A stretch of 64,000 bases of DNA from the NCBI GenBank assembly GCA_002383485.1, contig DFYY01000032.1, positions 78,891-142,890 on the forward strand, given 5' to 3'. Positions within the stretch are counted from its first letter, which is position 1; each line of letters begins with the position of its first letter. This DNA comes from Bacteroidales bacterium UBA4070. GTDB lineage: Bacteria; Bacteroidota; Bacteroidia; Bacteroidales; VadinHA17. Below the pieces are notes generated by a model. That model was not told the origin of the DNA and did no database searches. It saw only the letters and a program-made list of their open reading frames with translations. Positions 1-64,000 of this stretch are shown one piece after another. Both the position numbers and the translations under genes were made by a program.

Positions 1-1110
1 CTGCTCTCAAAGCCTGACGGTCTGCTAAGCACAATCCTGGTAGCGAACAACATCATCAATATTGCCATCATTATCCTTGCGGCATTCATCAGTTCAAGGC
101 TTTTTGATCTGAGCAACAACCCCGTCCTCTCCTTCATCATTGAAGTGGTAGTAATCACCTTCGTTCTTCTGTTCTTTTGCGAAATCATTCCCAAAGTACT
201 CGCAACGCGAAGCCAGCTTAAGTTCGCACTTATGATGGCCCCTGCCCTGACATTCACATCCGGTCTGCTCAAACCCCTTGCTTCGCTCCTCTCTTACTCC
301 TCCTTCTTCGTAAAACGAAGACCAAGATCCAGGGATGCATCACTCAGCATCGATGACCTGTCGGCAGCCCTCGATCTCACCTCTACCGGGATCAAGGACG
401 AAAAGGATATCCTCAAGGGTGTCGTCCGCTTCGGCAACACCAATACCAGCGCTATCATGTGTCCGCGCATGGACGTGACAGCCCTTGACATCAGCAAGGG
501 ATTCCGTACCATTATGAAGGAGGTGGTGGAGTCAGGCTTTTCGCGTATACCGGTTTATTCTGGCACCTTTGATAATGTCAGGGGGATACTCTTTGTCAAG
601 GATCTGCTTCCGCACCTGGGCAAACCGGACAACTTCAGGTGGCAGACACTCATCAGACCCGCATACGTTGTACCTGAGACCAAGAAGATCAGTGAGCTTC
701 TCAAGGAGTTCCAGACCAAAAAGATACATATGGCAATCGTGGTGGATGAATACGGCGGTACCAGCGGACTGGTGACCCTCGAGGATGTTCTCGAAGAGAT
801 TGTGGGAGAGATCACCGATGAGACCGATGAGGAAGTGCCTCTCTACAGGGAGACAGGACCTGGAAAATGGATTTTTGAAGGAAAGACACTGCTGAATGAC
901 TTCTTCAGGATAACAGGGGTGGAAGATGACCCGTTCGAGGAAGTCAGGGGCGAATCCGAAACGCTGGCAGGGCTGCTGCTGGAGTTACTGGAGGAGATAC
1001 CCACGAAGGGAAGGACGATCTCTGCAGGCGGATTTAAATTTACTATTGAGACGATAGAAAACAGGCGGATAAGGGAGATTACCGCTGAAAAACAAGGGGA
1101 GAACGCATGA
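1..1110 (+). CDS. gldE: GldE-like gliding-motility-associated CNNM/CorC-family membrane protein (DUF21 TM part + CBS pair + CorC_HlyC tail); 5' end lies outside the window
   Basis: Frame 1 is open from nt 1 (LLSKPDGLLSTILVANNIINIAIIIL...) into the listed ORF 145..1110, so the listed GTG start is not the real start. It has a hydrophobic N-part, CBS-like blocks (RIPVYSGTFDNVRGILFVKDLL; KIHMAIVVDEYGGTSGLVTLEDVLEEIVGEI) and a CorC_HlyC-like C-terminus. Its stop overlaps (ATGA) the start of a GldD-like lipoprotein gene, the gldE-gldD arrangement known from Flavobacterium johnsoniae. Confidence 0.75.
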   Translation: MLSKPDGLLSTILVANNIINIAIIILAAFISSRLFDLSNNPVLSFIIEVVVITFVLLFFCEIIPKVLATRSQLKFALMMAPALTFTSGLLKPLASLLSYSSFFVKRRPRSRDASLSIDDLSAALDLTSTGIKDEKDILKGVVRFGNTNTSAIMCPRMDVTALDISKGFRTIMKEVVESGFSRIPVYSGTFDNVRGILFVKDLLPHLGKPDNFRWQTLIRPAYVVPETKKISELLKEFQTKKIHMAIVVDEYGGTSGLVTLEDVLEEIVGEITDETDEEVPLYRETGPGKWIFEGKTLLNDFFRITGVEDDPFEEVRGESETLAGLLLELLEEIPTKGRTISAGGFKFTIETIENRRIREITAEKQGENA

Positions 1111-1679
1111 GAATCTTTACTGCTGCCCTGACGGCGGCATTTGTATTTCTGCTGACGGGCTGCGGACAAACACCCGTGCCGAAGCCGGCAGGCTACTTCA
1201 GGATAGACCTGCCTGAAAAAAGGTATGTGCAGTATGACGCCCCTTGCTCCTACTCAATAGAATACCCTGATTATGCCCGTATCAACCTCCTGCCGGGAGC
1301 AGCCTCAGATACCTGCTGGATGGATATTGAGTTTCCTTCGATGAAAGCCAGCCTGCACCTGACATACTTCGACATTCATGGTAACCTGGCCTCACTGACA
1401 GAACTCACGCGCGAGATGGCATACAAACATACAATCCGGGCAGAAGCCATCGAAGAGAAGCTGTGGGCAAATGACTCCTCGAAGGTGTACGGTATTCTCT
1501 ATGACCTGAAAGGCAACACCGCGTCGGCAGTTCAGTTCTTCGTCACTGACAGCACAACCCATTACCTGAGAGGCTCACTCTATTTTATGGCCCAGCCAAA
1601 CGAGGATTCCCTCATGCCGGTGATAAAGTTTATCAGGGAAGATATCATCCATCTCATTGAGACGCTGAACTGGAGATAA
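1107..1679 (+). CDS. gldD: GldD-like gliding-motility lipoprotein
   Basis: Signal peptide with lipobox (MRIFTAALTAAFVFLLTGCGQ). About 190 aa with a GYFRIDLPEKRY block near the N-terminus, as I remember for GldD. Translationally coupled to gldE. Confidence 0.7.
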   Translation: MRIFTAALTAAFVFLLTGCGQTPVPKPAGYFRIDLPEKRYVQYDAPCSYSIEYPDYARINLLPGAASDTCWMDIEFPSMKASLHLTYFDIHGNLASLTELTREMAYKHTIRAEAIEEKLWANDSSKVYGILYDLKGNTASAVQFFVTDSTTHYLRGSLYFMAQPNEDSLMPVIKFIREDIIHLIETLNWR

Positions 1680-1682
1680 ACC

Positions 1683-2327
1683 ATGGGCTGCATCACAAAG
1701 CACTATCTGAACAAGGAGACGGTCATCGGCGTCTGGAAGATCGAAGAAGATCTCGAGACCCTTCTTACGATGGTGGAGATGAGTCCGGAGGACTTGAAGA
1801 GATATGAGGTCTTCCGAAGCAACTCGCGGAAGATAGAGTTCCTGAGCGTCAGGGCGTTGCTGGCGGAGATGCTGGGCCGCGAAGCACGGATAGTCTACAA
1901 TAAGAATAATAAGCCCTTCATCAAAGACGGCTCTCACTTCATCAGCATAACCCACTCCAACAAGCTTACAGCAATACTGATCAGCCGGGAAGAGCGCGTA
2001 GGCATTGATCTTGAGTACATGCGTGTGAATATCAATGCCTTTGCATCCAAATTCCTGAACAAGAGGGAGAAGATCACCAAACGCTGGGCTGACCGTACAT
2101 ACCATCTCTATATCCACTGGTGTGCCAAGGAGGCTATCTATAAGATCTGCGACAAGGAGGGGATAAACATTGTAAACGATATTACAATTGAACCATTTGA
2201 TGTGAAGGAGTCGGGTGAGATAAAGGGATCGGTCAGCAACGAAAGGATCAATGACCGGTTCACGCTCTTCTACTCCCGGTATGACAACTACACAATAGTC
2301 TGGACAAAGAAGAAGCATGAGAGTTGA
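1683..2327 (+). CDS. 4'-phosphopantetheinyl transferase (Sfp/EntD type)
   Basis: Signature motifs VGIDLEYM (metal-binding D/E block) and WCAKEAIYK (W..KEA..K). Length 214 aa. Confidence 0.8.
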   Translation: MGCITKHYLNKETVIGVWKIEEDLETLLTMVEMSPEDLKRYEVFRSNSRKIEFLSVRALLAEMLGREARIVYNKNNKPFIKDGSHFISITHSNKLTAILISREERVGIDLEYMRVNINAFASKFLNKREKITKRWADRTYHLYIHWCAKEAIYKICDKEGINIVNDITIEPFDVKESGEIKGSVSNERINDRFTLFYSRYDNYTIVWTKKKHES

Positions 2328-3060
2328 AATCCCCTGCAGGAAGAGGAAACTTGTAGCCCAGCTGATAGACCCTGACCGTGCCGGTGAGGCGGCCCTGGCA
2401 TTGGCCGTGCGGTATGCCGCGGAAGCCGGGGTGGACCTTTTCCTGGCTGGCGGAAGCCTGACCAGTGTGCCGGTGGAAGATGTAATCATGAGACTGAAGC
2501 AGCTTTCATCCATTCCCGTGGTTCTCTTCCCGGGTAACCTGACTCAGCTGACTGCCTCGGCCGATGCCGTCTTCCTGCTCTCAATGATCAGCGGCAGAAA
2601 TCCCGAGCTGCTTATAGGGAACCATGTAATTGCCGCTCCTCTCCTCAGCAGGATGAGAGAGCGCGTGATACCAATTGGCTACATGCTGATTAACTGCGGT
2701 GGCGACACTTCCGTGGAATATATGAGCCATACCTCCCCCATCCCCGGAGGCAAGAATGACATAGCCGTTGCCACTGCGCTTGCCGGGGAGATGCTGGGAA
2801 TGAAAGCCATATACCTCGAGGGTGGCAGCGGTGCTGCCAGACCGGTCAATCCGTCAATGATAAAGGCGGTCAGGGCGGAGATAACCATTCCCCTCATAAC
2901 AGGAGGAGGTCTTGACACTGCCGGCAAGATTGATCTGGCATTTGAGGCAGGGGCAGACATGGTTGTCATCGGCAACGGCTGCGAGCAGGATCCGTCACTG
3001 ATTACAGGTGCCTGCCAGGTGCGCGACCGGTTCAACAACCCGCCGGCGCGGCTTACCTGA
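2317..3060 (+). CDS. PcrB/GGGPS-family prenyltransferase (geranylgeranylglyceryl- or heptaprenylglyceryl-phosphate synthase-like TIM barrel)
   Basis: LIDPDR near the N-terminus, followed by LAGGS, IYLEGGSGA, PLITGGGL and MVVIGN blocks typical of this family. The ATG at 2317 overlaps the PPTase gene by 11 nt. Confidence 0.8.
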   Translation: MRVEIPCRKRKLVAQLIDPDRAGEAALALAVRYAAEAGVDLFLAGGSLTSVPVEDVIMRLKQLSSIPVVLFPGNLTQLTASADAVFLLSMISGRNPELLIGNHVIAAPLLSRMRERVIPIGYMLINCGGDTSVEYMSHTSPIPGGKNDIAVATALAGEMLGMKAIYLEGGSGAARPVNPSMIKAVRAEITIPLITGGGLDTAGKIDLAFEAGADMVVIGNGCEQDPSLITGACQVRDRFNNPPARLT

Positions 3061-4708
3061 ACAGCTCGTGCAGGGGATCGCCGCTGGAGGCATTGGGCAT
3101 TGGCACCTTGCATAAAACCGAGAGAGTGGTTGCTATATCCCTGGTGCTGACGCTGCGTGTGACAGACGACTTGCTGGCAGTCCACCCAAACCATATCAGC
3201 GGTACATGGCTGTCATATTCCCAGGGGGAGTTATGGCCGGTTACGTTGTCTGTCTTTTCAACCCATCCGGGATTCATGGCTATCATCACGTCGCCTGACC
3301 GCTGCTGGCTGAAGTTATTGCTCATCTTGCGCAGGAGGCCACCGGCGAAGTCACTCATTTCGAAGGCCGAGGTGGGAACGGCGGCCGCGATACCCGAGAA
3401 CTGCACCATGAAACGGGCCACCCTCTTCTGCATCTCATCGAGGTCTATCTTGGCATCCTCTATCAGTGAACGGTTAAGAAATATCTGACTGTCATAGAAA
3501 CCCCTCACCCAGTCGCCCTGCCCGTAGATGGCATTGAGGTAGCTGCGCAGCAACTGCAGTGACTGGTTAAGCTTGAAGTACCCGGCAGGCACCCTGCTCT
3601 GCTCCAGCACGGCAGGAATCTCAGACACACCATGTGCCGAAACGAGGTAAACCAAAACATTCTTTTTCCCAAGTGACCTGTCAATTCTTTCCAGCAGCTT
3701 CGAGATATTTCTGTCAAGCCTTACCAGCGCGTCCGCTGCCTCCACGGAAGAAGGTCCGAAACGATGGCCTATATAGTCAGTTGAAGAGTAGGTGACAGAA
3801 AGAAAATCAGTCACATCGTCCATACCCAGCTGCTCGTTGTCAATCAGCCTCAGCGCGAGCTCAGTGGTGAAGTCATCGGCAAATGGGGTCTCGCGAAGGA
3901 CTGAGTAGTCCCGGGTGACATTTAACAGTTTACCTTTTGTTGACATGGTCTTGAGGTCATACGGGAACCATGTCTGACCGTTAAAACCTCTCTCCAGCAA
4001 GCTTGAGTCGGGCTGACACCCCGGATAGGTCGCCGGGTCCAGCAGAGGCTGCCATGGCTGGTTCAGATACTGGCCGGGAAGGAGCATGGCATTCATATCC
4101 ATGAGCCACGGGGGAAGGCTCTGAGCATAATAACTGCTTGACATCCATGTACCGGTTCGGTCATCAAACCAGTAGGCGCCGTCAGCCGAATGACCTGCCG
4201 TGATGATCGCTGCCATCTCACGTATACCTATACCGTAAACTTTGGATCCTCCACAGGTAGCCATCTGCAACTCATCCGAAAAACTCGATGACAACAGGTT
4301 GACAGGGGAAAAGAGACCTGTCTCAAAACTGCCTCCCACAGGACTGGCATCCGGATCCTGAACGCAGTAGATCATCTCGTTTTTGAAGGGATGAAACCAT
4401 GAGTCAGAGGTGATGCCATGCGCTGAGGGCGATGCTCCTGTTGAGATTGTGGCAAGACCGGGTGCTGCCTGTGTGGAGAGGTAATCAATCGAAGCATTAC
4501 GGTAGTAGGTTCCTTCGTTGACCATCCTCTTCAGACCGTTGTCAGGAAGAATATCCCATATGCGTTCAAGCTGGTCATAACGTAACTGCTCAACGACAAT
4601 CCCGATCACAAGCTTCGGTTTGTCAGGGGGGATATAAGCAGACTGTGCTGATAATGAATATGTTACAACAGAAAGATATAGAATTGTGATTAATCGTTTC
4701 ATAAGCAT
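3053..4708 (-). CDS. Secreted alkaline-phosphatase-superfamily protein, PafA/NPP-like, with substituted catalytic positions
   Basis: Blocks PKLVIGIVVEQLRYD, DYLSTQAAPGLATISTGASPSAHGI, STDYIGHRFGP, LVSAHGVSE and GHNSPWEYDSHVPLIWFGW align by eye with the PafA/NPP pattern. I prefer the start at M26 (MLMKRLITILYLSVVTYSLSAQS signal peptide) over the listed 4783. The 3' end overlaps the convergent GGGPS gene by 8 nt. Confidence 0.7.
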   Translation of the reverse strand: MLMKRLITILYLSVVTYSLSAQSAYIPPDKPKLVIGIVVEQLRYDQLERIWDILPDNGLKRMVNEGTYYRNASIDYLSTQAAPGLATISTGASPSAHGITSDSWFHPFKNEMIYCVQDPDASPVGGSFETGLFSPVNLLSSSFSDELQMATCGGSKVYGIGIREMAAIITAGHSADGAYWFDDRTGTWMSSSYYAQSLPPWLMDMNAMLLPGQYLNQPWQPLLDPATYPGCQPDSSLLERGFNGQTWFPYDLKTMSTKGKLLNVTRDYSVLRETPFADDFTTELALRLIDNEQLGMDDVTDFLSVTYSSTDYIGHRFGPSSVEAADALVRLDRNISKLLERIDRSLGKKNVLVYLVSAHGVSEIPAVLEQSRVPAGYFKLNQSLQLLRSYLNAIYGQGDWVRGFYDSQIFLNRSLIEDAKIDLDEMQKRVARFMVQFSGIAAAVPTSAFEMSDFAGGLLRKMSNNFSQQRSGDVMIAMNPGWVEKTDNVTGHNSPWEYDSHVPLIWFGWTASKSSVTRSVSTRDIATTLSVLCKVPMPNASSGDPLHELFR

Positions 4709-4789
4709 AAAAAAATCAGATAAATAAGTCCCAAAAATATCAGTTTTGGGTTTACCCGCAACCCGGCCGGCAAAAGATATCACCAGAGG

Positions 4790-6496
4790 CTATTCGGTTA
4801 TTAACCGTGTGATTACTGCCTTGCCTCTTACCATGGGCCCTATAGGCTCTTTCCTGACTGTTATGATATAGAGTCCGGGGGGTAGCGGTCCGAAGTCGCG
4901 TACAACCGGAACGCCTGGTGTGGCAGTTGTGCGGAAGCGTTCAACGGTAGCTCCGCCGGAAGTTGCAAGGGTGACAGTCACATCGCCTGTCACACTCTCA
5001 GGAGGCAGCAGACTGAGCCTGCCGCCGGAAGGGTTTGGCCATATCAGCAGGCCGGTCGCGGGAGGATCAGGGTACAGGTCAGTTCTTCTTTGCAGTGTGA
5101 TATCCCTCATAAGCAAAGGGCTGGCAGCCGTCAGTTCAGCCGTGAGCAGATACGGTTCATAGCCGGGGCAGGAGAATTCAAGGTTCCATGCGCCGGGAGG
5201 CAGCAGGCGACACCAGGCGCCGTAGAGGGTGTCCGACACAACAAATGATGAGTCTGCGTCATGACCGGTGATGAATACCCGTGCGCTGAGCGGATCACCG
5301 CTCTCCGCGTCGGTGACCGTTCCCTGCACACCGGTAAGAGCTTCAGCGATATAACGAATCAGGGAGCGGTGGTTCCATTCCCACATTGCTTCGAGGTTTG
5401 AACCAGGAGTCATCTTTGTATCATCAATCTCCACTGTCACCTCGCGGCCGCCCAGACTGTATGTAACATAATCCTGTCGTCCCCCGGTTATCAGATACCA
5501 CTGCCAGCCCCTGGTGACACCGTTGTCCATGAAGGTCATATAACCGGGTGCGGCATGCAGGTGGACGGTATCGGCGTACCGTCTGCTGACGGTATTGAAC
5601 CATATATCGTCAGGGTGGATTCGTGTCCATCTGTCCCACGGGTAGTTGACAACCTCGGCGCCGCTGTGAAGGTTCAGTGAGAGTGCAGGCCTTATCTTCT
5701 TCATGAAGTTTATCATGTCGGCAGTCTCTTTCTGCAGCGGCGGCGGCGGGCTGGCCGCCGGGTCAGGGAAGTTGCGGTTCAGGTCGTACCCGTTGCTGTT
5801 GGCCCTGACCGGGTAGGTCATTGTGTCACTGTCCCTGTACATACCGTCAGGATTAGCCAGCGGGTTGATCCATATCTCCAGGCCTGAGACAAGCTCAGAA
5901 GCCAGTCCGCCGCTGCCGGCTGCGAGGTATTCGGAAAGCCTCATCAGCATAATGAACCCGGCTGGCTCATCACCGTGGATGGATGAACTGAGCATGACGG
6001 CCGGCTCCGGCTCATCGAGTTCGGGATTATCAGAGATCTTGAGTGCCAGCACTGCCCTGCCCATGATGCTGAGTCCTACGGTGTCAAGACGGCAGACCTC
6101 AGGCCATCGCTCTGCGATCTTGTGCATGATGGTGTCATAGTGTTTCCAGGTGGGGTACGACTGCCAGAGCATCGCCTCCGCGACGGATGAGGCTGTGTAA
6201 AAGGCCTTGTGTGGTACAGGTATAATAAGTTTGTATGGGATGCCTGCAGCGATGAACTCCTCCGTATCGCGCTGCGAGAGACAGAGCCTGGCGATGAGGC
6301 CGTCACACGATACGACCGGGAAGCGCGAGGCCAGACTGGTCATGGCATCAAATCCAGGATAGCCTATGTCAACCTCAGCCTGGCCGCGGAGCCTGACGGC
6401 CTCCCTGATGTCATCACCTGCCGGGCGCTGCTGCCCGTAACCGTATGGCCTCCACAGGAGGAGCAGGAATGCAGCTATGACGAGGAGGTTTCTCAC
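4790..6496 (-). CDS. M14-family zinc carboxypeptidase with T9SS (type A) C-terminal sorting domain
   Basis: Signal peptide, then HxxE zinc motif SSIHGDEPAG and NPDGMYRD / NRNFPD blocks. A beta-sandwich region follows, and the C-terminal ~80 aa (LLIWPNPSGGRLSL...GLYIITVRK...) resemble a Por secretion tail. Confidence 0.8.
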   Translation of the reverse strand: MRNLLVIAAFLLLLWRPYGYGQQRPAGDDIREAVRLRGQAEVDIGYPGFDAMTSLASRFPVVSCDGLIARLCLSQRDTEEFIAAGIPYKLIIPVPHKAFYTASSVAEAMLWQSYPTWKHYDTIMHKIAERWPEVCRLDTVGLSIMGRAVLALKISDNPELDEPEPAVMLSSSIHGDEPAGFIMLMRLSEYLAAGSGGLASELVSGLEIWINPLANPDGMYRDSDTMTYPVRANSNGYDLNRNFPDPAASPPPPLQKETADMINFMKKIRPALSLNLHSGAEVVNYPWDRWTRIHPDDIWFNTVSRRYADTVHLHAAPGYMTFMDNGVTRGWQWYLITGGRQDYVTYSLGGREVTVEIDDTKMTPGSNLEAMWEWNHRSLIRYIAEALTGVQGTVTDAESGDPLSARVFITGHDADSSFVVSDTLYGAWCRLLPPGAWNLEFSCPGYEPYLLTAELTAASPLLMRDITLQRRTDLYPDPPATGLLIWPNPSGGRLSLLPPESVTGDVTVTLATSGGATVERFRTTATPGVPVVRDFGPLPPGLYIITVRKEPIGPMVRGKAVITRLITE

Positions 6497-6504
6497 CTTG
6501 CCTG

Positions 6505-7593
6505 TTATACGTTGAACCTGATGTGCAGTATGTCGCCGTCGTCAACCACGTAGCTTTTGCCTTCAATCATCAGCTTGCCGGCCTCGCGGCAGGCATGTTC
6601 CGACCCAAGCCGGATGAAGTCAGCATACTTCATCACCTCAGCCCTGATGAATCCCCTCTCGAGGTCCGAGTGAATGACACCGGCGGCCTGGGGTGCCGTC
6701 ATGCCGGCGGTGATGGTCCACGCGCGTATCTCCTTCGGCCCCACAGTGAAGAAAGTCTGCAGGTTCAGCATCTCATAGGCTGCTCTCACGAGCTTGTTGA
6801 CACCCGGCTCGGTCAGTCCGGATGCCTCCAGAAACTCCAGCCGGTCAGCCTCCTCGGTGAGGTTGGCTATCTCCGCCTCGAGGGCTCCGGCAATCACAAG
6901 TGGCTCTGCCCCCCTGGATGAGAGAAACTCCCTGACGGCGCTGACATAGAGGTTGCCGCTGACGGCAGAGGCTTCGTCGACGTTGCAGACATAAAGTACA
7001 GGCTTCATCGTCAGGAGGAAGATATCGTCGACATAGTTCCTATCCTCCGGCTTCAGCTCCAGCGAGGAGGCATTCTGAAATCCTTCGAGATGATCCTTGT
7101 ATGCTGTCAGCACCTCAATGCCGTGCTTTGAATCCTTGTCGCCGGTCTTTGCAGCGCGTTCCAGCCGCTGGATCTTCTTTTCAACCGACTCCAGGTCCTT
7201 TACCTGAAGCTCAAACTCGACATTCTCAAGGTCCCTGACGGGGTTAACAGACCCGTCTATATGAGGCAGGTTGTCATCATCAAAGCAGCGAAGCACATGT
7301 ATAAGGGCGTCAGTGTTCCTGATCTCGCCCAGCAGGCGTGCGCCGGAACTGTCACCCTGGCCCCTTACCAGCCCGGGAATATCAACTATATCTACAGTGG
7401 TATGTACGATACGCTCGGTAGACTGGAACTTTTCCAGTTCATAAAGCCGCCTGTCAGGTACCTGTATCACCCCAAGGTTGGCCTTGACACCTGTTCCGTA
7501 GGTGTTGGTCTCACCCCGGGTGTTGGATATACAGTTGAAGATTGTGGTTTTTCCCACACTGGTTATCCCTATAATTCCGCATTTTAATGGCAT
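6505..7593 (-). CDS. ychF: Ribosome-binding ATPase YchF
   Basis: MPLKCGIIGITSVGKTTIFN P-loop, DIPGLV switch, and C-terminal IRAWTI...GFIRAEV...DGDILHIRFNV. Length 362 aa. Confidence 0.95.
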   Translation of the reverse strand: MPLKCGIIGITSVGKTTIFNCISNTRGETNTYGTGVKANLGVIQVPDRRLYELEKFQSTERIVHTTVDIVDIPGLVRGQGDSSGARLLGEIRNTDALIHVLRCFDDDNLPHIDGSVNPVRDLENVEFELQVKDLESVEKKIQRLERAAKTGDKDSKHGIEVLTAYKDHLEGFQNASSLELKPEDRNYVDDIFLLTMKPVLYVCNVDEASAVSGNLYVSAVREFLSSRGAEPLVIAGALEAEIANLTEEADRLEFLEASGLTEPGVNKLVRAAYEMLNLQTFFTVGPKEIRAWTITAGMTAPQAAGVIHSDLERGFIRAEVMKYADFIRLGSEHACREAGKLMIEGKSYVVDDGDILHIRFNV

Positions 7594-7613
7594 GTCTCAT
7601 TTTTCTCTTGCTG

Positions 7614-7621
7614 CAAAGTTA
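7614..7621 (-). promoter_or_regulatory. Candidate Bacteroidota -7 promoter element (TAACTTTG on minus strand) for ychF
   Basis: Plus strand CAAAGTTA is the reverse complement of TAnnTTTG, 21 nt upstream of the ychF ATG. No convincing -33 TTTG at the expected spacing. Confidence 0.3.
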
Positions 7622-7673
7622 CCAAAAAGAGGCTATCAGCAGGTGCGCGGGCGGGGTGTCATGCACTTTTTGT

Positions 7674-7681
7674 TAATTTTG
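7674..7681 (+). promoter_or_regulatory. Candidate -7 promoter element (TAATTTTG) for the ECF sigma operon
   Basis: Exact TAnnTTTG match 66 nt upstream of the ATG at 7747. A 6-bp hairpin GACGCC-TTCT-GGCGTC (7703..7718) lies in the putative leader. Confidence 0.3.
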
Positions 7682-7746
7682 GGTGGAGAAGATTAAACCA
7701 TTGACGCCTTCTGGCGTCTGACTGACAAACACTGCCGGAAAGGTCA

Positions 7747-8289
7747 ATGTCACATTTTACCGAGGATGATATCAGGGCTGCTCTTGCCACGGATGCCGAA
7801 AAGGCGTTCCGGATGATAGTTGATACCTACGGATCAAAGCTCTACTGGCATATCCGCCGGCTTGTCATCACACATGAAGACACTGATGACGCACTCCAGA
7901 ATACCTTTATAAATGCATGGCGTAAGATAGGCTCCTTCAGGTTTGACAGCTCATTGCTGACCTGGCTCTGGTCAATAGCCACCAATGAAGCCCTGACACT
8001 TATCAGAAGAAGGGAGAGACAGAGCAGTGTTTCGCTTGATGATGTGGAGGGAATCCTTTCGGATTCAGCCGAAGGCAGCAACTGGTTTGACGGCGATGCC
8101 GCGGAGGTGAAGCTGCAAAATGCCATTCTCGGGCTTCCGGAGAAGCAACGTATCGTCTTCAATATGAAATACTTTGATGATATGTCATATGAGGATATGA
8201 GCAGCCTGACAGGCACCTCGGTTGGAGCGCTGAAAGCATCATACCATCATGCGGTAAAAAAGATTGAGCAATTTTTAAAGAATGATTAA
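7747..8289 (+). CDS. ECF-type RNA polymerase sigma-70 family factor
   Basis: Region 2 (LYWHIRRLVITHEDTDDALQNTFINAWRKIGSF) and region 4 (LPEKQRIVFNMKYFDDMSYEDMSSLTGTSVGALKASYHHAVKKI). Length 180 aa. Confidence 0.9.
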   Translation: MSHFTEDDIRAALATDAEKAFRMIVDTYGSKLYWHIRRLVITHEDTDDALQNTFINAWRKIGSFRFDSSLLTWLWSIATNEALTLIRRRERQSSVSLDDVEGILSDSAEGSNWFDGDAAEVKLQNAILGLPEKQRIVFNMKYFDDMSYEDMSSLTGTSVGALKASYHHAVKKIEQFLKND

Positions 8290-8322
8290 ACCTATGCCTC
8301 ATCACGGCATCAAACAGAGGTC

Positions 8323-8841
8323 ATGAAACTCAACGATGAAATAAAAAAGGGAAATCCCTTCAGGGTACCGGAAGGCTACTTCGACAGGCTGGCAGACCGC
8401 ACTATGGCTGCCATCAGCAAGGAGGAGAGCAGGAACGGAATCATGGAGGCTCAGCATGAAGGAGTACAGCCGGGGACAGTGCAGATGAAGATCCGTAATG
8501 AGGATAAGCCTGCTGCTGCACCAACGCACGCAAAGATGCGGATTATCAGCATGAAGCCATTCCTCTCGCTTGCTGCTGCAATACTTGGATTTGCAATTGT
8601 TACAGCTGTGACGGTCAGGCTGGTAACCACTGACCGCTCCGCAGAGGGTTATGAGCCGGGCGCCAGCCTTTATGCTGATCTGGCATTCGAGGAGCTGGAT
8701 GCATATATGCTTGAAAATGAGTTATTCGTGGCAGAGCCGGTAACTGAGGCACTGCCGGAGGAGAAAATCTCATCAGAAGCCATAATTGAATACCTGATGA
8801 CGGAGGATATCGATCTCAATGATATTTATGAACTGTTATAA
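8323..8841 (+). CDS. Single-pass membrane protein, putative anti-sigma partner
   Basis: Sits immediately downstream of the ECF sigma gene. One central TM helix (FLSLAAAILGFAIVTAVTV). No zinc-finger anti-sigma motif is visible. Confidence 0.45.
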   Translation: MKLNDEIKKGNPFRVPEGYFDRLADRTMAAISKEESRNGIMEAQHEGVQPGTVQMKIRNEDKPAAAPTHAKMRIISMKPFLSLAAAILGFAIVTAVTVRLVTTDRSAEGYEPGASLYADLAFEELDAYMLENELFVAEPVTEALPEEKISSEAIIEYLMTEDIDLNDIYELL

Positions 8842-8848
8842 GATAAAG

Positions 8849-9364
8849 ATGAAGAGACTGATTTTTACAATGATTATCCTGGTGATGGCTGGCGTTGGCG
8901 CCATGAACGGCCAAGGACAAGGCCAGGGATTCGGGCAGGGTGCCATACAGCCTGACGGTGAGAAACTGACAGCGTACAAAATCGCCTTTTTCACAAAGAA
9001 CCTCGAGCTTACATCTGCGGAGGCTGAGAAATTCTGGCCGCTGTATAACGACTACTCTGCAAGGAAGAACAAGCTGCTTGCCGACCGTCTCTCAACCATG
9101 CGTTACGCTTCACAAAACGAGGCAAACATGAGTGAAGGTGAACTTGCATCGACAGCTGATAAACTGGCCAAGTCCTTTGCCGACGAAGCTGAAATGGTGG
9201 TATCCTTCAATGAGAGCCTTAAGGCGGTTCTGTCACCAAAGAAGATAATCAGGCTGTACCAGGTTGAGAACCAGTATAAGCAGCAGTTGCTTCGCGAGCT
9301 CAACCAGCGCAGGCAGGGTACCGGCCAGCCCGGGATGCGGGGCCGCGGGGGTCAGACTGGCTGA
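8849..9364 (+). CDS. Secreted helical protein, Spy/CpxP-like
   Basis: I prefer the start at MKRLIFTMIILVMAGVGAMNG (signal peptide) over the listed 8819. Helical repeats with an LELTSAEAEKFWPLY block, then a Gly/Arg/Gln-rich C-terminus. Confidence 0.45.
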   Translation: MKRLIFTMIILVMAGVGAMNGQGQGQGFGQGAIQPDGEKLTAYKIAFFTKNLELTSAEAEKFWPLYNDYSARKNKLLADRLSTMRYASQNEANMSEGELASTADKLAKSFADEAEMVVSFNESLKAVLSPKKIIRLYQVENQYKQQLLRELNQRRQGTGQPGMRGRGGQTG

Positions 9365-9380
9365 TGGTATATAAGGGGAG

Positions 9381-10748
9381 TCAACTCTTCCTGATGAATG
9401 ACGGGAGTGCAGATAGTGAAACGGCTATCTGTTCTCCCGTCTTCATATTTTTTACCGTAGCCTGGCCGGCTGCCAGTTCGTTGCTGCCGGCAATGACCAC
9501 ATAGGGAATCATCCTTGCATCGGCATAGGAGAACTGCTTCCTGAGCCTGACAGGTTCGGGATATAGCTCGGTGGCTATGCCTGACTCACGGAGAGATCCT
9601 GCTATCTTCATCAGGGCCGGCAGTTCTTCCTTCCCGAAGTTAATTATCAGAACCCCCGTGGAAGAGCCTGTCTGTTCCGGGAAGAGGTTAAGCTGCAGCA
9701 TGACATCATATATCCTGTCTGCCCCGAAGGAGACTCCCACCCCTGATACTCCCGGCAGTCCGAAAATGCCGGTCAGGTCATCATACCTGCCGCCGCCGCA
9801 TATGCTGCCGAAAGGAAGATCGGCAGCCTTGACCTCGATGATCGTGCCGGTGTAATAGTTCAACCCCCGTGCCAGGGAGAGATCCATCTCAACGGCACAG
9901 CGCAGAGGCTGCAATGCAAGGTAACCCAGCAACTCCTCCATCTCCGCGATCCCTTGCAATCCGACCGCCGAGGCGGCCATAATATTTTTCAGTTCAAGGA
10001 GCTTTTCTACTGATGACCCGCTCAGACCCAGGACCGGCTCCAGCCTTGCAATCGCCTCGGAATCAATGCCGCGCTGCAACAGCTCCTGCCTCACCCCATC
10101 GCTTCCGATCTTCTCAAGCTTGTCAATGGCAACGGTAATGTCAGTGATCCTGTCGGCCGCACCTGCAATCGCGGCAATACCCGCAAGTATCTTGCGGTTG
10201 TTGATCTTAACCGTGATATTGATACTCAGATCCTTAAATACACGGTCAATAATCTGCACCAGCTCGGCTTCGTTGAGGAGCGAATCACTGCCGATCACAT
10301 CCACATCGCACTGAAAGAACTCCCTGTACCTCCCCTTCTGAGGTTTGTCAGCCCTCCAGACGGGCTGTATCTGGTACCTGCGGAATGGAAAAGTAATCTC
10401 GTCACGGTGCTGCACAACGTAACGGGCAAAGGGAACGGTAAGATCATACCGGAGTCCCTTCTCGCTGATCTTCTGAGTCACGGTTGAGGTATCGGCCCGG
10501 GAGAGCGTCTCAGGTGCTACGTCTGCAAGAAAGTTACCGGAGTTGAGTATCCTGAAGATGAGCCTGTCACCCTCTTCGCCATACTTGCCCAGCAGTGTGG
10601 AAAGGTTCTCCATGGCAGGAGTCTCTATGGGGAGGTACCCGCAGAGCGAAAAGTTCTTGCGGATTATACCGAAGATATGGTTCCGGCGAAGCATCTCTGC
10701 CGGGGAGAAGTCGCGCGTGCCCTTAGGTATGGATGGTTTCTGGGACAT
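9381..10748 (-). CDS. hisS: Histidine--tRNA ligase
   Basis: Class II HisRS blocks: PKGTRDF, FRYQIQPVWRADKPQKGRYREFFQCD, LARGLNYYTG and CGGGRYD, plus an anticodon-binding C-terminus. Confidence 0.95.
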   Translation of the reverse strand: MSQKPSIPKGTRDFSPAEMLRRNHIFGIIRKNFSLCGYLPIETPAMENLSTLLGKYGEEGDRLIFRILNSGNFLADVAPETLSRADTSTVTQKISEKGLRYDLTVPFARYVVQHRDEITFPFRRYQIQPVWRADKPQKGRYREFFQCDVDVIGSDSLLNEAELVQIIDRVFKDLSINITVKINNRKILAGIAAIAGAADRITDITVAIDKLEKIGSDGVRQELLQRGIDSEAIARLEPVLGLSGSSVEKLLELKNIMAASAVGLQGIAEMEELLGYLALQPLRCAVEMDLSLARGLNYYTGTIIEVKAADLPFGSICGGGRYDDLTGIFGLPGVSGVGVSFGADRIYDVMLQLNLFPEQTGSSTGVLIINFGKEELPALMKIAGSLRESGIATELYPEPVRLRKQFSYADARMIPYVVIAGSNELAAGQATVKNMKTGEQIAVSLSALPSFIRKS

Positions 10749-10839
10749 GTCAGGATTGATTTCCCGACAAAAATATGAAAAAACGGCGTACAGGGATGAT
10801 ATTCACCGTATGCATATCATGTGCATTATTATGACGTAG

Positions 10840-10860
10840 CGGCAGGTCTGAGACCTGCCG
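10840..10860 (-). terminator. Hairpin downstream of the small membrane-protein gene
   Basis: Perfect 9-bp stem CGGCAGGTC-TGA-GACCTGCCG located 26 nt after the stop at 10886. No U-tract follows. Confidence 0.4.
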
Positions 10861-10885
10861 GTACCCCGTCACGATGACGGATTAT

Positions 10886-11242
10886 CTATTGGATGAAAGG
10901 AATAGAGATCGGGTATTTGAATACCTCGCCCTTTGCGGCCCTGATACTGGCAACGATGATGCAGACCACTTCGAGAATCCCGAGGGCAATCAGCAGGGGT
11001 ATACCTACTATGATGAAACACAGCGGAATAAGCAATACTGAGTAAAGCAGCATGGAAATCTGGAAGTTGAGTGAGGCCTTCCCGTTCAGGTTGACCCATT
11101 CGGATTCATCCTTCCTGGATATCCAGCAGATCAGCGGACCGATGATCCCGCCAAAGGGGAAAAAATAGCCGGCAAATGCTGACAGATGGCAGAACATTGA
11201 CCAATCACGCTCTGACTGGGTGTAGGGTTTAATCTCTTCCAT
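10886..11242 (-). CDS. Small integral membrane protein (DUF4870-like)
   Basis: SERDWSMFCHLSAFAGYFFPFGGIIGPLICW followed by further TM helices. Length 118 aa. Confidence 0.6.
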   Translation of the reverse strand: MEEIKPYTQSERDWSMFCHLSAFAGYFFPFGGIIGPLICWISRKDESEWVNLNGKASLNFQISMLLYSVLLIPLCFIIVGIPLLIALGILEVVCIIVASIRAAKGEVFKYPISIPFIQ

Positions 11243-11287
11243 TGGTTTTTTTCTAAAAGACGGTGTATGTATTGAAATGCTGCATTA

Positions 11288-12184
11288 TCAGAAGCGCGAC
11301 AGCCTCTTAAAGTCACTGATCAGAAGACCGCTGGCATTCCTGCTGTCAACCATATGGCTGTCATAGTAATACATCAGGGCATCATCAGCGCCGATCAGCG
11401 TCTTCATGCATGTCCCGGTCTGCTTGACGCCTTCCGGCCCTACCTTGTGAACTATAACGACATCCTTTCCCTTTTCCTCAATAGCCCGTATAATCTCCTC
11501 ATCATCAACTATCCTGACCTTGTAGGGGTAGTGAACGGCTATCCTGTCCAGACTGTTCACCTCGGGCGCCAGGTCCTCTTCCCGCACAAGGATTGTTTTA
11601 TTCTTTATTTCAGGAACATTCCTGTTGTAGTAGTTGAGGTACCTGAGTGCCGTTGTGGAGGGATTCTTCATCACCATCTCTGCATGATATTCCATGAACC
11701 TTATTATCAGGCCAAGCTTGTAGCTGTACTCTTCCTCCGGTGCACCGGAGAAACAGAGCGGGATGGCGCAAAACTCGGGAAGCTGGTCCAACTCGTCCAC
11801 GTCAGCTCCCTGAAGAAGGTTCAGGAAATCATAGGTGGAACCCGATTTGTCATTGCTGAAGTTGGTTATTGTCAGAACCAGAAAGGAAAGTGACGGATCA
11901 TTGCGCATTACATTGAACTCCTCCGTTGTTATATATTTCACCGGGGTGACCTTCCAGTACTTGTTGACCGCATCCCTGATCTCCGCATTGTAAAAGGAGA
12001 ACTGGTCATCTTCCTTAACAACACAGGTAACTGACTTCAGGAACCGTGCAGCATCATCAGATGTGGGCCATGGTCTTTGCTGAGACGATACCGAGGCAGA
12101 GATGAAAAGAGTAAGGAGCGACACGAGAAAGTGTCTTGTGAACCTTTTACTTTGGGGCAGGAAGAAGAACCGGGTTTCTTTCAT
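11288..12184 (-). CDS. Secreted protein of unknown function
   Basis: A 298-aa ORF with an N-terminal signal-like segment (FLVSLLTLFISASVSSQQ). I recognised no family motif. It overlaps the upstream gene by 38 nt. Confidence 0.55.
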   Translation of the reverse strand: MKETRFFFLPQSKRFTRHFLVSLLTLFISASVSSQQRPWPTSDDAARFLKSVTCVVKEDDQFSFYNAEIRDAVNKYWKVTPVKYITTEEFNVMRNDPSLSFLVLTITNFSNDKSGSTYDFLNLLQGADVDELDQLPEFCAIPLCFSGAPEEEYSYKLGLIIRFMEYHAEMVMKNPSTTALRYLNYYNRNVPEIKNKTILVREEDLAPEVNSLDRIAVHYPYKVRIVDDEEIIRAIEEKGKDVVIVHKVGPEGVKQTGTCMKTLIGADDALMYYYDSHMVDSRNASGLLISDFKRLSRF

Positions 12185-12887
12185 TGAATTTTCTGAGGTA
12201 TACGAACATCATCTTTTTCTGGTTCTTGTTGCGCAAGGAGACAAACTCCTCGTACAGCTCGGGATCCCTCATCAGCATCAGCTCAAGGTTTTCCAGGTTG
12301 TACTCATATGTCTTGCCCGTCTCGAAATCAATCATGAACATCTTCAGGTCTGTACGTGAGGGGCTGCGGTATGGATAACCGCTGTAGTAGGGGTCATAAT
12401 ACCGCGAGGAGTAGGGGCTGTAGTAATACGGCGAATAGAGAGACCTGTAAGGGGAATAGTAGGGATCATAGTATCCGTACTGGTTATAACCCGTCTGGGT
12501 GGTGATATCGGCCACAAAATGAATGATTGATCCGAAGAAGGTGATGCGGTTGAAGTTACCCTGCACTTTTGCATACAGCACGCCATTGCGTGCAAAACCC
12601 CAGATATTGTCCTTCTCAATCTCCTGTCGCACACCCAGATTGTCATAGAAATAGATCTTTTCAGAGGAGATCACCTGGTCAAAGAAATCCTTGTCATTGT
12701 AATCTACCGAGGTGAACAGCTTAGCCTTGGGAATTGGGCTGTTGGTCTTCACCATGTCAAAGTTCAGGTAAATTCCGTCCCTGAACTTAAAGTCAGGGGT
12801 ATACTGAACAAGAGTATCCCCCTGCTGTGCCCGGACCATACCTGCTGCAACCAGTGCCAGAATCAGTGTCAATAAGCCCTTTTTCAT
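12147..12887 (-). CDS. Secreted protein of unknown function with internal Tyr/Pro/Ser-rich low-complexity insert
   Basis: I prefer the start at MKKGLLTLILALVAAGMVRAQQ (M28 of the listed ORF). It contains GYNQYGYYDPYYSPYRSLYSPYYYSPYSSRYYDPYYSGYPYRSPSR. Confidence 0.55.
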   Translation of the reverse strand: MKKGLLTLILALVAAGMVRAQQGDTLVQYTPDFKFRDGIYLNFDMVKTNSPIPKAKLFTSVDYNDKDFFDQVISSEKIYFYDNLGVRQEIEKDNIWGFARNGVLYAKVQGNFNRITFFGSIIHFVADITTQTGYNQYGYYDPYYSPYRSLYSPYYYSPYSSRYYDPYYSGYPYRSPSRTDLKMFMIDFETGKTYEYNLENLELMLMRDPELYEEFVSLRNKNQKKMMFVYLRKFNERNPVLLPAPK

Positions 12888-13026
12888 CACACTCTTTTTC
12901 AGATTTACTTCAAAAATTATACCGTAAGGCAAAAATAATCTTTTATAGGTACTGAAAGCAGCCCTCACTTTATCTTTATTGAAATTGATGTATCTTTGAG
13001 TAACGTAAATCTACTGCGCTCATATT

Positions 13027-14358
13027 ATGCCGAACAGAACAAAACCCTCCTCCATCCCGCATTCGGATCTGATGACCCGGAGGACGCGTGACCGGATTCT
13101 CATGCCTGTGGCACTTGCGCTTCTTCTGGTTGTCATTGCGCTTGTATCAGCTCTGTCAGGCCTGATCTACGTGCCTTATGTGGCAGGAGTCATAGCAGTG
13201 ATACCACTGGCAGTGTCAATAGCAGAACTCAGGAGGCTGATTTCCGACAGCAGGGATATTCTCAGAGAGCTGGCAGACATAGCGGAAAAGAACGAAGCGG
13301 TTATCAACTCCTTCTCACACAAGATAAGGGAGCCTCTCAACAACCTGGTCCTCCTCGGGAACATGCTCAGCGAGACAACCACCTCACCAAAGCAGCAGGA
13401 GTTGGTTGAGACTTTCGTTGCCTCCACCGGCTCAATGGTTGATGTGGTCAATGAACTCACGATGGAGACGGCCGGGAACATAACCTTCGAGCGCAGGGGA
13501 GAGATAAGATTCAGGCTGGGGCCCATCATTCATGATACCATCGGCCTGATGAAACTGAACAAGAAGCATGAACAGAGCGTAGTGATCTATGATGACCGGG
13601 GCGAGGGAGCAGGAGAATACAGCGGTGATCCAATCATCCTGAAGCAAATACTGATTGATCTTCTCAGTGCTGCCATTTCCGGTGCATCCGGCAAGGTGAC
13701 CATTAAGATACAGGCCAGGGAAGCCGGCCTGAAGGAAGGAGCTCAGAAGGTGGAGTTCACACTGTCATCCAACAACCCTGTGGTATTCATCGGTGAGGGC
13801 CGGCAGCCATGGCCGCTGGCAGCCAGGCTGATCCGTGACGGCGGGGGAAACTGGCAGGAATCAACAACAGGCTCAGGATCATGGTTTGTATTCCATATTT
13901 ATCTGCGTAAGGCTGATAAGCTTACCCAGCCGGCAGCCGCCAGCACACTCATAAAGGGTATGCAGCCTGAAAAGGGCAGAAAGGAGATGAAAGACCTTAA
14001 TATTCTGCTGGTAGAAGACAATCCTATAAACCAGCGTATCACACAGCTCATGCTGGAGCCGCTCATCAAACGACTTGAGATAGCCCGCAACGGGAAGGAG
14101 GCACTGGACATGTTCGGGACAGCGCGCTATGACATGATACTGATGGACGTACAGATGCCGGTGATGAACGGGTTGGTTGCTGCCGAAAAGATACGGAACC
14201 TTGAGATGAGCACCCAGGTACACATCCCGATCATAGCGATTACTGCAAATGCAATGCTGGGCGACAGGGAACAGTGCCTGGCAGTAGGTATGGATGACTA
14301 TATCAGTAAACCAATTGAGCCTGAAGTGCTTATAGAAAAGATCACGGCGCTGATCTGA
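13027..14358 (+). CDS. Hybrid sensor histidine kinase / response-regulator receiver with degenerate ATP-binding domain
   Basis: Two N-terminal TM helices. H-box FSHKIREPLNNL. Receiver domain ILLVEDNPINQ...DMILMDVQMPVMNG...IIAITANA...YISKP. The N-box reads LIDLLSAAISG (no Asn) and no DxGxG G1 box is visible. Confidence 0.8.
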   Translation: MPNRTKPSSIPHSDLMTRRTRDRILMPVALALLLVVIALVSALSGLIYVPYVAGVIAVIPLAVSIAELRRLISDSRDILRELADIAEKNEAVINSFSHKIREPLNNLVLLGNMLSETTTSPKQQELVETFVASTGSMVDVVNELTMETAGNITFERRGEIRFRLGPIIHDTIGLMKLNKKHEQSVVIYDDRGEGAGEYSGDPIILKQILIDLLSAAISGASGKVTIKIQAREAGLKEGAQKVEFTLSSNNPVVFIGEGRQPWPLAARLIRDGGGNWQESTTGSGSWFVFHIYLRKADKLTQPAAASTLIKGMQPEKGRKEMKDLNILLVEDNPINQRITQLMLEPLIKRLEIARNGKEALDMFGTARYDMILMDVQMPVMNGLVAAEKIRNLEMSTQVHIPIIAITANAMLGDREQCLAVGMDDYISKPIEPEVLIEKITALI

Positions 14359-14388
14359 GAAGTGACAGCAGCAAGTATCCGGCAGCAG

Positions 14389-14407
14389 CCCGGGAAAACA
14401 TCCCGGG
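14389..14407. terminator. Hairpin between convergent genes
   Basis: CCCGGGA-AAACA-TCCCGGG, a 7-bp stem, lying between the stops at 14358 (+) and 14460 (-). Confidence 0.4.
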
Positions 14408-14459
14408 AGGTACCGGCGGCATGCAGGCAGCCCAGACGGATCAGCCCGGGGTCGCCCCG

Positions 14460-15440
14460 TCAGAAAGGCTTCACACCCAAAATCATCATGTCATCAATCT
14501 GATCATGACCCTCCATCCAGGAGTCAATGGTCTCGTCCAGTATACGCTGCTGGTCAGGCAGCGGGTATTTACTGATCGTGAGAAGTATGTGTCTCAGACG
14601 GCGGTACATGAACTTCTTGTTATCGGGGCCACCGAACTGGTCAGCGTAACCGTCAGAGAAGAGATAGAGAAGATCACCATCCTGAAGGGTGAAAGTGCTC
14701 CGGTTGAATGAGACCATTGCAAAAGACTGAACCACATTCTTCTTGTCACCCTTGATCTCTATCAGCTTGTCGTCACGAACTATGTAAACCGGCAGGAACG
14801 CACCGGAGAACTCCATCAGCCTGGTCTTTTTATCTATGATGCATATGCTCATCTCTATTCCGTCCTTGATGATAGGCTTGCCGCTCTCCTCCTTGTAGAA
14901 GGCCGACTCCAGTTCGCGGTTCATCGTGAGCAGTACCTGGTCACTGTCATCCACTTTCATATCATTGATGATCTTGTGAATGAGTTCCAGGCCGATCATT
15001 GACATCAGGGCCCCGGGAACACCGTGGCCGGTGCAGTCGGCTGCAGCTATGAAGTACTTGTCATCACGCTCACTGAACCAGTAAAAGTCGCCGCTGACGA
15101 TATGCTTCGGACGGTAGTATATAAAATAGTCCGGAAAGATCCTGCGGATATGGTGTTCCGAGGGGAGGAGCGCCGCCTGTATCCTGCGGGCATAATTGAG
15201 ACTGTCAGTCAGATCCTTGTTTCGAAGCTGCAGTTCTGACCTTTGAATCTCAATCTCGCTGTAAGCGCTTTTCATCTCTGAAAGGTGCTTCCTGGTCCGC
15301 AGGAGCACCCAGAACTGCAGGACGGCGAGGTAGATAAGTGCCACAACAATGAATACGGCTATGGCATAGTTGATGACCGGATTGTCTCTCAGTCCGTCTG
15401 CCATTGCAGCAGCCAGGGCCGATGGCATCAGGCTGTTCAC
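14460..15440 (-). CDS. Membrane-anchored PP2C/SpoIIE-family serine phosphatase
   Basis: One TM helix and a coiled-coil segment, then SGDFYWF and ADCTGHGVPGALMS motifs and a C-terminal DDMMILGVK. The GTG start at 15440 overlaps the UbiD stop (GTGA); an alternative ATG lies at 15428. Confidence 0.85.
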   Translation of the reverse strand: MNSLMPSALAAAMADGLRDNPVINYAIAVFIVVALIYLAVLQFWVLLRTRKHLSEMKSAYSEIEIQRSELQLRNKDLTDSLNYARRIQAALLPSEHHIRRIFPDYFIYYRPKHIVSGDFYWFSERDDKYFIAAADCTGHGVPGALMSMIGLELIHKIINDMKVDDSDQVLLTMNRELESAFYKEESGKPIIKDGIEMSICIIDKKTRLMEFSGAFLPVYIVRDDKLIEIKGDKKNVVQSFAMVSFNRSTFTLQDGDLLYLFSDGYADQFGGPDNKKFMYRRLRHILLTISKYPLPDQQRILDETIDSWMEGHDQIDDMMILGVKPF

Positions 15441-17326
15441 CCGGCGGTGGCCCTTTCTGTCTCCACTGAAGCTTCCCCCGGTTTGAGGAGAGGCAATAGT
15501 CTCAGAGACGGTGATTCAACCAGCGGGCCGAGGCCGTATTCATCCCACCTGCGGTCTACCAGAGCGATCGTCTCAGGGGAAGAGCAGACGACATTGGGCC
15601 AATCCCGCGGAAAAACCGGCAACGAACGGGTTTTTGAGGTGGCATCAATAAAGATCGCTCCTCCCTTGAGGTGGTACAAGTCACGTGCGGGGTCACTGTT
15701 GCCGGTCACCAGCCATGTCAGCATGGCAGGATCATCAGCGTCAGCGCCTTCATCCACTGCGATGACCACTGTGCCAGGGGCAGTGAGCGGAACAGGCAGT
15801 GATGCTGCAAGACGGTTCATATCCAACCCTTCCGGCGGCTTCCTGACGGTCAGTACCGCAACGGGCAATGAATAATCAGCCAGGGTCTGCATACCGGTAA
15901 CAACACCGCCGGTGACCTCATCACCCGTAAGCAGCAACAGCGGAACCGAATGATACTCGGCAGTACGCTCCTCGGCAAGCTTCACCGTGGCGTCAATACC
16001 CAGCTTACCTCCCATACTGAACCTGTCGGAAGCATGATCGAGAACATCAAGCGGCCCGCGGGTAAGGAGAAAGTCTGTCTCAAACCTGACATTGGCAAAG
16101 AAGGCCTCCGCCACAGCATGGTAATCAGTCACATGCACAGGGCTGCTCACCACGATTATATACTTACTGAGCATCATCTGTCCGGCGCCAAAGAGAGCAC
16201 TGAGCACCTTCATTCCCTGCCCCGGATAGGTTTTATCAATACTTACTATCACCAGGTTATGGGCAACACCTGATACAGGCATGTGCAACTCCCGTATCTC
16301 CGGTGCAATGGCCAGCTTGATCGGGGCAAAGAAGATTTTTTCAGTAGCCTTACCCATCCATGCATCCTCCATCGGGGGCACACCTACCACTGTGGCAGGG
16401 TAAACGGCATTCCTCCGGTGTGTAATGCAGGTGACATGAAACCTTGGGTATAAGTCTGCCAGCGAGTAGAAGCCGGTGTGATCACCAAAGGGTCCTTCTC
16501 TTACAGGGCTCTCGGCAGTATCAACATACCCTTCGATGACAAAATCAGAGTCAGCCGGTACCCAGAGGTCGTTGGTAAGGCATCTGACAAGTTTTACCCT
16601 CTTCTTCCGCAGGAATGCTGCGAGAATGTATTCACTGATCTCCTCCGGCAGCGGTGCTGTTGCTGCGTATGTATAGACAGGGTCACCACCCAGGGTCACC
16701 GTGACGGGCATACGCCCTCCCCTTTTTTTCCATTCATCGTAATGGCGGGCACCGGTCTTATGACGGTGCCAGTGCATCCCGGTGACATCGCTGCCCATCA
16801 CCTGCATGCGGTACATTCCAAGATTTGGCCTGCCCGTCACCGGGTGCCTGGTATGGACCAGGGGCAGTGTGATGAATCGGCCGCCGTCATAAGGCCAGCA
16901 TTTGAGTATCGGGAGCCTGCCAAGGTCGGCAACGGGTTCAACCACCTCCTGACACTCACCCCTGCCCCTCCTCCTGCCTGGTGAGAGGGTGAGGAGCCTG
17001 AGCATACCGGGCAGACGCATCAGTTTGCCGGTTAATCCGCGTGCAGAGCTTAATGATTCCACCACTGAGAAGATCTCCTCTCCTGCATCGTCAAGGGAAG
17101 TACGGCCCATAGCTGCAGCCATACGCTCGTCAGAGGAAAAGGCGTTAATAAGCAGAGGGAAGTCAGTGCCGGTATTCTCGAACAGAAGGGCTTTGCCCCC
17201 GCTCTTCACCAGCCTGTCAGCTATCTCGGTTATTTCAAGTACGGGATCGACAGGGCACGTTACGCGTGCCAGCCAGCCGCGGGACTCCATAAATGCGGCA
17301 TATTGAGCCAGACCGTTGAATGACAT
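15437..17326 (-). CDS. UbiD-family (prenylated-FMN dependent) decarboxylase with ~150-aa C-terminal extension
   Basis: UbiD-like blocks: GGKALLFEN, CWPYDGGRFITLPLVHTRHP, NLGMYRMQV, HWHRHKTGA, GPFGDHTGFY. At 629 aa it is longer than the ~500 aa typical of this family. Confidence 0.8.
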   Translation of the reverse strand: MSFNGLAQYAAFMESRGWLARVTCPVDPVLEITEIADRLVKSGGKALLFENTGTDFPLLINAFSSDERMAAAMGRTSLDDAGEEIFSVVESLSSARGLTGKLMRLPGMLRLLTLSPGRRRGRGECQEVVEPVADLGRLPILKCWPYDGGRFITLPLVHTRHPVTGRPNLGMYRMQVMGSDVTGMHWHRHKTGARHYDEWKKRGGRMPVTVTLGGDPVYTYAATAPLPEEISEYILAAFLRKKRVKLVRCLTNDLWVPADSDFVIEGYVDTAESPVREGPFGDHTGFYSLADLYPRFHVTCITHRRNAVYPATVVGVPPMEDAWMGKATEKIFFAPIKLAIAPEIRELHMPVSGVAHNLVIVSIDKTYPGQGMKVLSALFGAGQMMLSKYIIVVSSPVHVTDYHAVAEAFFANVRFETDFLLTRGPLDVLDHASDRFSMGGKLGIDATVKLAEERTAEYHSVPLLLLTGDEVTGGVVTGMQTLADYSLPVAVLTVRKPPEGLDMNRLAASLPVPLTAPGTVVIAVDEGADADDPAMLTWLVTGNSDPARDLYHLKGGAIFIDATSKTRSLPVFPRDWPNVVCSSPETIALVDRRWDEYGLGPLVESPSLRLLPLLKPGEASVETERATAG

Positions 17327-17354
17327 TAAGACACAGGTTTCTACAAATATAAAA

Positions 17355-17384
17355 ATAAAAACTCCGCCTCAGCGGAGTTTTTTA
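17355..17384 (-). terminator. Rho-independent terminator after eno (symmetrical A/T tracts)
   Basis: AAAAAACTCCGC-CTCA-GCGGAGTTTTTT. The hairpin is flanked by A- and T-tracts and sits 19 nt past the eno stop. Confidence 0.7.
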
Positions 17385-17402
17385 AATGAGGGTGTGTTTG
17401 TC

Positions 17403-18689
<1,287 letters not shown>

Positions 18690-18718
18690 TTATGTTTAAT
18701 TGAATTAAATGCAATATA

Positions 18719-18756
18719 AGAAAAAAAGGGATACGGCCATAAAGACAATATCCCTT
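18719..18756 (-). terminator. Rho-independent terminator ending the ribosomal superoperon
   Basis: On the minus strand, AAGGGATA-(15 nt loop)-TATCCCTT is followed by a T-run. It starts 21 nt after the rplQ stop. Confidence 0.7.
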
Positions 18757-18776
18757 CCGTATGTAAGCATATTCTG

Positions 18777-19298
18777 CTATTCTTTTGTTTCTTCAGCTTC
18801 AGGAGCTTTTTCTTCCGCGGCAGCGGCTGCTTTAGCGGGTTTTTCCTCCACTGCGGCGGCGGTTTCAGCCACTTTTTTCCTGGGACTGCGGCGGCGGCGT
18901 GTTGTCTTGGCTTTTGCACCTTCGGCAGCCATCATGTTTTCGTTAAAGTCCACCAGCTCGATGATGCACATCTCAGCGGAATCGCCGGGGCGGCTTCCTG
19001 TCTTGAGGATGCGGGTATATCCACCGGGGCGGGGGGCAATCTTAGGAGCCACTTCCCTGAATAGTTCGGAGACAGCCTCTTTGTTTTCGAGATAACTGAA
19101 TACCACTCTGCGTGAGTGGGTTGAGTCATCCTTCGACTTTGTAATGAGGGGTTCAACGTATCTCCTGAGCGCGCGTGCCTTGGCGGTGGTGGTGGTGATA
19201 CGCTTGTGAAGAATGAGTGATGTTGCCAGGTTGGCCATCATCGCCTTCCTGTCGGCGCTCTTTCTTCCAAGGTGGTTTATAGCATTTAAATGTCGCAT
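18777..19298 (-). CDS. rplQ: 50S ribosomal protein L17 with Ala/Glu/Lys-rich C-terminal tail
   Basis: Canonical L17 N-terminal ~120 aa ([37 protein letters not shown]). It is the last gene of the alpha operon. Confidence 0.95.
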
Positions 19299-19320
19299 TT
19301 CTCTCTATCCTTACCTGTTA

Positions 19321-20313
19321 TTAATCTTTGTCGAGTTTGTATTTTGCCACATCCATCCCGAATGAGAGGTTCATTGCCTCAAGGAGCTCATCGAGTTCGG
19401 TGAGGGACTTCTTGCCGAAGTTACGGAACTTGAGGAGGTCATTCTTATTGAACTTGACAAGGTCTCCGAGTGATTCGACCTCAGCTGCCTTGAGGCAGTT
19501 GAGAGCTCTGACGGAGAGGTCAAGGTCAACCAGTTTGGTTTTGAGCAGCTGGCGCATATGGAGTATCTCCTCGTCAAACTCCTCGTTTGCCATCTTGTCT
19601 TCGTAGTCAATAGTGATTTTGTCTTCCGAGAAGAGCATGAAGTGGTATATGAGGATCTTGGCTGCCTCCTTAAGGGCGTCTTTCGGGTGAATGGATCCGT
19701 CTGTGGTGATCTCGAGGATCAGTTTCTCATAGTCGGTCTTCTGTTCAACCCTGTAGTTTTCAATTGAATATTTTACGTTTCTTATCGGGGTGAAGATCGA
19801 GTCAATGGCGATCAGTCCGAATTCTGCCTCTGCGGGCTGGTTTTCCTCGGCTGTCACATATCCCCTGCCCTTGCTGATGTTGATTTCGATCTGCAGTTTG
19901 ACATCCGGTTCCATGCGGCAGATGACGAGTTCGGGGTTCAGTACCTCGAAGCTGCTGAGGGAGTTGTTGAGATCACCGGCCTTAAAGACTTCCTGTCCGG
20001 AGATTTTAACCATAATCTTTTCGGTATCGACATCCTCGACCATACGTCTGAAGCGTATCTGCTTAAGGTTAAGTATGATTTCGGTAACGTCTTCCATCAC
20101 GCCGGTGATGGTTGAGAATTCATGGTCTACGCCCTCTAATTTGATTGTAGTGATGGCGAATCCTTCCAGTGAAGAGAGGAGTATTCTCCTGAGGGCATTA
20201 CCCACGGTGATGCCATAACCGGGTTCAAGCGGGCGGAATTCAAATTTTCCGTACTGGTCGTCCGCTTCCAGTAATATTACTTTATCAGGTTTCTGGAATG
20301 CTAATATGGCCAT
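19321..20313 (-). CDS. rpoA: DNA-directed RNA polymerase subunit alpha
   Basis: NTD ([20 protein letters not shown]) and CTD ([22 protein letters not shown]). Located between rpsD and rplQ. Confidence 0.97.
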
Positions 20314-20331
20314 ATGAATATTATTACTTTA

Positions 20332-20940
20332 TTACTTCGAGTATAGTTCAACGATAAGCTGCTCCCTGACATCCTCCGGTATTTCGGAACGTTCGGGAAC
20401 ACTCATGTATTTTCCGGCCATCTGAGTGTCATCCCACTCGAGCCATGCCAGTTTTGAGCGGCGGTTTGCGCCGAGGCAGTTGATGATGGTTTCGAGTGAC
20501 TTTGACTTTTCGCGTACCCCGATGATGTCACCAGGGCGCAGCTGGAATGAGGAGATGTTAACGACATCGCCGTTAACCGTTATATGACGGTGTGATACCA
20601 GCTGGCGTGCAGCAGCCCTTGTGGGGGCTATGCCGAGGCGGTATACCACGTTGTCAAGGCGCGACTCCAGAAGCTGGAGGAGTACCAGGCCGGTCACTCC
20701 GGAGGCAGAGGCTGCCTTCTCGAAGGTATTGCGGAACTGGCGCTCAAGCAGGCCATAGGTGTATTTCACCTTCTGCTTTTCGCGAAGCTGCACACCGTAT
20801 TCCGATGTCTTTTTTCTCTTTTTGGTCAGACCGTGCTGGCCGGGAGGAAAATTCTTCCTGTCGAGGTATTTGTCAGGGCCGAAAATAGGCTCTCCGAATT
20901 TCCTGGCGATTCTTGATCTGGGTCCTGTATATCTTGCCAT
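20332..20940 (-). CDS. rpsD: 30S ribosomal protein S4
   Basis: [20 protein letters not shown]..., an S4 domain, and conserved operon position. Confidence 0.97.
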
Positions 20941-20984
20941 TGAATGTAATGTTTATCGTTTTGTGTAATATTGTTGTGAGCCTT

Positions 20985-21374
20985 TTATACCCTTCTGCGT
21001 GACGGCGGACGGCATCCGTTGTGAGGCATCGGGGTGACGTCAATGATCTCGGTCACTTCCACGCCGCTGTTTGAAATGGCACGGATGGCTGATTCACGGC
21101 CTGATCCGGGTCCCTTGACATATACCTTTACCTTGCGGAGACCAAGTTCGTAGGCCACTTTGGTGCACTCTTCCGAAGCCATCTGAGCGGCATAGGGGGT
21201 ATTTTTCTTTGAACCCTTGAAACCCATCTTGCCTGCAGATGCCCAGGATATTACCTGCCCGGAGCTGTTTGTGAGGCTTATGATTATATTATTGAATGAT
21301 GAATGAACGTGAGCCTGTCCCACGGGTTCAACCTTTACGACCTTCTTCTTTAATGTCCCAGTCTTCTTTGCCAT
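20985..21374 (-). CDS. rpsK: 30S ribosomal protein S11
   Basis: Canonical S11 sequence ([15 protein letters not shown]...[16 protein letters not shown]). Confidence 0.97.
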
Positions 21375-21381
21375 ATATTAC

Positions 21382-21759
21382 TTATTTAGTAGCTTTTTTC
21401 TTGTTTGCCACAGTCTTCTTGCGTCCCTTCCGGGTACGGGCATTGTTCTTCGTACTCTGGCCCCTTACAGGCAGCCCGATACGGTGACGGATACCGCGGT
21501 AGCAACCGATGTCCATCAGCCGCTTGATGTTAAGCTGGGTCTCGGAACGAAGTTCACCCTCAAGCTTGTAATTCTCGGAAAGAATCTGACGGATAGCATT
21601 GATGTTATCGTCATTCCATTCCTCTACCTTCATGTGGCGGTCAACGCCGGCCCTGTCAAGCACTTTCTGTGCAGTGCTTCGCCCAACACCATAGATATAA
21701 GTGAGAGCCACTTCGCCCTGCTTATTCCTTGGTAGGTCTACCCCATTAATACGTGCCAT
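21382..21759 (-). CDS. rpsM: 30S ribosomal protein S13
   Basis: [26 protein letters not shown]..., canonical S13. Confidence 0.97.
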
Positions 21760-21796
21760 ATACCTCTTTAAATTTGAAGTGCAAAGTTAATCAAAT

Positions 21797-21913
21797 TTAT
21801 CCCTGTCTCTGCTTGAACTTGGGATTTTTCTTATTTATCACATACAGACGCCCGTTACGCCTGACAATCTTGCAGTCGGCTGAGCGCTTTTTTATTGATG
21901 CTCTTACTTTCAT
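21797..21913 (-). CDS. rpmJ: 50S ribosomal protein L36 (not in ORF track; too short)
   Basis: My translation of the minus strand gives [38 protein letters not shown] then a stop. Located between infA and rpsM as expected. Confidence 0.93.
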
Positions 21914-21927
21914 CGCGGTGCTATTTT

Positions 21928-22146
21928 CTATTTAAACCTGAACGTTATTCTTCCTTTGGTAAGGTCATAAGGCGACATTTCAACCTTCACCTTGTCACCG
22001 GGGAGGATTTTGATATAATGCATCCTCATTTTGCCGGAGATATGGGCGGTGATGATATGTCCGTTTTCGAGCCTGACCCTGAACATCGCGTTGGAAAGCG
22101 CCTCGATGATCGTTCCGTCAATCTCTATTGATGGTTGTTTGGCCAT
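21928..22146 (-). CDS. infA: Translation initiation factor IF-1
   Basis: 72-aa S1-fold protein: [61 protein letters not shown]. Confidence 0.97.
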
Positions 22147-22150
22147 ATAC

Positions 22151-22930
22151 TTACCTCTTTTTTAATACCTCTTCTATAAACTCATATGTTGTGAGCAGGT
22201 CGGCACTGCCTTCCCTGACCGCAACAGCGTATTCAAAATGTGCCGACGGTTTGCCGTCACCTGTCCTGACTGTCCAGCCATCACCCTGTACCCGTGTGTT
22301 TTTGGTTCCCATATTGATCATCGGTTCTATGCAGATGACCAGGTTCCTTTCAAGTCTTGTACCGGAGCCGCGTCGTCCGAAATTGGGGACTTCGGGGCCC
22401 TCGTGAAGGTGTTTCCCGATACCGTGTCCCACCAGTGTGCGTACCACGGAGTAACCTCCGCTCTCTGCCTTTGACTGAACAGCACAGGAGATATCGCCTA
22501 TGCGGTTACCCGCTACTGCCTCCCTTACACCGGCTTCAAGTGACGCCCTTGTATATTCCATGAGGCGAATGATTTCAGGCTTTACCTCGCCTACGGCGAA
22601 GGTATAGGCGCTGTCACCATACCATCCGTTCAGAATCACCCCGCAATCGACCGATATTATATCGCCCTCCTTTAGTTCATATCCTGAAGGAATCCCGTGG
22701 ACCACTTCGTCATTGACAGATGTGCAGAGCGTATTGGGAAACCCGCCATAGCCCTTGAATGCTGGCAAAGCGCCGTGGTCACGGATAAACTCCTCGGCAA
22801 TGGCGTCAAGCCGCAGGGTTGTCACCCCCGGTCTGATATGCCCGGCTACTTCCGCAAGTGTCTTCGAGACCAGCTGATTGCTCTCTCTCAGAAACTCTAC
22901 TTCTGCATTCGTCTTAATATAGATCATCAA
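22151..22930 (-). CDS. map: Type I methionine aminopeptidase
   Basis: Pita-bread fold blocks: [40 protein letters not shown]. Confidence 0.95.
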
Positions 22931-22944
22931 AGAACGTCAATCAA

Positions 22945-24273
22945 TTAAATAGCCGTCACGGCTCCGGTCCTGCCCTTCACCCGGCCTGACTTCATGAGGC
23001 CGTCATAGTGGCGCATTAGCAGATGGCTTTCGATCTGCTGGAGAGTGTCAAGCACAACGCCCACAAGAATCAGGAGCGAGGTGCCACCGAAGAACTGTGC
23101 AAACTCACCGCTGACGCCAAAATTGACGGCAAAGGCGGGGAGTATGGCTATAATGGCAAGAAATATTGAACCCGGAAGGGTAATCCTGGACATGATCGTA
23201 TCAAGGAACTCGACCGTCTTGCGCCCGGGTTTGATGCCCGGGATGAAGCCGCCGTTCTTCTTCATGTCTTCAGCCATCTGTACCGGGTTGATTGTCACCG
23301 CAGTATAGAAGTAAGTGAAGAGGACGATAAGGATGGCGGTTACCAGGTTATACCAGAATCCGTACATGTTGGTGAATGCCATCACAAATCCGGAGCCTGA
23401 TTCATTGAATCCTGCCAGGATGATAGGCAGCATCATAATCGCCTGCGCGAAGATGATTGGCATAACGCCTGCTGCATTCACCTTGAGAGGTATATACTGT
23501 CTTACGCCGCCATACTGTTTGTTACCGACGATTCGCCTCGCGTACTGCACCGGGATTCGCCGGGTGCCCTGTACGAGCAGGACTGAGCCAAGTATCACGG
23601 CGAATAGGAACACTATCTCAATCAGGAGTGCGACGAGGCCGCCTGAGCCGTTGATACGTGTTCCGGCTTCAAATATGAATGAGACCGGGAAGCGGGCCAG
23701 GATACCAACCATGATAATGAGTGATATGCCGTTTCCTATTCCCTTGTCTGTTATCTTCTCACCGAGCCACATCACGAAGATGGTTCCGGCAGTAAGGATG
23801 ATCACCGAAGAGATCTGGAAGAACCAGCCCTGGGTCACGAATGCCTCAGGAGGCAGTATTGAATGAAGGTTGGCAAGGTATGTGGGTGCCTGCAATATAA
23901 GAATAGCCACTGTCAGGTACCTTGTATACTGGTTCATCTTGCGCCTGCCGCTCTCACCCTCCTTCTGAAGCTTCTGGAAGTAGGGAAAGACTATGCCGAG
24001 CAGCTGTATAACAATTGATGCCGAGATATATGGCATGATACCGAGGGCAAAGATGGATGCCTGCGAGAATGCACCGCCGGAGAACATGTCAAGAAGACCC
24101 ATTATACCTGAAGAGGTCTGGCTTCTCAGGTTTTCAAGCATTGAAGGATCGACGCCGGGAAGCGTGATATATTTACCCAGACGGTAGAGTGCAACGATGG
24201 CAAGAGTGTAGATGATCCTGGCTCTCAGATCCTCAATCTTGAATATGTTCTTTATTGTCTGAAAGAATTTCAT
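22945..24273 (-). CDS. secY: Preprotein translocase subunit SecY
   Basis: Ten-TM protein with canonical SecY blocks (GIMPYISASIVIQLL, GISLIIMVGI). Located after rplO. Confidence 0.97.
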   Translation of the reverse strand: MKFFQTIKNIFKIEDLRARIIYTLAIVALYRLGKYITLPGVDPSMLENLRSQTSSGIMGLLDMFSGGAFSQASIFALGIMPYISASIVIQLLGIVFPYFQKLQKEGESGRRKMNQYTRYLTVAILILQAPTYLANLHSILPPEAFVTQGWFFQISSVIILTAGTIFVMWLGEKITDKGIGNGISLIIMVGILARFPVSFIFEAGTRINGSGGLVALLIEIVFLFAVILGSVLLVQGTRRIPVQYARRIVGNKQYGGVRQYIPLKVNAAGVMPIIFAQAIMMLPIILAGFNESGSGFVMAFTNMYGFWYNLVTAILIVLFTYFYTAVTINPVQMAEDMKKNGGFIPGIKPGRKTVEFLDTIMSRITLPGSIFLAIIAILPAFAVNFGVSGEFAQFFGGTSLLILVGVVLDTLQQIESHLLMRHYDGLMKSGRVKGRTGAVTAI

Positions 24274-24276
24274 GCC

Positions 24277-24723
24277 TTACAGTTTAACTGCGGTTCCCTG
24301 ATTTGCTTCGATTGCTGCCTGCGCCGACTTGCTGAAAGCGTGGGCATGAACCTCAAGCTTTCTTGTAAGCGTCCCTTTGCCGAGTATCTTGACCAGTGCG
24401 TTCTTGTTCACAAGACCTGCCGTAAGCAGTGTCTGGAAGTCAATGCGGTCAGTATCGAGCTTAGCTGCGAGGGCTTCGATAGTGCTCAGGTTGATAGCCT
24501 TGAACTCCACACGGTTGATATTTTTGAATCCCGATTTCGGTACCCTTCTCTGGAGTGGCATCTGGCCGCCTTCAAAGCCTATCTTCCTGCTGTAGCCTGA
24601 GCGTGACTTGGCGCCCTTGTGGCCGCGGGTGGATGTGCCGCCATGGCCTGATCCCTCACCTCGTCCGATGCGCTTTTCTCTCTTGACCGAACCGGGGGCC
24701 GGTTTCAAATTGCTTAAATCCAT
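24277..24723 (-). CDS. rplO: 50S ribosomal protein L15
   Basis: MDLSNLKPAPGSVKREKRIGRGEGSGHGGTSTRGHKG..., canonical L15. Confidence 0.97.
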   Translation of the reverse strand: MDLSNLKPAPGSVKREKRIGRGEGSGHGGTSTRGHKGAKSRSGYSRKIGFEGGQMPLQRRVPKSGFKNINRVEFKAINLSTIEALAAKLDTDRIDFQTLLTAGLVNKNALVKILGKGTLTRKLEVHAHAFSKSAQAAIEANQGTAVKL

Positions 24724-24751
24724 TGTTGAAATATATAATGCTGTTAATACC

Positions 24752-24931
24752 TTAGAGTTTCTCTACCTTGACCAGGTGCTTCAGCTTGTTGACCATACCC
24801 ATAATCTGGGGCGTATCATCGTGCTCAACAGTCTGGTGCATCTTTCTTATACCGAGTGACGCGAGGATTTTCTTCTGTGACTCGGGCTGGCCTATCTTGC
24901 TCTTTATCTGGGTTACCTTGATTCTTGCCAT
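24752..24931 (-). CDS. rpmD: 50S ribosomal protein L30 (not in ORF track; 59 aa)
   Basis: My translation gives MARIKVTQIKSKIGQPESQKKILASLGIRKMHQTVEHDDTPQIMGMVNKLKHLVKVEKL then a stop. Located between rpsE and rplO. Confidence 0.93.
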   Translation of the reverse strand: MARIKVTQIKSKIGQPESQKKILASLGIRKMHQTVEHDDTPQIMGMVNKLKHLVKVEKL

Positions 24932-24946
24932 GATGTCTGAATATTA

Positions 24947-25462
24947 CTAACCGTTAAACACTTTTTCCAGGGTAACGCCTCTGTGGTCTGCCACTGTGCT
25001 GGCATCACGCAGTTCAAGCAGAGCGGCTATGGTTGCCTTTACCAGGTTGTGGGGGTTTGAGGAACCCTTTGACTTGGCAAGCACGTTCTTCACGCCAACG
25101 CTCTCGAGCACGGCACGCATTGCACCTCCGGCCTTGATACCGGTACCTTCTGTTGCAGGTTTGATGAAGACATAGGCGCCTCCAAACTTGCCGTACTGCT
25201 CATGAGGTATGGTAGCCTTGTGCACCGGTACCTTGATGAGGTTTTTCTTGGCGTCCTCGATGCCTTTTGCTATGGCTGTAGTCACCTCACTTGCCTTACC
25301 CAGACCATGTCCGACGATCCCTTTCTCATCACCCACCACAACGATGGCTGAGAAGCTGAAGGTACGGCCACCCTTGGTTACCTTGGTTACCCGATTGATG
25401 CTTACCAGCCTGTCGGTAAGTTCAAGATCGCTGTTTTTTACTCTTTTTATTCCGTATGCCAT
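24947..25462 (-). CDS. rpsE: 30S ribosomal protein S5
   Basis: Canonical S5 ([24 protein letters not shown]...). Confidence 0.97.
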
Positions 25463-25467
25463 ACTGA

Positions 25468-25827
25468 TTAGAATTTTAAGCCGCCTTCGCGTGCTCCGTC
25501 AGCTAATGATTTTACTCTGCCATGATACTGGTACCCGCTTCTGTCAAAGACAACATTCTCGATGCCCTTCTCCTTGCACACTGCGGCAAGACGCTTTCCT
25601 ACCAGCACTGCCAGCTCGCTCTTTTTCTTCCCGGTGACGGAGGCAATCTCCTTCTCCCTTGAAGATGCGGCAGCCAGCGTCACACCGTTGACATCGTCAA
25701 CAGCCTGGGCATATATCTGTTTGTTGCTGCGGAACACCGAAATCCTCGGTTTTTCGGATGTTCCCTTGATCCGCTTGCGGATTCTCAGTTTGATCTTTTC
25801 TCTCTTTTCTGTCTTTGATAAAGCCAT
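25468..25827 (-). CDS. rplR: 50S ribosomal protein L18
   Basis: Canonical L18 ([18 protein letters not shown]...[26 protein letters not shown]). Confidence 0.97.
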
Positions 25828-25847
25828 GACTTCCTTATTTAATCATG

Positions 25848-26402
25848 TTACACACCAGCCGATTTACCGGCTTTTCTCCTGAGCTGTTCACCCACGAACT
25901 TGATACCCTTGCCCTTGTACGGCTCAGGCGGACGCAGAGACCTGATCTTTGCTGCGACATGGCCGATGAGCTGCTTGTCAATGCTTGAGAGCATGATGAC
26001 TGGATTGCTCCTCTTTTCGGTCCTGGTTTCAACCTTGATCTCCTGCGGCAGTTCCATGATAATATCATGTGAATAACCGAGGCTCATCTCAAGACGCTGA
26101 CCGTTGGCCTCAGCGCGGTAGCCCACACCAACGAGCTCAAGATCTTTCCTGTACCCTTTTGAAACGCCTGTTACCATGTTGGCAATGAGTGCACGGTAGA
26201 GTCCGTGGAGCGACTTGAGGCGCTTCTCGTCATTAGGCCTGGAAAGAACCAGTTCATTATTTTCCACCTCCACTTTGATATCACTGTCAACCTTCTGTGA
26301 CAGGGTTCCCAGGGGGCCTTTAACACTGACCACGTTGTCGTCACTCACCGTAATGGTGACGCCGGATGGCAGGTTTACAGGTAATTTTCCTATTCGTGAC
26401 AT
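25848..26402 (-). CDS. rplF: 50S ribosomal protein L6
   Basis: MSRIGKLPVNLPSGVTITV..., canonical L6. Confidence 0.97.
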   Translation of the reverse strand: MSRIGKLPVNLPSGVTITVSDDNVVSVKGPLGTLSQKVDSDIKVEVENNELVLSRPNDEKRLKSLHGLYRALIANMVTGVSKGYRKDLELVGVGYRAEANGQRLEMSLGYSHDIIMELPQEIKVETRTEKRSNPVIMLSSIDKQLIGHVAAKIRSLRPPEPYKGKGIKFVGEQLRRKAGKSAGV

Positions 26403-26417
26403 TTAACTTCCTCCTGT

Positions 26418-26813
26418 TTAGTAAACATAACATATAACTTCACCTCCGACATTCTCCCTCGCTGCCTCCTTTTCGGTCATTACGCCGCGTGAAGTTGAGA
26501 TGATGGCAACGCCAAGGCCGTTGAGGACTCTCGGAAGCTCGTCAACGCCGGCATACCTTCTCAGTCCCGGACGGCTGACCCTCTGTATCTGCTTGATTGC
26601 AGGCAGTTTGGTTTTGGGATGGTATTTAAGGGCAATTTTTATCTTACCCTGAAGTTCATCATCAATAAACTTATAGCTGAGAATATATCCCTTGTCGTAA
26701 AGTATCCTTGTGATATCCTTGGTCAGACCGGTAGCCGGTGTCTCAACCACTTTGTGGCCGGCCATGATGGCATTCCTTACCCTGGTAAGAAAATCTGCAA
26801 TTGGATCTGTCAT
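26418..26813 (-). CDS. rpsH: 30S ribosomal protein S8
   Basis: MTDPIADFLTRVRNAIMAGHKVVE..., canonical S8. Confidence 0.97.
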   Translation of the reverse strand: MTDPIADFLTRVRNAIMAGHKVVETPATGLTKDITRILYDKGYILSYKFIDDELQGKIKIALKYHPKTKLPAIKQIQRVSRPGLRRYAGVDELPRVLNGLGVAIISTSRGVMTEKEAARENVGGEVICYVY

Positions 26814-26847
26814 CTTATATAATGATTTATTGTTTATTTCTCGGTTG

Positions 26848-27117
26848 TTACCAGCTTGCTTTTCTTACTCCCGGGATAAGCCCTTTTGAAGCCATCTCCC
26901 TGAAGGTAATCCTGCTGATGCCAAACTGTCTCATGTAGCCTCTGGGTCTGCCGGTGAGTTTACACCTGTTGCGCTGCCTGATTGGGCTTGAGTTGCGCGG
27001 CAGGGTGCTCAGGGCAACGTAATTGCCTTCGGCCTTGAACGCTGCTCTTCTGGCGGCATACTTGGTGGCAAGCTTTACGCGTTTGACTTCGCGGGCTTTC
27101 ATTGATTCCTTAGCCAT
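26848..27117 (-). CDS. rpsN: 30S ribosomal protein S14 (long, zinc-independent type)
   Basis: 89 aa ending [27 protein letters not shown]. It contains only one Cys. Confidence 0.95.
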
Positions 27118-27129
27118 ATTCCGATCTGT

Positions 27130-27675
27130 TTACTTGTTTTTAAAGGGAATTCCGAATTCTTTAAGCAGGGCAAAAGCCTCCTCGTCACTCTTTGCAGTGG
27201 TGACGAATGTGATCTGCAGTCCCATGATCTTTGCGATCTTGTCAATGTCAATCTCGGGGAAGATGATCTGCTCGGTGATACCCAGGGTGTAGTTACCGCG
27301 GCCGTCAAGCCTGGCTCCCACTCCCTTGAAGTCACGTATGCGCGGCAGTGCCACCGAGATGAGCCTTTCGAGGAACTCATACATGCGGTCCCTGCGCAGG
27401 GTTACCATTACGCCGATGGGCATGGCCTTCCTCAGCTTGAAGTTGGAGATGTCCTTTTTGGAGATTGTCTGTATCGCTTTCTGTCCGGCGATATCGGAAA
27501 CTTCCTTCTGACCCATTTCAAGCAGTTTTTTGTCGGCAATAGCCTGACCAAGTCCCTGGTTGATAACGATTTTTTCCAGACGGGGCACCTGCATAACAGT
27601 ACTGTAATTGAACTGTTTCATCAGAGCAGGTGTAATCTCACTCTTGTATTTGGTCTTTAAAGCAGGCGTATACAT
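27130..27675 (-). CDS. rplE: 50S ribosomal protein L5
   Basis: Canonical L5 blocks ([13 protein letters not shown]; [21 protein letters not shown]). Confidence 0.97.
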
Positions 27676-27998
27676 TACTTGATCTCCTCTCCTGATTTTT
27701 TGGCATAACGTACCAGTTTGTTCTTGTCATTCAGCTTGCGGCCGACACGTGTTGGCTTACCGCTTGCCGGGTCAATGACCATAAGGTTCGAGATGTGGAT
27801 GTGAGCCTCTTTCTTGAGGATACCGCCCTGCGGTGCCTTTGAGTTGGGTTTGGTATGCTTTGATACCATGTTTACTCCTTCTACCAGGGCCTTGTTCTTG
27901 TCCCTGTCTACCTCGAGCACACGGCCTTTCTGTCCTTTGGATTCACCGGCAATGACAGCCACTGTGTCTCCTTTTTTGATGTGTAATTTCTTCTGCAT
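27675..27998 (-). CDS. rplX: 50S ribosomal protein L24
   Basis: KOW motif ([24 protein letters not shown]). Overlaps rplE by 1 nt. Confidence 0.96.
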
Positions 27999-28018
27999 CG
28001 GGTGTCAGTTTATAGGTA

Positions 28019-28384
28019 TTATAACACTTCAGGTGCAAGTGAGACGATCTTCATGTACTTGTCACGCAATTCCCTTGCAACAGGGCCGAAGATACGGGTA
28101 CCGCGAACTTCATCCTGATTGTTGAGGAGCACCACGGCGTTGTCATCAAAGCGGATATATGAACCGTCAGCACGACGAATCTCCTTCTTTGTCCTGACAA
28201 CCACGGCCTTGCTTACCGTACCTTTTTTTGCTTCTCCGGAGGGGAGAGCGCTCTTAACGGAGACAACTATCTTGTCACCCACGCTCGCATACCTCTTCTT
28301 GCTTCCACCGAGCACCCTGATGCAAAGGACTTCCTTGGCACCGGTGTTATCGGCTACAGTCAACCTGCTTTCCTGCTGTATCAT
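28019..28384 (-). CDS. rplN: 50S ribosomal protein L14
   Basis: [27 protein letters not shown]..., canonical L14. Confidence 0.97.
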
Positions 28385-28386
28385 AA

Positions 28387-28644
28387 TTACTTAGCTCTTT
28401 CAATTATTTCCACCAATCTCCAGGCTTTATTCTTGCTGAGAGGCCTGGTCTCCATTATGCGTACCGTATCACCGATATTGCAGGCGTTCTCCTCATCGTG
28501 AGCCATTAGCTTCTTCGTTTTGTTGACGAATTTGCCATAGATCGGGTGCTTGACCTTCCTGAGGATGGCAACGACAATAGATTTGTCCATCTTGTTGCTG
28601 ACGACAACACCTGTTCGCTCTTTTCTAAGATTTCTTTCTTCCAT
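28387..28644 (-). CDS. rpsQ: 30S ribosomal protein S17
   Basis: [34 protein letters not shown]..., canonical S17. Confidence 0.97.
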
Positions 28645-28655
28645 GGTGATAACGA

Positions 28656-28859
28656 CTATTTTGTATTCTCTTTCATCTCTCTCTTGCGCTTCTCTGTCAT
28701 GAGCCTGGCAATTGTCCTTCTGCTTTCCTTGATCTTCTGCGGATTTTCAAGGGGGGAGATTGCGTGGTTGAGTTTCATGCGCACGAGTGCGGTCTTCTCG
28801 TTGTCAATACGTTCGAGAAGTTCCTGGTTGCTTAATTCTCTTATCTCTGAACTTTTCAT
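28656..28859 (-). CDS. rpmC: 50S ribosomal protein L29
   Basis: [33 protein letters not shown]..., canonical L29. Confidence 0.95.
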
Positions 28860-28874
28860 CGCTCTGTTGTTTTT

Positions 28875-29294
28875 TTACTCTGCGTAATCACGGCGCACCA
28901 CGAACTTTGTTGCCACCGGCAGTTTGCCTGCTGCAAGGCGAAGTGCTTCCTTGGCCACTTCGAAGGGTACTCCTTCGGCCTCGATGAGAATACGGCCCGG
29001 GGTTACAGGGACCACGAAACCTTCGGGTGCACCTTTACCTTTACCCATACGCACCTCTGCAGGCTTCTTGGTTATCGGTTTGTCAGGAAAAACGCGGATC
29101 CAGATCTGGCCCTCACGTTTCATGTGACGGGTCACAGCCTGACGTGCAGCCTCAAGCTGACGGCCGGTTATCCATGCCTCCTCGAGGGTCTTGATGCCAA
29201 ATGATCCGAATGCCAGCTGATTGCCTCTCTGGGCATTGCCTTTCATCCTGCCCTTCTGGCTCCTCCTGAACTTGGTCTTCTTCGGTTGTAACAT
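28875..29294 (-). CDS. rplP: 50S ribosomal protein L16
   Basis: [24 protein letters not shown]..., canonical L16. Confidence 0.97.
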
Positions 29295-29331
29295 CGCTAT
29301 ATTATATTAAACAGTTATATACTTATCTCGA

Positions 29332-30120
29332 TTACCTCTTATTTCCGCGATCGCCGCCACGGTCTCCGCGGTCACCGCGGTCTGCTCTGTCACCACGGTC
29401 TCCGCGGTCACGGTCGCCCTTCTTCCTGAAACCGCCGGTGGGAGCTTTTCCGCTCCTCACATTCTTCGCACCGATGTTCGGGCTGAGATCACGCTTGCCG
29501 TAGACTTCGCCATTGCAGATCCATACCTTGATGCCAATAAGACCCACCTTTGTGAGAGCTTCGGCCAGGGCATAGTCAATGTCTGCGCGGAATGTATGGA
29601 GAGGAATCCTGCCGTCCTTGTAGCTTTCATTACGGGCCATCTCAGCCCCGCCGAGCCTGCCTGAGATAACAACCTTGATACCTTCGGCACCCATGCGCAT
29701 GGTTGAGGCAATAGCCATCTTTATTGCACGGCGGTATGATATCTTGCCTTCAACCTGGCGGGCAATATTGCCGGCAACAATTGCTGCATCAAGCTCCGGA
29801 CGCTTCACCTCAAAGATGTTTATCTGCACCTCCTTCTTGGTGATCTTCTTGAGCTCTTCCTTCAGCTTGTCAACCTCCTGACCACCTTTACCGATGATGA
29901 TGCCGGGGCGTGCAGTGTTCACGGTTACTGTAATAAGTTTGAGAGTACGCTCAATGACGATCTTTGAAAGACTTGCCTTGGCAAGCCTGGCATTCAGGTA
30001 TTCCCTGATTTTGGTGTCCTCAACAAGCTTCCCTGAGAAGTCGTTGCCACCATACCAGTTCGAGTCCCATCCCTTGATGATTCCTACTCTGTTGCCTATC
30101 GGATTAACTTTTTGTCCCAT
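29332..30120 (-). CDS. rpsC: 30S ribosomal protein S3 with Gly-Asp-Arg repeat C-terminal extension
   Basis: Canonical KH and S3-C domains ([23 protein letters not shown]...) followed by [30 protein letters not shown]. Confidence 0.97.
29335..29418 (-). repeat. Coding 9-nt-unit tandem repeat (GDR)n at the 3' end of rpsC
   Basis: The plus strand shows reiterated ggtctccgc / ggtcaccgc / ggtcacggt units that encode the GDR repeats. Confidence 0.8.
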
Positions 30121-30123
30121 TGT

Positions 30124-30543
30124 TTACTCTGAAATGTTTTCAACTTCCTGTTTCCTGCTACCCAGCACAAGGGTTACATGGTTTGATCTCTTGCGAATGC
30201 GGTATGCCCTTCCCTGGGGGGCAGGCTGGATACGTCGCAGTATGCGGCCGCCGTCTACCTGTACCTCTTTCACGTATAGGTGGCTATCCTCAAGACGTGC
30301 ACCTTCATTCTTGGCCTGCCAGTTGGCAATGGCTGAGAGGAGAAGCTTCTCCAGCCTGCGTGAAGATTCCTGCTTGCTGAACTTGAGGATATCAAGAGCC
30401 TTGTTTATTTCCTGGCCCCTGATAAGATCGGTAACCAGCCTCATCTTGCGCGGGGAGGTCGGGACATTGCGAAGAACGGCCTGAGTCCTCTCTTTTGCGG
30501 CTTCCTTCCTGGCGCCGGCGCTTATTCTTTTTCTTGCACCCAT
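30124..30543 (-). CDS. rplV: 50S ribosomal protein L22
   Basis: [35 protein letters not shown]..., canonical L22 core with an N-terminal extension. Confidence 0.96.
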
Positions 30544-30577
30544 TTCTGATACTTTTTCAGTTTATATGCTACATTAC

Positions 30578-30844
30578 CTATTTCTGTTTCCCGCCGTGAC
30601 CGCGGAAGGTGCGGGTAGGGGCAAACTCACCCAGCTTATGACCAACCATGTTCTCGGTAATGTAAACAGGTATGAATTTGTTTCCGTTATGCACTGCCAG
30701 TGTGTGTCCCACAAAGTCGGGAGAAATAACTGATCTTCTTGACCAGGTCTTGATCACAGTTTTCTTTCCGCTGTCATTCATTGTATCCACCTTTTTGCCC
30801 AGGTGAAGATCGATGAAGGGGCCTTTCTTAATGGATCTGCTCAT
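30578..30844 (-). CDS. rpsS: 30S ribosomal protein S19
   Basis: [15 protein letters not shown]...[35 protein letters not shown]. Confidence 0.97.
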
Positions 30845-30852
30845 CGTATCAA

Positions 30853-31677
30853 TTATTTTTTCCTTCTTTCAATAATATGCTTGTTCGAATACTTGGTCTT
30901 GCTCCTGGTCTTGAAACCTTTGGCGGGCATACCGCTGCGAGAGCGCGGATGGCCTCCTGAGGCCCTTCCCTCGCCACCACCCATGGGATGGTCAACCGGG
31001 TTCATGGCAACACCCCTGGTCCTGGGCCTGCGGCCGAGCCAGCGCTTGCGTCCTGCCTTACCGGATCTCTCCTGGTTGTGGTCAGTGTTCGAAACTGTTC
31101 CGATGGTTGCACGGCATGTGGTAAGAACCATCCTCGTCTCACCCGAAGGGAGCTTGATGGTTGCATACTTGCCGTCACGGGCAGCCAGCTGTGCAAACGT
31201 GCCTGCACTGCGGGCCATGGCTGCACCCCTGCCGGGCTTCAGCTCAATGTTGTGAACGATTGTACCGAGAGGTATGTCCTCAAGAAAGAGGGTGTTGCCG
31301 ATCTCCGGTGACGCCGTCTTCCCTGACATAAGCTCCTGTCCAACCTTCAGGCCGTTCGGGGCAATAATATACCTCTTCTCTCCGTCAGCATAGGTGAGAA
31401 GAGCTATGCGTGCCGTACGGTTCGGATCGTACTCGATCGATGTGACCTTCGCGGCAACGCCGTCCTTGGTCCTCTGAAAATCGATCACACGGTACATCTT
31501 CTTGTGGCCGCCGCCAATGTACCTCATGGTCCGCCTGCCGTTAACGTTCCTTCCTCCTGTCTTCTTAAGCGGCGCGAGCAAGGATTTCTCCGGCGTGTCA
31601 CGGGTAACCTCCTCAAAGGTACTCGCGATCTTATGTCTCTGGCCTGGTGTTACAGGCTTGATCTTTCTGACTGCCAT
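30853..31677 (-). CDS. rplB: 50S ribosomal protein L2
   Basis: [16 protein letters not shown]...[21 protein letters not shown]...HPMGGGEGR. Confidence 0.97.
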
Positions 31678-31683
31678 ACTATA

Positions 31684-31974
31684 TTAAATGTTGCTGTAAA
31701 AATCAATTGTCTCTCCTTTGGCGAGAGTGACAACAGCTTTCTTGATTGCTGCCGTCCGTCCACTCATCATACCACTCTTGGTATAACGTGTCTTGGTCTT
31801 GCCACCGTAGTTGATGGTGTTCACCGACTCAACGTTCACGCCATAAAGCTCCTCAACTGCCTTCTTGATCTGCAGCTTGTTGGCCTTGCGTGCAACCAGG
31901 AAACCATACCTGTTGAAGGCTTCGCCCTGGCTGGTCATCTTCTCGGTCACTATGGGTCTGATCAATATTTCCAT
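31684..31974 (-). CDS. rplW: 50S ribosomal protein L23
   Basis: LIRPIVTEKMTSQGE...FLVARKANKLQIKKAVEELYGV. Confidence 0.96.
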   Translation of the reverse strand: MEILIRPIVTEKMTSQGEAFNRYGFLVARKANKLQIKKAVEELYGVNVESVNTINYGGKTKTRYTKSGMMSGRTAAIKKAVVTLAKGETIDFYSNI

Positions 31975-31989
31975 ATCTCTGCTCCTGGT

Positions 31990-32613
31990 TTATAAAGTTG
32001 ATTGCAAAACATCAACTGCGCTCTCTGTCAGCACGAGAGTTGAAGCTTTCATAATATTGTAAGTATTTAAATCACTGATAGTTACAACTTCAACTCCTTG
32101 CAAATTTCGAGATGACAAATATATGTTTTTATTTTGTTCCGCTAAAACAATAAGTGAATTTTTCTTACTGAGTTTGAGGTTTGTGCTCATACCGACCATT
32201 TTTGAAGTCTTCGGAACATCCAGTAAGAAGTCCTCAAGGACGATGATTTTGTTTTCCCGTGCCTTGTATGAGAGTGCCGATTTCCTGGCAAGCTGTTTTA
32301 CCTTTTTATTGAGTTTGAATCCGTAGAATCTGGGTCTGGGGCCGAAGATACGGCCGCCGCCACGGAACTCCGGGTTCTTGATGCTTCCAAAACGGGCCGT
32401 TCCGGTACCCTTCTGTCTTTTGAGCTTGCGTGTGCTGCCCATGACCTCGTTGCGTTCCTTGGCTTTGTGAGTACCCTGTCTCTTGCTGGCCAGATACTGT
32501 TTGGTATCGAGGTAAATAGCATGGTCATTGGGTTCAATGCCGAAGATGGTCTCATCGAGGTTGACCTTCTTGCCGGTCTCTTTGCCTTCTATGTTAACTA
32601 CTGCTAATTCCAT
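31990..32613 (-). CDS. rplD: 50S ribosomal protein L4
   Basis: [50 protein letters not shown]. Confidence 0.97.
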
Positions 32614-33230
32614 TACTTTGTTATTATTACGTAACCACCTTTGGGGCCGGGAACGGCACCCTTGACAAGAAGCAGGTTTGATTCGGGGAAGATCTTAACC
32701 ACCCTGAGTTCTGTCTCCTGCTGTTTTCCGCCTGTCTGACCTGCCATGCGCATGCCGGGCATAACCCTTGAAGGCCATGACGAAGCACCCACTGAACCCG
32801 GGGCCCTGAGCCTGTTATGCTGACCGTGGGTCGTACCGCCTACACCGCCGAAGCCGTGACGCTTGATAACACCCTGAAAACCCTTGCCCTTTGTCCAGCC
32901 TCTTACATCAAGAAAAGAATCATCATTGAAGAGATCGACTGTGATGACGTCTCCCCTCTTGTACTTACCATCTTCAAATCCCGAGAACTCGGCTATCTTC
33001 CTCTTGGGACCGGTTCCTGCCTGCTTGAAATGTCCTATCTCAGCCTTATTGCTTGCCTTTTCCTTCTTATCGTCGAAACTGAGCTGCAAAGCGGCATAAC
33101 CGTCTTTCTCCACAGTCTTTACCTGAGACACGACACACGGGCCCACCTCCAGGACTGTGCATGGAATGTTCTTTCCCTCCTCATTGAATACGGAGGTCAT
33201 TCCAACCTTTTTTCCTATTAATCCCTGCAT
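32613..33230 (-). CDS. rplC: 50S ribosomal protein L3
   Basis: [32 protein letters not shown]...[12 protein letters not shown]. Confidence 0.97.
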
Positions 33231-33251
33231 AATTCAGTAATTTTTCCGGTT

Positions 33252-33557
33252 TCACACTTTAATTTCCACTTCAACTCCGCTGGGCAGCTCAAGCTTCATC
33301 AGAGCATCGATGGTTTTTGGTGTTGAGCTGTATATGTCAAGCAGGCGCTTGTACGATGACAGTTCGAACTGCTCTCTTGATTTCTTGTTCACAAACGGTG
33401 AACGGAGCACCGTGTAGATCTTCTTGTGGGTGGGCAACGGTATGGGACCGCTGACAACTGCACCCGTCGATTTGACTGTCTTGACAATCTTCTCAGCCGA
33501 CTTGTCGACCAGATTATGATCGTAAGACTTCAGTTTGATGCGGATTTTCTGACTCAT
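33252..33557 (-). CDS. rpsJ: 30S ribosomal protein S10
   Basis: [40 protein letters not shown]. Confidence 0.97.
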
Positions 33558-33562
33558 CTTTT

Positions 33563-35665
33563 TTAAAGAATTTTTCCTGTTGTTACTTCAATAATTTTCT
33601 TCGCTAATTCTGCAGGCACCTCGTCAAAATGTGAGAACTCCATCGTTGATGTAGCCCTCCCGGAGGTAAGGGTACGCAGTACGGTAACGTAGCCGAAGTT
33701 TTCTGCCAGAGGTACTTTTGCTTTAATTACCCTTGCACCTGCTTTCGATTCCATACCTTCCACCTTGCCCCTGCGCTTGTTGAAGTCGCCCACGACATCA
33801 CCCACGTATTCTTCGGGGGTAACGACCTCGGCGTTCATCACCGGTTCGAGCAGCACCGGGCGGCACTTTGACGCTGCATGGCGGAAGGCCTGCTTGGCAG
33901 CTATCTCGAACGAGAGCGAATCGGAGTCAACGGGATGGTACGAACCGTCTTTGAGGATAACCTTGAGGCTGTCAAGCGGGAAGCCGGCCAGCGGGCCGTT
34001 CATCATTGCCTCACGGAATCCCTTTTCCACTGAAGGGATATATTCCTTGGGCACATTGCCTCCCCTGATCTCATTCACGAAGGTCAGTCCGGGAACACCG
34101 TCATCGGCAGGCATGATTTCCACGGTGATATCCGCGAATTTGCCCCTGCCGCCTGTCTGTTTCCTGAAGAGCTCCCTGTGTGTGTAGGACGTTGTGACGG
34201 CCTCCTTGTATGCCACCTGGGGTCTTCCCTGGTTGCATTCAACATTGAACTCTCTCTTAAGACGGTCAATAAGAATTTCAAGATGCAGCTCACCCATGCC
34301 GCTGATGACTGTCTGTCCGCTGTCAGGATCGGTCTTCACCCTGAAGGTGGGATCCTCCTCGGCAAGCTTGCCGAGTGCGTTGCCCAGACGGTCAACGTCA
34401 GCCTGTGTCTTCGGTTCGATGGCGATCCAGATAACCGGTTCCGGGAACTCCATTGATTCGAGCACGATAGGCTTGTTGATGGCACAGAGAGTGTCTCCTG
34501 TCTTAAGGTCTTTGAACCCTACGCCTGCACAGATGTCACCTGCACTGACGCTGTCAACCGGGTTCTGCTTGTTTGCATGCATCTGGAAGAGGCGGTTGAT
34601 CCTCTCCCGCTTGCCGCTCCTAGTATTGAGAACCGTGTCTCCGGCATTGAGAGTGCCTGAATAGACCCTCATGAAGACCAGTCTTCCCATATAGGGATCA
34701 GTAGCAATTTTAAAAGCCAGGGCAGCGAAAGGCTCACCATTATCAGGATCACGTGTTATCTCCTTCTCGTCGCGGGGATCAGTGCCCTTTACGGACCCTA
34801 CATCCACCGGCGAGGGAAGATATGCAATCACCCCGTTGATGAGGCGCTGCACGCCCTTGTTCTTAAATGCTGCACCGCAGAAGACCGGGACTATCACGCC
34901 CTCTACAGTCTCACGGCGAAGCACTGTCATGAGCTCATCAGAGGTGATGCTCTCATGGTCGTCAAGGTAACGCTCCAGGATGGAGTCATCCATCTCGGCG
35001 CAAGCCTCAACAAGTTTCATCCTCCACTCGTCAGCCTCTTCCTGCATAAAATCCGGAATAGGATTAACGGTAAAGTTCTGCAGAGGATCGGCGCCGTCCT
35101 CGAAGATTATGGCCTTCATCTCAATGAGGTCAATAAGCCCTTCAAAGTTGTCCTCTGAACCGATGGGTATCTGCACGGGCACCGGGTGGGCACCGAGTTT
35201 GTCAATCATCTGCTGCACCACTCCATGGAAGTCGGCACCCTTACGGTCCATCTTGTTGACAAACGCTATTCGCGGTACTTTGTACTTATCGGCCTGGCGC
35301 CATACGGTTTCGCTCTGCGGCTCAACCCCGCCCACGGCACAGAAGACCGCCACGGCGCCGTCAAGTACGCGCAGTGACCTCTCCACCTCTACGGTGAAGT
35401 CGACGTGTCCCGGGGTATCGATAAGGTTGATCTTGTAGAGCTGGTCCCTGTATTTCCAGAAGGTAGTTGTGGCAGCCGATGTGATTGTGATCCCTCTCTC
35501 CTGCTCCTGCACCATCCAGTCCATAGTGGCATTCCCCGAATCGACTTCGCCGATGCGGTGCACACGGCCCGTGTAATAGAGGATGCGCTCGGAAGTTGTA
35601 GTCTTCCCGGCATCAATATGGGCCATAATGCCAATATTCCTGGTATATCTGAGATCGTTGTTCAT
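33563..35665 (-). CDS. fusA: Translation elongation factor G (canonical)
   Basis: All G motifs are intact: [29 protein letters not shown]. 700 aa, in the str-operon position between rpsG and rpsJ. Confidence 0.97.
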
Positions 35666-35698
35666 CTTTGGCTGCTGGTTATCTGCGAGTCAGTCAGA

Positions 35699-36175
35699 TC
35701 AGAACCGGAAATGTGCGAAGGCCTTGTTTGCCTCGGCCATGCGGTGGGTATCCTCCTTCTTCTTGTATGCTCCGCCTTCATTGTTGTAGGCGGCCATCAC
35801 CTCGGCGGCAAGCTTGTCAGCCATACTGCGGCCGGTACGCTTGCGTGCGTAGAGAATAAGGTTCTTCATGCTTATGCTCACTTTGCGGTCAGGGCGTATC
35901 TCAAGGGGTACCTGGAATGTGGCACCACCGACCCTGCGGCTTTTCACCTCAACATGCGGAGTGATGTTATCAAGAGCCTGTTTCCATATCTCAAGCGGAC
36001 TCTTCTCCGCATTCTTCATCTTGTCAGCCACTATGTCAAGTGAATCGTAGAAAATCCTGAAGGCAACGGTCTTCTTACCATCGTACATCAGGTTATTGAT
36101 GAAACGGGTAACGTACGGATCGTTGAATTTCGGGTCCGGTAGGAGGATCCTCTTCTTTGGTTTTGACTTTCTCAT
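35699..36175 (-). CDS. rpsG: 30S ribosomal protein S7
   Basis: [32 protein letters not shown]...[15 protein letters not shown]. Confidence 0.97.
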
Positions 36176-36194
36176 ATTGTGAATCCTTTAACTG

Positions 36195-36569
36195 TTACTT
36201 CTTTGGTCTTTTTGCTCCGTATTTTGACCTTCTCTGCTTGCGGCCATCAACACCGGATGTATCGAGTGCGCCACGGACAAGATGGTAACGGACGCCCGGC
36301 AGGTCCTTAACCCTGCCGCCCCTGATAAGCACTATCGAGTGCTCCTGCAGGTTGTGTCCTTCACCCGGGATGTAGGCGTTGACCTCCTTCTGGTTGGTCA
36401 GCCTTACCCTGGCTACTTTTCTCATGGCTGAGTTAGGTTTCTTTGGCGTGGTAGTATATACGCGAACACATACTCCCCTGCGCTGCGGGCATGAGTCAAG
36501 AGCAGGTGCCTTACTCTTGTCTACCAGCTTCTTGCGGCCTTTTCTAACTAACTGCTGAATTGTTGGCAT
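36195..36569 (-). CDS. rpsL: 30S ribosomal protein S12
   Basis: [14 protein letters not shown]...[31 protein letters not shown]. It is the first gene of the superoperon. Confidence 0.97.
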
Positions 36570-36915
36570 AATTCTCTTTTAATTAATTTTCCTTTTTTAT
36601 TCTCTTATGCAAAAAATCTGTCTCTCACTTTCCTCCGCGCAAAAGGCGCGAAGGGGCTCACATTATCCGTTGCACATTCCGGCCGTCATAACAGCGACAG
36701 GCCGCCTCCGCGCCCCGGATCAAAGTCTTCTGAAAATGTAACTTATGGTTTGTAAGTTATTCCAGGATTTTCTTCCCGACCTCTCCTTCCGACATCTTTT
36801 GTAAACTTACACACTGACGGATTGACCGGTACTCCTGTTTTCAAAAAACCGCCGCAAAGAAAGTAAATATTTTTCAAACAGCCATCACTTTATATGCGAT
36901 CTTTTGAAAATTTGT

Positions 36916-36923
36916 TATTTTTG
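36916..36923 (+). promoter_or_regulatory. Candidate -7 promoter element (TATTTTTG) for the EF-G paralogue
   Basis: Exact TAnnTTTG match 52 nt upstream of the ATG at 36975. The only nearby TTTG (36903..36906) is too close to act as a canonical -33 element. Confidence 0.3.
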
Positions 36924-36974
36924 CGCTCCCAGAAAGGACGAAATACATTATATATATAATAACAACAGCCGAAG

Positions 36975-39131
36975 ATGAAGACATACTCAACAGACCACCT
37001 AAGGAACATTGTTCTGCTGGGAAACTCGGGCTCAGGCAAGACAACTCTCGCGGAAGCAATGCTTTTCAACGGCGGGGTCATTGAGAGACGGGGTACAGTA
37101 GAAGCAAAAAACACCGTCTCAGACTACAAACCGATTGAGCAGGAGAACCGTAACTCCATCTATTCAACAGTGCTTTACGCTGAGTTCAGGGACAAGAAGA
37201 TAAACATCCTCGATACCCCTGGCCTTGACGATTTTTCCGGAGGGGTAATATCATCAATGTATGCCGCTGACACAGCTATGCTGTTGATCAACGTGCAGAA
37301 CGGCGTTGAGGTGGGTACCGAGATTCACTTCAGGCATGCCGGGAAGTTCCACAAGCCTCTCATAATTGCAGTCAACGGTCTTGACCATGAGAAAGCCAAC
37401 TTCGAGAAGACGGTTGAGATGCTGCACGAGCGTTTTGGCTCCAATGTCACACTGGCTCAGTTCCCCGTGAACGAAGGGCTCGGATTCAACACCGTCATTG
37501 ACGTCATCAGCATGAAGATGCTCCGTTATGGCAAGGATGGCGGCAAGGCTGAAGTACTTGATATCCCGGCTGAACACCAGGCAAAAGCTGAAGAACTGCA
37601 CGCTGCCCTCACCGAGAAGGTGGCCGAAAGCGACGAATCGCTTATGGAGCTCTTCTTTGCCAATGACAAGCTTACAGAAGAAGAGATTGGCCGCGGACTG
37701 CGCCAGGGACTCCTCAAGAGGGGTATCTTCCCGGTATTCTGCGTATCATCAAAAGGTAACATCGGGATTGACAGGCTGCTCGATTTCGTGGCTGTCTCCG
37801 CTCCTTCACCTGCCGACATGCCTGCAGTGAAGAACTCAAAGGGCACGGAAGTGAAATGCAATCCTGCCGGTCCTGCATCGGTATTCGTCTTCAAGACAAC
37901 CCTCGAGGAGCACATCGGCGAGATCAATTACTTCAGGGTTATGTCAGGCAAGATCACCGAGAACTTTGACGTTGTCAATACAAGCAACGGCACCAAGGAG
38001 AGGCTGTCACAGATCTTCGTATGCGCCGGCAAGAACCGTACGCGCATCCCCGAGATCCAGGCAGGTGACATCGGTGGCTTCGTCAAACTGAAGAACACAA
38101 AGACAAACCATACACTCAATGCACCGGGCAACGACTGGACATACCAGGAAATGATGTTCCCCGCCCCGAAATACCGTGCAGCCATCAAGCCTCTCAGCGA
38201 GAGCGACGAGGAGAAGATGGGCGAGGCACTCAACAGGATGCACCAGGAGGACCCGACAATCATCGTGGAGTACTCCAAGGAGCTGAAGCAGATCATAATC
38301 CACGGACAGGGCGAATACCACCTCAACATTCTGAAGTGGCATCTTGACAACATTTATAAGATAGAGACGCAGTTCCTTACGCCCAAGATCCCCTACCGTG
38401 AGACAATCACAAAGTCAGCGCAGGCCGACTACCGTCACAAGAAGCAGTCGGGCGGCGCCGGTCAGTTTGGTGAGGTTCATATGATCATCGAGCCGTTTGA
38501 GGAGGGTTCCGAGGCCAAGACCATGATGAAGATTGCCGGCAGGGAGATCAAGCTCTCCAACCGTGACATGGAGGAGATTGAGCTTCCGTGGGGTGGCAAG
38601 CTGGTTTATGTGAACTGTATCGTTGGAGGTTCCATTGATGCGCGTTTCATGCCGGCCATCCTGAAGGGAATCATGGAAAAGATGGAGGTTGGTCCTCTCA
38701 CCGGTTCCTATGCCCGTGACATCAGGGTTTATGTCTATGACGGCAAGATGCACCCGGTTGACTCAAACGAAATCTCATTCCGTCTGGCAGGCCGCAATGC
38801 TTTCAGCACCGCATTCAAGAACGCCGGTCCGAAGATTCTCGAGCCCGTTTACGATGTTGAGATATGGGTCCCGGCTGACCGTATGGGTGATGTGATCAGC
38901 GACCTGCAGGGTCGTCGCGGTATGGTTCTCGGGATGTCGAGTGAGAAGGGTTTCGAGGTCATCAAGGCAAGGGTTCCCCTGGCTGAGATGAACAAGTACT
39001 CGACGGCATTGAGTTCGCTCACCGGCGGCCGTGCCATGTACACAATGAAGTTCTCCGAGTATGCCCAGGTTCCCGGCGAGGTACAGGATGCCGTCATCAA
39101 GGCATACGAATCAGAAGAGGAAGAGGAATAG
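36975..39131 (+). CDS. EF-G paralogue (EF-G2-like) with degenerate GTPase motifs
   Basis: 718 aa with full five-domain EF-G architecture (for example GQGEYHLNILKWHL, SGGAGQFGEVHMIIEP, GSYARDIRVYVYDGKMHPVDSNE). The G motifs read GNSGSGKTT, NRNSIYST, DTPGLDDF and NGLD. Confidence 0.85.
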   Translation: MKTYSTDHLRNIVLLGNSGSGKTTLAEAMLFNGGVIERRGTVEAKNTVSDYKPIEQENRNSIYSTVLYAEFRDKKINILDTPGLDDFSGGVISSMYAADTAMLLINVQNGVEVGTEIHFRHAGKFHKPLIIAVNGLDHEKANFEKTVEMLHERFGSNVTLAQFPVNEGLGFNTVIDVISMKMLRYGKDGGKAEVLDIPAEHQAKAEELHAALTEKVAESDESLMELFFANDKLTEEEIGRGLRQGLLKRGIFPVFCVSSKGNIGIDRLLDFVAVSAPSPADMPAVKNSKGTEVKCNPAGPASVFVFKTTLEEHIGEINYFRVMSGKITENFDVVNTSNGTKERLSQIFVCAGKNRTRIPEIQAGDIGGFVKLKNTKTNHTLNAPGNDWTYQEMMFPAPKYRAAIKPLSESDEEKMGEALNRMHQEDPTIIVEYSKELKQIIIHGQGEYHLNILKWHLDNIYKIETQFLTPKIPYRETITKSAQADYRHKKQSGGAGQFGEVHMIIEPFEEGSEAKTMMKIAGREIKLSNRDMEEIELPWGGKLVYVNCIVGGSIDARFMPAILKGIMEKMEVGPLTGSYARDIRVYVYDGKMHPVDSNEISFRLAGRNAFSTAFKNAGPKILEPVYDVEIWVPADRMGDVISDLQGRRGMVLGMSSEKGFEVIKARVPLAEMNKYSTALSSLTGGRAMYTMKFSEYAQVPGEVQDAVIKAYESEEEEE

Positions 39132-39159
39132 GAGTAAGGCGAACGATAATATTATAGCA

Positions 39160-39188
39160 CAGAGGCTGCCTGACAAGGGCAGCCTCTG
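39160..39188. terminator. Bidirectional-position hairpin between convergent genes
   Basis: Perfect 11-bp stem CAGAGGCTGCC-TGACAAG-GGCAGCCTCTG between the stops at 39131 (+) and 39234 (-). Confidence 0.6.
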
Positions 39189-39233
39189 ATTGTATCGTGA
39201 ACATTGCACAAATCCCCGGCGCAGTGAAAAGGT

Positions 39234-41384
39234 CTATTCCAATCGTCTGATCGTCCGCTGTGCTTCAAGACGAGCCTGCCCGGAGAATCTCTCGTTATCT
39301 GCAATGATTTTGTTGCATATATCAATAATATGCTGCCTCTTGTAACTGTGGCTGAACCAGCCCAGGGCTTCTATAAGAGAAACCTCCAGCTTCTCTCCGG
39401 GAGCAGTGAAGAGGTAGTCGCACAGGGGCTCAACGATAGGATGATAGGTCAGGTTACGTAGTGACCTGATGTCAAAAATTTTGTTCTTTTCCGTCTCGTC
39501 AGGACCTGCTATGGTCTCCAGGGTCTCACTGCACGACTTTGCTCTTTTTTCAATATTGGCGGCAACCTGCCTGTAAATTGTGCCGAGGTGGTTGGAGGTA
39601 TCAAGACCTGCAAACCTCTTGTCAAGCTCCTGCATCAGCAGCTCCCGGTCGAAATATGCCAGTGCGTCAACAGCCTGATAATTCACTCTTTTTGATACAT
39701 TTGGGTCTGTTACTGACTTTATCAGGGCAGATGCCAGCCGGGGATCACCCGATTCCTGACAGTATACTGCAGCAAAACGCCTGGCAAGTTCATATGAATC
39801 ATCAAGTGCAGCAGCCGTAACCCTTATGAAGTTGTCGTCCCGCAACAGCGCGAGAAGTTTCATGGCAGAAACACGTGTGGTAGCAAATGGAGAACTGAAG
39901 TACTTTTCCGCAAGCAGGCCGCTTATGCCGGGATAGCCATTCGAATTAAGATGCCACAGGGCCCAGCTCTGAACGTCAGGATGAGGATAGGAGGCCAGTT
40001 TGATCAGCCTTTTGTTGTTACCTGCGCTCTGCATCATTTTGTCTGCATTCAGTTTCGGATCAGATGTGGCAAACCTGAATGCGGGGTCCCCAATTATATG
40101 TGATTCAAGGAGGCAGACCATGCGGTTCCACTCCCCCACCCTCATGCCGTAGGAGAGCAAGCCCACCATCTCATCCGGGAATTTATCCTGCAGCGAGTTG
40201 ACGGTGTTTGCCTGCGCAGCCACAGTACGCCCGGGACCAAATACATATGCGCCGGAAATAAACTCATCCACATGGAAGGAACCGTTGAAGCAGGCGTCGA
40301 ACATGATGAACCGTGTCTTGACATCATATTTCATTACATCTGCAGAGATAATATCCATGTCGGCAAACCAGGCCGAATCCTTTTCCGACTGTATTTTCTC
40401 GTTTGCCCCCTTAAACCATGAATCAGGGACATCCAGCCACTCCATATACCGCTTCTTGGCATCCGTTGTGTCTTTGGCACCCCTTACCTTTGAGCGGAGG
40501 TAAAATTTAATGCTTTCAATATTCTGCTGGACACCGTTTGCAGCCGCCTCAGAACCGGCCAGCTGGGCGTCGGTTGACCCATGGTGATGCAGAAGAGCAA
40601 TGTCAGTCTGCTCAATGGTCATGGCTGACAAAAGGCGGTTCTTGATATGCTCATCAAAGGTGTAATCAATATACTCGAGACCGTTGTCCTGCCTGTTCAG
40701 CTGCGGAAACTGCTGAAGCAGTGCAGCCTTCTCATCCATCCTGGCAGTCATCGATTCGGAGTTATAGCCATGACCGGCAAAGAACAGAACCTCATCAACC
40801 CTGTCGGAGTTTCTGTGTGCCTCAACCACCTTGGTCATGTAGGCCCTGAGCTTCGAGCCGTCACTGTCACCCGGTATCCGTATGCGGCCGCTGTAGATAT
40901 CCGGGGTGAGTACCTGTACCGATGACGGATTCAAACTGTAATAGTAATAGAGCCCGTTGGTGTCTGCTCTGAGAAAATCAAACTGCAGGTCAAAATCCTC
41001 ATAGAAGCGGTCAGATGCTATTGACGACCTGTGCCATGGATACCTCTCCTGGTCCATCTTAAATGCCGATGTGAGATGCTGGGCATCACGGAGCATAGGC
41101 ACCGGGATATCTCCGATAAAGACAGCACCCTCGAATCCTTTGTTGGAGGTGTACATCTCGCGCAGAAGCAGCCTGATTGAGTCAGGGTGTTGCCAGCGGT
41201 CCTCAATGATCACTGCATCCAGGCCTTCTGCCTGAAGGACGGCAGCATACTGTTTGATCTCATCGCCTGCTGTATTCAGCGAATGGCTGTCAGCGATTAT
41301 TGCATATTCCCCTGCAAGGGGCTGAGAAAGTGATGGCGTTAACAGGGTCAACGCCATCACTGCTGTAACAATTAAGTTCTTCAT
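39234..41384 (-). CDS. Secreted peptidase-C25 (gingipain-fold, clan CD) homologue fused to C-terminal HEAT-like repeats; last gene of the ECF operon
   Basis: Signal peptide MKNLIVTAVMALTLLTPSLSQP. C25-like order of blocks: YAIIAD...GAVFIGDIPVPML...SDRFYEDFD...PDIYSGRIRIP...LLHHHGS (His)...FIMFDACFNGSF (Cys)...VAAQANTVNS...IIGDPAFRF. The C-terminal ~270 aa contain HEAT-like helical repeats (PDVQSWALWHL, TRVSAMKLLALL, DSYELARRFAAVY, DPNVSKRVNYQAVDALAYF). No T9SS C-terminal domain. Confidence 0.6.
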   Translation of the reverse strand: MKNLIVTAVMALTLLTPSLSQPLAGEYAIIADSHSLNTAGDEIKQYAAVLQAEGLDAVIIEDRWQHPDSIRLLLREMYTSNKGFEGAVFIGDIPVPMLRDAQHLTSAFKMDQERYPWHRSSIASDRFYEDFDLQFDFLRADTNGLYYYYSLNPSSVQVLTPDIYSGRIRIPGDSDGSKLRAYMTKVVEAHRNSDRVDEVLFFAGHGYNSESMTARMDEKAALLQQFPQLNRQDNGLEYIDYTFDEHIKNRLLSAMTIEQTDIALLHHHGSTDAQLAGSEAAANGVQQNIESIKFYLRSKVRGAKDTTDAKKRYMEWLDVPDSWFKGANEKIQSEKDSAWFADMDIISADVMKYDVKTRFIMFDACFNGSFHVDEFISGAYVFGPGRTVAAQANTVNSLQDKFPDEMVGLLSYGMRVGEWNRMVCLLESHIIGDPAFRFATSDPKLNADKMMQSAGNNKRLIKLASYPHPDVQSWALWHLNSNGYPGISGLLAEKYFSSPFATTRVSAMKLLALLRDDNFIRVTAAALDDSYELARRFAAVYCQESGDPRLASALIKSVTDPNVSKRVNYQAVDALAYFDRELLMQELDKRFAGLDTSNHLGTIYRQVAANIEKRAKSCSETLETIAGPDETEKNKIFDIRSLRNLTYHPIVEPLCDYLFTAPGEKLEVSLIEALGWFSHSYKRQHIIDICNKIIADNERFSGQARLEAQRTIRRLE

Positions 41385-41388
41385 AATT

Positions 41389-42957
41389 TCAGAATGTAAG
41401 TCCCGTCACAACATTTACCATGTAACCTGACAGGTTTCCGGCTTCGGAACCGGGAGCCGCAGCCCACCAGCCCTGTGGCAATAGAAACAATGAGTTTATA
41501 AATTTGTTGCCGATGACGGACTTCTCAAGCCTCACGGAAACTACCGCACTTATTACGTCCGCCTTTGAGATAAAATAATCATGGTAAACCATATCTGGTA
41601 CACTCAACGGTTGTACCACATATGAAATGTCGCTACCCAGGTTCATACGGTAACCTGCATCCAGCCCTGGTGTAACCATAAGGGTACCAACCCTGAAAAG
41701 CTTGCGCGCAAAGATGTTTACACCGATATTGAATATGTTATAAAAACCGTAGCTCTGAACCGGGAAATGTTCGGTTGAAAAATACTTCGCATCAAACGCT
41801 CCACCCACTTTCAGGTCGATGTTGTGGTCGCTGTCAAAGACCAGGTACGAGTACTTCAGTTCACCTGCAATATCATTTATCATGTGCTTATTCTCGATCC
41901 AGCTGACAGTTGCGAGCGAGTCATAGGAATAGGTGCCCTTGTTGACGGTGTATGACCGCTGGAGGATCTCGTCTCCGCTGACCGACAGATAGGAACCCGT
42001 AAGGGATAAGATGTGTTGTGCCTTTTCGCCGGAAATTCTCAGTAACCCTGACAGAGAGATGTCAGTAGTTGAGGCTATACCGTTGATGAGTCTCAATGAA
42101 CTTCCGGTTCTGGCCTCCTCCGTGAAGTGGTCATAGCTGAGTTCACCAATCAAATAAATGTCGCCGCCATCATGTGATGCCTGAAGCGCACCGGCATAAC
42201 CCCTTCCGGTGTACCATTGAGTATAGGAAGAGATGTTTGGCTCCTGCCTGTAATAACCCAGCCCAAGGAAGAGAAAGAGGTTCTGGTTCCAGTTGCCTTC
42301 GACACTGTAAGACAGCTCATCGCTGGTGTTATAAACTGATCCTGACAGTCCGACTTTTGTTTTCCCAAAGTCATAGGTAATACCAGGCGTAACTTTAAGC
42401 AAGGAAATCGTATTCTTGTTGCGAGGGTCCTTCTGTTTGGCCCCAACAGCTGTCAGATACTCAACGCCAACAGCAAGGCTTATGCGATCGTTCATAATGT
42501 AGCTCATCTTCCCCTCCATGTCAAAACTTTCCATGGACTGCCTGGCTGACACAGTATCTCCGAGGAGATAAGGGTTCAGAGTGTTGAACATCATGGTTCC
42601 GTTATAGTTTACCCCTTCATAGTCAGAGTTGGAGTATCCGAATGACCCGGAAAGTATGATCTTTTCAAGCTGTTTGTATCCCTTTATGGCAACATTGTAG
42701 GCCGATGTCAGATCAGGCTGCTGGATGAATCTGATTTCGTTATTCTGCCAGGTGTACCCTGCCTGCACAAGGCTATGGTTGCCGAAGTCATAATCAGCCA
42801 GTGCTGCCGGATTCGATGTGGCTGTCCAGGGAAGAACTACCGGCAATGTCTCAAACAGACTGCTGCCTTCCGGCACATTTTCCTGGGCCGCCGCACCTGA
42901 GCCCATCCCTGCTGCTAACAAAGAGGTCACAATAATTATTAAGGTTAATTTATTCAT
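41389..42957 (-). CDS. Outer-membrane beta-barrel protein of unknown function
   Basis: Signal peptide (MNKLTLIIIVTSLLAAGMGSGAAAQE). Alternating amphipathic beta-strand pattern rich in Y/G/S/N, with a C-terminal aromatic (…VVTGLTF). It recalls the DUF6850-type barrels annotated next to TonB receptors in Bacteroidales; this is from memory and was not searched. Confidence 0.6.
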   Translation of the reverse strand: MNKLTLIIIVTSLLAAGMGSGAAAQENVPEGSSLFETLPVVLPWTATSNPAALADYDFGNHSLVQAGYTWQNNEIRFIQQPDLTSAYNVAIKGYKQLEKIILSGSFGYSNSDYEGVNYNGTMMFNTLNPYLLGDTVSARQSMESFDMEGKMSYIMNDRISLAVGVEYLTAVGAKQKDPRNKNTISLLKVTPGITYDFGKTKVGLSGSVYNTSDELSYSVEGNWNQNLFLFLGLGYYRQEPNISSYTQWYTGRGYAGALQASHDGGDIYLIGELSYDHFTEEARTGSSLRLINGIASTTDISLSGLLRISGEKAQHILSLTGSYLSVSGDEILQRSYTVNKGTYSYDSLATVSWIENKHMINDIAGELKYSYLVFDSDHNIDLKVGGAFDAKYFSTEHFPVQSYGFYNIFNIGVNIFARKLFRVGTLMVTPGLDAGYRMNLGSDISYVVQPLSVPDMVYHDYFISKADVISAVVSVRLEKSVIGNKFINSLFLLPQGWWAAAPGSEAGNLSGYMVNVVTGLTF

Positions 42958-42986
42958 CAGCCGGATCAGTTCAATTGATTTAAGGC

Positions 42987-43025
42987 AGTGTGCCGGACCT
43001 AGGGTTTACCGGTATCCGGCACACT
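42987..43025 (-). promoter_or_regulatory. Intercistronic perfect 11-bp stem-loop inside the operon
   Basis: AGTGTGCCGGA-(17 nt)-TCCGGCACACT lies in the 82-nt gap between the lipoprotein gene (ends 43040) and the beta-barrel gene (starts 42957). No U-tract follows it on the minus strand. Confidence 0.5.
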
Positions 43026-43039
43026 TCACCTGATGTAAA

Positions 43040-44245
43040 CTACAGATCCACGGAAGTTGGATGGACAAAAGGAGTCGGAGTCTGATCGATGAGGAAGTCG
43101 TTTGTCGAGTTATTTGTATCCTTATAGAATACCTTTCCATCGAGAATCTTCTCTACTTTCCTTCTCACGCTCTTGCTGTTGTAGGTGGCAAGGCTCCATG
43201 TCCAGCCTGCGTCAACCGATGTAGGAAGACGCTTGAATCTCTTGTCCTCCTCCGGACGATTGCATTCAACACCGTCGATCACCCAGTCTTTATGTACCAT
43301 AAAATATTGAGTGGCTGATGTTGTGCCCGGTTTCGTCATGAAATTATCCGGATTGGAGACAAAACTTGCATAGTTAAGACCGGTAGGGAGTCTGAACAAC
43401 ACAACTGCAGCGCCATTCACTGAATGGAGCCAGTCATACATTGAAGCAGAGGTTGTATACATTACGATCAGGTTAGCAGCCTGCGGAGAATCAGTGTCTT
43501 TACCCGGAGCTTCAATGAAAGCCTCAAACTGTGCGCTTGCCATGTTCACGGGTGAGAGTGGGTTACCCAGAGGGTCTGTCTTATGGTCGATTGCGTCCAT
43601 TGCGAGGACGACACTTGTCCTGGGCTGTATCGGGTACTGCTGTCCGGTGCCGGGAAACATCAACGCATGGTAAGCTATCGGCAGCCTGTCCATGATTGAT
43701 CCATCCTGATTGACCCACACGGTAGGAGAAGAGCCAATTGGCTCAAGCAGGCCGATGCACAGGCCGTCAAGATAGACAACCTCGTCACTGTTGTTGTAGA
43801 TCTCGTGGAACTGATCCGAATAGTAATTACTCCCTGCCTCAGTCTTGGAACCTGTGTAATAGATCTCCTTGAGCACCAGTCCGCCCGCCTTGGAGGAGGC
43901 AATCATATGGATCTCCCAGTTGTTTACGGCACTGGTATTGACGGTAAGGTTCTCGGTTATACCGTTGAAGTAGAAATCATCTGTCTCCAGGGTGGCCTGT
44001 ATTGTGTACATCCCCTCCTCCAGTTCTGTCTGCGCAACACCGGTTGCGTCAGTTGTTGCAGTAATTTCGATCCCTGTCAGGGTATTCTTGACTGTGATCT
44101 CCTGGCTGGCTACTTTCTCTGTCCCGTATCCTTCAGGATAGAAGACTGTTATAGAGACATCATAGAGCGTGGCGCCCTTTTCGCAGGAGGTGAGTGCCAC
44201 CACGCCTGCAATCATCATGACTAATAATAACGGAAACTTTCTCAT
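43040..44245 (-). CDS. Surface/periplasmic lipoprotein with N-terminal Ig/CarboxypepD_reg-like sandwich and lamin-tail-domain-like segment
   Basis: Lipobox (MRKFPLLLVMMIAGVVALTSCEKG). YDVSITVFYPEGY...ITVKNTLTG...TDATGVAQTELEEGMYTIQA resembles a CarboxypepD_reg/Ig fold. LVLKEIYYTGS...DQFHEIYNNSDEVVYLDGLCIG resembles the LTD pattern (InEi...ElyN.s...v.L.G). It recalls DUF4876; not searched. Confidence 0.55.
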   Translation of the reverse strand: MRKFPLLLVMMIAGVVALTSCEKGATLYDVSITVFYPEGYGTEKVASQEITVKNTLTGIEITATTDATGVAQTELEEGMYTIQATLETDDFYFNGITENLTVNTSAVNNWEIHMIASSKAGGLVLKEIYYTGSKTEAGSNYYSDQFHEIYNNSDEVVYLDGLCIGLLEPIGSSPTVWVNQDGSIMDRLPIAYHALMFPGTGQQYPIQPRTSVVLAMDAIDHKTDPLGNPLSPVNMASAQFEAFIEAPGKDTDSPQAANLIVMYTTSASMYDWLHSVNGAAVVLFRLPTGLNYASFVSNPDNFMTKPGTTSATQYFMVHKDWVIDGVECNRPEEDKRFKRLPTSVDAGWTWSLATYNSKSVRRKVEKILDGKVFYKDTNNSTNDFLIDQTPTPFVHPTSVDL

Positions 44246-44261
44246 ACTCTGTAATTATTGG

Positions 44262-47150
44262 TTAGAACTTAATTTTCAACTCTGCCCCGAAATAGAGCGG
44301 CGGATTCCTGCGTGCATATACTTCCGGCGCTCCGCCGCTCTGTTTCAGCAGTGGATTATGGTTGGTAATGTTATTTGCATAGAAAGAAATATTGACGTAA
44401 TCTGTTATCTCCTTGGTAAGCTTGAAGTTTATGACAAAATAGGGCGGATAGCCCGTTTCCGCAAAGTACCAGGGTGTATTATAACGCTTTATCAGGTCAG
44501 AATAGGGTTTTGCTACAGCTTGTTCACGGTCAAAGTCATGATATACCATCTGCCTGTCATAATAGCCAACCGGGTCAACGTATTTTGGATAGATCTTGTC
44601 CGCATAAACATCATCAACAGGAGTAGTGGTATAGAACAGGGGATTGCCCTCAGGATCATCCCAGACATTCTGGTCTCGGTCCATCCAAATTATCTGGGTT
44701 GTCACGGTTGCAACCATCCGGAGCTCCCTGATATGGGTAATGGTTCTGATATTTGTATTGAAACGCTTGTCTATGCTTCCGTAGCCGGCAGGATAAACAG
44801 CCACCAGAGGGTACTCCCTTCCTCCGATGCTTCCTGAGGAAGGCTTTGTTAAGTCCTCCACTATTGACTGTCTTTTTACCATCATCCATGCTCCGTCAAC
44901 AATAAAGGATGTCCTGAGTGCCTGCACCGTCCCCAGGTCAAGAGTAAACTCAACTCCTTTTTTCGTTGTCATGGTCCCGTTTTGGGGATAGGTAAAACTG
45001 ACAAAGACTGTATCATTTGAGACCGGCAGCTCTATTTCCGTTCCGCTTACAGGATCGGTATAGAATACTCCGGCCCCTGGCACAAAATAGAGATCAAGGC
45101 CATTTTGTGAAGGCTGGGTGTAGCGGTTAAAAATAAAATTCTCATAGTAAGATTCAAAGCTGAACCCATTCTCCATTTTTTCGGAGTAGAGGGTGACATT
45201 GATGTCAATATCACTGACGGTCATATCAAAACCGGCCTCCAGTTTCCTGTTGACTGCAGGCGCAAGGCTCTCGTTGCGGGGATTTTCGAAGATCTTTGTC
45301 GTCACCACGAACAGGCCGCTCTGGGCAACAGGGTCATAATAGCTTAACCCAGTCTTGTCCCAGTAGGCTTTATCCGGATAGAGATAGAGGAGTGAAGGGG
45401 CTTTTGAGAAGAGGCCGTACCCTCCTCTTAAGGCCAGGTGGGATATGGCATTTCCCCCCTTGTCAATGATGGTATATCTTGCATTGAATCTCGGGTCAAG
45501 CATTGTTGTCTCTTCCTCTGAGCTGAAGAGTCCGTCAGGCTGAACATTGGTGAACCTTATTCCTGCCTGCAGGTCCAGCCTTGTTTTTCCGATAGGTATA
45601 GCCAGGTTCTCCTCGGCATAATAGGCCAGCTGGCCCAGCGAGGGGATATCCTTATATGACCTTGGTCTGGCATCCGTTCCTCCTGTAGGCACCGGTGGCC
45701 GTGCAAGATTATAAATCCTTCCAAGTCCGTCATTTCCATATAACTTCCATTCAACACCTGCCATAAGGTTGTTGACCATGTTGCCGATGTTGAAAGAGCG
45801 GTTGCCGGAGAGCCTGGCATTGTAGTAGTATGGTCTGCCGTCAATCGTAAGATCGCTGATGTAGGATGAAGGAAGGATGGGTACCTCATTCTCTCCCGGC
45901 TCAAGGGCAACCGGCTGGGGCTGGGCTCCTGAAGGTATCTCCTCAAGCGTCACCTCATGGCCTACCTGATGCTGGATGTCTCCCGACATCATCAGGCTAA
46001 GGTTTGTCAGCAGCAGTGAGTTGAGTGCCCATTTGGTGTTCAGATTGAATGATATCCCCTTGTCTCTTGCTTCATAATCCTCGACATCAAGCATATCAGG
46101 ATCCTGCTTGTTTACATCAACTGTCTGATACCCTCTTGCGGAAAGACTTAATGTCAGAGGTTTTGAGTCCCGGAGAAGGGTATTGTTGTAAATGATGCCG
46201 CCGTTAATCCTGTTGAAAGTCTTGTATTTTATCCTGATGTCGTCAAATGACTGGGTATAGTCAAAATCGAGATTAATGGTTCCTGCCTTATCGCCAAGTG
46301 ACAGTCCCTTCCCTGCATAGAACTGTTTTATGCCCGGATCGGTTTTTATCTTGGCAGTGAATGGTGTTTTGCCCTTCTTCATTGTGACCTTGACAGCACC
46401 GCTCAGCATGTCACCGTTTTCAACACCTGCGATGCCTCTGACAACCTCTATGGTTTCGATGTTGTCAACAGAAATCTGGCGTACATCCGTTCCTCCGGAT
46501 GCTGAGGTGGCAAAGCTTGCAGTAATTCCCGTGGAGGCACCTGTGGTCTTCAGGAACTGCATGTTGGCATCGTTTGAGACAGGTGCACCGTCAACCACAA
46601 GGAGCGTCCCGAGGCTGGCCATATTATCCCCCACATAGCCGTCCTTACGAATGATCTCCCTGACAGTCAGCTGCTTCGGCTTTGAAAGGTCAGGGTTCAG
46701 CGCCGTCTGTCCGGGCAGCAGCTGAAGCACATCGGAGAGATCGGTAGGCTGAACATGCTGAATGGCAGCCTGCTCTATCACTGACCCGGAAGCGATGCGC
46801 CGTCCCTCCTTTGCCGTGACAACGACATCTTCTATTGCCAGGGTGGCTTCATCAATCATGATGGTCACCTTTTCCTCGCTCAACGGGAAGGTGACACTGT
46901 GCTCATGCTGTATAAACCCCAGGCATGAGACCACCAGGGTATAGTTCCCGGGAGGGACAGTCTTCAGAACAAAATCTCCGTTATCTGTTGTCGTTGCCCA
47001 GATATTAAGCTCCTTCACAACGACGGTAGCCATTGTCACCGGTTCCCCGGTGGTCCGGCAGATGATCTTTCCCTGCATCGAAGGCTTTGTCTGGGCTGAT
47101 AGTGCCAGGGCCGCAAAAATCAATACCAGGATGAAAAGAAGCTTTTTCAA
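44262..47150 (-). CDS. TonB-dependent outer-membrane receptor with N-terminal CarboxypepD_reg domain (no STN signalling domain, no SusD partner)
   Basis: Signal peptide, then GKIICRTTGEPVTMATVVV...TDNGDFVLKTVPPGNYTLVVSCLGF (CarboxypepD_reg). Plug blocks (DLSDVLQLLPGQ, IETIEVVRGIAGVENG), a long beta-barrel and the terminal ...GAELKIKF. Confidence 0.85.
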   Translation of the reverse strand: MKKLLFILVLIFAALALSAQTKPSMQGKIICRTTGEPVTMATVVVKELNIWATTTDNGDFVLKTVPPGNYTLVVSCLGFIQHEHSVTFPLSEEKVTIMIDEATLAIEDVVVTAKEGRRIASGSVIEQAAIQHVQPTDLSDVLQLLPGQTALNPDLSKPKQLTVREIIRKDGYVGDNMASLGTLLVVDGAPVSNDANMQFLKTTGASTGITASFATSASGGTDVRQISVDNIETIEVVRGIAGVENGDMLSGAVKVTMKKGKTPFTAKIKTDPGIKQFYAGKGLSLGDKAGTINLDFDYTQSFDDIRIKYKTFNRINGGIIYNNTLLRDSKPLTLSLSARGYQTVDVNKQDPDMLDVEDYEARDKGISFNLNTKWALNSLLLTNLSLMMSGDIQHQVGHEVTLEEIPSGAQPQPVALEPGENEVPILPSSYISDLTIDGRPYYYNARLSGNRSFNIGNMVNNLMAGVEWKLYGNDGLGRIYNLARPPVPTGGTDARPRSYKDIPSLGQLAYYAEENLAIPIGKTRLDLQAGIRFTNVQPDGLFSSEEETTMLDPRFNARYTIIDKGGNAISHLALRGGYGLFSKAPSLLYLYPDKAYWDKTGLSYYDPVAQSGLFVVTTKIFENPRNESLAPAVNRKLEAGFDMTVSDIDINVTLYSEKMENGFSFESYYENFIFNRYTQPSQNGLDLYFVPGAGVFYTDPVSGTEIELPVSNDTVFVSFTYPQNGTMTTKKGVEFTLDLGTVQALRTSFIVDGAWMMVKRQSIVEDLTKPSSGSIGGREYPLVAVYPAGYGSIDKRFNTNIRTITHIRELRMVATVTTQIIWMDRDQNVWDDPEGNPLFYTTTPVDDVYADKIYPKYVDPVGYYDRQMVYHDFDREQAVAKPYSDLIKRYNTPWYFAETGYPPYFVINFKLTKEITDYVNISFYANNITNHNPLLKQSGGAPEVYARRNPPLYFGAELKIKF

Positions 47151-47154
47151 GGCA

Positions 47155-48402
47155 TCATTTTTTTGCTGGTGGTTTCACCTTACTGAACTTATTCGGAAAG
47201 AACTGCGTGGCTATCAGTCCGTAGATGCCAGTCACCGCGGTTATAAGGAGATCAGGAATGTTTGCCTTCCATGACCACCCCCGCCTCGTTATTAGCAGCA
47301 CAGCGGCTATGAGCGCAATAAGGTTGAAGATCAGCCACCTGATGCCGGGTGAAGGTTTGAAGTAGAACCTCACAAAGGAGGAATTTTCATCCCTCATTCT
47401 TGTCTCGAAGGGAAATAATGTGGCCAGCATTTCCCCTTCCGGTCTCTCATAGAGGCCTTCCCATTTCTCCCCATGTGTTCCCACTACCTGATACATATCG
47501 TCAACAGCTATTGCCTCGTACCAGTTTTCACCCAGAATGGTGAGGCATTTGTTGAACAGGTCTGCGCTCAGCCTGAATGTGTGAATGGCAGGATTAAAAC
47601 CGTCAACGGGCAGCCGCTGAAGGTCATAAACCTCATCCATTATCACAAATATACCCTGATTTCTTGTAAAAACATAACAATAATACTCTTTGCTTCTGAG
47701 GTCAACCGCTTCAATATAAACAATGTCAAGCTTTTCCGGGGTTTCGATTCTAACCACGTAAGGTTCTCCCTTTATCATCTTCACATGGAAGAGAGACCCC
47801 TCATTGTCAGTGATAAAGTAGCCCTCATCACATGATTTTCTTGTTGTCGGCAATCCGGCAATGAGATTTGCCGGAAAGATAAATCCTTCAGCCGTGAGCG
47901 CATCGGTAAAGAGACTGCTCTTCTCCTCATTGATCTCATTGGTTCTGGCAACGATGAACTCCATTCGTTTTTCAATGCGGAAATAATCCTCGGGCATGGC
48001 CAGGTTCACCTTTCCGCTCTGAGATTCCAGCAAGGGCCAGAGCGTTGGGACCGGGGCATCCAGCCTTTTCGGCGTATAGCGGTAGAACGATGAAGCCCTG
48101 GCTATCGAGGGTGTCTCCATCTTCACTCCCTTTATGGTATCGGGCATGGTTCCGTCAGCCATAAGCTGCCGGTAGAACATGAAGGGAAGCGCTTGTTCGT
48201 ATTCGTCAGAGGTATATTCCTTTCCTTCAGGAGATTTCCTGGTACTACCGTCGACAACGATAAAGTCTTCGGTGATGCAGCTGTAAAAGATATTGGGTGA
48301 TCTGGGCACCTTTTCAAAGATTGTCCAGAACAATGAGGGCAACACGATGGAGGTAACCAGTATGCCAATAGCCACAAGTATGTATCTGCTGAACTTTATC
48401 AT
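47155..48402 (-). CDS. Membrane protein with N-terminal TM, ~330-aa extracytoplasmic domain and two C-terminal TM helices (ABC-transporter accessory candidate)
   Basis: I prefer the start at MIKFSRYILVAIGILVTSIV (ATG 48402), 1 nt after the permease stop, over the listed 48450. C-terminal TM helices IRWLIFNLIALIAAVLLI and LLITAVTGIYGLIATQFF. It recalls DUF4857; not searched. Confidence 0.55.
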   Translation of the reverse strand: MIKFSRYILVAIGILVTSIVLPSLFWTIFEKVPRSPNIFYSCITEDFIVVDGSTRKSPEGKEYTSDEYEQALPFMFYRQLMADGTMPDTIKGVKMETPSIARASSFYRYTPKRLDAPVPTLWPLLESQSGKVNLAMPEDYFRIEKRMEFIVARTNEINEEKSSLFTDALTAEGFIFPANLIAGLPTTRKSCDEGYFITDNEGSLFHVKMIKGEPYVVRIETPEKLDIVYIEAVDLRSKEYYCYVFTRNQGIFVIMDEVYDLQRLPVDGFNPAIHTFRLSADLFNKCLTILGENWYEAIAVDDMYQVVGTHGEKWEGLYERPEGEMLATLFPFETRMRDENSSFVRFYFKPSPGIRWLIFNLIALIAAVLLITRRGWSWKANIPDLLITAVTGIYGLIATQFFPNKFSKVKPPAKK

Positions 48403-48403
48403 C

Positions 48404-49072
48404 TTACATCTCTCCTTTCCTGAATCTGTAACCTGAAAACAACACGACAAAACTCAACAGCAGTGTGATGAGTGCCAGGGGCATAAGTACCGGTCTGAAT
48501 GCGCCTATCGATGCCCCGGTGTAGAAGACAGTGACAAAACCTGCCGCCACCGCGGTATACAGTCCCCTGTAGATCCACATCGGCTCAAGCAGAATCAGGG
48601 CAACCAGGAAGTATGTTGCCATCCCTCCAAGGAACCATGGCATCATGGTAAGGAGGGAGGCCCTGATGATGTTTGAGGGAAAGAAGATGGCGCTGCCAGC
48701 GGTGAACAATACGAGGACTACCAGAAACACTGTTAAAATGACAAGCGCTCCAAATGTGTGCATCCATATCAGAACACCGTTCTCAGAGACCGGCAAATGA
48801 AAGGTAAGCTTGATCCGCTTGTTGACCGTTTCGGGGAAATACTGGGCTATTGCAATGGCCAGCCCTATAATAAACGGGAGGAACTTGAGGATACTGAAAA
48901 AAACAACTCCCCTGAAAAGGAACGAGTACCAGTAATTGGCAGCGTCAACAAACAGAATATCATGACGTACCTTGAGGAATATGTTGATCAGTGCTACGAG
49001 ACTCAGGCCCAAAGCAATCCAGACTACCAGTCTGATCTTGATCCATTCTTTGTATATTAATGATTTCAGCAT
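48404..49072 (-). CDS. ABC-2-type transporter permease-like membrane protein
   Basis: 222 aa with about six hydrophobic helices. Located directly downstream of the ABC ATPase gene (17-nt gap). Confidence 0.6.
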   Translation of the reverse strand: MLKSLIYKEWIKIRLVVWIALGLSLVALINIFLKVRHDILFVDAANYWYSFLFRGVVFFSILKFLPFIIGLAIAIAQYFPETVNKRIKLTFHLPVSENGVLIWMHTFGALVILTVFLVVLVLFTAGSAIFFPSNIIRASLLTMMPWFLGGMATYFLVALILLEPMWIYRGLYTAVAAGFVTVFYTGASIGAFRPVLMPLALITLLLSFVVLFSGYRFRKGEM

Positions 49073-49089
49073 AGAGTTAAAATTCAGGG

Positions 49090-49974
49090 TTAATACTTGC
49101 GGGTCAGTCCGATAAATGCATCCTCAAGTGACATCTTTTTCTCTTCGAATGCGGTGTAGGTTATCCCCTTTGCGTTAAGGTATCCCTTTACTTCATCTTC
49201 CTTTGAGTAGGTGTAGAACTCAATTTTGTCCTTCACTTTATCGATGTTGACGGCAATTCCGTCCATATCGATTTCTTCATCCGGCGAAGTAAGCGTTATA
49301 TTGAACTGCCTGAAGCCGGACATGAACTGGCCGATCGGTTGCTGGGCAAGTATCTTGTTGTAATCCATTATCATGACGTCGTCTATCAGCCTCTCCATGT
49401 CCTGTATGATGTGGGAAGTCACAAAGACGGTTTTGTGTTCGGCCTTGGCATACTCACGCATATAGTCAATGAAGAGTCTCCTGTAACCCGGATCGAGTCC
49501 CATGGAAAAGTCGTCAAGGATCAGCAGGTCAGGGTCCTGTGCAAGGATAAGCCCCAATGCCACCTGTGAGCGCTGGCCACATGACATCGTTGAAATCTTC
49601 TGTTTCGGAGTTACCTTGAGCTTTGACATAAGCTCCCAGTAAGGGGCACTGTTCCAGTTGGGATAAAAACCTGAATAGAACTTTTCTATCTGATGGATAT
49701 TCATAAACGAATACTGCACGTGCCCCTCGATCAGGAAGCCGATCCTCCTTTTTGTTTCAGGAGTGAGAAGCTGGGTGTTTTCTCCGTAGATAAGGCACTC
49801 CCCGGAGTTGGGCTGCAAAAAGCCGTTGAGAATATTGATAGTCGTCGATTTGCCTGTGCCGTTCTTGCCAAGGAGGCCCAGTATCTTTCCCTCCTCCACG
49901 TTGAAGCTCAGGTTCTCATAGACAAGCTTCCGTCCGTAATAGTGGGTGAGGTTTTTGCACTCTATTGCATACAT
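49090..49974 (-). CDS. ABC transporter ATP-binding protein with atypical Walker B (LILDD) and signature (MSCGQ) motifs
   Basis: Walker A GKNGTGKST, signature MSCGQRSQ, Walker B DLLILDDFSMGLD, H-loop VTSHII, plus a ~70-aa C-terminal extra domain. Confidence 0.85.
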   Translation of the reverse strand: MYAIECKNLTHYYGRKLVYENLSFNVEEGKILGLLGKNGTGKSTTINILNGFLQPNSGECLIYGENTQLLTPETKRRIGFLIEGHVQYSFMNIHQIEKFYSGFYPNWNSAPYWELMSKLKVTPKQKISTMSCGQRSQVALGLILAQDPDLLILDDFSMGLDPGYRRLFIDYMREYAKAEHKTVFVTSHIIQDMERLIDDVMIMDYNKILAQQPIGQFMSGFRQFNITLTSPDEEIDMDGIAVNIDKVKDKIEFYTYSKEDEVKGYLNAKGITYTAFEEKKMSLEDAFIGLTRKY

Positions 49975-50002
49975 ATAATTGCTCTCAGTTAGGGGTTAGT
50001 AG

Positions 50003-51919
50003 TTATTTCACAATGCCTGGATCCGGGAATCTGAAGGGATTGGCCAGCTTTCCTGTGCGACCGTCGGAATAATGGAAGACAAGTGTATCGGCGTTTACGG
50101 CAGCGAATATGTTTTCCGGCACCGTTACCGTGTCAACGAAATGGATCACCCCCAGTTCAGTCCCGACGGAATCAAGCATTGTCTCAAAGGCAATCACCCC
50201 GCTGTCATTGGAGAGATGGCTGAAGAGGTAGCTATACCTGGCCTTGTGGGCCGTATTCGGGCCCATGGTTACTATGTACTGAGAGACCACGTCATCGGAG
50301 AAGTTTGAGAAGCTGTTGAACCGTGAGCTTGTGGGAACAAACATTGCCGAGGCATAATCAGCTTTTGATAGTTTTCCTGGCTGTTCTTCGAAGGTGATTA
50401 CCTTATAGGGCAGCTTGACATTGAATTCATTGTCATTAGCCGTAAAGGTCAGTTTTTTTGATTCGATGGCCTGGACCAGGGACTCTTTACCGGGCTCCTT
50501 GCCTTGCGGAAAGTAAATTCGTACTATCACCGGGCATGCAAAGTCGCTCTGGTATCCGCATGCATCTGTCTTCTGGTCGAGAAGGTGCTGAAGGTATGTA
50601 GCATCGAGCGGATCAAAGAACTTGTCGATTGTGAGTGTGTAGTAGACCACCGAGTCAACATCTCGTGCCACAGGCTCAATAATTCTCTTGACCGGCACGA
50701 AAAGTAGCTGCTGCAGCTTCTCCTCATTATATCTGGTGGTATCATAAAGAATGTGCACCGAATGGCTGGCCACGTAGGTGGAAACACCGTAGATGCCTTC
50801 CACTCTTCTCATCTGATTGGCAAATGCAGTTGAGCTGCCGAAGCACTTGATGTTCTTAAGCCCTGACATTTCAAAAAGACCTGCATTTTCAATCTGTTCG
50901 GGTGTGCCCCACTTCTGGTCTATGGTTGGAAGTTCAAAGAGAGTACCTGCAAGAATTCCCAGTATTATAAGAGCACCAAGGACTACCGCAGGAAGCCACT
51001 TCATATTCTTTTTATTTATCTGAAGGGTGTCTTTCTCAGGACATACATGGAGGCAGTCGCCGCACAGAGTGCAGTCAGTATGGGTTACCTTCTTCATGGT
51101 AGCGACGTCAATACCCTGGGGGCATTTTTCCGAGCAGAGACCACAGTCAATACAAGTTGATGTATTACGGGTTATATGAACCGGATCGGGCCATACCTTT
51201 TTCATCCGCGCCACCTCGAGGATATATCCCCCGGCTGTGATCACCACAAGTGGATAAATATATGATATATCAAGCCCGATCAGAACCAGGATCACGTAGA
51301 GCCCCATCACACCCAGGAACCACCATGAGAATTTGAATATGGCTGACAATGCTCCAAGAGGGCATAGATACCTGCACCATAAAAGTCTGATGAAAAGGGA
51401 TCCTATTACGAGGGCAGCTATTGCGAGCAGGGCCCACATCAGCGCAACATCGGAATCAAATCCCGAAGCAACGGCATAGTAAGGATCGAACTTCTTGCAG
51501 AACAGCTCGCTCGACTTAAGTGTGAAATAAAATGTTACAAAGAGCAGGACGTACTTCGGAAGCCGGAGAGCATAGTCGGCGAATCCTGTGGGAGTATATC
51601 TTACCTTAAGCCTGTCGCCCAGCTTACCTATCCATTCTCCTATTGTGCCCAGTGGACATATGTAACCGCAGAAGAGTCTTGAGAAAAGGACAATTCCGAT
51701 GAACAGGACAACCCCCATCATTATCTGTGTGCTTGTCATTGAGCATGAAAGGGAATCCATCGTGATATATGATCCGAGAGCCTGTAACCCTCCGAAGGGA
51801 CAGTATGCCTCAAAATCAGGTGCGTAGGCTTTATCAAACAACAGACGGAAGCCCATGAAAACAAGAATTCCAATGATAGCAAATTGATAAATTAATTTGT
51901 ACCAGTTTTGCCTTTTCAT
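50003..51919 (-). CDS. Membrane-bound polyferredoxin of the NapH/MauN/CcoG type with a ~300-aa C-terminal extension
   Basis: TM helices carry CPFGG, CGYICPLG and CRYLCPLG motifs. Two ferredoxin clusters (CIDCGLCSEKCP, CTLCGDCLHVCP) are followed by another TM helix (WLPAVVLGALIILGILAG) and a soluble domain. That domain begins with a beta-alpha-beta-beta-alpha-beta-looking segment (FEMSGLKNIKCFGSSTAFANQMRRVEGIYGVSTYVASHSVHILYD). Confidence 0.75.
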   Translation of the reverse strand: MKRQNWYKLIYQFAIIGILVFMGFRLLFDKAYAPDFEAYCPFGGLQALGSYITMDSLSCSMTSTQIMMGVVLFIGIVLFSRLFCGYICPLGTIGEWIGKLGDRLKVRYTPTGFADYALRLPKYVLLFVTFYFTLKSSELFCKKFDPYYAVASGFDSDVALMWALLAIAALVIGSLFIRLLWCRYLCPLGALSAIFKFSWWFLGVMGLYVILVLIGLDISYIYPLVVITAGGYILEVARMKKVWPDPVHITRNTSTCIDCGLCSEKCPQGIDVATMKKVTHTDCTLCGDCLHVCPEKDTLQINKKNMKWLPAVVLGALIILGILAGTLFELPTIDQKWGTPEQIENAGLFEMSGLKNIKCFGSSTAFANQMRRVEGIYGVSTYVASHSVHILYDTTRYNEEKLQQLLFVPVKRIIEPVARDVDSVVYYTLTIDKFFDPLDATYLQHLLDQKTDACGYQSDFACPVIVRIYFPQGKEPGKESLVQAIESKKLTFTANDNEFNVKLPYKVITFEEQPGKLSKADYASAMFVPTSSRFNSFSNFSDDVVSQYIVTMGPNTAHKARYSYLFSHLSNDSGVIAFETMLDSVGTELGVIHFVDTVTVPENIFAAVNADTLVFHYSDGRTGKLANPFRFPDPGIVK

Positions 51920-51940
51920 AAAATCAGGTATAGTATTAGG

Positions 51941-52276
51941 TTAGTTTGTTGAGTTCAGGTTTCTGAATAACTGGTCATGGAGGAAGTCCGAATTCATATG
52001 ATGTGACTCCATCAACTCCACCAGCGCCTTGTGCGACGATGCCTCTTCCTCCGGTCTGAGGCCTTTATAGCCTTTCACTCCGAGAAAAATACCAAGGGAG
52101 CAGTAGAGGACAAAGATAATGGCTGAAACAAGTATCCGGGAAGCCATAGGCATCGACCTGAAACTGCCCTCCTTTTGCAATTCTATTTTCAGCAGAACCT
52201 CGTCTGCAAATGTTTCGGGTACCGTGATTTGCCTTCCTTTCATTACTCCGGCAAGTTCACTGATCTGGTCTGACAT
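51941..52276 (-). CDS. Small single-pass membrane protein (regulatory-module member, function unknown)
   Basis: 111 aa with a central TM helix (ILVSAIIFVLYCSLGIFLGV). It sits between the Spy-like protein gene and the polyferredoxin gene. Confidence 0.45.
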   Translation of the reverse strand: MSDQISELAGVMKGRQITVPETFADEVLLKIELQKEGSFRSMPMASRILVSAIIFVLYCSLGIFLGVKGYKGLRPEEEASSHKALVELMESHHMNSDFLHDQLFRNLNSTN

Positions 52277-52340
52277 CTTTTTTATTCTTTCTATTAAAAA
52301 GACAACCTGTAAGGCAAAAGCCTGCGGTCAATACAAAAAT

Positions 52341-52865
52341 TTATTTCCCGATGTTGTTGATTCGTTCCTTTCTGGGGCAGTCCTTCTTGTTACAGGTCTT
52401 GCACTGATCATCGAGCTGCATCATTTTCTTGAAGATGACAGTAAGCCTTTGTTGCTGCTCCTCATTGCAGATTCCCTTAAGATTCATGAAATAGTCTGTT
52501 GTGTGTCTCCTGAGTGAAGTGCTCAGGGTTCCAACCTTTCTCGCCAGGCTGTCGAGTACCTGTGGGTCACTGCTCTCCTTTGCTAGTTCCTCCATCATTG
52601 CGACATTGGTTTCGCACATCATATCAAAAACGATATTATATGTCCTGATGGTTCTGTCATTTTCCACAAGAACCTTCCTATACTGGGAATCACTAAGTCC
52701 AAGCTCCTTCCGGAGCAGGTCCATAGAGTTTATCACTCCGGTATCACCCCTGTTTTTTTCGTTTATGCCTTTCATTACAAAAAAAGTCACCGTTGCCGAG
52801 ATAATGACCAATAGCAAAACGAGGTTAAGCCACAACAAAATCCTGTTGGTTTTTTCAGGTATCAT
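52341..52865 (-). CDS. Membrane-anchored Spy/CpxP-like (LTXXQ-type) protein with Cys-rich C-terminus; anti-sigma/sensor candidate
   Basis: N-terminal TM helix (ILLWLNLVLLLVIISATVTFFV), a helical domain with LGLSDSQYRKVL and NEEQQQRLTVIF repeats, and the C-terminus CKTCNKKDCPRKE. It begins 4 nt after the sigma gene stop. Confidence 0.5.
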   Translation of the reverse strand: MIPEKTNRILLWLNLVLLLVIISATVTFFVMKGINEKNRGDTGVINSMDLLRKELGLSDSQYRKVLVENDRTIRTYNIVFDMMCETNVAMMEELAKESSDPQVLDSLARKVGTLSTSLRRHTTDYFMNLKGICNEEQQQRLTVIFKKMMQLDDQCKTCNKKDCPRKERINNIGK

Positions 52866-52869
52866 GATC

Positions 52870-53466
52870 TTAAGTTTTAATTTCCTTGTTATCCGGGTAG
52901 TCCGGGCAGCATTTTTTCCTCACATTCTCCCGACCACGGGAAAGAAGTGATTCGACGGAGGAGACTGATAGTCCGAGCACGGCGCTGATCTCCTTGTAGG
53001 ACATCTCCTCATAATAATAAAGTATAAAGGCTTTCTGCTGTCTTGCCGAAAGTGAAGCAACTGCTGCCGAAAGCATCTGTTGTCTTTCCACCGCCTCCAT
53101 TCTCTCCCCCGGGTTATCTTCAGAGTGAGGTACCGGTTCTGCACCACCAGGGTTGTCATGTCTGAAAATCGATTCGATCTGCTGAATTGACCGGAACAGA
53201 ATGTTCTGTGATCTCTTAATGTGATTGATCGACTTGTTAAGCGATATCCGGTATAGCCAGAATGAGATGTTCTGCTCGTTTCTAAGACTGGCTACAGAAC
53301 GGAAAGTCTCAATAAAAACATCCTGGGCAATGTCCTCCGCATCTTCCCTCGACTGCAAAACCTTATAGCAGGTATTCAGCACCAGGTCCTGATACCTTGA
53401 TATCAGATGACGCATGGCATTGTTATCACCTCTGATAACAGCCTTTACCAGTTCCTGATCATTCAT
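52870..53466 (-). CDS. ECF-type sigma-70 family factor heading the 14-kb operon
   Basis: I prefer the start at MNDQELVKAVIRGDNNAMRHLISRY (M13 of the listed ORF). Region 2 DAEDIAQDVFIETF and region 4 LSARQQKAFILYYYEEMSYKEISAVLGLSVSSVESLLSRGRENV. Confidence 0.9.
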   Translation of the reverse strand: MNDQELVKAVIRGDNNAMRHLISRYQDLVLNTCYKVLQSREDAEDIAQDVFIETFRSVASLRNEQNISFWLYRISLNKSINHIKRSQNILFRSIQQIESIFRHDNPGGAEPVPHSEDNPGERMEAVERQQMLSAAVASLSARQQKAFILYYYEEMSYKEISAVLGLSVSSVESLLSRGRENVRKKCCPDYPDNKEIKT

Positions 53467-53526
53467 CACAGACTGTGTACAGGAAAATAAGGGGGATAAC
53501 AACCTCCATTGAGGGAAAGATTTGAA

Positions 53527-53964
53527 CTATTTTTTTGTCCAGCCCTTTGACTCGATAAAGGCTTCTGCCTCTTCACGTGTCCTGAAGATGTCTCCATCTT
53601 CCTCCCACCATGTATCTCCATAGGCCAGGCCCATCTTATCGCATCCCTCGCCGGGAAGAAGGCTGACGCTCTCAATGGTTTTCATCTTTATCTTGTCTGA
53701 CTTGATAGCCGCCACCCTGCATTTTACGGACTTCCCAAGAGTAGTTCCATCAGCAAAATAGCCTACGATGATGCCATAGCACTCTACATCCTTATTCACC
53801 CAGGAGCCTACTTTTGCCTGGAGATCTTGATTCAGTGATACGCTGCCTGAAATCGCCTGGCTGGTATCTGAAGCCCTGACTCCTTCTCCCTCAGTGCTAC
53901 TACCGCATGATGTTATTAAAATCAAGGAGACAAGAACAACAAATAGATAAATTGATTTTTTCAT
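53527..53964 (-). CDS. Small lipoprotein of unknown function (possible first gene of the operon)
   Basis: Lipobox MKKSIYLFVVLVSLILITSCGSS. 145 aa, located 60 nt upstream of the sigma gene and downstream of the RND-operon terminator. Confidence 0.6.
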   Translation of the reverse strand: MKKSIYLFVVLVSLILITSCGSSTEGEGVRASDTSQAISGSVSLNQDLQAKVGSWVNKDVECYGIIVGYFADGTTLGKSVKCRVAAIKSDKIKMKTIESVSLLPGEGCDKMGLAYGDTWWEEDGDIFRTREEAEAFIESKGWTKK

Positions 53965-54037
53965 GATATGATAGGTTAGTTAAATGGTTCTTCCGGCCTT
54001 AAAAGTAGAAATTTTATCAAAACAAATGTTTTCATAA

Positions 54038-54075
54038 TAAAAAAATGGCAGAAAAGACATTTTCTCTCCTGCCAT
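54038..54075 (-). terminator. Rho-independent terminator of the RND efflux operon
   Basis: On the minus strand, ATGGCAG...CTGCCAT (an imperfect extended hairpin) is followed by TTTTTTT. It starts 29 nt after the stop at 54104. Confidence 0.7.
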
Positions 54076-54103
54076 CTGATGCATATTCCGGTAAGGGAAT
54101 GAA

Positions 54104-54397
54104 CTACACCGTCTGCTCTATTGCCCAGACGAATGCCCTGATGCCCACCTCCTCGTTGATCTCATCAATGCGTTTCACCGCTTCAAGCAGCGGCGGAACC
54201 TTATCCTCCTCCACAAAGGTGAGGGTCACACCATTGATCTCAGGCCATGTGTGGGTGCCCAGATGAGGCACACCGGTAAATGAGCCCACACCTTCCACAT
54301 TTTCCCACTGCGTGTAACCCCTGATGCCGAAATGCTCGAGTGTGTACTCCACCTTTTCCGTCAGGGCAAGGTTATAAATTATCATTACTGCTTTCAT
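54104..54397 (-). CDS. Small PII-like, transporter-associated protein
   Basis: 97 aa (MKAVMIIYNLALTEKVEYTLEHFGIRGYTQWENVEGVG...) with a beta-alpha-beta pattern reminiscent of a PII/ferredoxin-like fold. Its start overlaps the RND pump stop by 4 nt. It recalls the PG0541-type transporter-associated family; from memory. Confidence 0.6.
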   Translation of the reverse strand: MKAVMIIYNLALTEKVEYTLEHFGIRGYTQWENVEGVGSFTGVPHLGTHTWPEINGVTLTFVEEDKVPPLLEAVKRIDEINEEVGIRAFVWAIEQTV

Positions 54398-57300
54398 GAT
54401 CTTCCGTTTTCATGGTTTTCCTTAATCTCCTCCAGGAACTTCATGTCCCTGAATGCAACCTTATGCTTCTTGTCCCTCTCGCCGTGGCGTGCTATCAGCA
54501 CATATCCAACCGGCACCAGCACCATCGTAACGATGGTTGAGAAGACCAGACCGCCTATCACGGCAATACCCATCGGCTGCCACAACTCAGAACCCTCGCC
54601 CGGATTGATTGCCAGCGGGAGCATGGCAAGAATGGTTGTCAATGATGTCATAAGTACAGGCCTGAGCCTGGAACGCCCTGATTGAAGCACTGCCTGGTAA
54701 AGCTCTACGCCCCTGTCACGCGTCAGGTTGATGAAGTCTACAAGCACAATTGCGTTCTTGACAACGATACCGATCAGCATTATTGCGCCGATGGCGGCGA
54801 TAAGGCTGAGATTGGTGCCGGTCAGGAAGAGAGCAATTGCCACACCTGAGAAGGCAAAGGGTATAGAGAGCATGATGATCACCGGCATCTTCAGCGATTC
54901 AAACTGTGATGCCATTACAAGGTAAACCAGGATCAGCGAGATCACCATCAGCAACCCGATGTCCATGAATGATTCGGACATATCTTCGTAGGCGCCGGAG
55001 ATCTCCACCATGACCCCGGAGGGTATCGTCAGGGCATCAAGCTCCTTCTGGATGTCCTCAGCTATAAGGTTAAGAGCCCTCTTGTAGGGTGTCACGGAGA
55101 CGGTCACAACGCGTTCCTTGCGTTTTCTCTCAATGTTAGGCGGCGACCAATACTCCTTGACTGTGGCTATCTCGCCCAGCCTGATGACCTGGCCGGTGGG
55201 AAGCGCAACCCCGATATTCTGCAATTCCGTGATGGAGTTGCGGGCTGATTCCTTATATCTTACGATGACATCGTATTCATCACCGAACTGGCGGAGCCGT
55301 GTTGCTGTCAGGCCGTCAACGCGATTGCGTATTGCGGTGGAGACCTGTGCAGTTGTCAGCCCGTACCGCAGTAGCTTGTCCTGGTCAAGAATGATCTGAA
55401 GTTCAGGTTTCGACTTGTCGCGACTGATATCAACGTTGGCTGCACCCTGGATCTTCCTGACCCTCCCGGCCAGCTGTTCTGCCAGGAGATTTGTCTGTGA
55501 TATGTCGAAGCCGTAGATCTCAATGTCAACAGTGTTTCCTCCCATGGCGCCCATTCCTCCTGACACGGCGAGAACTGAAAAGTTGATAACCTCAGGCATC
55601 GGGGCAATGATTCCCCTGATCTCCTCGGCAATCTCTTCCGAGGAACGTTTGCGGTCTTCCACATCAAGGAGCGCGAAGGTAAAGGTTACTACGTGAGTCC
55701 CGCTCTGGCCGAAGAGCGATGTTAATCCGCCGCTGTCATCCGTACCAGCAGACATCGAGATAAGCTTCACCTCCGGGATCTGCTTACGCACAATCGAATC
55801 GATCCTGTCTGCCACCTTTTCCGTCTCAGTTACCCTTGTACCGGTCTGAAGTTCTACGGTTGCCGACACCCGGGACTCATCAGCGGCAGGCATAAACTCC
55901 GTGCCGATGAATTTAAACAGCATCATTGAGCCGATGAAGACCACCAGGGCTGCGGCAATCACAAATTTCTTGTGATGCAGCACCCACGACAAGGTTTTGA
56001 CATAAAATCCGTCCAGCCACTCAAGGAATTTGTGAATGGAGCCGTCCCATGTCCACCACGGTGCATTTTCCTTCACCGGTCTCAACCTTAGCAGAAGAGT
56101 GCTAAGCGTCGGGGTGAGGGTGATGGCGGCAACGGTTGACATGATGATTGTAATGGAGACAATCCATCCCAGCTGGGCGAAGAGTACGCCTGTCAGCCCT
56201 TTTACAAAAGTCAGCGGCAGGAACACTGCCACAACGGTAAGAGTGGTGACGATTACCGCCAGCCATACCTCGTTGGTGGCGTAAATGGCTGCTTCGCGCG
56301 GGCGGCTCCCCCTCTCGATGTGCTTGGTGATGTTCTCAAGCACCACAATGGCATCGTCAACCACCATACCTATGGCTATGGAGAGTGACGAGAGCGAAAT
56401 AATGTTAATGGAGCTTCCCGTCAGGAAGATATAGATGAATGCCACAAGCAGTGAGATGGGGATCGTCAGGGTGATGATCAGGGTAGCACGCCACCTCCCG
56501 AGGAAGAAGAGCACCACCAGCACCACGAAGAGAGCGGCATACATGAGTGTCTCAGTCAGGTTGTTGATCGATCCCTGGATGAACTCCGAGGTATCCATTA
56601 TCTTTTCGATGCGGATATCCGGGGGAAGGCTCTTCTGCAGTTTCTGTATCTCGGCATCAACCTCGCGGCAGATCTGGACGCTGTTTGCACCCGACATCTT
56701 CTGGACGAAGAGTGTCATCCCCTGCTTGCCATCGATCTTTGAAACCAGCTTGGTCTCCCTGATGGTGTCATTGACAGTGGCAATGTCACGGAGATAAACG
56801 TTATTACCGCTGAAGTTACCTACAATTAAGTTTGCAATCAGGTCGCTCTCCGCGAACTCTCCCTGAATCCTGATAGGGTAGTCCATCTTGCCCATCTCGA
56901 GATAACCGGCGGGCATGTTCATGTTTTCGGCCCGGAGGACGTTGCCAACCTGCTCTATGGTGAGGTTGTACGCCTCCATGCGCCGCGGGTCCACCTCAAC
57001 GTAGATCTCTCTCCCCGGAACACCGGAGAGGGCCACGTTACCGACACCGTCAATGCGGTTCAGCGGGTTCACCAGCTTCTCGTCAAGTATCTTCTCAAGC
57101 CCCTTGTAGCTCTCCTCTGCAGTGATGGCGTAGAAGATAACGGGCATCATACTTGAGTTGAACTTGAAGATTGTCGGATCCTCGGCATCTTCGGGAAGGA
57201 AGCTCTGAATGAATGAGAGGGAGCTTCGTACGTCGTTCGACGCCTCATCGAGGTTCGTTTCATATTCAAATTCCATGAAGATAACCGACACGTTGTCGCT

Positions 57301-57552
57301 CGAAGTGGATGTCATCTCCTTGAGCCCGGAGACGGAGTTGAGGGCGTCCTCAATGGGACGGGTAATATTCGTTTCAATATCCGCCGCACTGGCTCCGGGG
57401 TATATCGTGTAAACTGACAGGAACGGGAGCTCGATCTCAGGATAGAGGTCGATTGGCAGCTGCGTCAGGGAATAAAGCCCCAGAACCATCGTGATCAGGA
57501 AGATCAGTATTGTGGTAACGGGCTTCTTTACTGCACTGGCATATATGCTCAT
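54394..57552 (-). CDS. RND efflux pump inner-membrane permease (AcrB/HAE1-like)
   Basis: 1052 aa with the 12-TM, two-large-loop architecture. Canonical blocks: SIAIGMVVDDAIVVLENI and IMLIGIVVKNAIVLVDF. Confidence 0.93.
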   Translation of the reverse strand: MSIYASAVKKPVTTILIFLITMVLGLYSLTQLPIDLYPEIELPFLSVYTIYPGASAADIETNITRPIEDALNSVSGLKEMTSTSSDNVSVIFMEFEYETNLDEASNDVRSSLSFIQSFLPEDAEDPTIFKFNSSMMPVIFYAITAEESYKGLEKILDEKLVNPLNRIDGVGNVALSGVPGREIYVEVDPRRMEAYNLTIEQVGNVLRAENMNMPAGYLEMGKMDYPIRIQGEFAESDLIANLIVGNFSGNNVYLRDIATVNDTIRETKLVSKIDGKQGMTLFVQKMSGANSVQICREVDAEIQKLQKSLPPDIRIEKIMDTSEFIQGSINNLTETLMYAALFVVLVVLFFLGRWRATLIITLTIPISLLVAFIYIFLTGSSINIISLSSLSIAIGMVVDDAIVVLENITKHIERGSRPREAAIYATNEVWLAVIVTTLTVVAVFLPLTFVKGLTGVLFAQLGWIVSITIIMSTVAAITLTPTLSTLLLRLRPVKENAPWWTWDGSIHKFLEWLDGFYVKTLSWVLHHKKFVIAAALVVFIGSMMLFKFIGTEFMPAADESRVSATVELQTGTRVTETEKVADRIDSIVRKQIPEVKLISMSAGTDDSGGLTSLFGQSGTHVVTFTFALLDVEDRKRSSEEIAEEIRGIIAPMPEVINFSVLAVSGGMGAMGGNTVDIEIYGFDISQTNLLAEQLAGRVRKIQGAANVDISRDKSKPELQIILDQDKLLRYGLTTAQVSTAIRNRVDGLTATRLRQFGDEYDVIVRYKESARNSITELQNIGVALPTGQVIRLGEIATVKEYWSPPNIERKRKERVVTVSVTPYKRALNLIAEDIQKELDALTIPSGVMVEISGAYEDMSESFMDIGLLMVISLILVYLVMASQFESLKMPVIIMLSIPFAFSGVAIALFLTGTNLSLIAAIGAIMLIGIVVKNAIVLVDFINLTRDRGVELYQAVLQSGRSRLRPVLMTSLTTILAMLPLAINPGEGSELWQPMGIAVIGGLVFSTIVTMVLVPVGYVLIARHGERDKKHKVAFRDMKFLEEIKENHENGRS

Positions 57553-57578
57553 AATCCGGGATTATCTCTTGTTAATCA

Positions 57579-58631
57579 TTATTTCGATATCTCTACCTTC
57601 TGGCCATTATTAAGGCGTGCCTGACCATCGGTGATGAGGCTGTCACCTTCCTTCAGATCACCGCCGGCGATCTCAAAACGGTCATCAAACCTCTGTCCGA
57701 GGATAACCGGTTTTCTGACGGCGACGCCGTTCTCAACTACGAAGATGTACCTCTCGTTGGTTCCCTCCTGCAGCAATACGGCGCTGGCGGGTACCACGAA
57801 GGCCTCTTCCTGTCCCATGTCGATGAATGCCCTGGCAAACATGCCGGGACGAAGCAGTTCACTGCCGTTGCTGATGCGAACCTCAGCGCGGAATGAGCGA
57901 GACATGGCATCAATTGTCGGATGCACCCTGAAGATTGTTCCTTCAAAGGTTTTATCAGGGTAGACATCAGCTGCCACGCGCACTTTCATCCCGCTTTTGA
58001 TGAGCGGGAAATACTGCTCCGAGACGCTGATGATGATCTTCACGGGGTTGATTTGCATAAGGGTGACCACGGCTGTCTTGCCTGACATGCCCGGCGCACC
58101 CGAATAGAGTTCGCCATCCTCAAGGTACTTGCCTGTAATGATTCCTGAGAAGGGAGCTTCAAGCTGGGTGTTCTCCTCCATGAATTCGACGTTGGTCTTC
58201 ATCACCTCATACTGCGCCTTCGTCTGGTCATAGAGCTGCTCCTTCACGCTTCCGACCTTTAGCAGGGTATCAAGCCGTGCCAGGTCCTTCTCGAGATTGG
58301 CCAGCTGGATCTTGTTAGCGTAGTACTGGGTACGGTCCATCAGGAAGAGCTTCTGCCCCTTCTGCACCCTGTCGCCAACCTCTACATATATCTTATCAAC
58401 CCTGCCCGGTGTTGACGGTGCAAGATTGACTTCCTCGTACGCCAATATTGTGGATGTGTAATCGATTGTCCGGGCTATTTTAGTCTTGCTTACCGGCATC
58501 ACCTTAATTGGAATGGCGGCGACTGAGTCGGCTGTTGCTGCATCGGCGGCTCCGGCCTTTTTTTCCTTCGGGGCACATGATGCAAGCAGAATGCCGCCGG
58601 CAAGGATCAGTGTAAAAATTGTGCGATTCAT
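57579..58631 (-). CDS. RND efflux periplasmic adaptor (membrane fusion protein)
   Basis: Lipobox-like LASC, a biotinyl-lipoyl-like block (PGRVDKIYVEVGDRVQKGQKLFLMD), a coiled-coil hairpin and beta-barrel domains. Confidence 0.9.
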   Translation of the reverse strand: MNRTIFTLILAGGILLASCAPKEKKAGAADAATADSVAAIPIKVMPVSKTKIARTIDYTSTILAYEEVNLAPSTPGRVDKIYVEVGDRVQKGQKLFLMDRTQYYANKIQLANLEKDLARLDTLLKVGSVKEQLYDQTKAQYEVMKTNVEFMEENTQLEAPFSGIITGKYLEDGELYSGAPGMSGKTAVVTLMQINPVKIIISVSEQYFPLIKSGMKVRVAADVYPDKTFEGTIFRVHPTIDAMSRSFRAEVRISNGSELLRPGMFARAFIDMGQEEAFVVPASAVLLQEGTNERYIFVVENGVAVRKPVILGQRFDDRFEIAGGDLKEGDSLITDGQARLNNGQKVEISK

Positions 58632-58660
58632 TGTATTCTGTTTTTATTATTGTTTTTCTG

Positions 58661-59983
58661 TTACAGTTTGTTCATTAGTTTGTCAAATGCCACCTTGGTC
58701 TGGAGCAGGTTCATCAGTGCCTGGATATAGTTGTTCTGGGCCGTCAGATAGTTATTGTTGGCCTGCGTCAGGTCAAGGCTGGAGGCCATCCCCTGGTTGT
58801 ACTTGTTCTGGAAGCTTTTCAGAACCCGGTTGGCGATCTCGATGTTTGCCTTCTGACTCTTGAACTGCTCGTTTGCATTCAGCAGGTTATACCTGAGTTG
58901 CCGCTCCTGCATCAGCAGCTGCTCGGAGACCATCGACCGGGTATTCATGCTCTTCTCCAGGTTGATCTCTGCCTTCTTTATTTTCGCGTTCCTGAGCCCC
59001 GATGCGAATATCGGGATCTGCAGCTGAAGAGCTACGGCCGAATAGGGAAAATACTGCATGTGCATCAGCTCGTCGCCCATCCCGTTCCTGTTGTAATAAA
59101 TTGTGCCTGCGAGGCTGGGCAGAGTGCTGGCCTTCGCGCTTTTGAGAGCCAGTTCTGACATTGCATGCTGACTCTGAATGAGCTGGTAGCTTATGTTATC
59201 CTCCAGCTTGAACTCATCGGTCAGAAGCATTTCGACATCGATCTTAGAGGTGATGTCATCCAGGTTGTCAGTGAGGTTTATCCCTGTACCGGCAGGTACG
59301 CCAAGGAGAAACCTGAGCATATTGTGATTCACTTCCAGGGTGCGGAGCATTGATGACCTTGAGTTTTCGAGCATGGTAACGGTCGACTGCATCTGGTCCA
59401 CATCGGTTGACTCGGCCATGCCCACACTGTACATCGCCTTTGTTGATGCAAGGATAGTATTCAGGTTTTCAAGGTTTGCATCAATCACATTGACACTCTC
59501 CTTGAGTGTGAGAATCAGGAAGTAGACATTCTTGACGTTCTCCTTTGTCTCGAGAGTTGTCTGTGCAAGTCCCTGGCGGGCGAGGGTAGTTGCCATCTTC
59601 GCCGTCTGTACGCCCACAAGCCACGGGGCGTTAAATATTACTGTGGAGGCCGAAACACCAGCGGCAGCATCATATTTGGTACCGAACTTGAACGGGGTGG
59701 GTGTTCCTCCGAAGTCGATGATCCTTGTCATGATTGCCAGGTTGTAGCTGAGTGAGGCTGTCGCGTCTATTGAAGGTAGTCCGGCAGCCATTGTTTCCCA
59801 GACCCCTTTCTCGGATGCAAGCAGCTCATACCTGGCCGATGCCACACTCCGGTTTTTGTCAAGTGCGTAATCAACAGCCTCATCGACTGTAAGTGAGAGG
59901 GCTGCCGGGACATCCTGTGCCGAGAGGCTCATGCCGGCGGCGGATGTCGCGATTAAGATGATAGCAATAATTATTCTTTTCAT
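58661..59983 (-). CDS. TolC-family outer-membrane efflux channel
   Basis: I prefer the start at MKRIIIAIILIATSAAGMSLSAQ (M20 of the listed ORF). It shows the two-repeat OEP pattern (LSLTVDEAVDYALDKNRSV...; ...LDLTQANNNYLTAQNNYIQAL). Confidence 0.88.
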   Translation of the reverse strand: MKRIIIAIILIATSAAGMSLSAQDVPAALSLTVDEAVDYALDKNRSVASARYELLASEKGVWETMAAGLPSIDATASLSYNLAIMTRIIDFGGTPTPFKFGTKYDAAAGVSASTVIFNAPWLVGVQTAKMATTLARQGLAQTTLETKENVKNVYFLILTLKESVNVIDANLENLNTILASTKAMYSVGMAESTDVDQMQSTVTMLENSRSSMLRTLEVNHNMLRFLLGVPAGTGINLTDNLDDITSKIDVEMLLTDEFKLEDNISYQLIQSQHAMSELALKSAKASTLPSLAGTIYYNRNGMGDELMHMQYFPYSAVALQLQIPIFASGLRNAKIKKAEINLEKSMNTRSMVSEQLLMQERQLRYNLLNANEQFKSQKANIEIANRVLKSFQNKYNQGMASSLDLTQANNNYLTAQNNYIQALMNLLQTKVAFDKLMNKL

Positions 59984-60014
59984 ATAGCCGTTTATAACTG
60001 TTACTGTTTCAAAA

Positions 60015-60632
60015 TCAAATCTCATTCTCCATCGAATCAATCAGTTCAACACCTTTGGCGGTGGAGATTCCGCGCATGAAACTGATCATGACGTTACGCA
60101 TGATGTCCCTCTGCATGAAGATCTCCCTGGGAAAAAGCTCCTCATCTCCTGCCATGGTTGAAATGCCTTTAAATGCCCTGCCTACAATCTCAACATTAAT
60201 GTCCTTCCTGAAAATTTCCTGGCTGACCCCCTTTTCAAGTATCTTCCTGGCAGCCTCATAATCAGGATTCTCACATTTCTCCTTCAGACGTTTCAATACA
60301 TTGCTGTGGTACTTCTTCAGATCAGAACCAATCAGCGGATTCATTGTGGCAGCATGATCCCTTCCCGTCCTTACGATGCAGAAGACAGCTGAGATCACAT
60401 CAGGAGAGGAGTCCAGAATCTTGTCAATCATCTCCCTCTGCTTGATTATTATAGAATCCATTACCGCGAAAAGCAACGTATCCTTGTCAATGAACCTTTC
60501 GTAAATACTTCTCTTCGAAATCCCGAGATGTGAAGCAATGGCATCCATGGTGACTGCCCTGATACCGTGTATACGGAACAGATCCGCAGCTCCGGTAATT
60601 ATTCTGTCATCATATTCCTGCATCTGGTTCAT
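60015..60632 (-). CDS. TetR/AcrR-family transcriptional regulator
   Basis: N-terminal HTH (AADLFRIHGIRAVTMDAIASHLGISKRSIYERF). 205 aa, first gene of the efflux operon. Confidence 0.9.
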   Translation of the reverse strand: MNQMQEYDDRIITGAADLFRIHGIRAVTMDAIASHLGISKRSIYERFIDKDTLLFAVMDSIIIKQREMIDKILDSSPDVISAVFCIVRTGRDHAATMNPLIGSDLKKYHSNVLKRLKEKCENPDYEAARKILEKGVSQEIFRKDINVEIVGRAFKGISTMAGDEELFPREIFMQRDIMRNVMISFMRGISTAKGVELIDSMENEI

Positions 60633-60749
60633 CCATTTCCTGAATTAGGGCGCAATATTCAGAAAACTTTTAGAGTTTTCAAAGTTTTTTATGATAAATA
60701 ATTGTTAAATACCGCCGAGTTGCGGTAATGAGCCGGTGAACGGCATGAA

Positions 60750-60777
60750 GAATTGCGATTTGCGAGTTTGCGAATTT
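60750..60777. repeat. Left arm of imperfect inverted repeat (contains three spaced TTGCGA units)
   Basis: GAATTGCGATTTGCGAGTTTGCGAATTT. About 23 of 28 positions are complementary to 61061..61087, allowing one 1-nt bulge. Confidence 0.6.
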
Positions 60778-61060
60778 GGTCGCAACAATGCAATAATTGT
60801 ATTAGGCATGGCTCCGCCTTTCTGTAATCCCAGGGTGGTATCTTTGTCTGTTACATTTTTCCATAACGGTCATAGACCGTTAAGAATTGTAACCTGCAGG
60901 CCCCCACCCACCCGCTTCGAGGGAGGGGGGCCGGGTAGCATGGTTATACAGTTCTTCAACCTCACGAGGTTGGGAAAAACACATATCCCACTGGTTTTCA
61001 ATTATTACCCTCAAGGAGGAGTATGCAGCTATTCTAGCCATCTGACCCTGGTGGCAATCC

Positions 61061-61087
61061 TAATTCGCAACTCGAAATTCGAAATTC
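61061..61087. repeat. Right arm of imperfect inverted repeat
   Basis: TAATTCGCAACTCGAAATTCGAAATTC; its reverse complement is GAATTTCGAATTTCGAGTTGCGAATTA. It ends 8 nt before the stop codon of the T9SS cargo gene. Confidence 0.6.
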
Positions 61088-61094
61088 GGAAATC

Positions 61095-62309
61095 CTACCT
61101 GTAGAGATAGACCGTCCCCCGATACTCGCGGCTCTTGTATTCGACATCATCATATCCCACGGCACGCATAATATAAAAATAGGCACCCGGGCCGGCACGG
61201 CGCTCGGAATTATTGATCTTGCCATCCCATCCCTGCCAGTCCTGAAGCACCTCACCGTCAGCTTCGTAATTGTAGACACGGTGACCGCTCTTGGAAAAGA
61301 CCTGCAGGTTCACGAAGCGAAGCGACTGCTTCTCAGGAACGAAGAAATCATTGAGGCCGTCGTCATTAGGAGTAAAGACGTTTGGAATTTTCAGGAGAGA
61401 GGGGAGCACACTGATCCTCACCGTGGCCGAATCGCGGCAGGTAAGTTCGCTCTCTATCAGGAGAGAAACTGTGTAATCACCGGGTATATAATAAGTATGT
61501 GTTGCCGGATCGGGCATATTTGAGACTGAGTCATCGCCAAACCTCCATGTATACTTCATCGCCCTGACAGAGTTATCTATAAATGATACCTCCAGCGGCG
61601 CCTCGCCCTCCAATGGTTCAGCAGTGAACTCAGCCTTGACATGAATGGAGGTATAATCGAAGGAAGCCGTAATGGAGCATCCGAAGCTGTCGGTTACCTC
61701 CAGTGAGTATCTCACGTCTTCCAGTGGCGGCGAGAAGGTGATCGGGTCAATCTCCAGGTCAGGATATGGTATTGCCGATGAAGGCGATGATGACCAGAGG
61801 TGCTTCACACCGTTGGGCAAAATTCGTGATGCATTTGTTGACGGATCGTAGTAGGTAAATGGATCCGTTGCCTTTGTACCGTCAAGAGCGACATAATCGC
61901 AGGTATAGTGGAGCAGGACTGCCTGAGACACAGGTTTGTCAATACTGATCCACGCAAAGAGTTCCGCGGTGTATCCTCCGCCGTCAGTTATCTGCACATG
62001 GTATCCTCCTTCGGCGAGGCCGGAGGCTACAGATGTTACTCCTGATTCTGTTTTCACGGGGATTGAAAAACCTCCGCCAGCCTGGTTGTACCTGGTCCAT
62101 GTAAAAGTGAAGGGAGCTGTACCTCCCGGGCTTGTAGCCTCCAGTGTGCCTGTAGTTCCACCGGTGCCGTCACAGAAGATAAATACCGGGTCATGCCTGG
62201 CGGTGACCGGATAAGTGGTATAGCGCACCGTGCGGCTGCCGGGGGCAGTGATCTGCGCCTGTACCGCCAGGGGCAACAAAATGATTATGAGAGCCAGATA
62301 TCTTGACAC
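61095..62309 (-). CDS. Secreted PKD-domain protein with T9SS type-B (gliding-motility-associated) C-terminal domain
   Basis: Signal peptide MSRYLALIIILLPLAVQAQ. PKD-like block (VSFIDNSVRAMKYTWRFGDDSVSN...THTYYIPGDYTVSLL). C-terminal domain IPNVFTPNDDGLNDFFVP...GWDGK...PGAYFYI...GTVYLYR. Confidence 0.8.
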   Translation of the reverse strand: MSRYLALIIILLPLAVQAQITAPGSRTVRYTTYPVTARHDPVFIFCDGTGGTTGTLEATSPGGTAPFTFTWTRYNQAGGGFSIPVKTESGVTSVASGLAEGGYHVQITDGGGYTAELFAWISIDKPVSQAVLLHYTCDYVALDGTKATDPFTYYDPSTNASRILPNGVKHLWSSSPSSAIPYPDLEIDPITFSPPLEDVRYSLEVTDSFGCSITASFDYTSIHVKAEFTAEPLEGEAPLEVSFIDNSVRAMKYTWRFGDDSVSNMPDPATHTYYIPGDYTVSLLIESELTCRDSATVRISVLPSLLKIPNVFTPNDDGLNDFFVPEKQSLRFVNLQVFSKSGHRVYNYEADGEVLQDWQGWDGKINNSERRAGPGAYFYIMRAVGYDDVEYKSREYRGTVYLYR

Positions 62310-62399
62310 ACCTGATTAACGGATTTAGTCCTCCAAATGATATGCAAACCTAATAAAAAATGACGTTCTTTGGGGGATTAAAATTCTGCATTTTCATTC

Positions 62400-64000
62400 A
62401 TGTTTCGCGATTATCTGAAAGAACTTAACGAAGCGCAGCAGGCGGCCGTTGTCAACACGCAGGGGCCTGCGATGGTCATTGCAGGGGCGGGGTCCGGAAA
62501 GACAAGGGTTCTTACATACCGCATCGCGCATCTGCTTCAGCAGGGTGTACCCGCCCACCGTATACTTGCACTCACCTTCACCAACAAGGCCGCCGGGGAG
62601 ATGAAGGAACGTATCATGCACATCGTCGGCCCGGAAAAGGCACGCAGCCTCTGGATGGGAACCTTTCATTCGATATTCGCACGATTCCTGCGCAAAGACG
62701 GGAGTTACCTCGGATACAAGAGCAATTTCACAATATACGATCAGGACAACACCCGCAGCCTGATACGCACCATCATCAAGGAGATGGGGCTGGATGATTC
62801 GGTCTACAAGCCCGCGGGCGTTGCATCACGCATATCACACGCCAAAAATAACCTCATTACCGCCCAGCAGTACAGCAGCGTGCCGCAGATAACCGAATCG
62901 GACAAGGCATCGCGGGTTCCCGAAGCTGCTGCCATTTACCGGCATTATGCCGCCCGTTGCTTCAGGGCCAACGCTATGGATTTTGATGATCTGCTGCTGA
63001 ATATCAATATCCTGTTTCGAGATTTTCCGGCAGTACTTGACGAGTACCGCCAGCGCTTCGACTATGTGCTGGTGGATGAGTACCAGGATACCAATTTCGC
63101 GCAGTACATAATAGTACACAAGCTCTCGGAAAGTCACAGAAACCTTTGTGTGGTGGGCGACGATGCCCAGAGCATCTACTCTTTCCGCGGGGCACGAATT
63201 GAAAACATACTCAATTTCGAAAAAGATTACCCGGATTACAAGCTCTTCAAGCTCGAACAGAACTACCGTTCCACGCAAAATATAGTCAATGCCGCCAACA
63301 GTGTCATTGAAAAGAACACCGGGCAGATACGGAAGACTGTTTTCTCGAAAAACGATGAGGGCGAAAAGATAAGAGTCGTGCAGACCACCATTGACAGCGA
63401 GGAGGGGATACTCACCGCCTCTGACATCCTTGACACAAGGATGAGGGAGCGGCTTGACTGGAAGGACTTCGCCATCCTCTACCGCACAAATGCGCAGTCG
63501 AGGATTTTCGAGGAGATGCTTCGCAAGCGCAACATACCTTATAAGATCTACGGCGGACAGTCGTTCTACGAGCGTAAGGAGATACGTGACCTGATTGCAT
63601 ATCTGAGGCTGATTGTCAATCCCGACGATGAGGAGGCGCTCAGGCGAATCATCAACTATCCCAAGAGAGGCATCGGTGACACCACCGTGCAAAAGCTCAT
63701 GGAGTTAGCAAGGTCGCTGGATATAAGCATCTGGTCAATCATCAGCTCGCAGGAACTTAGTGCAAAGTATCTTGCTCCCTCGCTGCGGATGAAGATCAGC
63801 TATTTCACAGGGCTGATGCGTCCGGTGATGGCAGTGGCGGAAACGGCCACTGCGTATGACATTGCCTACGGCATGGCATCGGCGAGCGGCATCCTTACCG
63901 AGCTGAAGCAGGGACAGGTGCCCGAGGAGATAGACAGGCTGCAGAACGTCCAGGAACTGCTCAACGGCATCAAGGAGTTCACCGAGTCAGCTGTCACCAA
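62400..64000 (+). CDS. UvrD/PcrA/Rep-family SF1 DNA helicase, 3'-truncated by window edge (absent from ORF track)
   Basis: My translation from the ATG at 62400 gives MFRDYLKELNEAQQAAVVNTQGPAMVIAGAGSGKTRVLTYRIAHLLQQGVPAHRILALTFTNKAAGEMKERI...WMGTFHSIFARFLR...VLVDEYQDTN...VVGDDAQSIYSFRGA. The frame is open to nt 64000. Confidence 0.9.
   Translation, partial: MFRDYLKELNEAQQAAVVNTQGPAMVIAGAGSGKTRVLTYRIAHLLQQGVPAHRILALTFTNKAAGEMKERIMHIVGPEKARSLWMGTFHSIFARFLRKDGSYLGYKSNFTIYDQDNTRSLIRTIIKEMGLDDSVYKPAGVASRISHAKNNLITAQQYSSVPQITESDKASRVPEAAAIYRHYAARCFRANAMDFDDLLLNINILFRDFPAVLDEYRQRFDYVLVDEYQDTNFAQYIIVHKLSESHRNLCVVGDDAQSIYSFRGARIENILNFEKDYPDYKLFKLEQNYRSTQNIVNAANSVIEKNTGQIRKTVFSKNDEGEKIRVVQTTIDSEEGILTASDILDTRMRERLDWKDFAILYRTNAQSRIFEEMLRKRNIPYKIYGGQSFYERKEIRDLIAYLRLIVNPDDEEALRRIINYPKRGIGDTTVQKLMELARSLDISIWSIISSQELSAKYLAPSLRMKISYFTGLMRPVMAVAETATAYDIAYGMASASGILTELKQGQVPEEIDRLQNVQELLNGIKEFTESAVT

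Follow-up and report, generated by a model that had tools for sequence, protein, structure and literature searches.

A probable Bacteroidota outer-membrane uptake locus that includes a membrane polyferredoxin and a putative sigma-factor switch

Twelve minus-strand open reading frames are tightly packed between positions 53964 and 39234 of a 64,000-nucleotide stretch of Bacteroidales DNA (the window). An initial annotation read these genes as an ECF-sigma-headed, sigma-controlled trans-envelope machine with a part list that matched no system known to it. The locus raises the question of whether the twelve genes form a single machine, and what such a machine would take up or process.

The gene block and its boundaries

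The coordinates of the twelve genes in the ORF list of the window and the gaps between them (60, 4, 64, 21, 28, 17, 1, 4, 16, 82 and 4 nt) were reproduced exactly, with gene starts taken from gene callers on identical contigs and from signal peptides. The features are as follows.

54043..54077 (-), upstream boundary of the cluster: intrinsic terminator (15-bp stem, 5-nt loop, T-run) that closes the preceding RND efflux operon
53965..54042 (-), putative promoter region 5' of g01 with a Bacteroidetes sigma-A-like TTTG ... TAnnTTTT motif
53527..53964 (-), g01, small lipoprotein, 145 aa; lipobox Cys and two more invariant Cys (C62, C108)
52870..53466 (-), g02, ECF-type sigma-70 factor, 198 aa; Sigma70_r2 and Sigma70_r4_2
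52341..52865 (-), g03, membrane-anchored CpxP/Spy/ZraP/CnrX-superfamily protein; five invariant Cys including a C-terminal QCxxCNxxxC
51941..52276 (-), g04, small single-pass membrane protein, 111 aa
50003..51919 (-), g05, NapH/NosR/CcoG-like membrane polyferredoxin, 638 aa; Fer4_5 and Fer4_10
49090..49974 (-), g06, ABC ATPase of the ABC-2/exporter type; ABC_tran
48404..49072 (-), g07, permease, 222 aa; five strong hydrophobic segments
47155..48402 (-), g08, DUF4857 membrane protein, 415 aa; PF16149, E 6e-82
44262..47150 (-), g09, TonB-dependent receptor of non-SusC type, 962 aa from a TTG start; CarbopepD_reg_2 and Plug
43040..44245 (-), g10, DUF4876 lipoprotein; PF16215, E 3e-46
41389..42957 (-), g11, DUF6850 protein, predicted outer-membrane beta-barrel; PF21012, E 6e-67
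39234..41384 (-), g12, exported protein, 716 aa; gingipain/caspase-like N-terminal domain and C-terminal HEAT repeats
39160..39188 (.), downstream boundary: perfect 11-bp hairpin that separates g12 from the convergent EF-G2 gene

Both predicted boundary elements are present. The terminator behind the RND operon, a 15-bp stem followed by a T-run at 54077..54043, is the sole strong terminator-like site within 38900-54500; the remaining matches have 5-7-bp stems, are intragenic and occur at chance level (15 found, 13.5 +/- 3.8 expected). The perfect hairpin past the last gene (39188..39160) reads CAGAGGCTGCC-cttgtca-GGCAGCCTCTG. The first gene of the block is the small lipoprotein gene g01, not the sigma gene g02, and it lies behind a conserved sigma-A-like motif that may act as a promoter: in ten related loci, including one that has no sigma gene (L026), the -7-like box always contains TTTT and has conserved flanks.

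The conserved core

Synteny, the lack of which the initial annotation had named as refuting its reading, was found across many genomes, with two gene orders of the core, one in Rikenellaceae-like genomes and the other in Prolixibacteraceae. The block is a six-gene core (receptor, DUF4876, DUF6850, ABC ATPase, permease and DUF4857) with variable accessories, rather than a fixed machine of twelve genes. The ATPase-permease-DUF4857 set was present in all 40 full-length genome loci, as was the receptor-DUF4876 pair, and DUF6850 was detected by tblastn in 37; one of the other three was confirmed by Pfam and two contain an ORF of matching size and position. The six genes were also found together in 6/6 Bacteroides-type loci, and the iron-transport genes feoAB lie one gene away in one locus (L088). 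BT3625-33 and PG1019-22, still termed uncharacterised in published work, are loci of the same type as the core, and the statement that the block matched no known system was overstated.

Most of the initial domain calls held (ECF sigma, Fer4_5, ABC ATPase, a receptor with CarboxypepD_reg and Plug, HEAT_2), with Peptidase_C25 below threshold; the proteins labelled large-ectodomain, LTD-like and orphan barrel are instead the Pfam families DUF4857, DUF4876 and DUF6850. Profile searches detected no SusD, FecR or receptor STN domain, in agreement with the absences first reported. The receptor g09 scored 52.6 bits against the SusC model (cutoff 368), and its signal peptide is seen only from the TTG start at 47150. 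The lipoprotein g10, in which no LTD domain was detected, belongs to a family whose profile matches the crystal structure PDB 4Q1Z, a 'putative lipoprotein', with E 9e-70. An AlphaFold-Multimer prediction places the DUF4876 lipoprotein over its receptor, a role as a lid has been proposed, and the proximity of the two genes is conserved in 59-81 genera (10.1101/2023.03.17.533168). The supposedly unmatched part list thus contained an already published lid candidate with a solved structure, and by that model g10 is probably the surface lid of g09. The DUF6850 protein g11 has a signal peptide and an invariant C-terminal Phe, and no sequence relatives were found in the PDB; its gene always comes after that for DUF4876. 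Homology and synteny point to an outer-membrane module in which the receptor would work with g10, with the g11 barrel behind them.

The second half of the core is an ABC module. The ATPase g06 is 69-97% identical over all loci, always precedes g07 and g08, and is nearest among NCBIfam models to PmtA, GldA, DrrA and NodI, none of which reached its cutoff. The permease g07, which probably has six transmembrane helices, gave no match in Pfam, NCBIfam or PDB searches. DUF4857 is a family of 682 clusters; g08 comprises an N-terminal transmembrane helix, a beta-rich periplasmic domain of ~320 aa and C-terminal transmembrane helices, and its AF2 model (pLDDT 85.8) gave weak, propeller-like structural matches. 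Natural permease-DUF4857 fusions (P0300, P0390) mark g08 as the predicted partner of g07, and sequence evidence indicates that g06, g07 and g08 form one transporter with a novel permease. The module does not look like a binding-protein-dependent importer; speculatively, it may extract, recycle or export something such as a ligand, or serve as a mechanical transducer.

Redox and regulatory accessories

The polyferredoxin g05 contains two CX3CP motifs, two complete CxxCxxCxxxCP motifs, a 2x[4Fe-4S] domain, a further transmembrane helix and a C-terminal domain of ~300 aa. Its scores against the NapH, NosR and CcoG models of NCBIfam were each far below cutoff. In the AF2 model the membrane part is of low confidence (pLDDT below 50), and the C-terminal domain (pLDDT 70-90) shows ferredoxin-like (HMA-like) folds in tandem and contains the invariant residues C359 and C462, the HMA matches being weak. 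Hydropathy suggests an N-in topology with a cytoplasmic Fe-S domain and a periplasmic C-terminal domain. The three energy inputs that had been proposed for the locus are all visible in its sequence, as the Plug domain, the Walker and signature motifs, and the two 4Fe-4S motifs.

The polyferredoxin is not a dedicated part of the system. Among 24 informative metagenome loci anchored on it, 16 contain core genes and 8 contain none; orthologs in sister lineages, with 72-80% identity, stand alone between the same flanking genes with no cluster. In at least two core loci (L066, L071), no polyferredoxin or obvious replacement for it lies within 10 kb. In 6/6 Bacteroides-type loci, a ~197-aa protein and a PepSY_TM_like_2 protein sit in its place. 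Because this pair replaces the polyferredoxin, the two suggest a swappable membrane reductase by analogy with XusABC, in which PepSY proteins are regarded as ferric-siderophore reductases (PMC13142918). The lipoprotein g01 gave no Pfam match in 18 homologs; of the loci anchored on the polyferredoxin, all 16 with core genes contain g01 and none of the 8 stand-alone ones does, and g01 may be the cluster-specific partner of the polyferredoxin.

The ECF sigma triad g02-g04 is likewise an accessory of the system and not part of the core. The sigma factor g02 scores 110.5 bits against TIGR02937 (cutoff 42.9). Its gene was found in 12/40 full-length loci and the triad in 12-15/40; two loci (L026, L092) lack the sigma gene and keep the rest of the gene set with the RND operon still upstream. 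The description as sigma-headed and sigma-controlled is true of a minority of loci. The putative periplasmic sensor g03 has a single, N-terminal transmembrane segment; its homologs match Metal_resist (10/13, best E 1.3e-6) and LTXXQ (7/13), the protein of the window itself giving a sub-threshold Pfam match (E 0.1). The putative anti-sigma factor g04 consists of a ~45-aa N-terminal part with a conserved PxxFADxVMxRI, a transmembrane segment and a tail with a conserved HH, and its equivalent in L055 bears an HxxxCxxC zinc anti-sigma motif. In this lineage, sigma factor, anti-sigma factor and Cys-rich sensor would convert a periplasmic metal or redox cue into a response. The classical association of CpxP/CnrX-like sensors is with excess metal or envelope stress rather than with starvation.

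The iron link and alternative explanations

Iron depletion induces BT3625-33 37-128-fold and BT1933-39 3.5-7-fold in B. thetaiotaomicron, and PG1019-22 20-214-fold in P. gingivalis (PMC10434189). These relatives are distant homologs under regulators other than that of the window's cluster, and BT1938/39 and BT3632/33 mutants of B. thetaiotaomicron had no clear phenotype in 519 fitness experiments. We hold with moderate confidence that the locus serves TonB-dependent, lid-assisted, reductive acquisition of iron or another metal, with an exporter-type ABC module. One of the roles suggested at the outset, reductive uptake of a metal or metallophore, is the best-backed reading, given the iron-starvation response of the homologs (PMC10434189) and the PepSY_TM-like proteins in the polyferredoxin slot.

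We consider it unlikely that, instead of ionic or chelated iron, the system takes up haem or a different metallated tetrapyrrole or cofactor. The receptor and lid would then import the cofactor, the redox module would reduce the bound metal for removal or handling, and the HEAT-repeat protein would be a tetrapyrrole-handling scaffold, for which the HEAT_PBS-type repeats in 4/13 g12 homologs speak. P. gingivalis is a haem auxotroph in which the DUF4876 and receptor genes track haem: a hemH mutant that lacks heme shows raised PG1019/1020 levels (PMC13096392), and the DUF4876 gene is among those most strongly repressed by hemin excess (PMC10470040). The homologous loci are induced together with the Hmu system. 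However, the twelve proteins contain no HmuY, HmuS, other haem-binding domain or recognised haem-binding motif, iron chelation as used in PMC10434189 cannot tell iron from haem effects, and free-living Bacteroidota of sediments and bioreactors have the system too.

A metal-stress or homeostasis system for Cu, Ni, Co or Zn with a CnrYXH-like ECF switch is a still more doubtful explanation. The sigma factor, Metal_resist-like sensor and small anti-sigma factor do mirror CnrH, CnrX and CnrY in parts, such that g03 would detect periplasmic metal; the polyferredoxin, with its CcoG/NapH-like CX3CP motifs and HMA-like periplasmic domain, would be a CcoG-like cupric (metal) reductase, and the ABC module, its ATPase nearest to exporters, would remove or redistribute metal. 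Immediately upstream of the cluster in the window, and of its counterparts in L026 and L092, is an RND efflux operon, but the pump fits the multidrug-type model (771 bits) better than the CusA/CzcA model (488 bits). The low CcoG and NapH scores and the scarcity of the triad also count against such a system, as do an import device (receptor and lid) in the invariant core and the homologs' only expression data, which indicate iron starvation.

Uptake and proteolytic processing of a protein or peptide, likened to iron-protein piracy by Pectobacterium FusA/FusC, is very unlikely. Here the receptor would import a polypeptide for periplasmic degradation by the clan-CD-like g12 or, elsewhere, by S46 dipeptidyl peptidases. 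The N-terminal domain of g12 has invariant GHGYNS, HHHG and DACFNGS motifs, its GHG and DAC being typical of caspase/gingipain His/Cys dyads, and its homologs match HEAT_2 (13/13) and Peptidase_C25 (5/13, best E 3.5e-6). The g12 of the window is below the Pfam cutoff for Peptidase_C25 (18.2 bits, cutoff 23), and the 160 residues between its candidate His and Cys (H205, C365) are unusually many for clan CD. Peptidase_S46 genes lie just upstream at two loci only (L037, L038). The protease idea of the initial annotation depends on this single accessory gene, present in 17/40 loci; elsewhere the slot holds non-protease proteins (T9SS BNR propellers, Big_2, fimbrillin-like), and g12 would be one of several interchangeable exported proteins.

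Least probable of all, the ABC-DUF4857 transporter and DUF6850 barrel would be biogenesis factors rather than nutrient transport components, extracting the DUF4876 lipoprotein or another surface protein and delivering it to the cell surface like LolCDE and the Slam-type translocators of receptor-associated lipoproteins in Neisseria; the fixed place of DUF6850 behind the lipoprotein gene and an exporter- or mechanotransducer-like ABC with a large periplasmic partner domain would fit, and we know of no machinery for surface-lipoprotein export in Bacteroidota. No search showed similarity to LolC/E, FtsX or Slam, and BT1933-39 and PG1019-22, as listed in PMC10434189, include neither an ABC nor a DUF4857 gene, which suggests that the ABC is not needed for lipoprotein placement.

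For reductive iron or metal acquisition, g05 would accept electrons at the cytoplasmic face via its pair of 4Fe-4S clusters, and its periplasmic Cys-bearing loops and HMA-like domain would act on the imported substrate. Reduction of Fe(III) would free the metal for a separate ferrous transporter, as has been proposed for the PepSY protein XusC; the exporter-type ABC and the lack of a binding protein, which offer no evident route for the metal into the cell, count against this reading. The cluster belongs to a widespread outer-membrane uptake system of Bacteroidota. Related loci in bacteria of the gut and mouth are strongly induced by iron starvation, and the version in the window adds the iron-sulfur polyferredoxin and a putative sigma-factor switch. 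It is most likely a lineage-specific version of this envelope uptake system, through which iron or an iron-bearing compound would be acquired under scarcity.

Extent of the cluster and its putative regulatory genes

The initial annotation described twelve consecutive minus-strand ORFs, and the ORF listing bore this out. The gaps of 60, 4, 64, 21, 28, 17, 1, 4, 16, 82 and 4 nt were reproduced with the supported gene starts, most of which agree with the genes called on identical contigs in hydrocarbon-degrading methanogenic metagenomes and in one MAG. The receptor gene g09 starts with a TTG codon at 47150, and a signal peptide is seen with that start only. Both proposed boundary elements are present. 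The terminator of the upstream RND operon (54077..54043, a 15-bp stem with a T-run) is the sole strong terminator-like site in the region; the remaining matches are short intragenic stems, 15 observed versus 13.5 ± 3.8 expected by chance. The perfect 11-bp hairpin at 39188..39160 lies between g12 and a convergent gene. No tRNA or tmRNA genes were found in the 64-kb window (1-64000), and no Rfam family reached threshold in the window (1-64000).

Features of the cluster (genes in transcription order) and its flanks
54104-60632, minus strand: RND operon; outer-membrane factor, membrane-fusion protein, RND pump and a 97-aa PG0541-family 'transporter-associated' protein
53964-39234, minus strand: twelve-gene cluster
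g01: small lipoprotein without a known family; invariant Cys at two further positions
g02: ECF sigma factor
g03: putative sensor; one N-terminal TM helix and a helical domain; five invariant Cys
g04: small single-pass protein; conserved N-terminal motif and conserved HH tail
g05: NapH/NosR/CcoG-like Fer4_5 polyferredoxin; two complete CxxCxxCxxxCP motifs
g06: ABC ATPase; its closest families are of exporter type
g07: permease of no family
g08: DUF4857 protein
g09: TonB-dependent receptor; CarboxypepD_reg (CarbopepD_reg_2) and Plug domains, no STN, not SusC
g10: DUF4876 lipoprotein; profile match to PDB 4Q1Z 'putative lipoprotein' (E 9e-70)
g11: DUF6850 protein; signal peptide, invariant C-terminal Phe
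g12: HEAT repeats in 13/13 homologs; invariant GHGYNS, HHHG and DACFNGS motifs
52119-52517, plus strand: 132-aa ORF antisense to g03/g04
36975-39131, plus strand, convergent with the cluster: Bacteroidota EF-G2 paralog (NF058620, 1194.7 bits versus a cutoff of 1000)
33563-35665, minus strand: canonical EF-G, 1.3 kb beyond EF-G2

The antisense ORF is called as a gene on metagenome contig L004, where it replaces g04, and is most likely a spurious gene call. Beyond the cluster, the start of the PG0541-family gene overlaps the stop of the RND pump gene. A probable TetR-type regulator precedes the RND operon; TetR_N was seen on its orthologs in the related loci L094 and L095, and the window's protein gave no NCBIfam match. 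On the other side, the canonical EF-G gene adjoins rpsL-rpsG-fusA and the S10 ribosomal protein operon, judged from related contigs, and the strong negative AT skew at approximately 18-34 kb fits this operon.

Homologs of g03 match Pfam Metal_resist in 10 of 13 cases (best E 1.3e-6) and LTXXQ in seven of 13; the match of the window protein to Metal_resist is sub-threshold, with an E value of 0.1 over the full profile length. A PDB search with g03 gave no CnrX, ZraP or Spy match, and Pfam searches at relaxed thresholds gave no match for g01, g04 or the permease g07. CnrYXH of Cupriavidus metallidurans is a metal-sensing ECF module that controls an efflux pump. The window has corresponding parts: an ECF sigma factor, a small single-pass protein as putative anti-sigma factor, and a membrane-anchored candidate periplasmic sensor that probably belongs to the helical CpxP/Spy/ZraP/CnrX superfamily. 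However, the gene order is not the same, the five invariant cysteines of g03 include a C-terminal CxxCxxxxC motif, and what the triad presumably controls is an uptake cluster and not efflux. Given this parts list, we infer that a CnrYXH-like sigma/sensor/anti-sigma switch operates in the window's lineage, where it would regulate the cluster. The protein at the g04 position of the related locus L055 (5919-6323) carries an N-terminal HxxxCxxC zinc anti-sigma motif (HLKECETC) that is missing from the window's g04, which suggests that differing anti-sigma N-termini are attached to a shared membrane/periplasmic part. In two other related loci, L026 and L092, g01 is followed directly by the polyferredoxin gene with no sigma triad between them, and a conserved sigma-A-like motif precedes the first gene of the block. 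The triad is an add-on.

A conserved six-gene core

When one genome per species was scanned with the DUF4857 profile, 79 loci were obtained; they belong to Rikenellaceae-like MAGs, Prolixibacteraceae, Draconibacterium, Maribellus and Tangfeifania, and the 40 with full flanks were used for counts. The closest relatives of the window carry the labels uncultured Rikenellaceae or Rikenella. Genes for the ATPase, the permease, DUF4857, the receptor and DUF4876 are each present in all 40. DUF6850 was found by tblastn in 37; among the other three, one is Pfam-positive and two have an ORF of the same size at the same position. The other genes are less constant: the polyferredoxin occurs in 28 of these loci, g01 in 20, g12 in 17, g03 in 15 and the sigma factor g02 in 12, and the g12 slot is often taken by T9SS-sorted BNR/Sortilin-like propellers. 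Six Bacteroides-type loci, reached via a distant DUF4857 representative, all contain the same six genes, including DUF6850. The neighborhood co-occurrence analysis raised in the initial annotation thus yielded a conserved six-gene core across the 40 full-flank and six Bacteroides-type loci. Gene order differs between lineages, running sigma-polyferredoxin-ABC-receptor in one and polyferredoxin-receptor-DUF4876-DUF6850-(accessory)-ABC in another, which argues for selection on co-location and against an inherited frozen block. The cluster is a coherent, conserved system.

Within the core, the permease is naturally fused to DUF4857 in P0300 (663 aa) and in P0390 (649 aa); the permease part of these two proteins shares 38% identity with g07 across 220 aa. 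This Rosetta-stone link indicates that the permease and DUF4857 form one transporter unit. An exhaustive search with the DUF4857 profile gave 682 family clusters. Foldseek searches of the DUF4857 model against the PDB returned beta-propeller-like matches with TM-scores below 0.3 and E values above 1e-3, and because these are weak no fold was assigned. PDB sequence and profile searches gave nothing informative for DUF4857, the permease or DUF6850. The GldAFG gliding-motility ABC transporter was rejected as a match, since TIGR03522 scores 129.5 bits versus a cutoff of 402.6 and a DUF4857 protein takes the place of GldG as auxiliary protein. DUF4857 is duplicated around a single ATPase in two related loci (L038:9331-14083 and L037:4414-8505), with the permease also duplicated in L038; both have Peptidase_S46 dipeptidyl-peptidase genes immediately upstream, and the polyferredoxin was not detected in either.

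At the outer membrane, the receptor gene is followed by a DUF4876 lipoprotein gene in all 40 full-length loci; in the window the gap is 16 nt and the DUF4876 assignment (PF16215) has an E value of 3e-46. A further related locus (L084:4324-6773) has two tandem DUF4876 lipoprotein genes after the receptor, like BT3631/BT3632 of B. thetaiotaomicron. DUF4876 has been proposed to be the lid of non-SusC receptors, with their proximity conserved in 59-81 genera; the same preprint describes 519 conditions in which a fitness phenotype was not observed (10.1101/2023.03.17.533168). The N-terminal CarboxypepD_reg domain of the receptor and its surface lipoprotein partner recall Sus-type systems, but the receptor fails the SusC model (TIGR04056, 52.6 bits versus a cutoff of 368.25) and no SusD-family match was found in the block. 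Similarly, an ECF sigma factor adjoins a TonB-dependent receptor as in Fec-type loci, yet neither FecR nor the STN signaling domain gave a match. The exclusion of SusC/SusD loci and FecI/FecR/FecA signaling in the initial annotation holds in both cases.

The polyferredoxin and its slot

NapH, NosR-NosH and CcoG are membrane Fe-S proteins, CcoG and NosR with an extra periplasmic domain, and NosDFY is an ABC complex. The g05 protein resembles NapH, NosR and CcoG in its Fer4_5 CX3CP motifs, its 2x[4Fe-4S] domain, its polytopic membrane part and its predicted additional periplasmic domain, and it recalls NosDFY in being neighbored by an ABC-2-like ATPase, a permease and a periplasmic partner. The curated NapH, NosR and CcoG family models nevertheless all score g05 far below cutoff (NosR, 45 bits versus 1000; NapH, 51 versus 213; CcoG/FixG TIGR02745, 24.5 versus 316.7). 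Hydropathy and charge distribution suggest an N-terminus inside, a cytoplasmic Fe-S domain, a further TM helix and a periplasmic domain of approximately 300 aa. In the AlphaFold model this C-terminal domain consists of tandem ferredoxin-like units (pLDDT 70-90); the domain gives weak HMA-type matches, and its C359 and C462 are invariant. Foldseek with the whole model gave weak tandem ferredoxin-fold/HMA matches, the membrane and Fe-S part being poorly modeled. The predicted periplasmic domain has a tandem ferredoxin/HMA-like fold and is neither FMN-binding nor Ig-like. A CcoG/FixG cupric reductase was rejected on the TIGR02745 score and because these ferredoxin/HMA-like folds stand in place of the Ig-like FixG_C domain. 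DUF4857, with its weak propeller-like model matches, is not a NosD-like beta-helix, and the absence of NosZ, NosD and NosL matches among the 12 proteins agrees with the earlier view that the Nos accessory set does not fit.

Stand-alone orthologs, 76-78% identical to the window's polyferredoxin, are encoded in three other loci (L094:7187-9106, L095:10001-11920 and L096:10001-11923). They are flanked by an RND operon with a PG0541-family protein and by EF-G2, as in the window, and neither g01 nor the sigma triad, the ABC module or the receptor was found beside them. When metagenomes were scanned with the polyferredoxin as anchor, core genes were present in 16 of 24 informative loci and absent from eight; g01 accompanied all 16 core-bearing loci and none of the eight core-less ones. 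Polyferredoxins of cluster-bearing relatives are either 81-85% identical to the window's or only 56-63% (L092, which has the same flanks), compared with 72-80% for the stand-alone clade. Since cluster-bearing relatives are thus both closer and more distant than this clade, the simpler history seems to be that the other genes were lost and the polyferredoxin was kept. The stand-alone orthologs rule out that the polyferredoxin is dedicated to the system; it has a role independent of the rest of the cluster and is a recruited module. Adjacency to the RND operon was seen only in the window, loci L001-L006, L026 and L092, and the stand-alone polyferredoxins (L094-L096). A heavy-metal role of this pump was rejected, as its best score is to a multidrug-type RND model and the adjacency is seen in the window's relatives and stand-alone polyferredoxin loci only.

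In all six Bacteroides-type loci the place of the polyferredoxin is occupied by a protein of approximately 197 aa and a PepSY_TM_like_2 protein; feoAB lies one gene away in one of them.

Relation to iron-starvation loci and proposed function

The initial annotation held that the cluster matched no known system. This no longer stands, as TonB loci of an iron-starvation type in B. thetaiotaomicron and P. gingivalis provide a precedent. Full-text literature searches found DUF4857 and DUF4876 in a handful of papers. On iron depletion, BT3625-33 is induced 37-128-fold, PG1019-22 20-214-fold and BT1933-39, which also encodes a HEAT-repeat protein, 3.5-7-fold (PMC10434189). BT3625-33 encodes DUF4857, a hypothetical protein, an ABC ATPase, two PepSY-associated TM proteins, a fimbrillin, two DUF4876 proteins and a receptor, and BT3625-27 belong to the same families as the window's ABC ATPase, unnamed permease and DUF4857 (PMC10434189). 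PG1019/1020 are still called 'uncharacterized transport systems' in a 2026 paper (PMC13096392). BT3625-33 and PG1019-22 share with the window the TonB-dependent receptor, DUF4876 lipoprotein(s), ABC ATPase, unnamed permease and DUF4857. They differ from it in having PepSY_TM-like proteins instead of a polyferredoxin, in lacking g01 and the ECF sigma/sensor/anti-sigma triad, in their accessory surface proteins (fimbrillin-like) and in a DUF4857 that is approximately 40% identical or less. Judged by sequence, the cluster is a polyferredoxin-bearing, putatively ECF-regulated variant of the iron-starvation-type TonB locus.

A second comparison is with the xenosiderophore system XusABC of Bacteroides (BT2063-2065). 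It follows the same logic, as its TonB-dependent receptor is of a non-SusC type, works with a surface lipoprotein and is joined by a redox protein of the inner membrane; it is induced by iron limitation, which in the case of the window's cluster is known for the B. thetaiotaomicron and P. gingivalis homologs, and it has no binding-protein ABC importer (PMC13142918). In contrast to XusABC, the window has DUF4876 as candidate lid and gave no match to DUF4374 (XusB), its putative reductase is an Fe-S polyferredoxin, with PepSY_TM matched by none of the 12 proteins, and it has three additional conserved genes, for an ABC ATPase, a permease and DUF4857, besides DUF6850 as second barrel. The PepSY protein of XusABC is considered a ferric-siderophore reductase (PMC13142918).

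Judging from how homologs are expressed, iron or an iron compound is the most likely substrate. Homology, synteny and published modeling support lid-assisted, TonB-dependent import by the receptor and DUF4876. The polyferredoxin/PepSY exchange and the analogy to Xus suggest that a membrane redox protein would then act on the imported species in the periplasm. The ABC transporter of the core, with its large periplasmic partner, is of exporter type and does not look like a classical importer.

A more far-reaching reading, which we consider rather unlikely, is that the six-gene core and an interchangeable electron conduit make up a new two-membrane iron-extraction machine, distinct from siderophore, haem and Feo pathways. 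Variable surface proteins would capture extracellular iron sources, DUF6850 would partner the receptor/lid pair, and a swappable transmembrane conduit, either the Fe-S polyferredoxin or the PepSY-like pair, would supply electrons, with iron being reduced and pulled from insoluble, mineral-bound or protein-bound extracellular sources. The periplasmic domain of DUF4857 could serve as a mechanical or ligand-shuttling device of the exporter-type ABC transporter. Uptake of haem or another cofactor is improbable, and homeostasis of another metal more so. That a protein or peptide is imported and then processed by g12 is very doubtful. The g12 protein scores 18.2 bits against Peptidase_C25 (cutoff 23), five of 13 homologs match it (best E 3.5e-6), the invariant GHG and DAC motifs are 160 residues apart, and the PDB matches come solely via the HEAT repeats. 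A biogenesis role of the ABC/DUF6850 part is the least probable.

Returning to the iron-starvation-type locus, three points are new as far as the searched literature shows, namely that six genes make up a core, that the permease and DUF4857 occur fused, and that the redox module is interchangeable; a literature search for a polyferredoxin together with TonB in Bacteroidetes found no paper. Iron acquisition in Bacteroidota is poorly understood compared with Proteobacteria, and the B. thetaiotaomicron and P. gingivalis relatives rank among the most strongly iron-starvation-induced genes, yet lack an assigned function. The six-gene core, the permease-DUF4857 unit and the swappable redox slot make the system approachable experimentally in existing model organisms, and the interchange of polyferredoxin and PepSY_TM-like proteins at one slot leads to a model of reductive release that is concrete and can be tested. 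Should the ABC/DUF4857/DUF6850 part represent a new mechanism, it would be relevant to the ecology of gut and oral microbes that face nutritional immunity and to metal cycling in anoxic sediments and digesters, the habitat of this organism.
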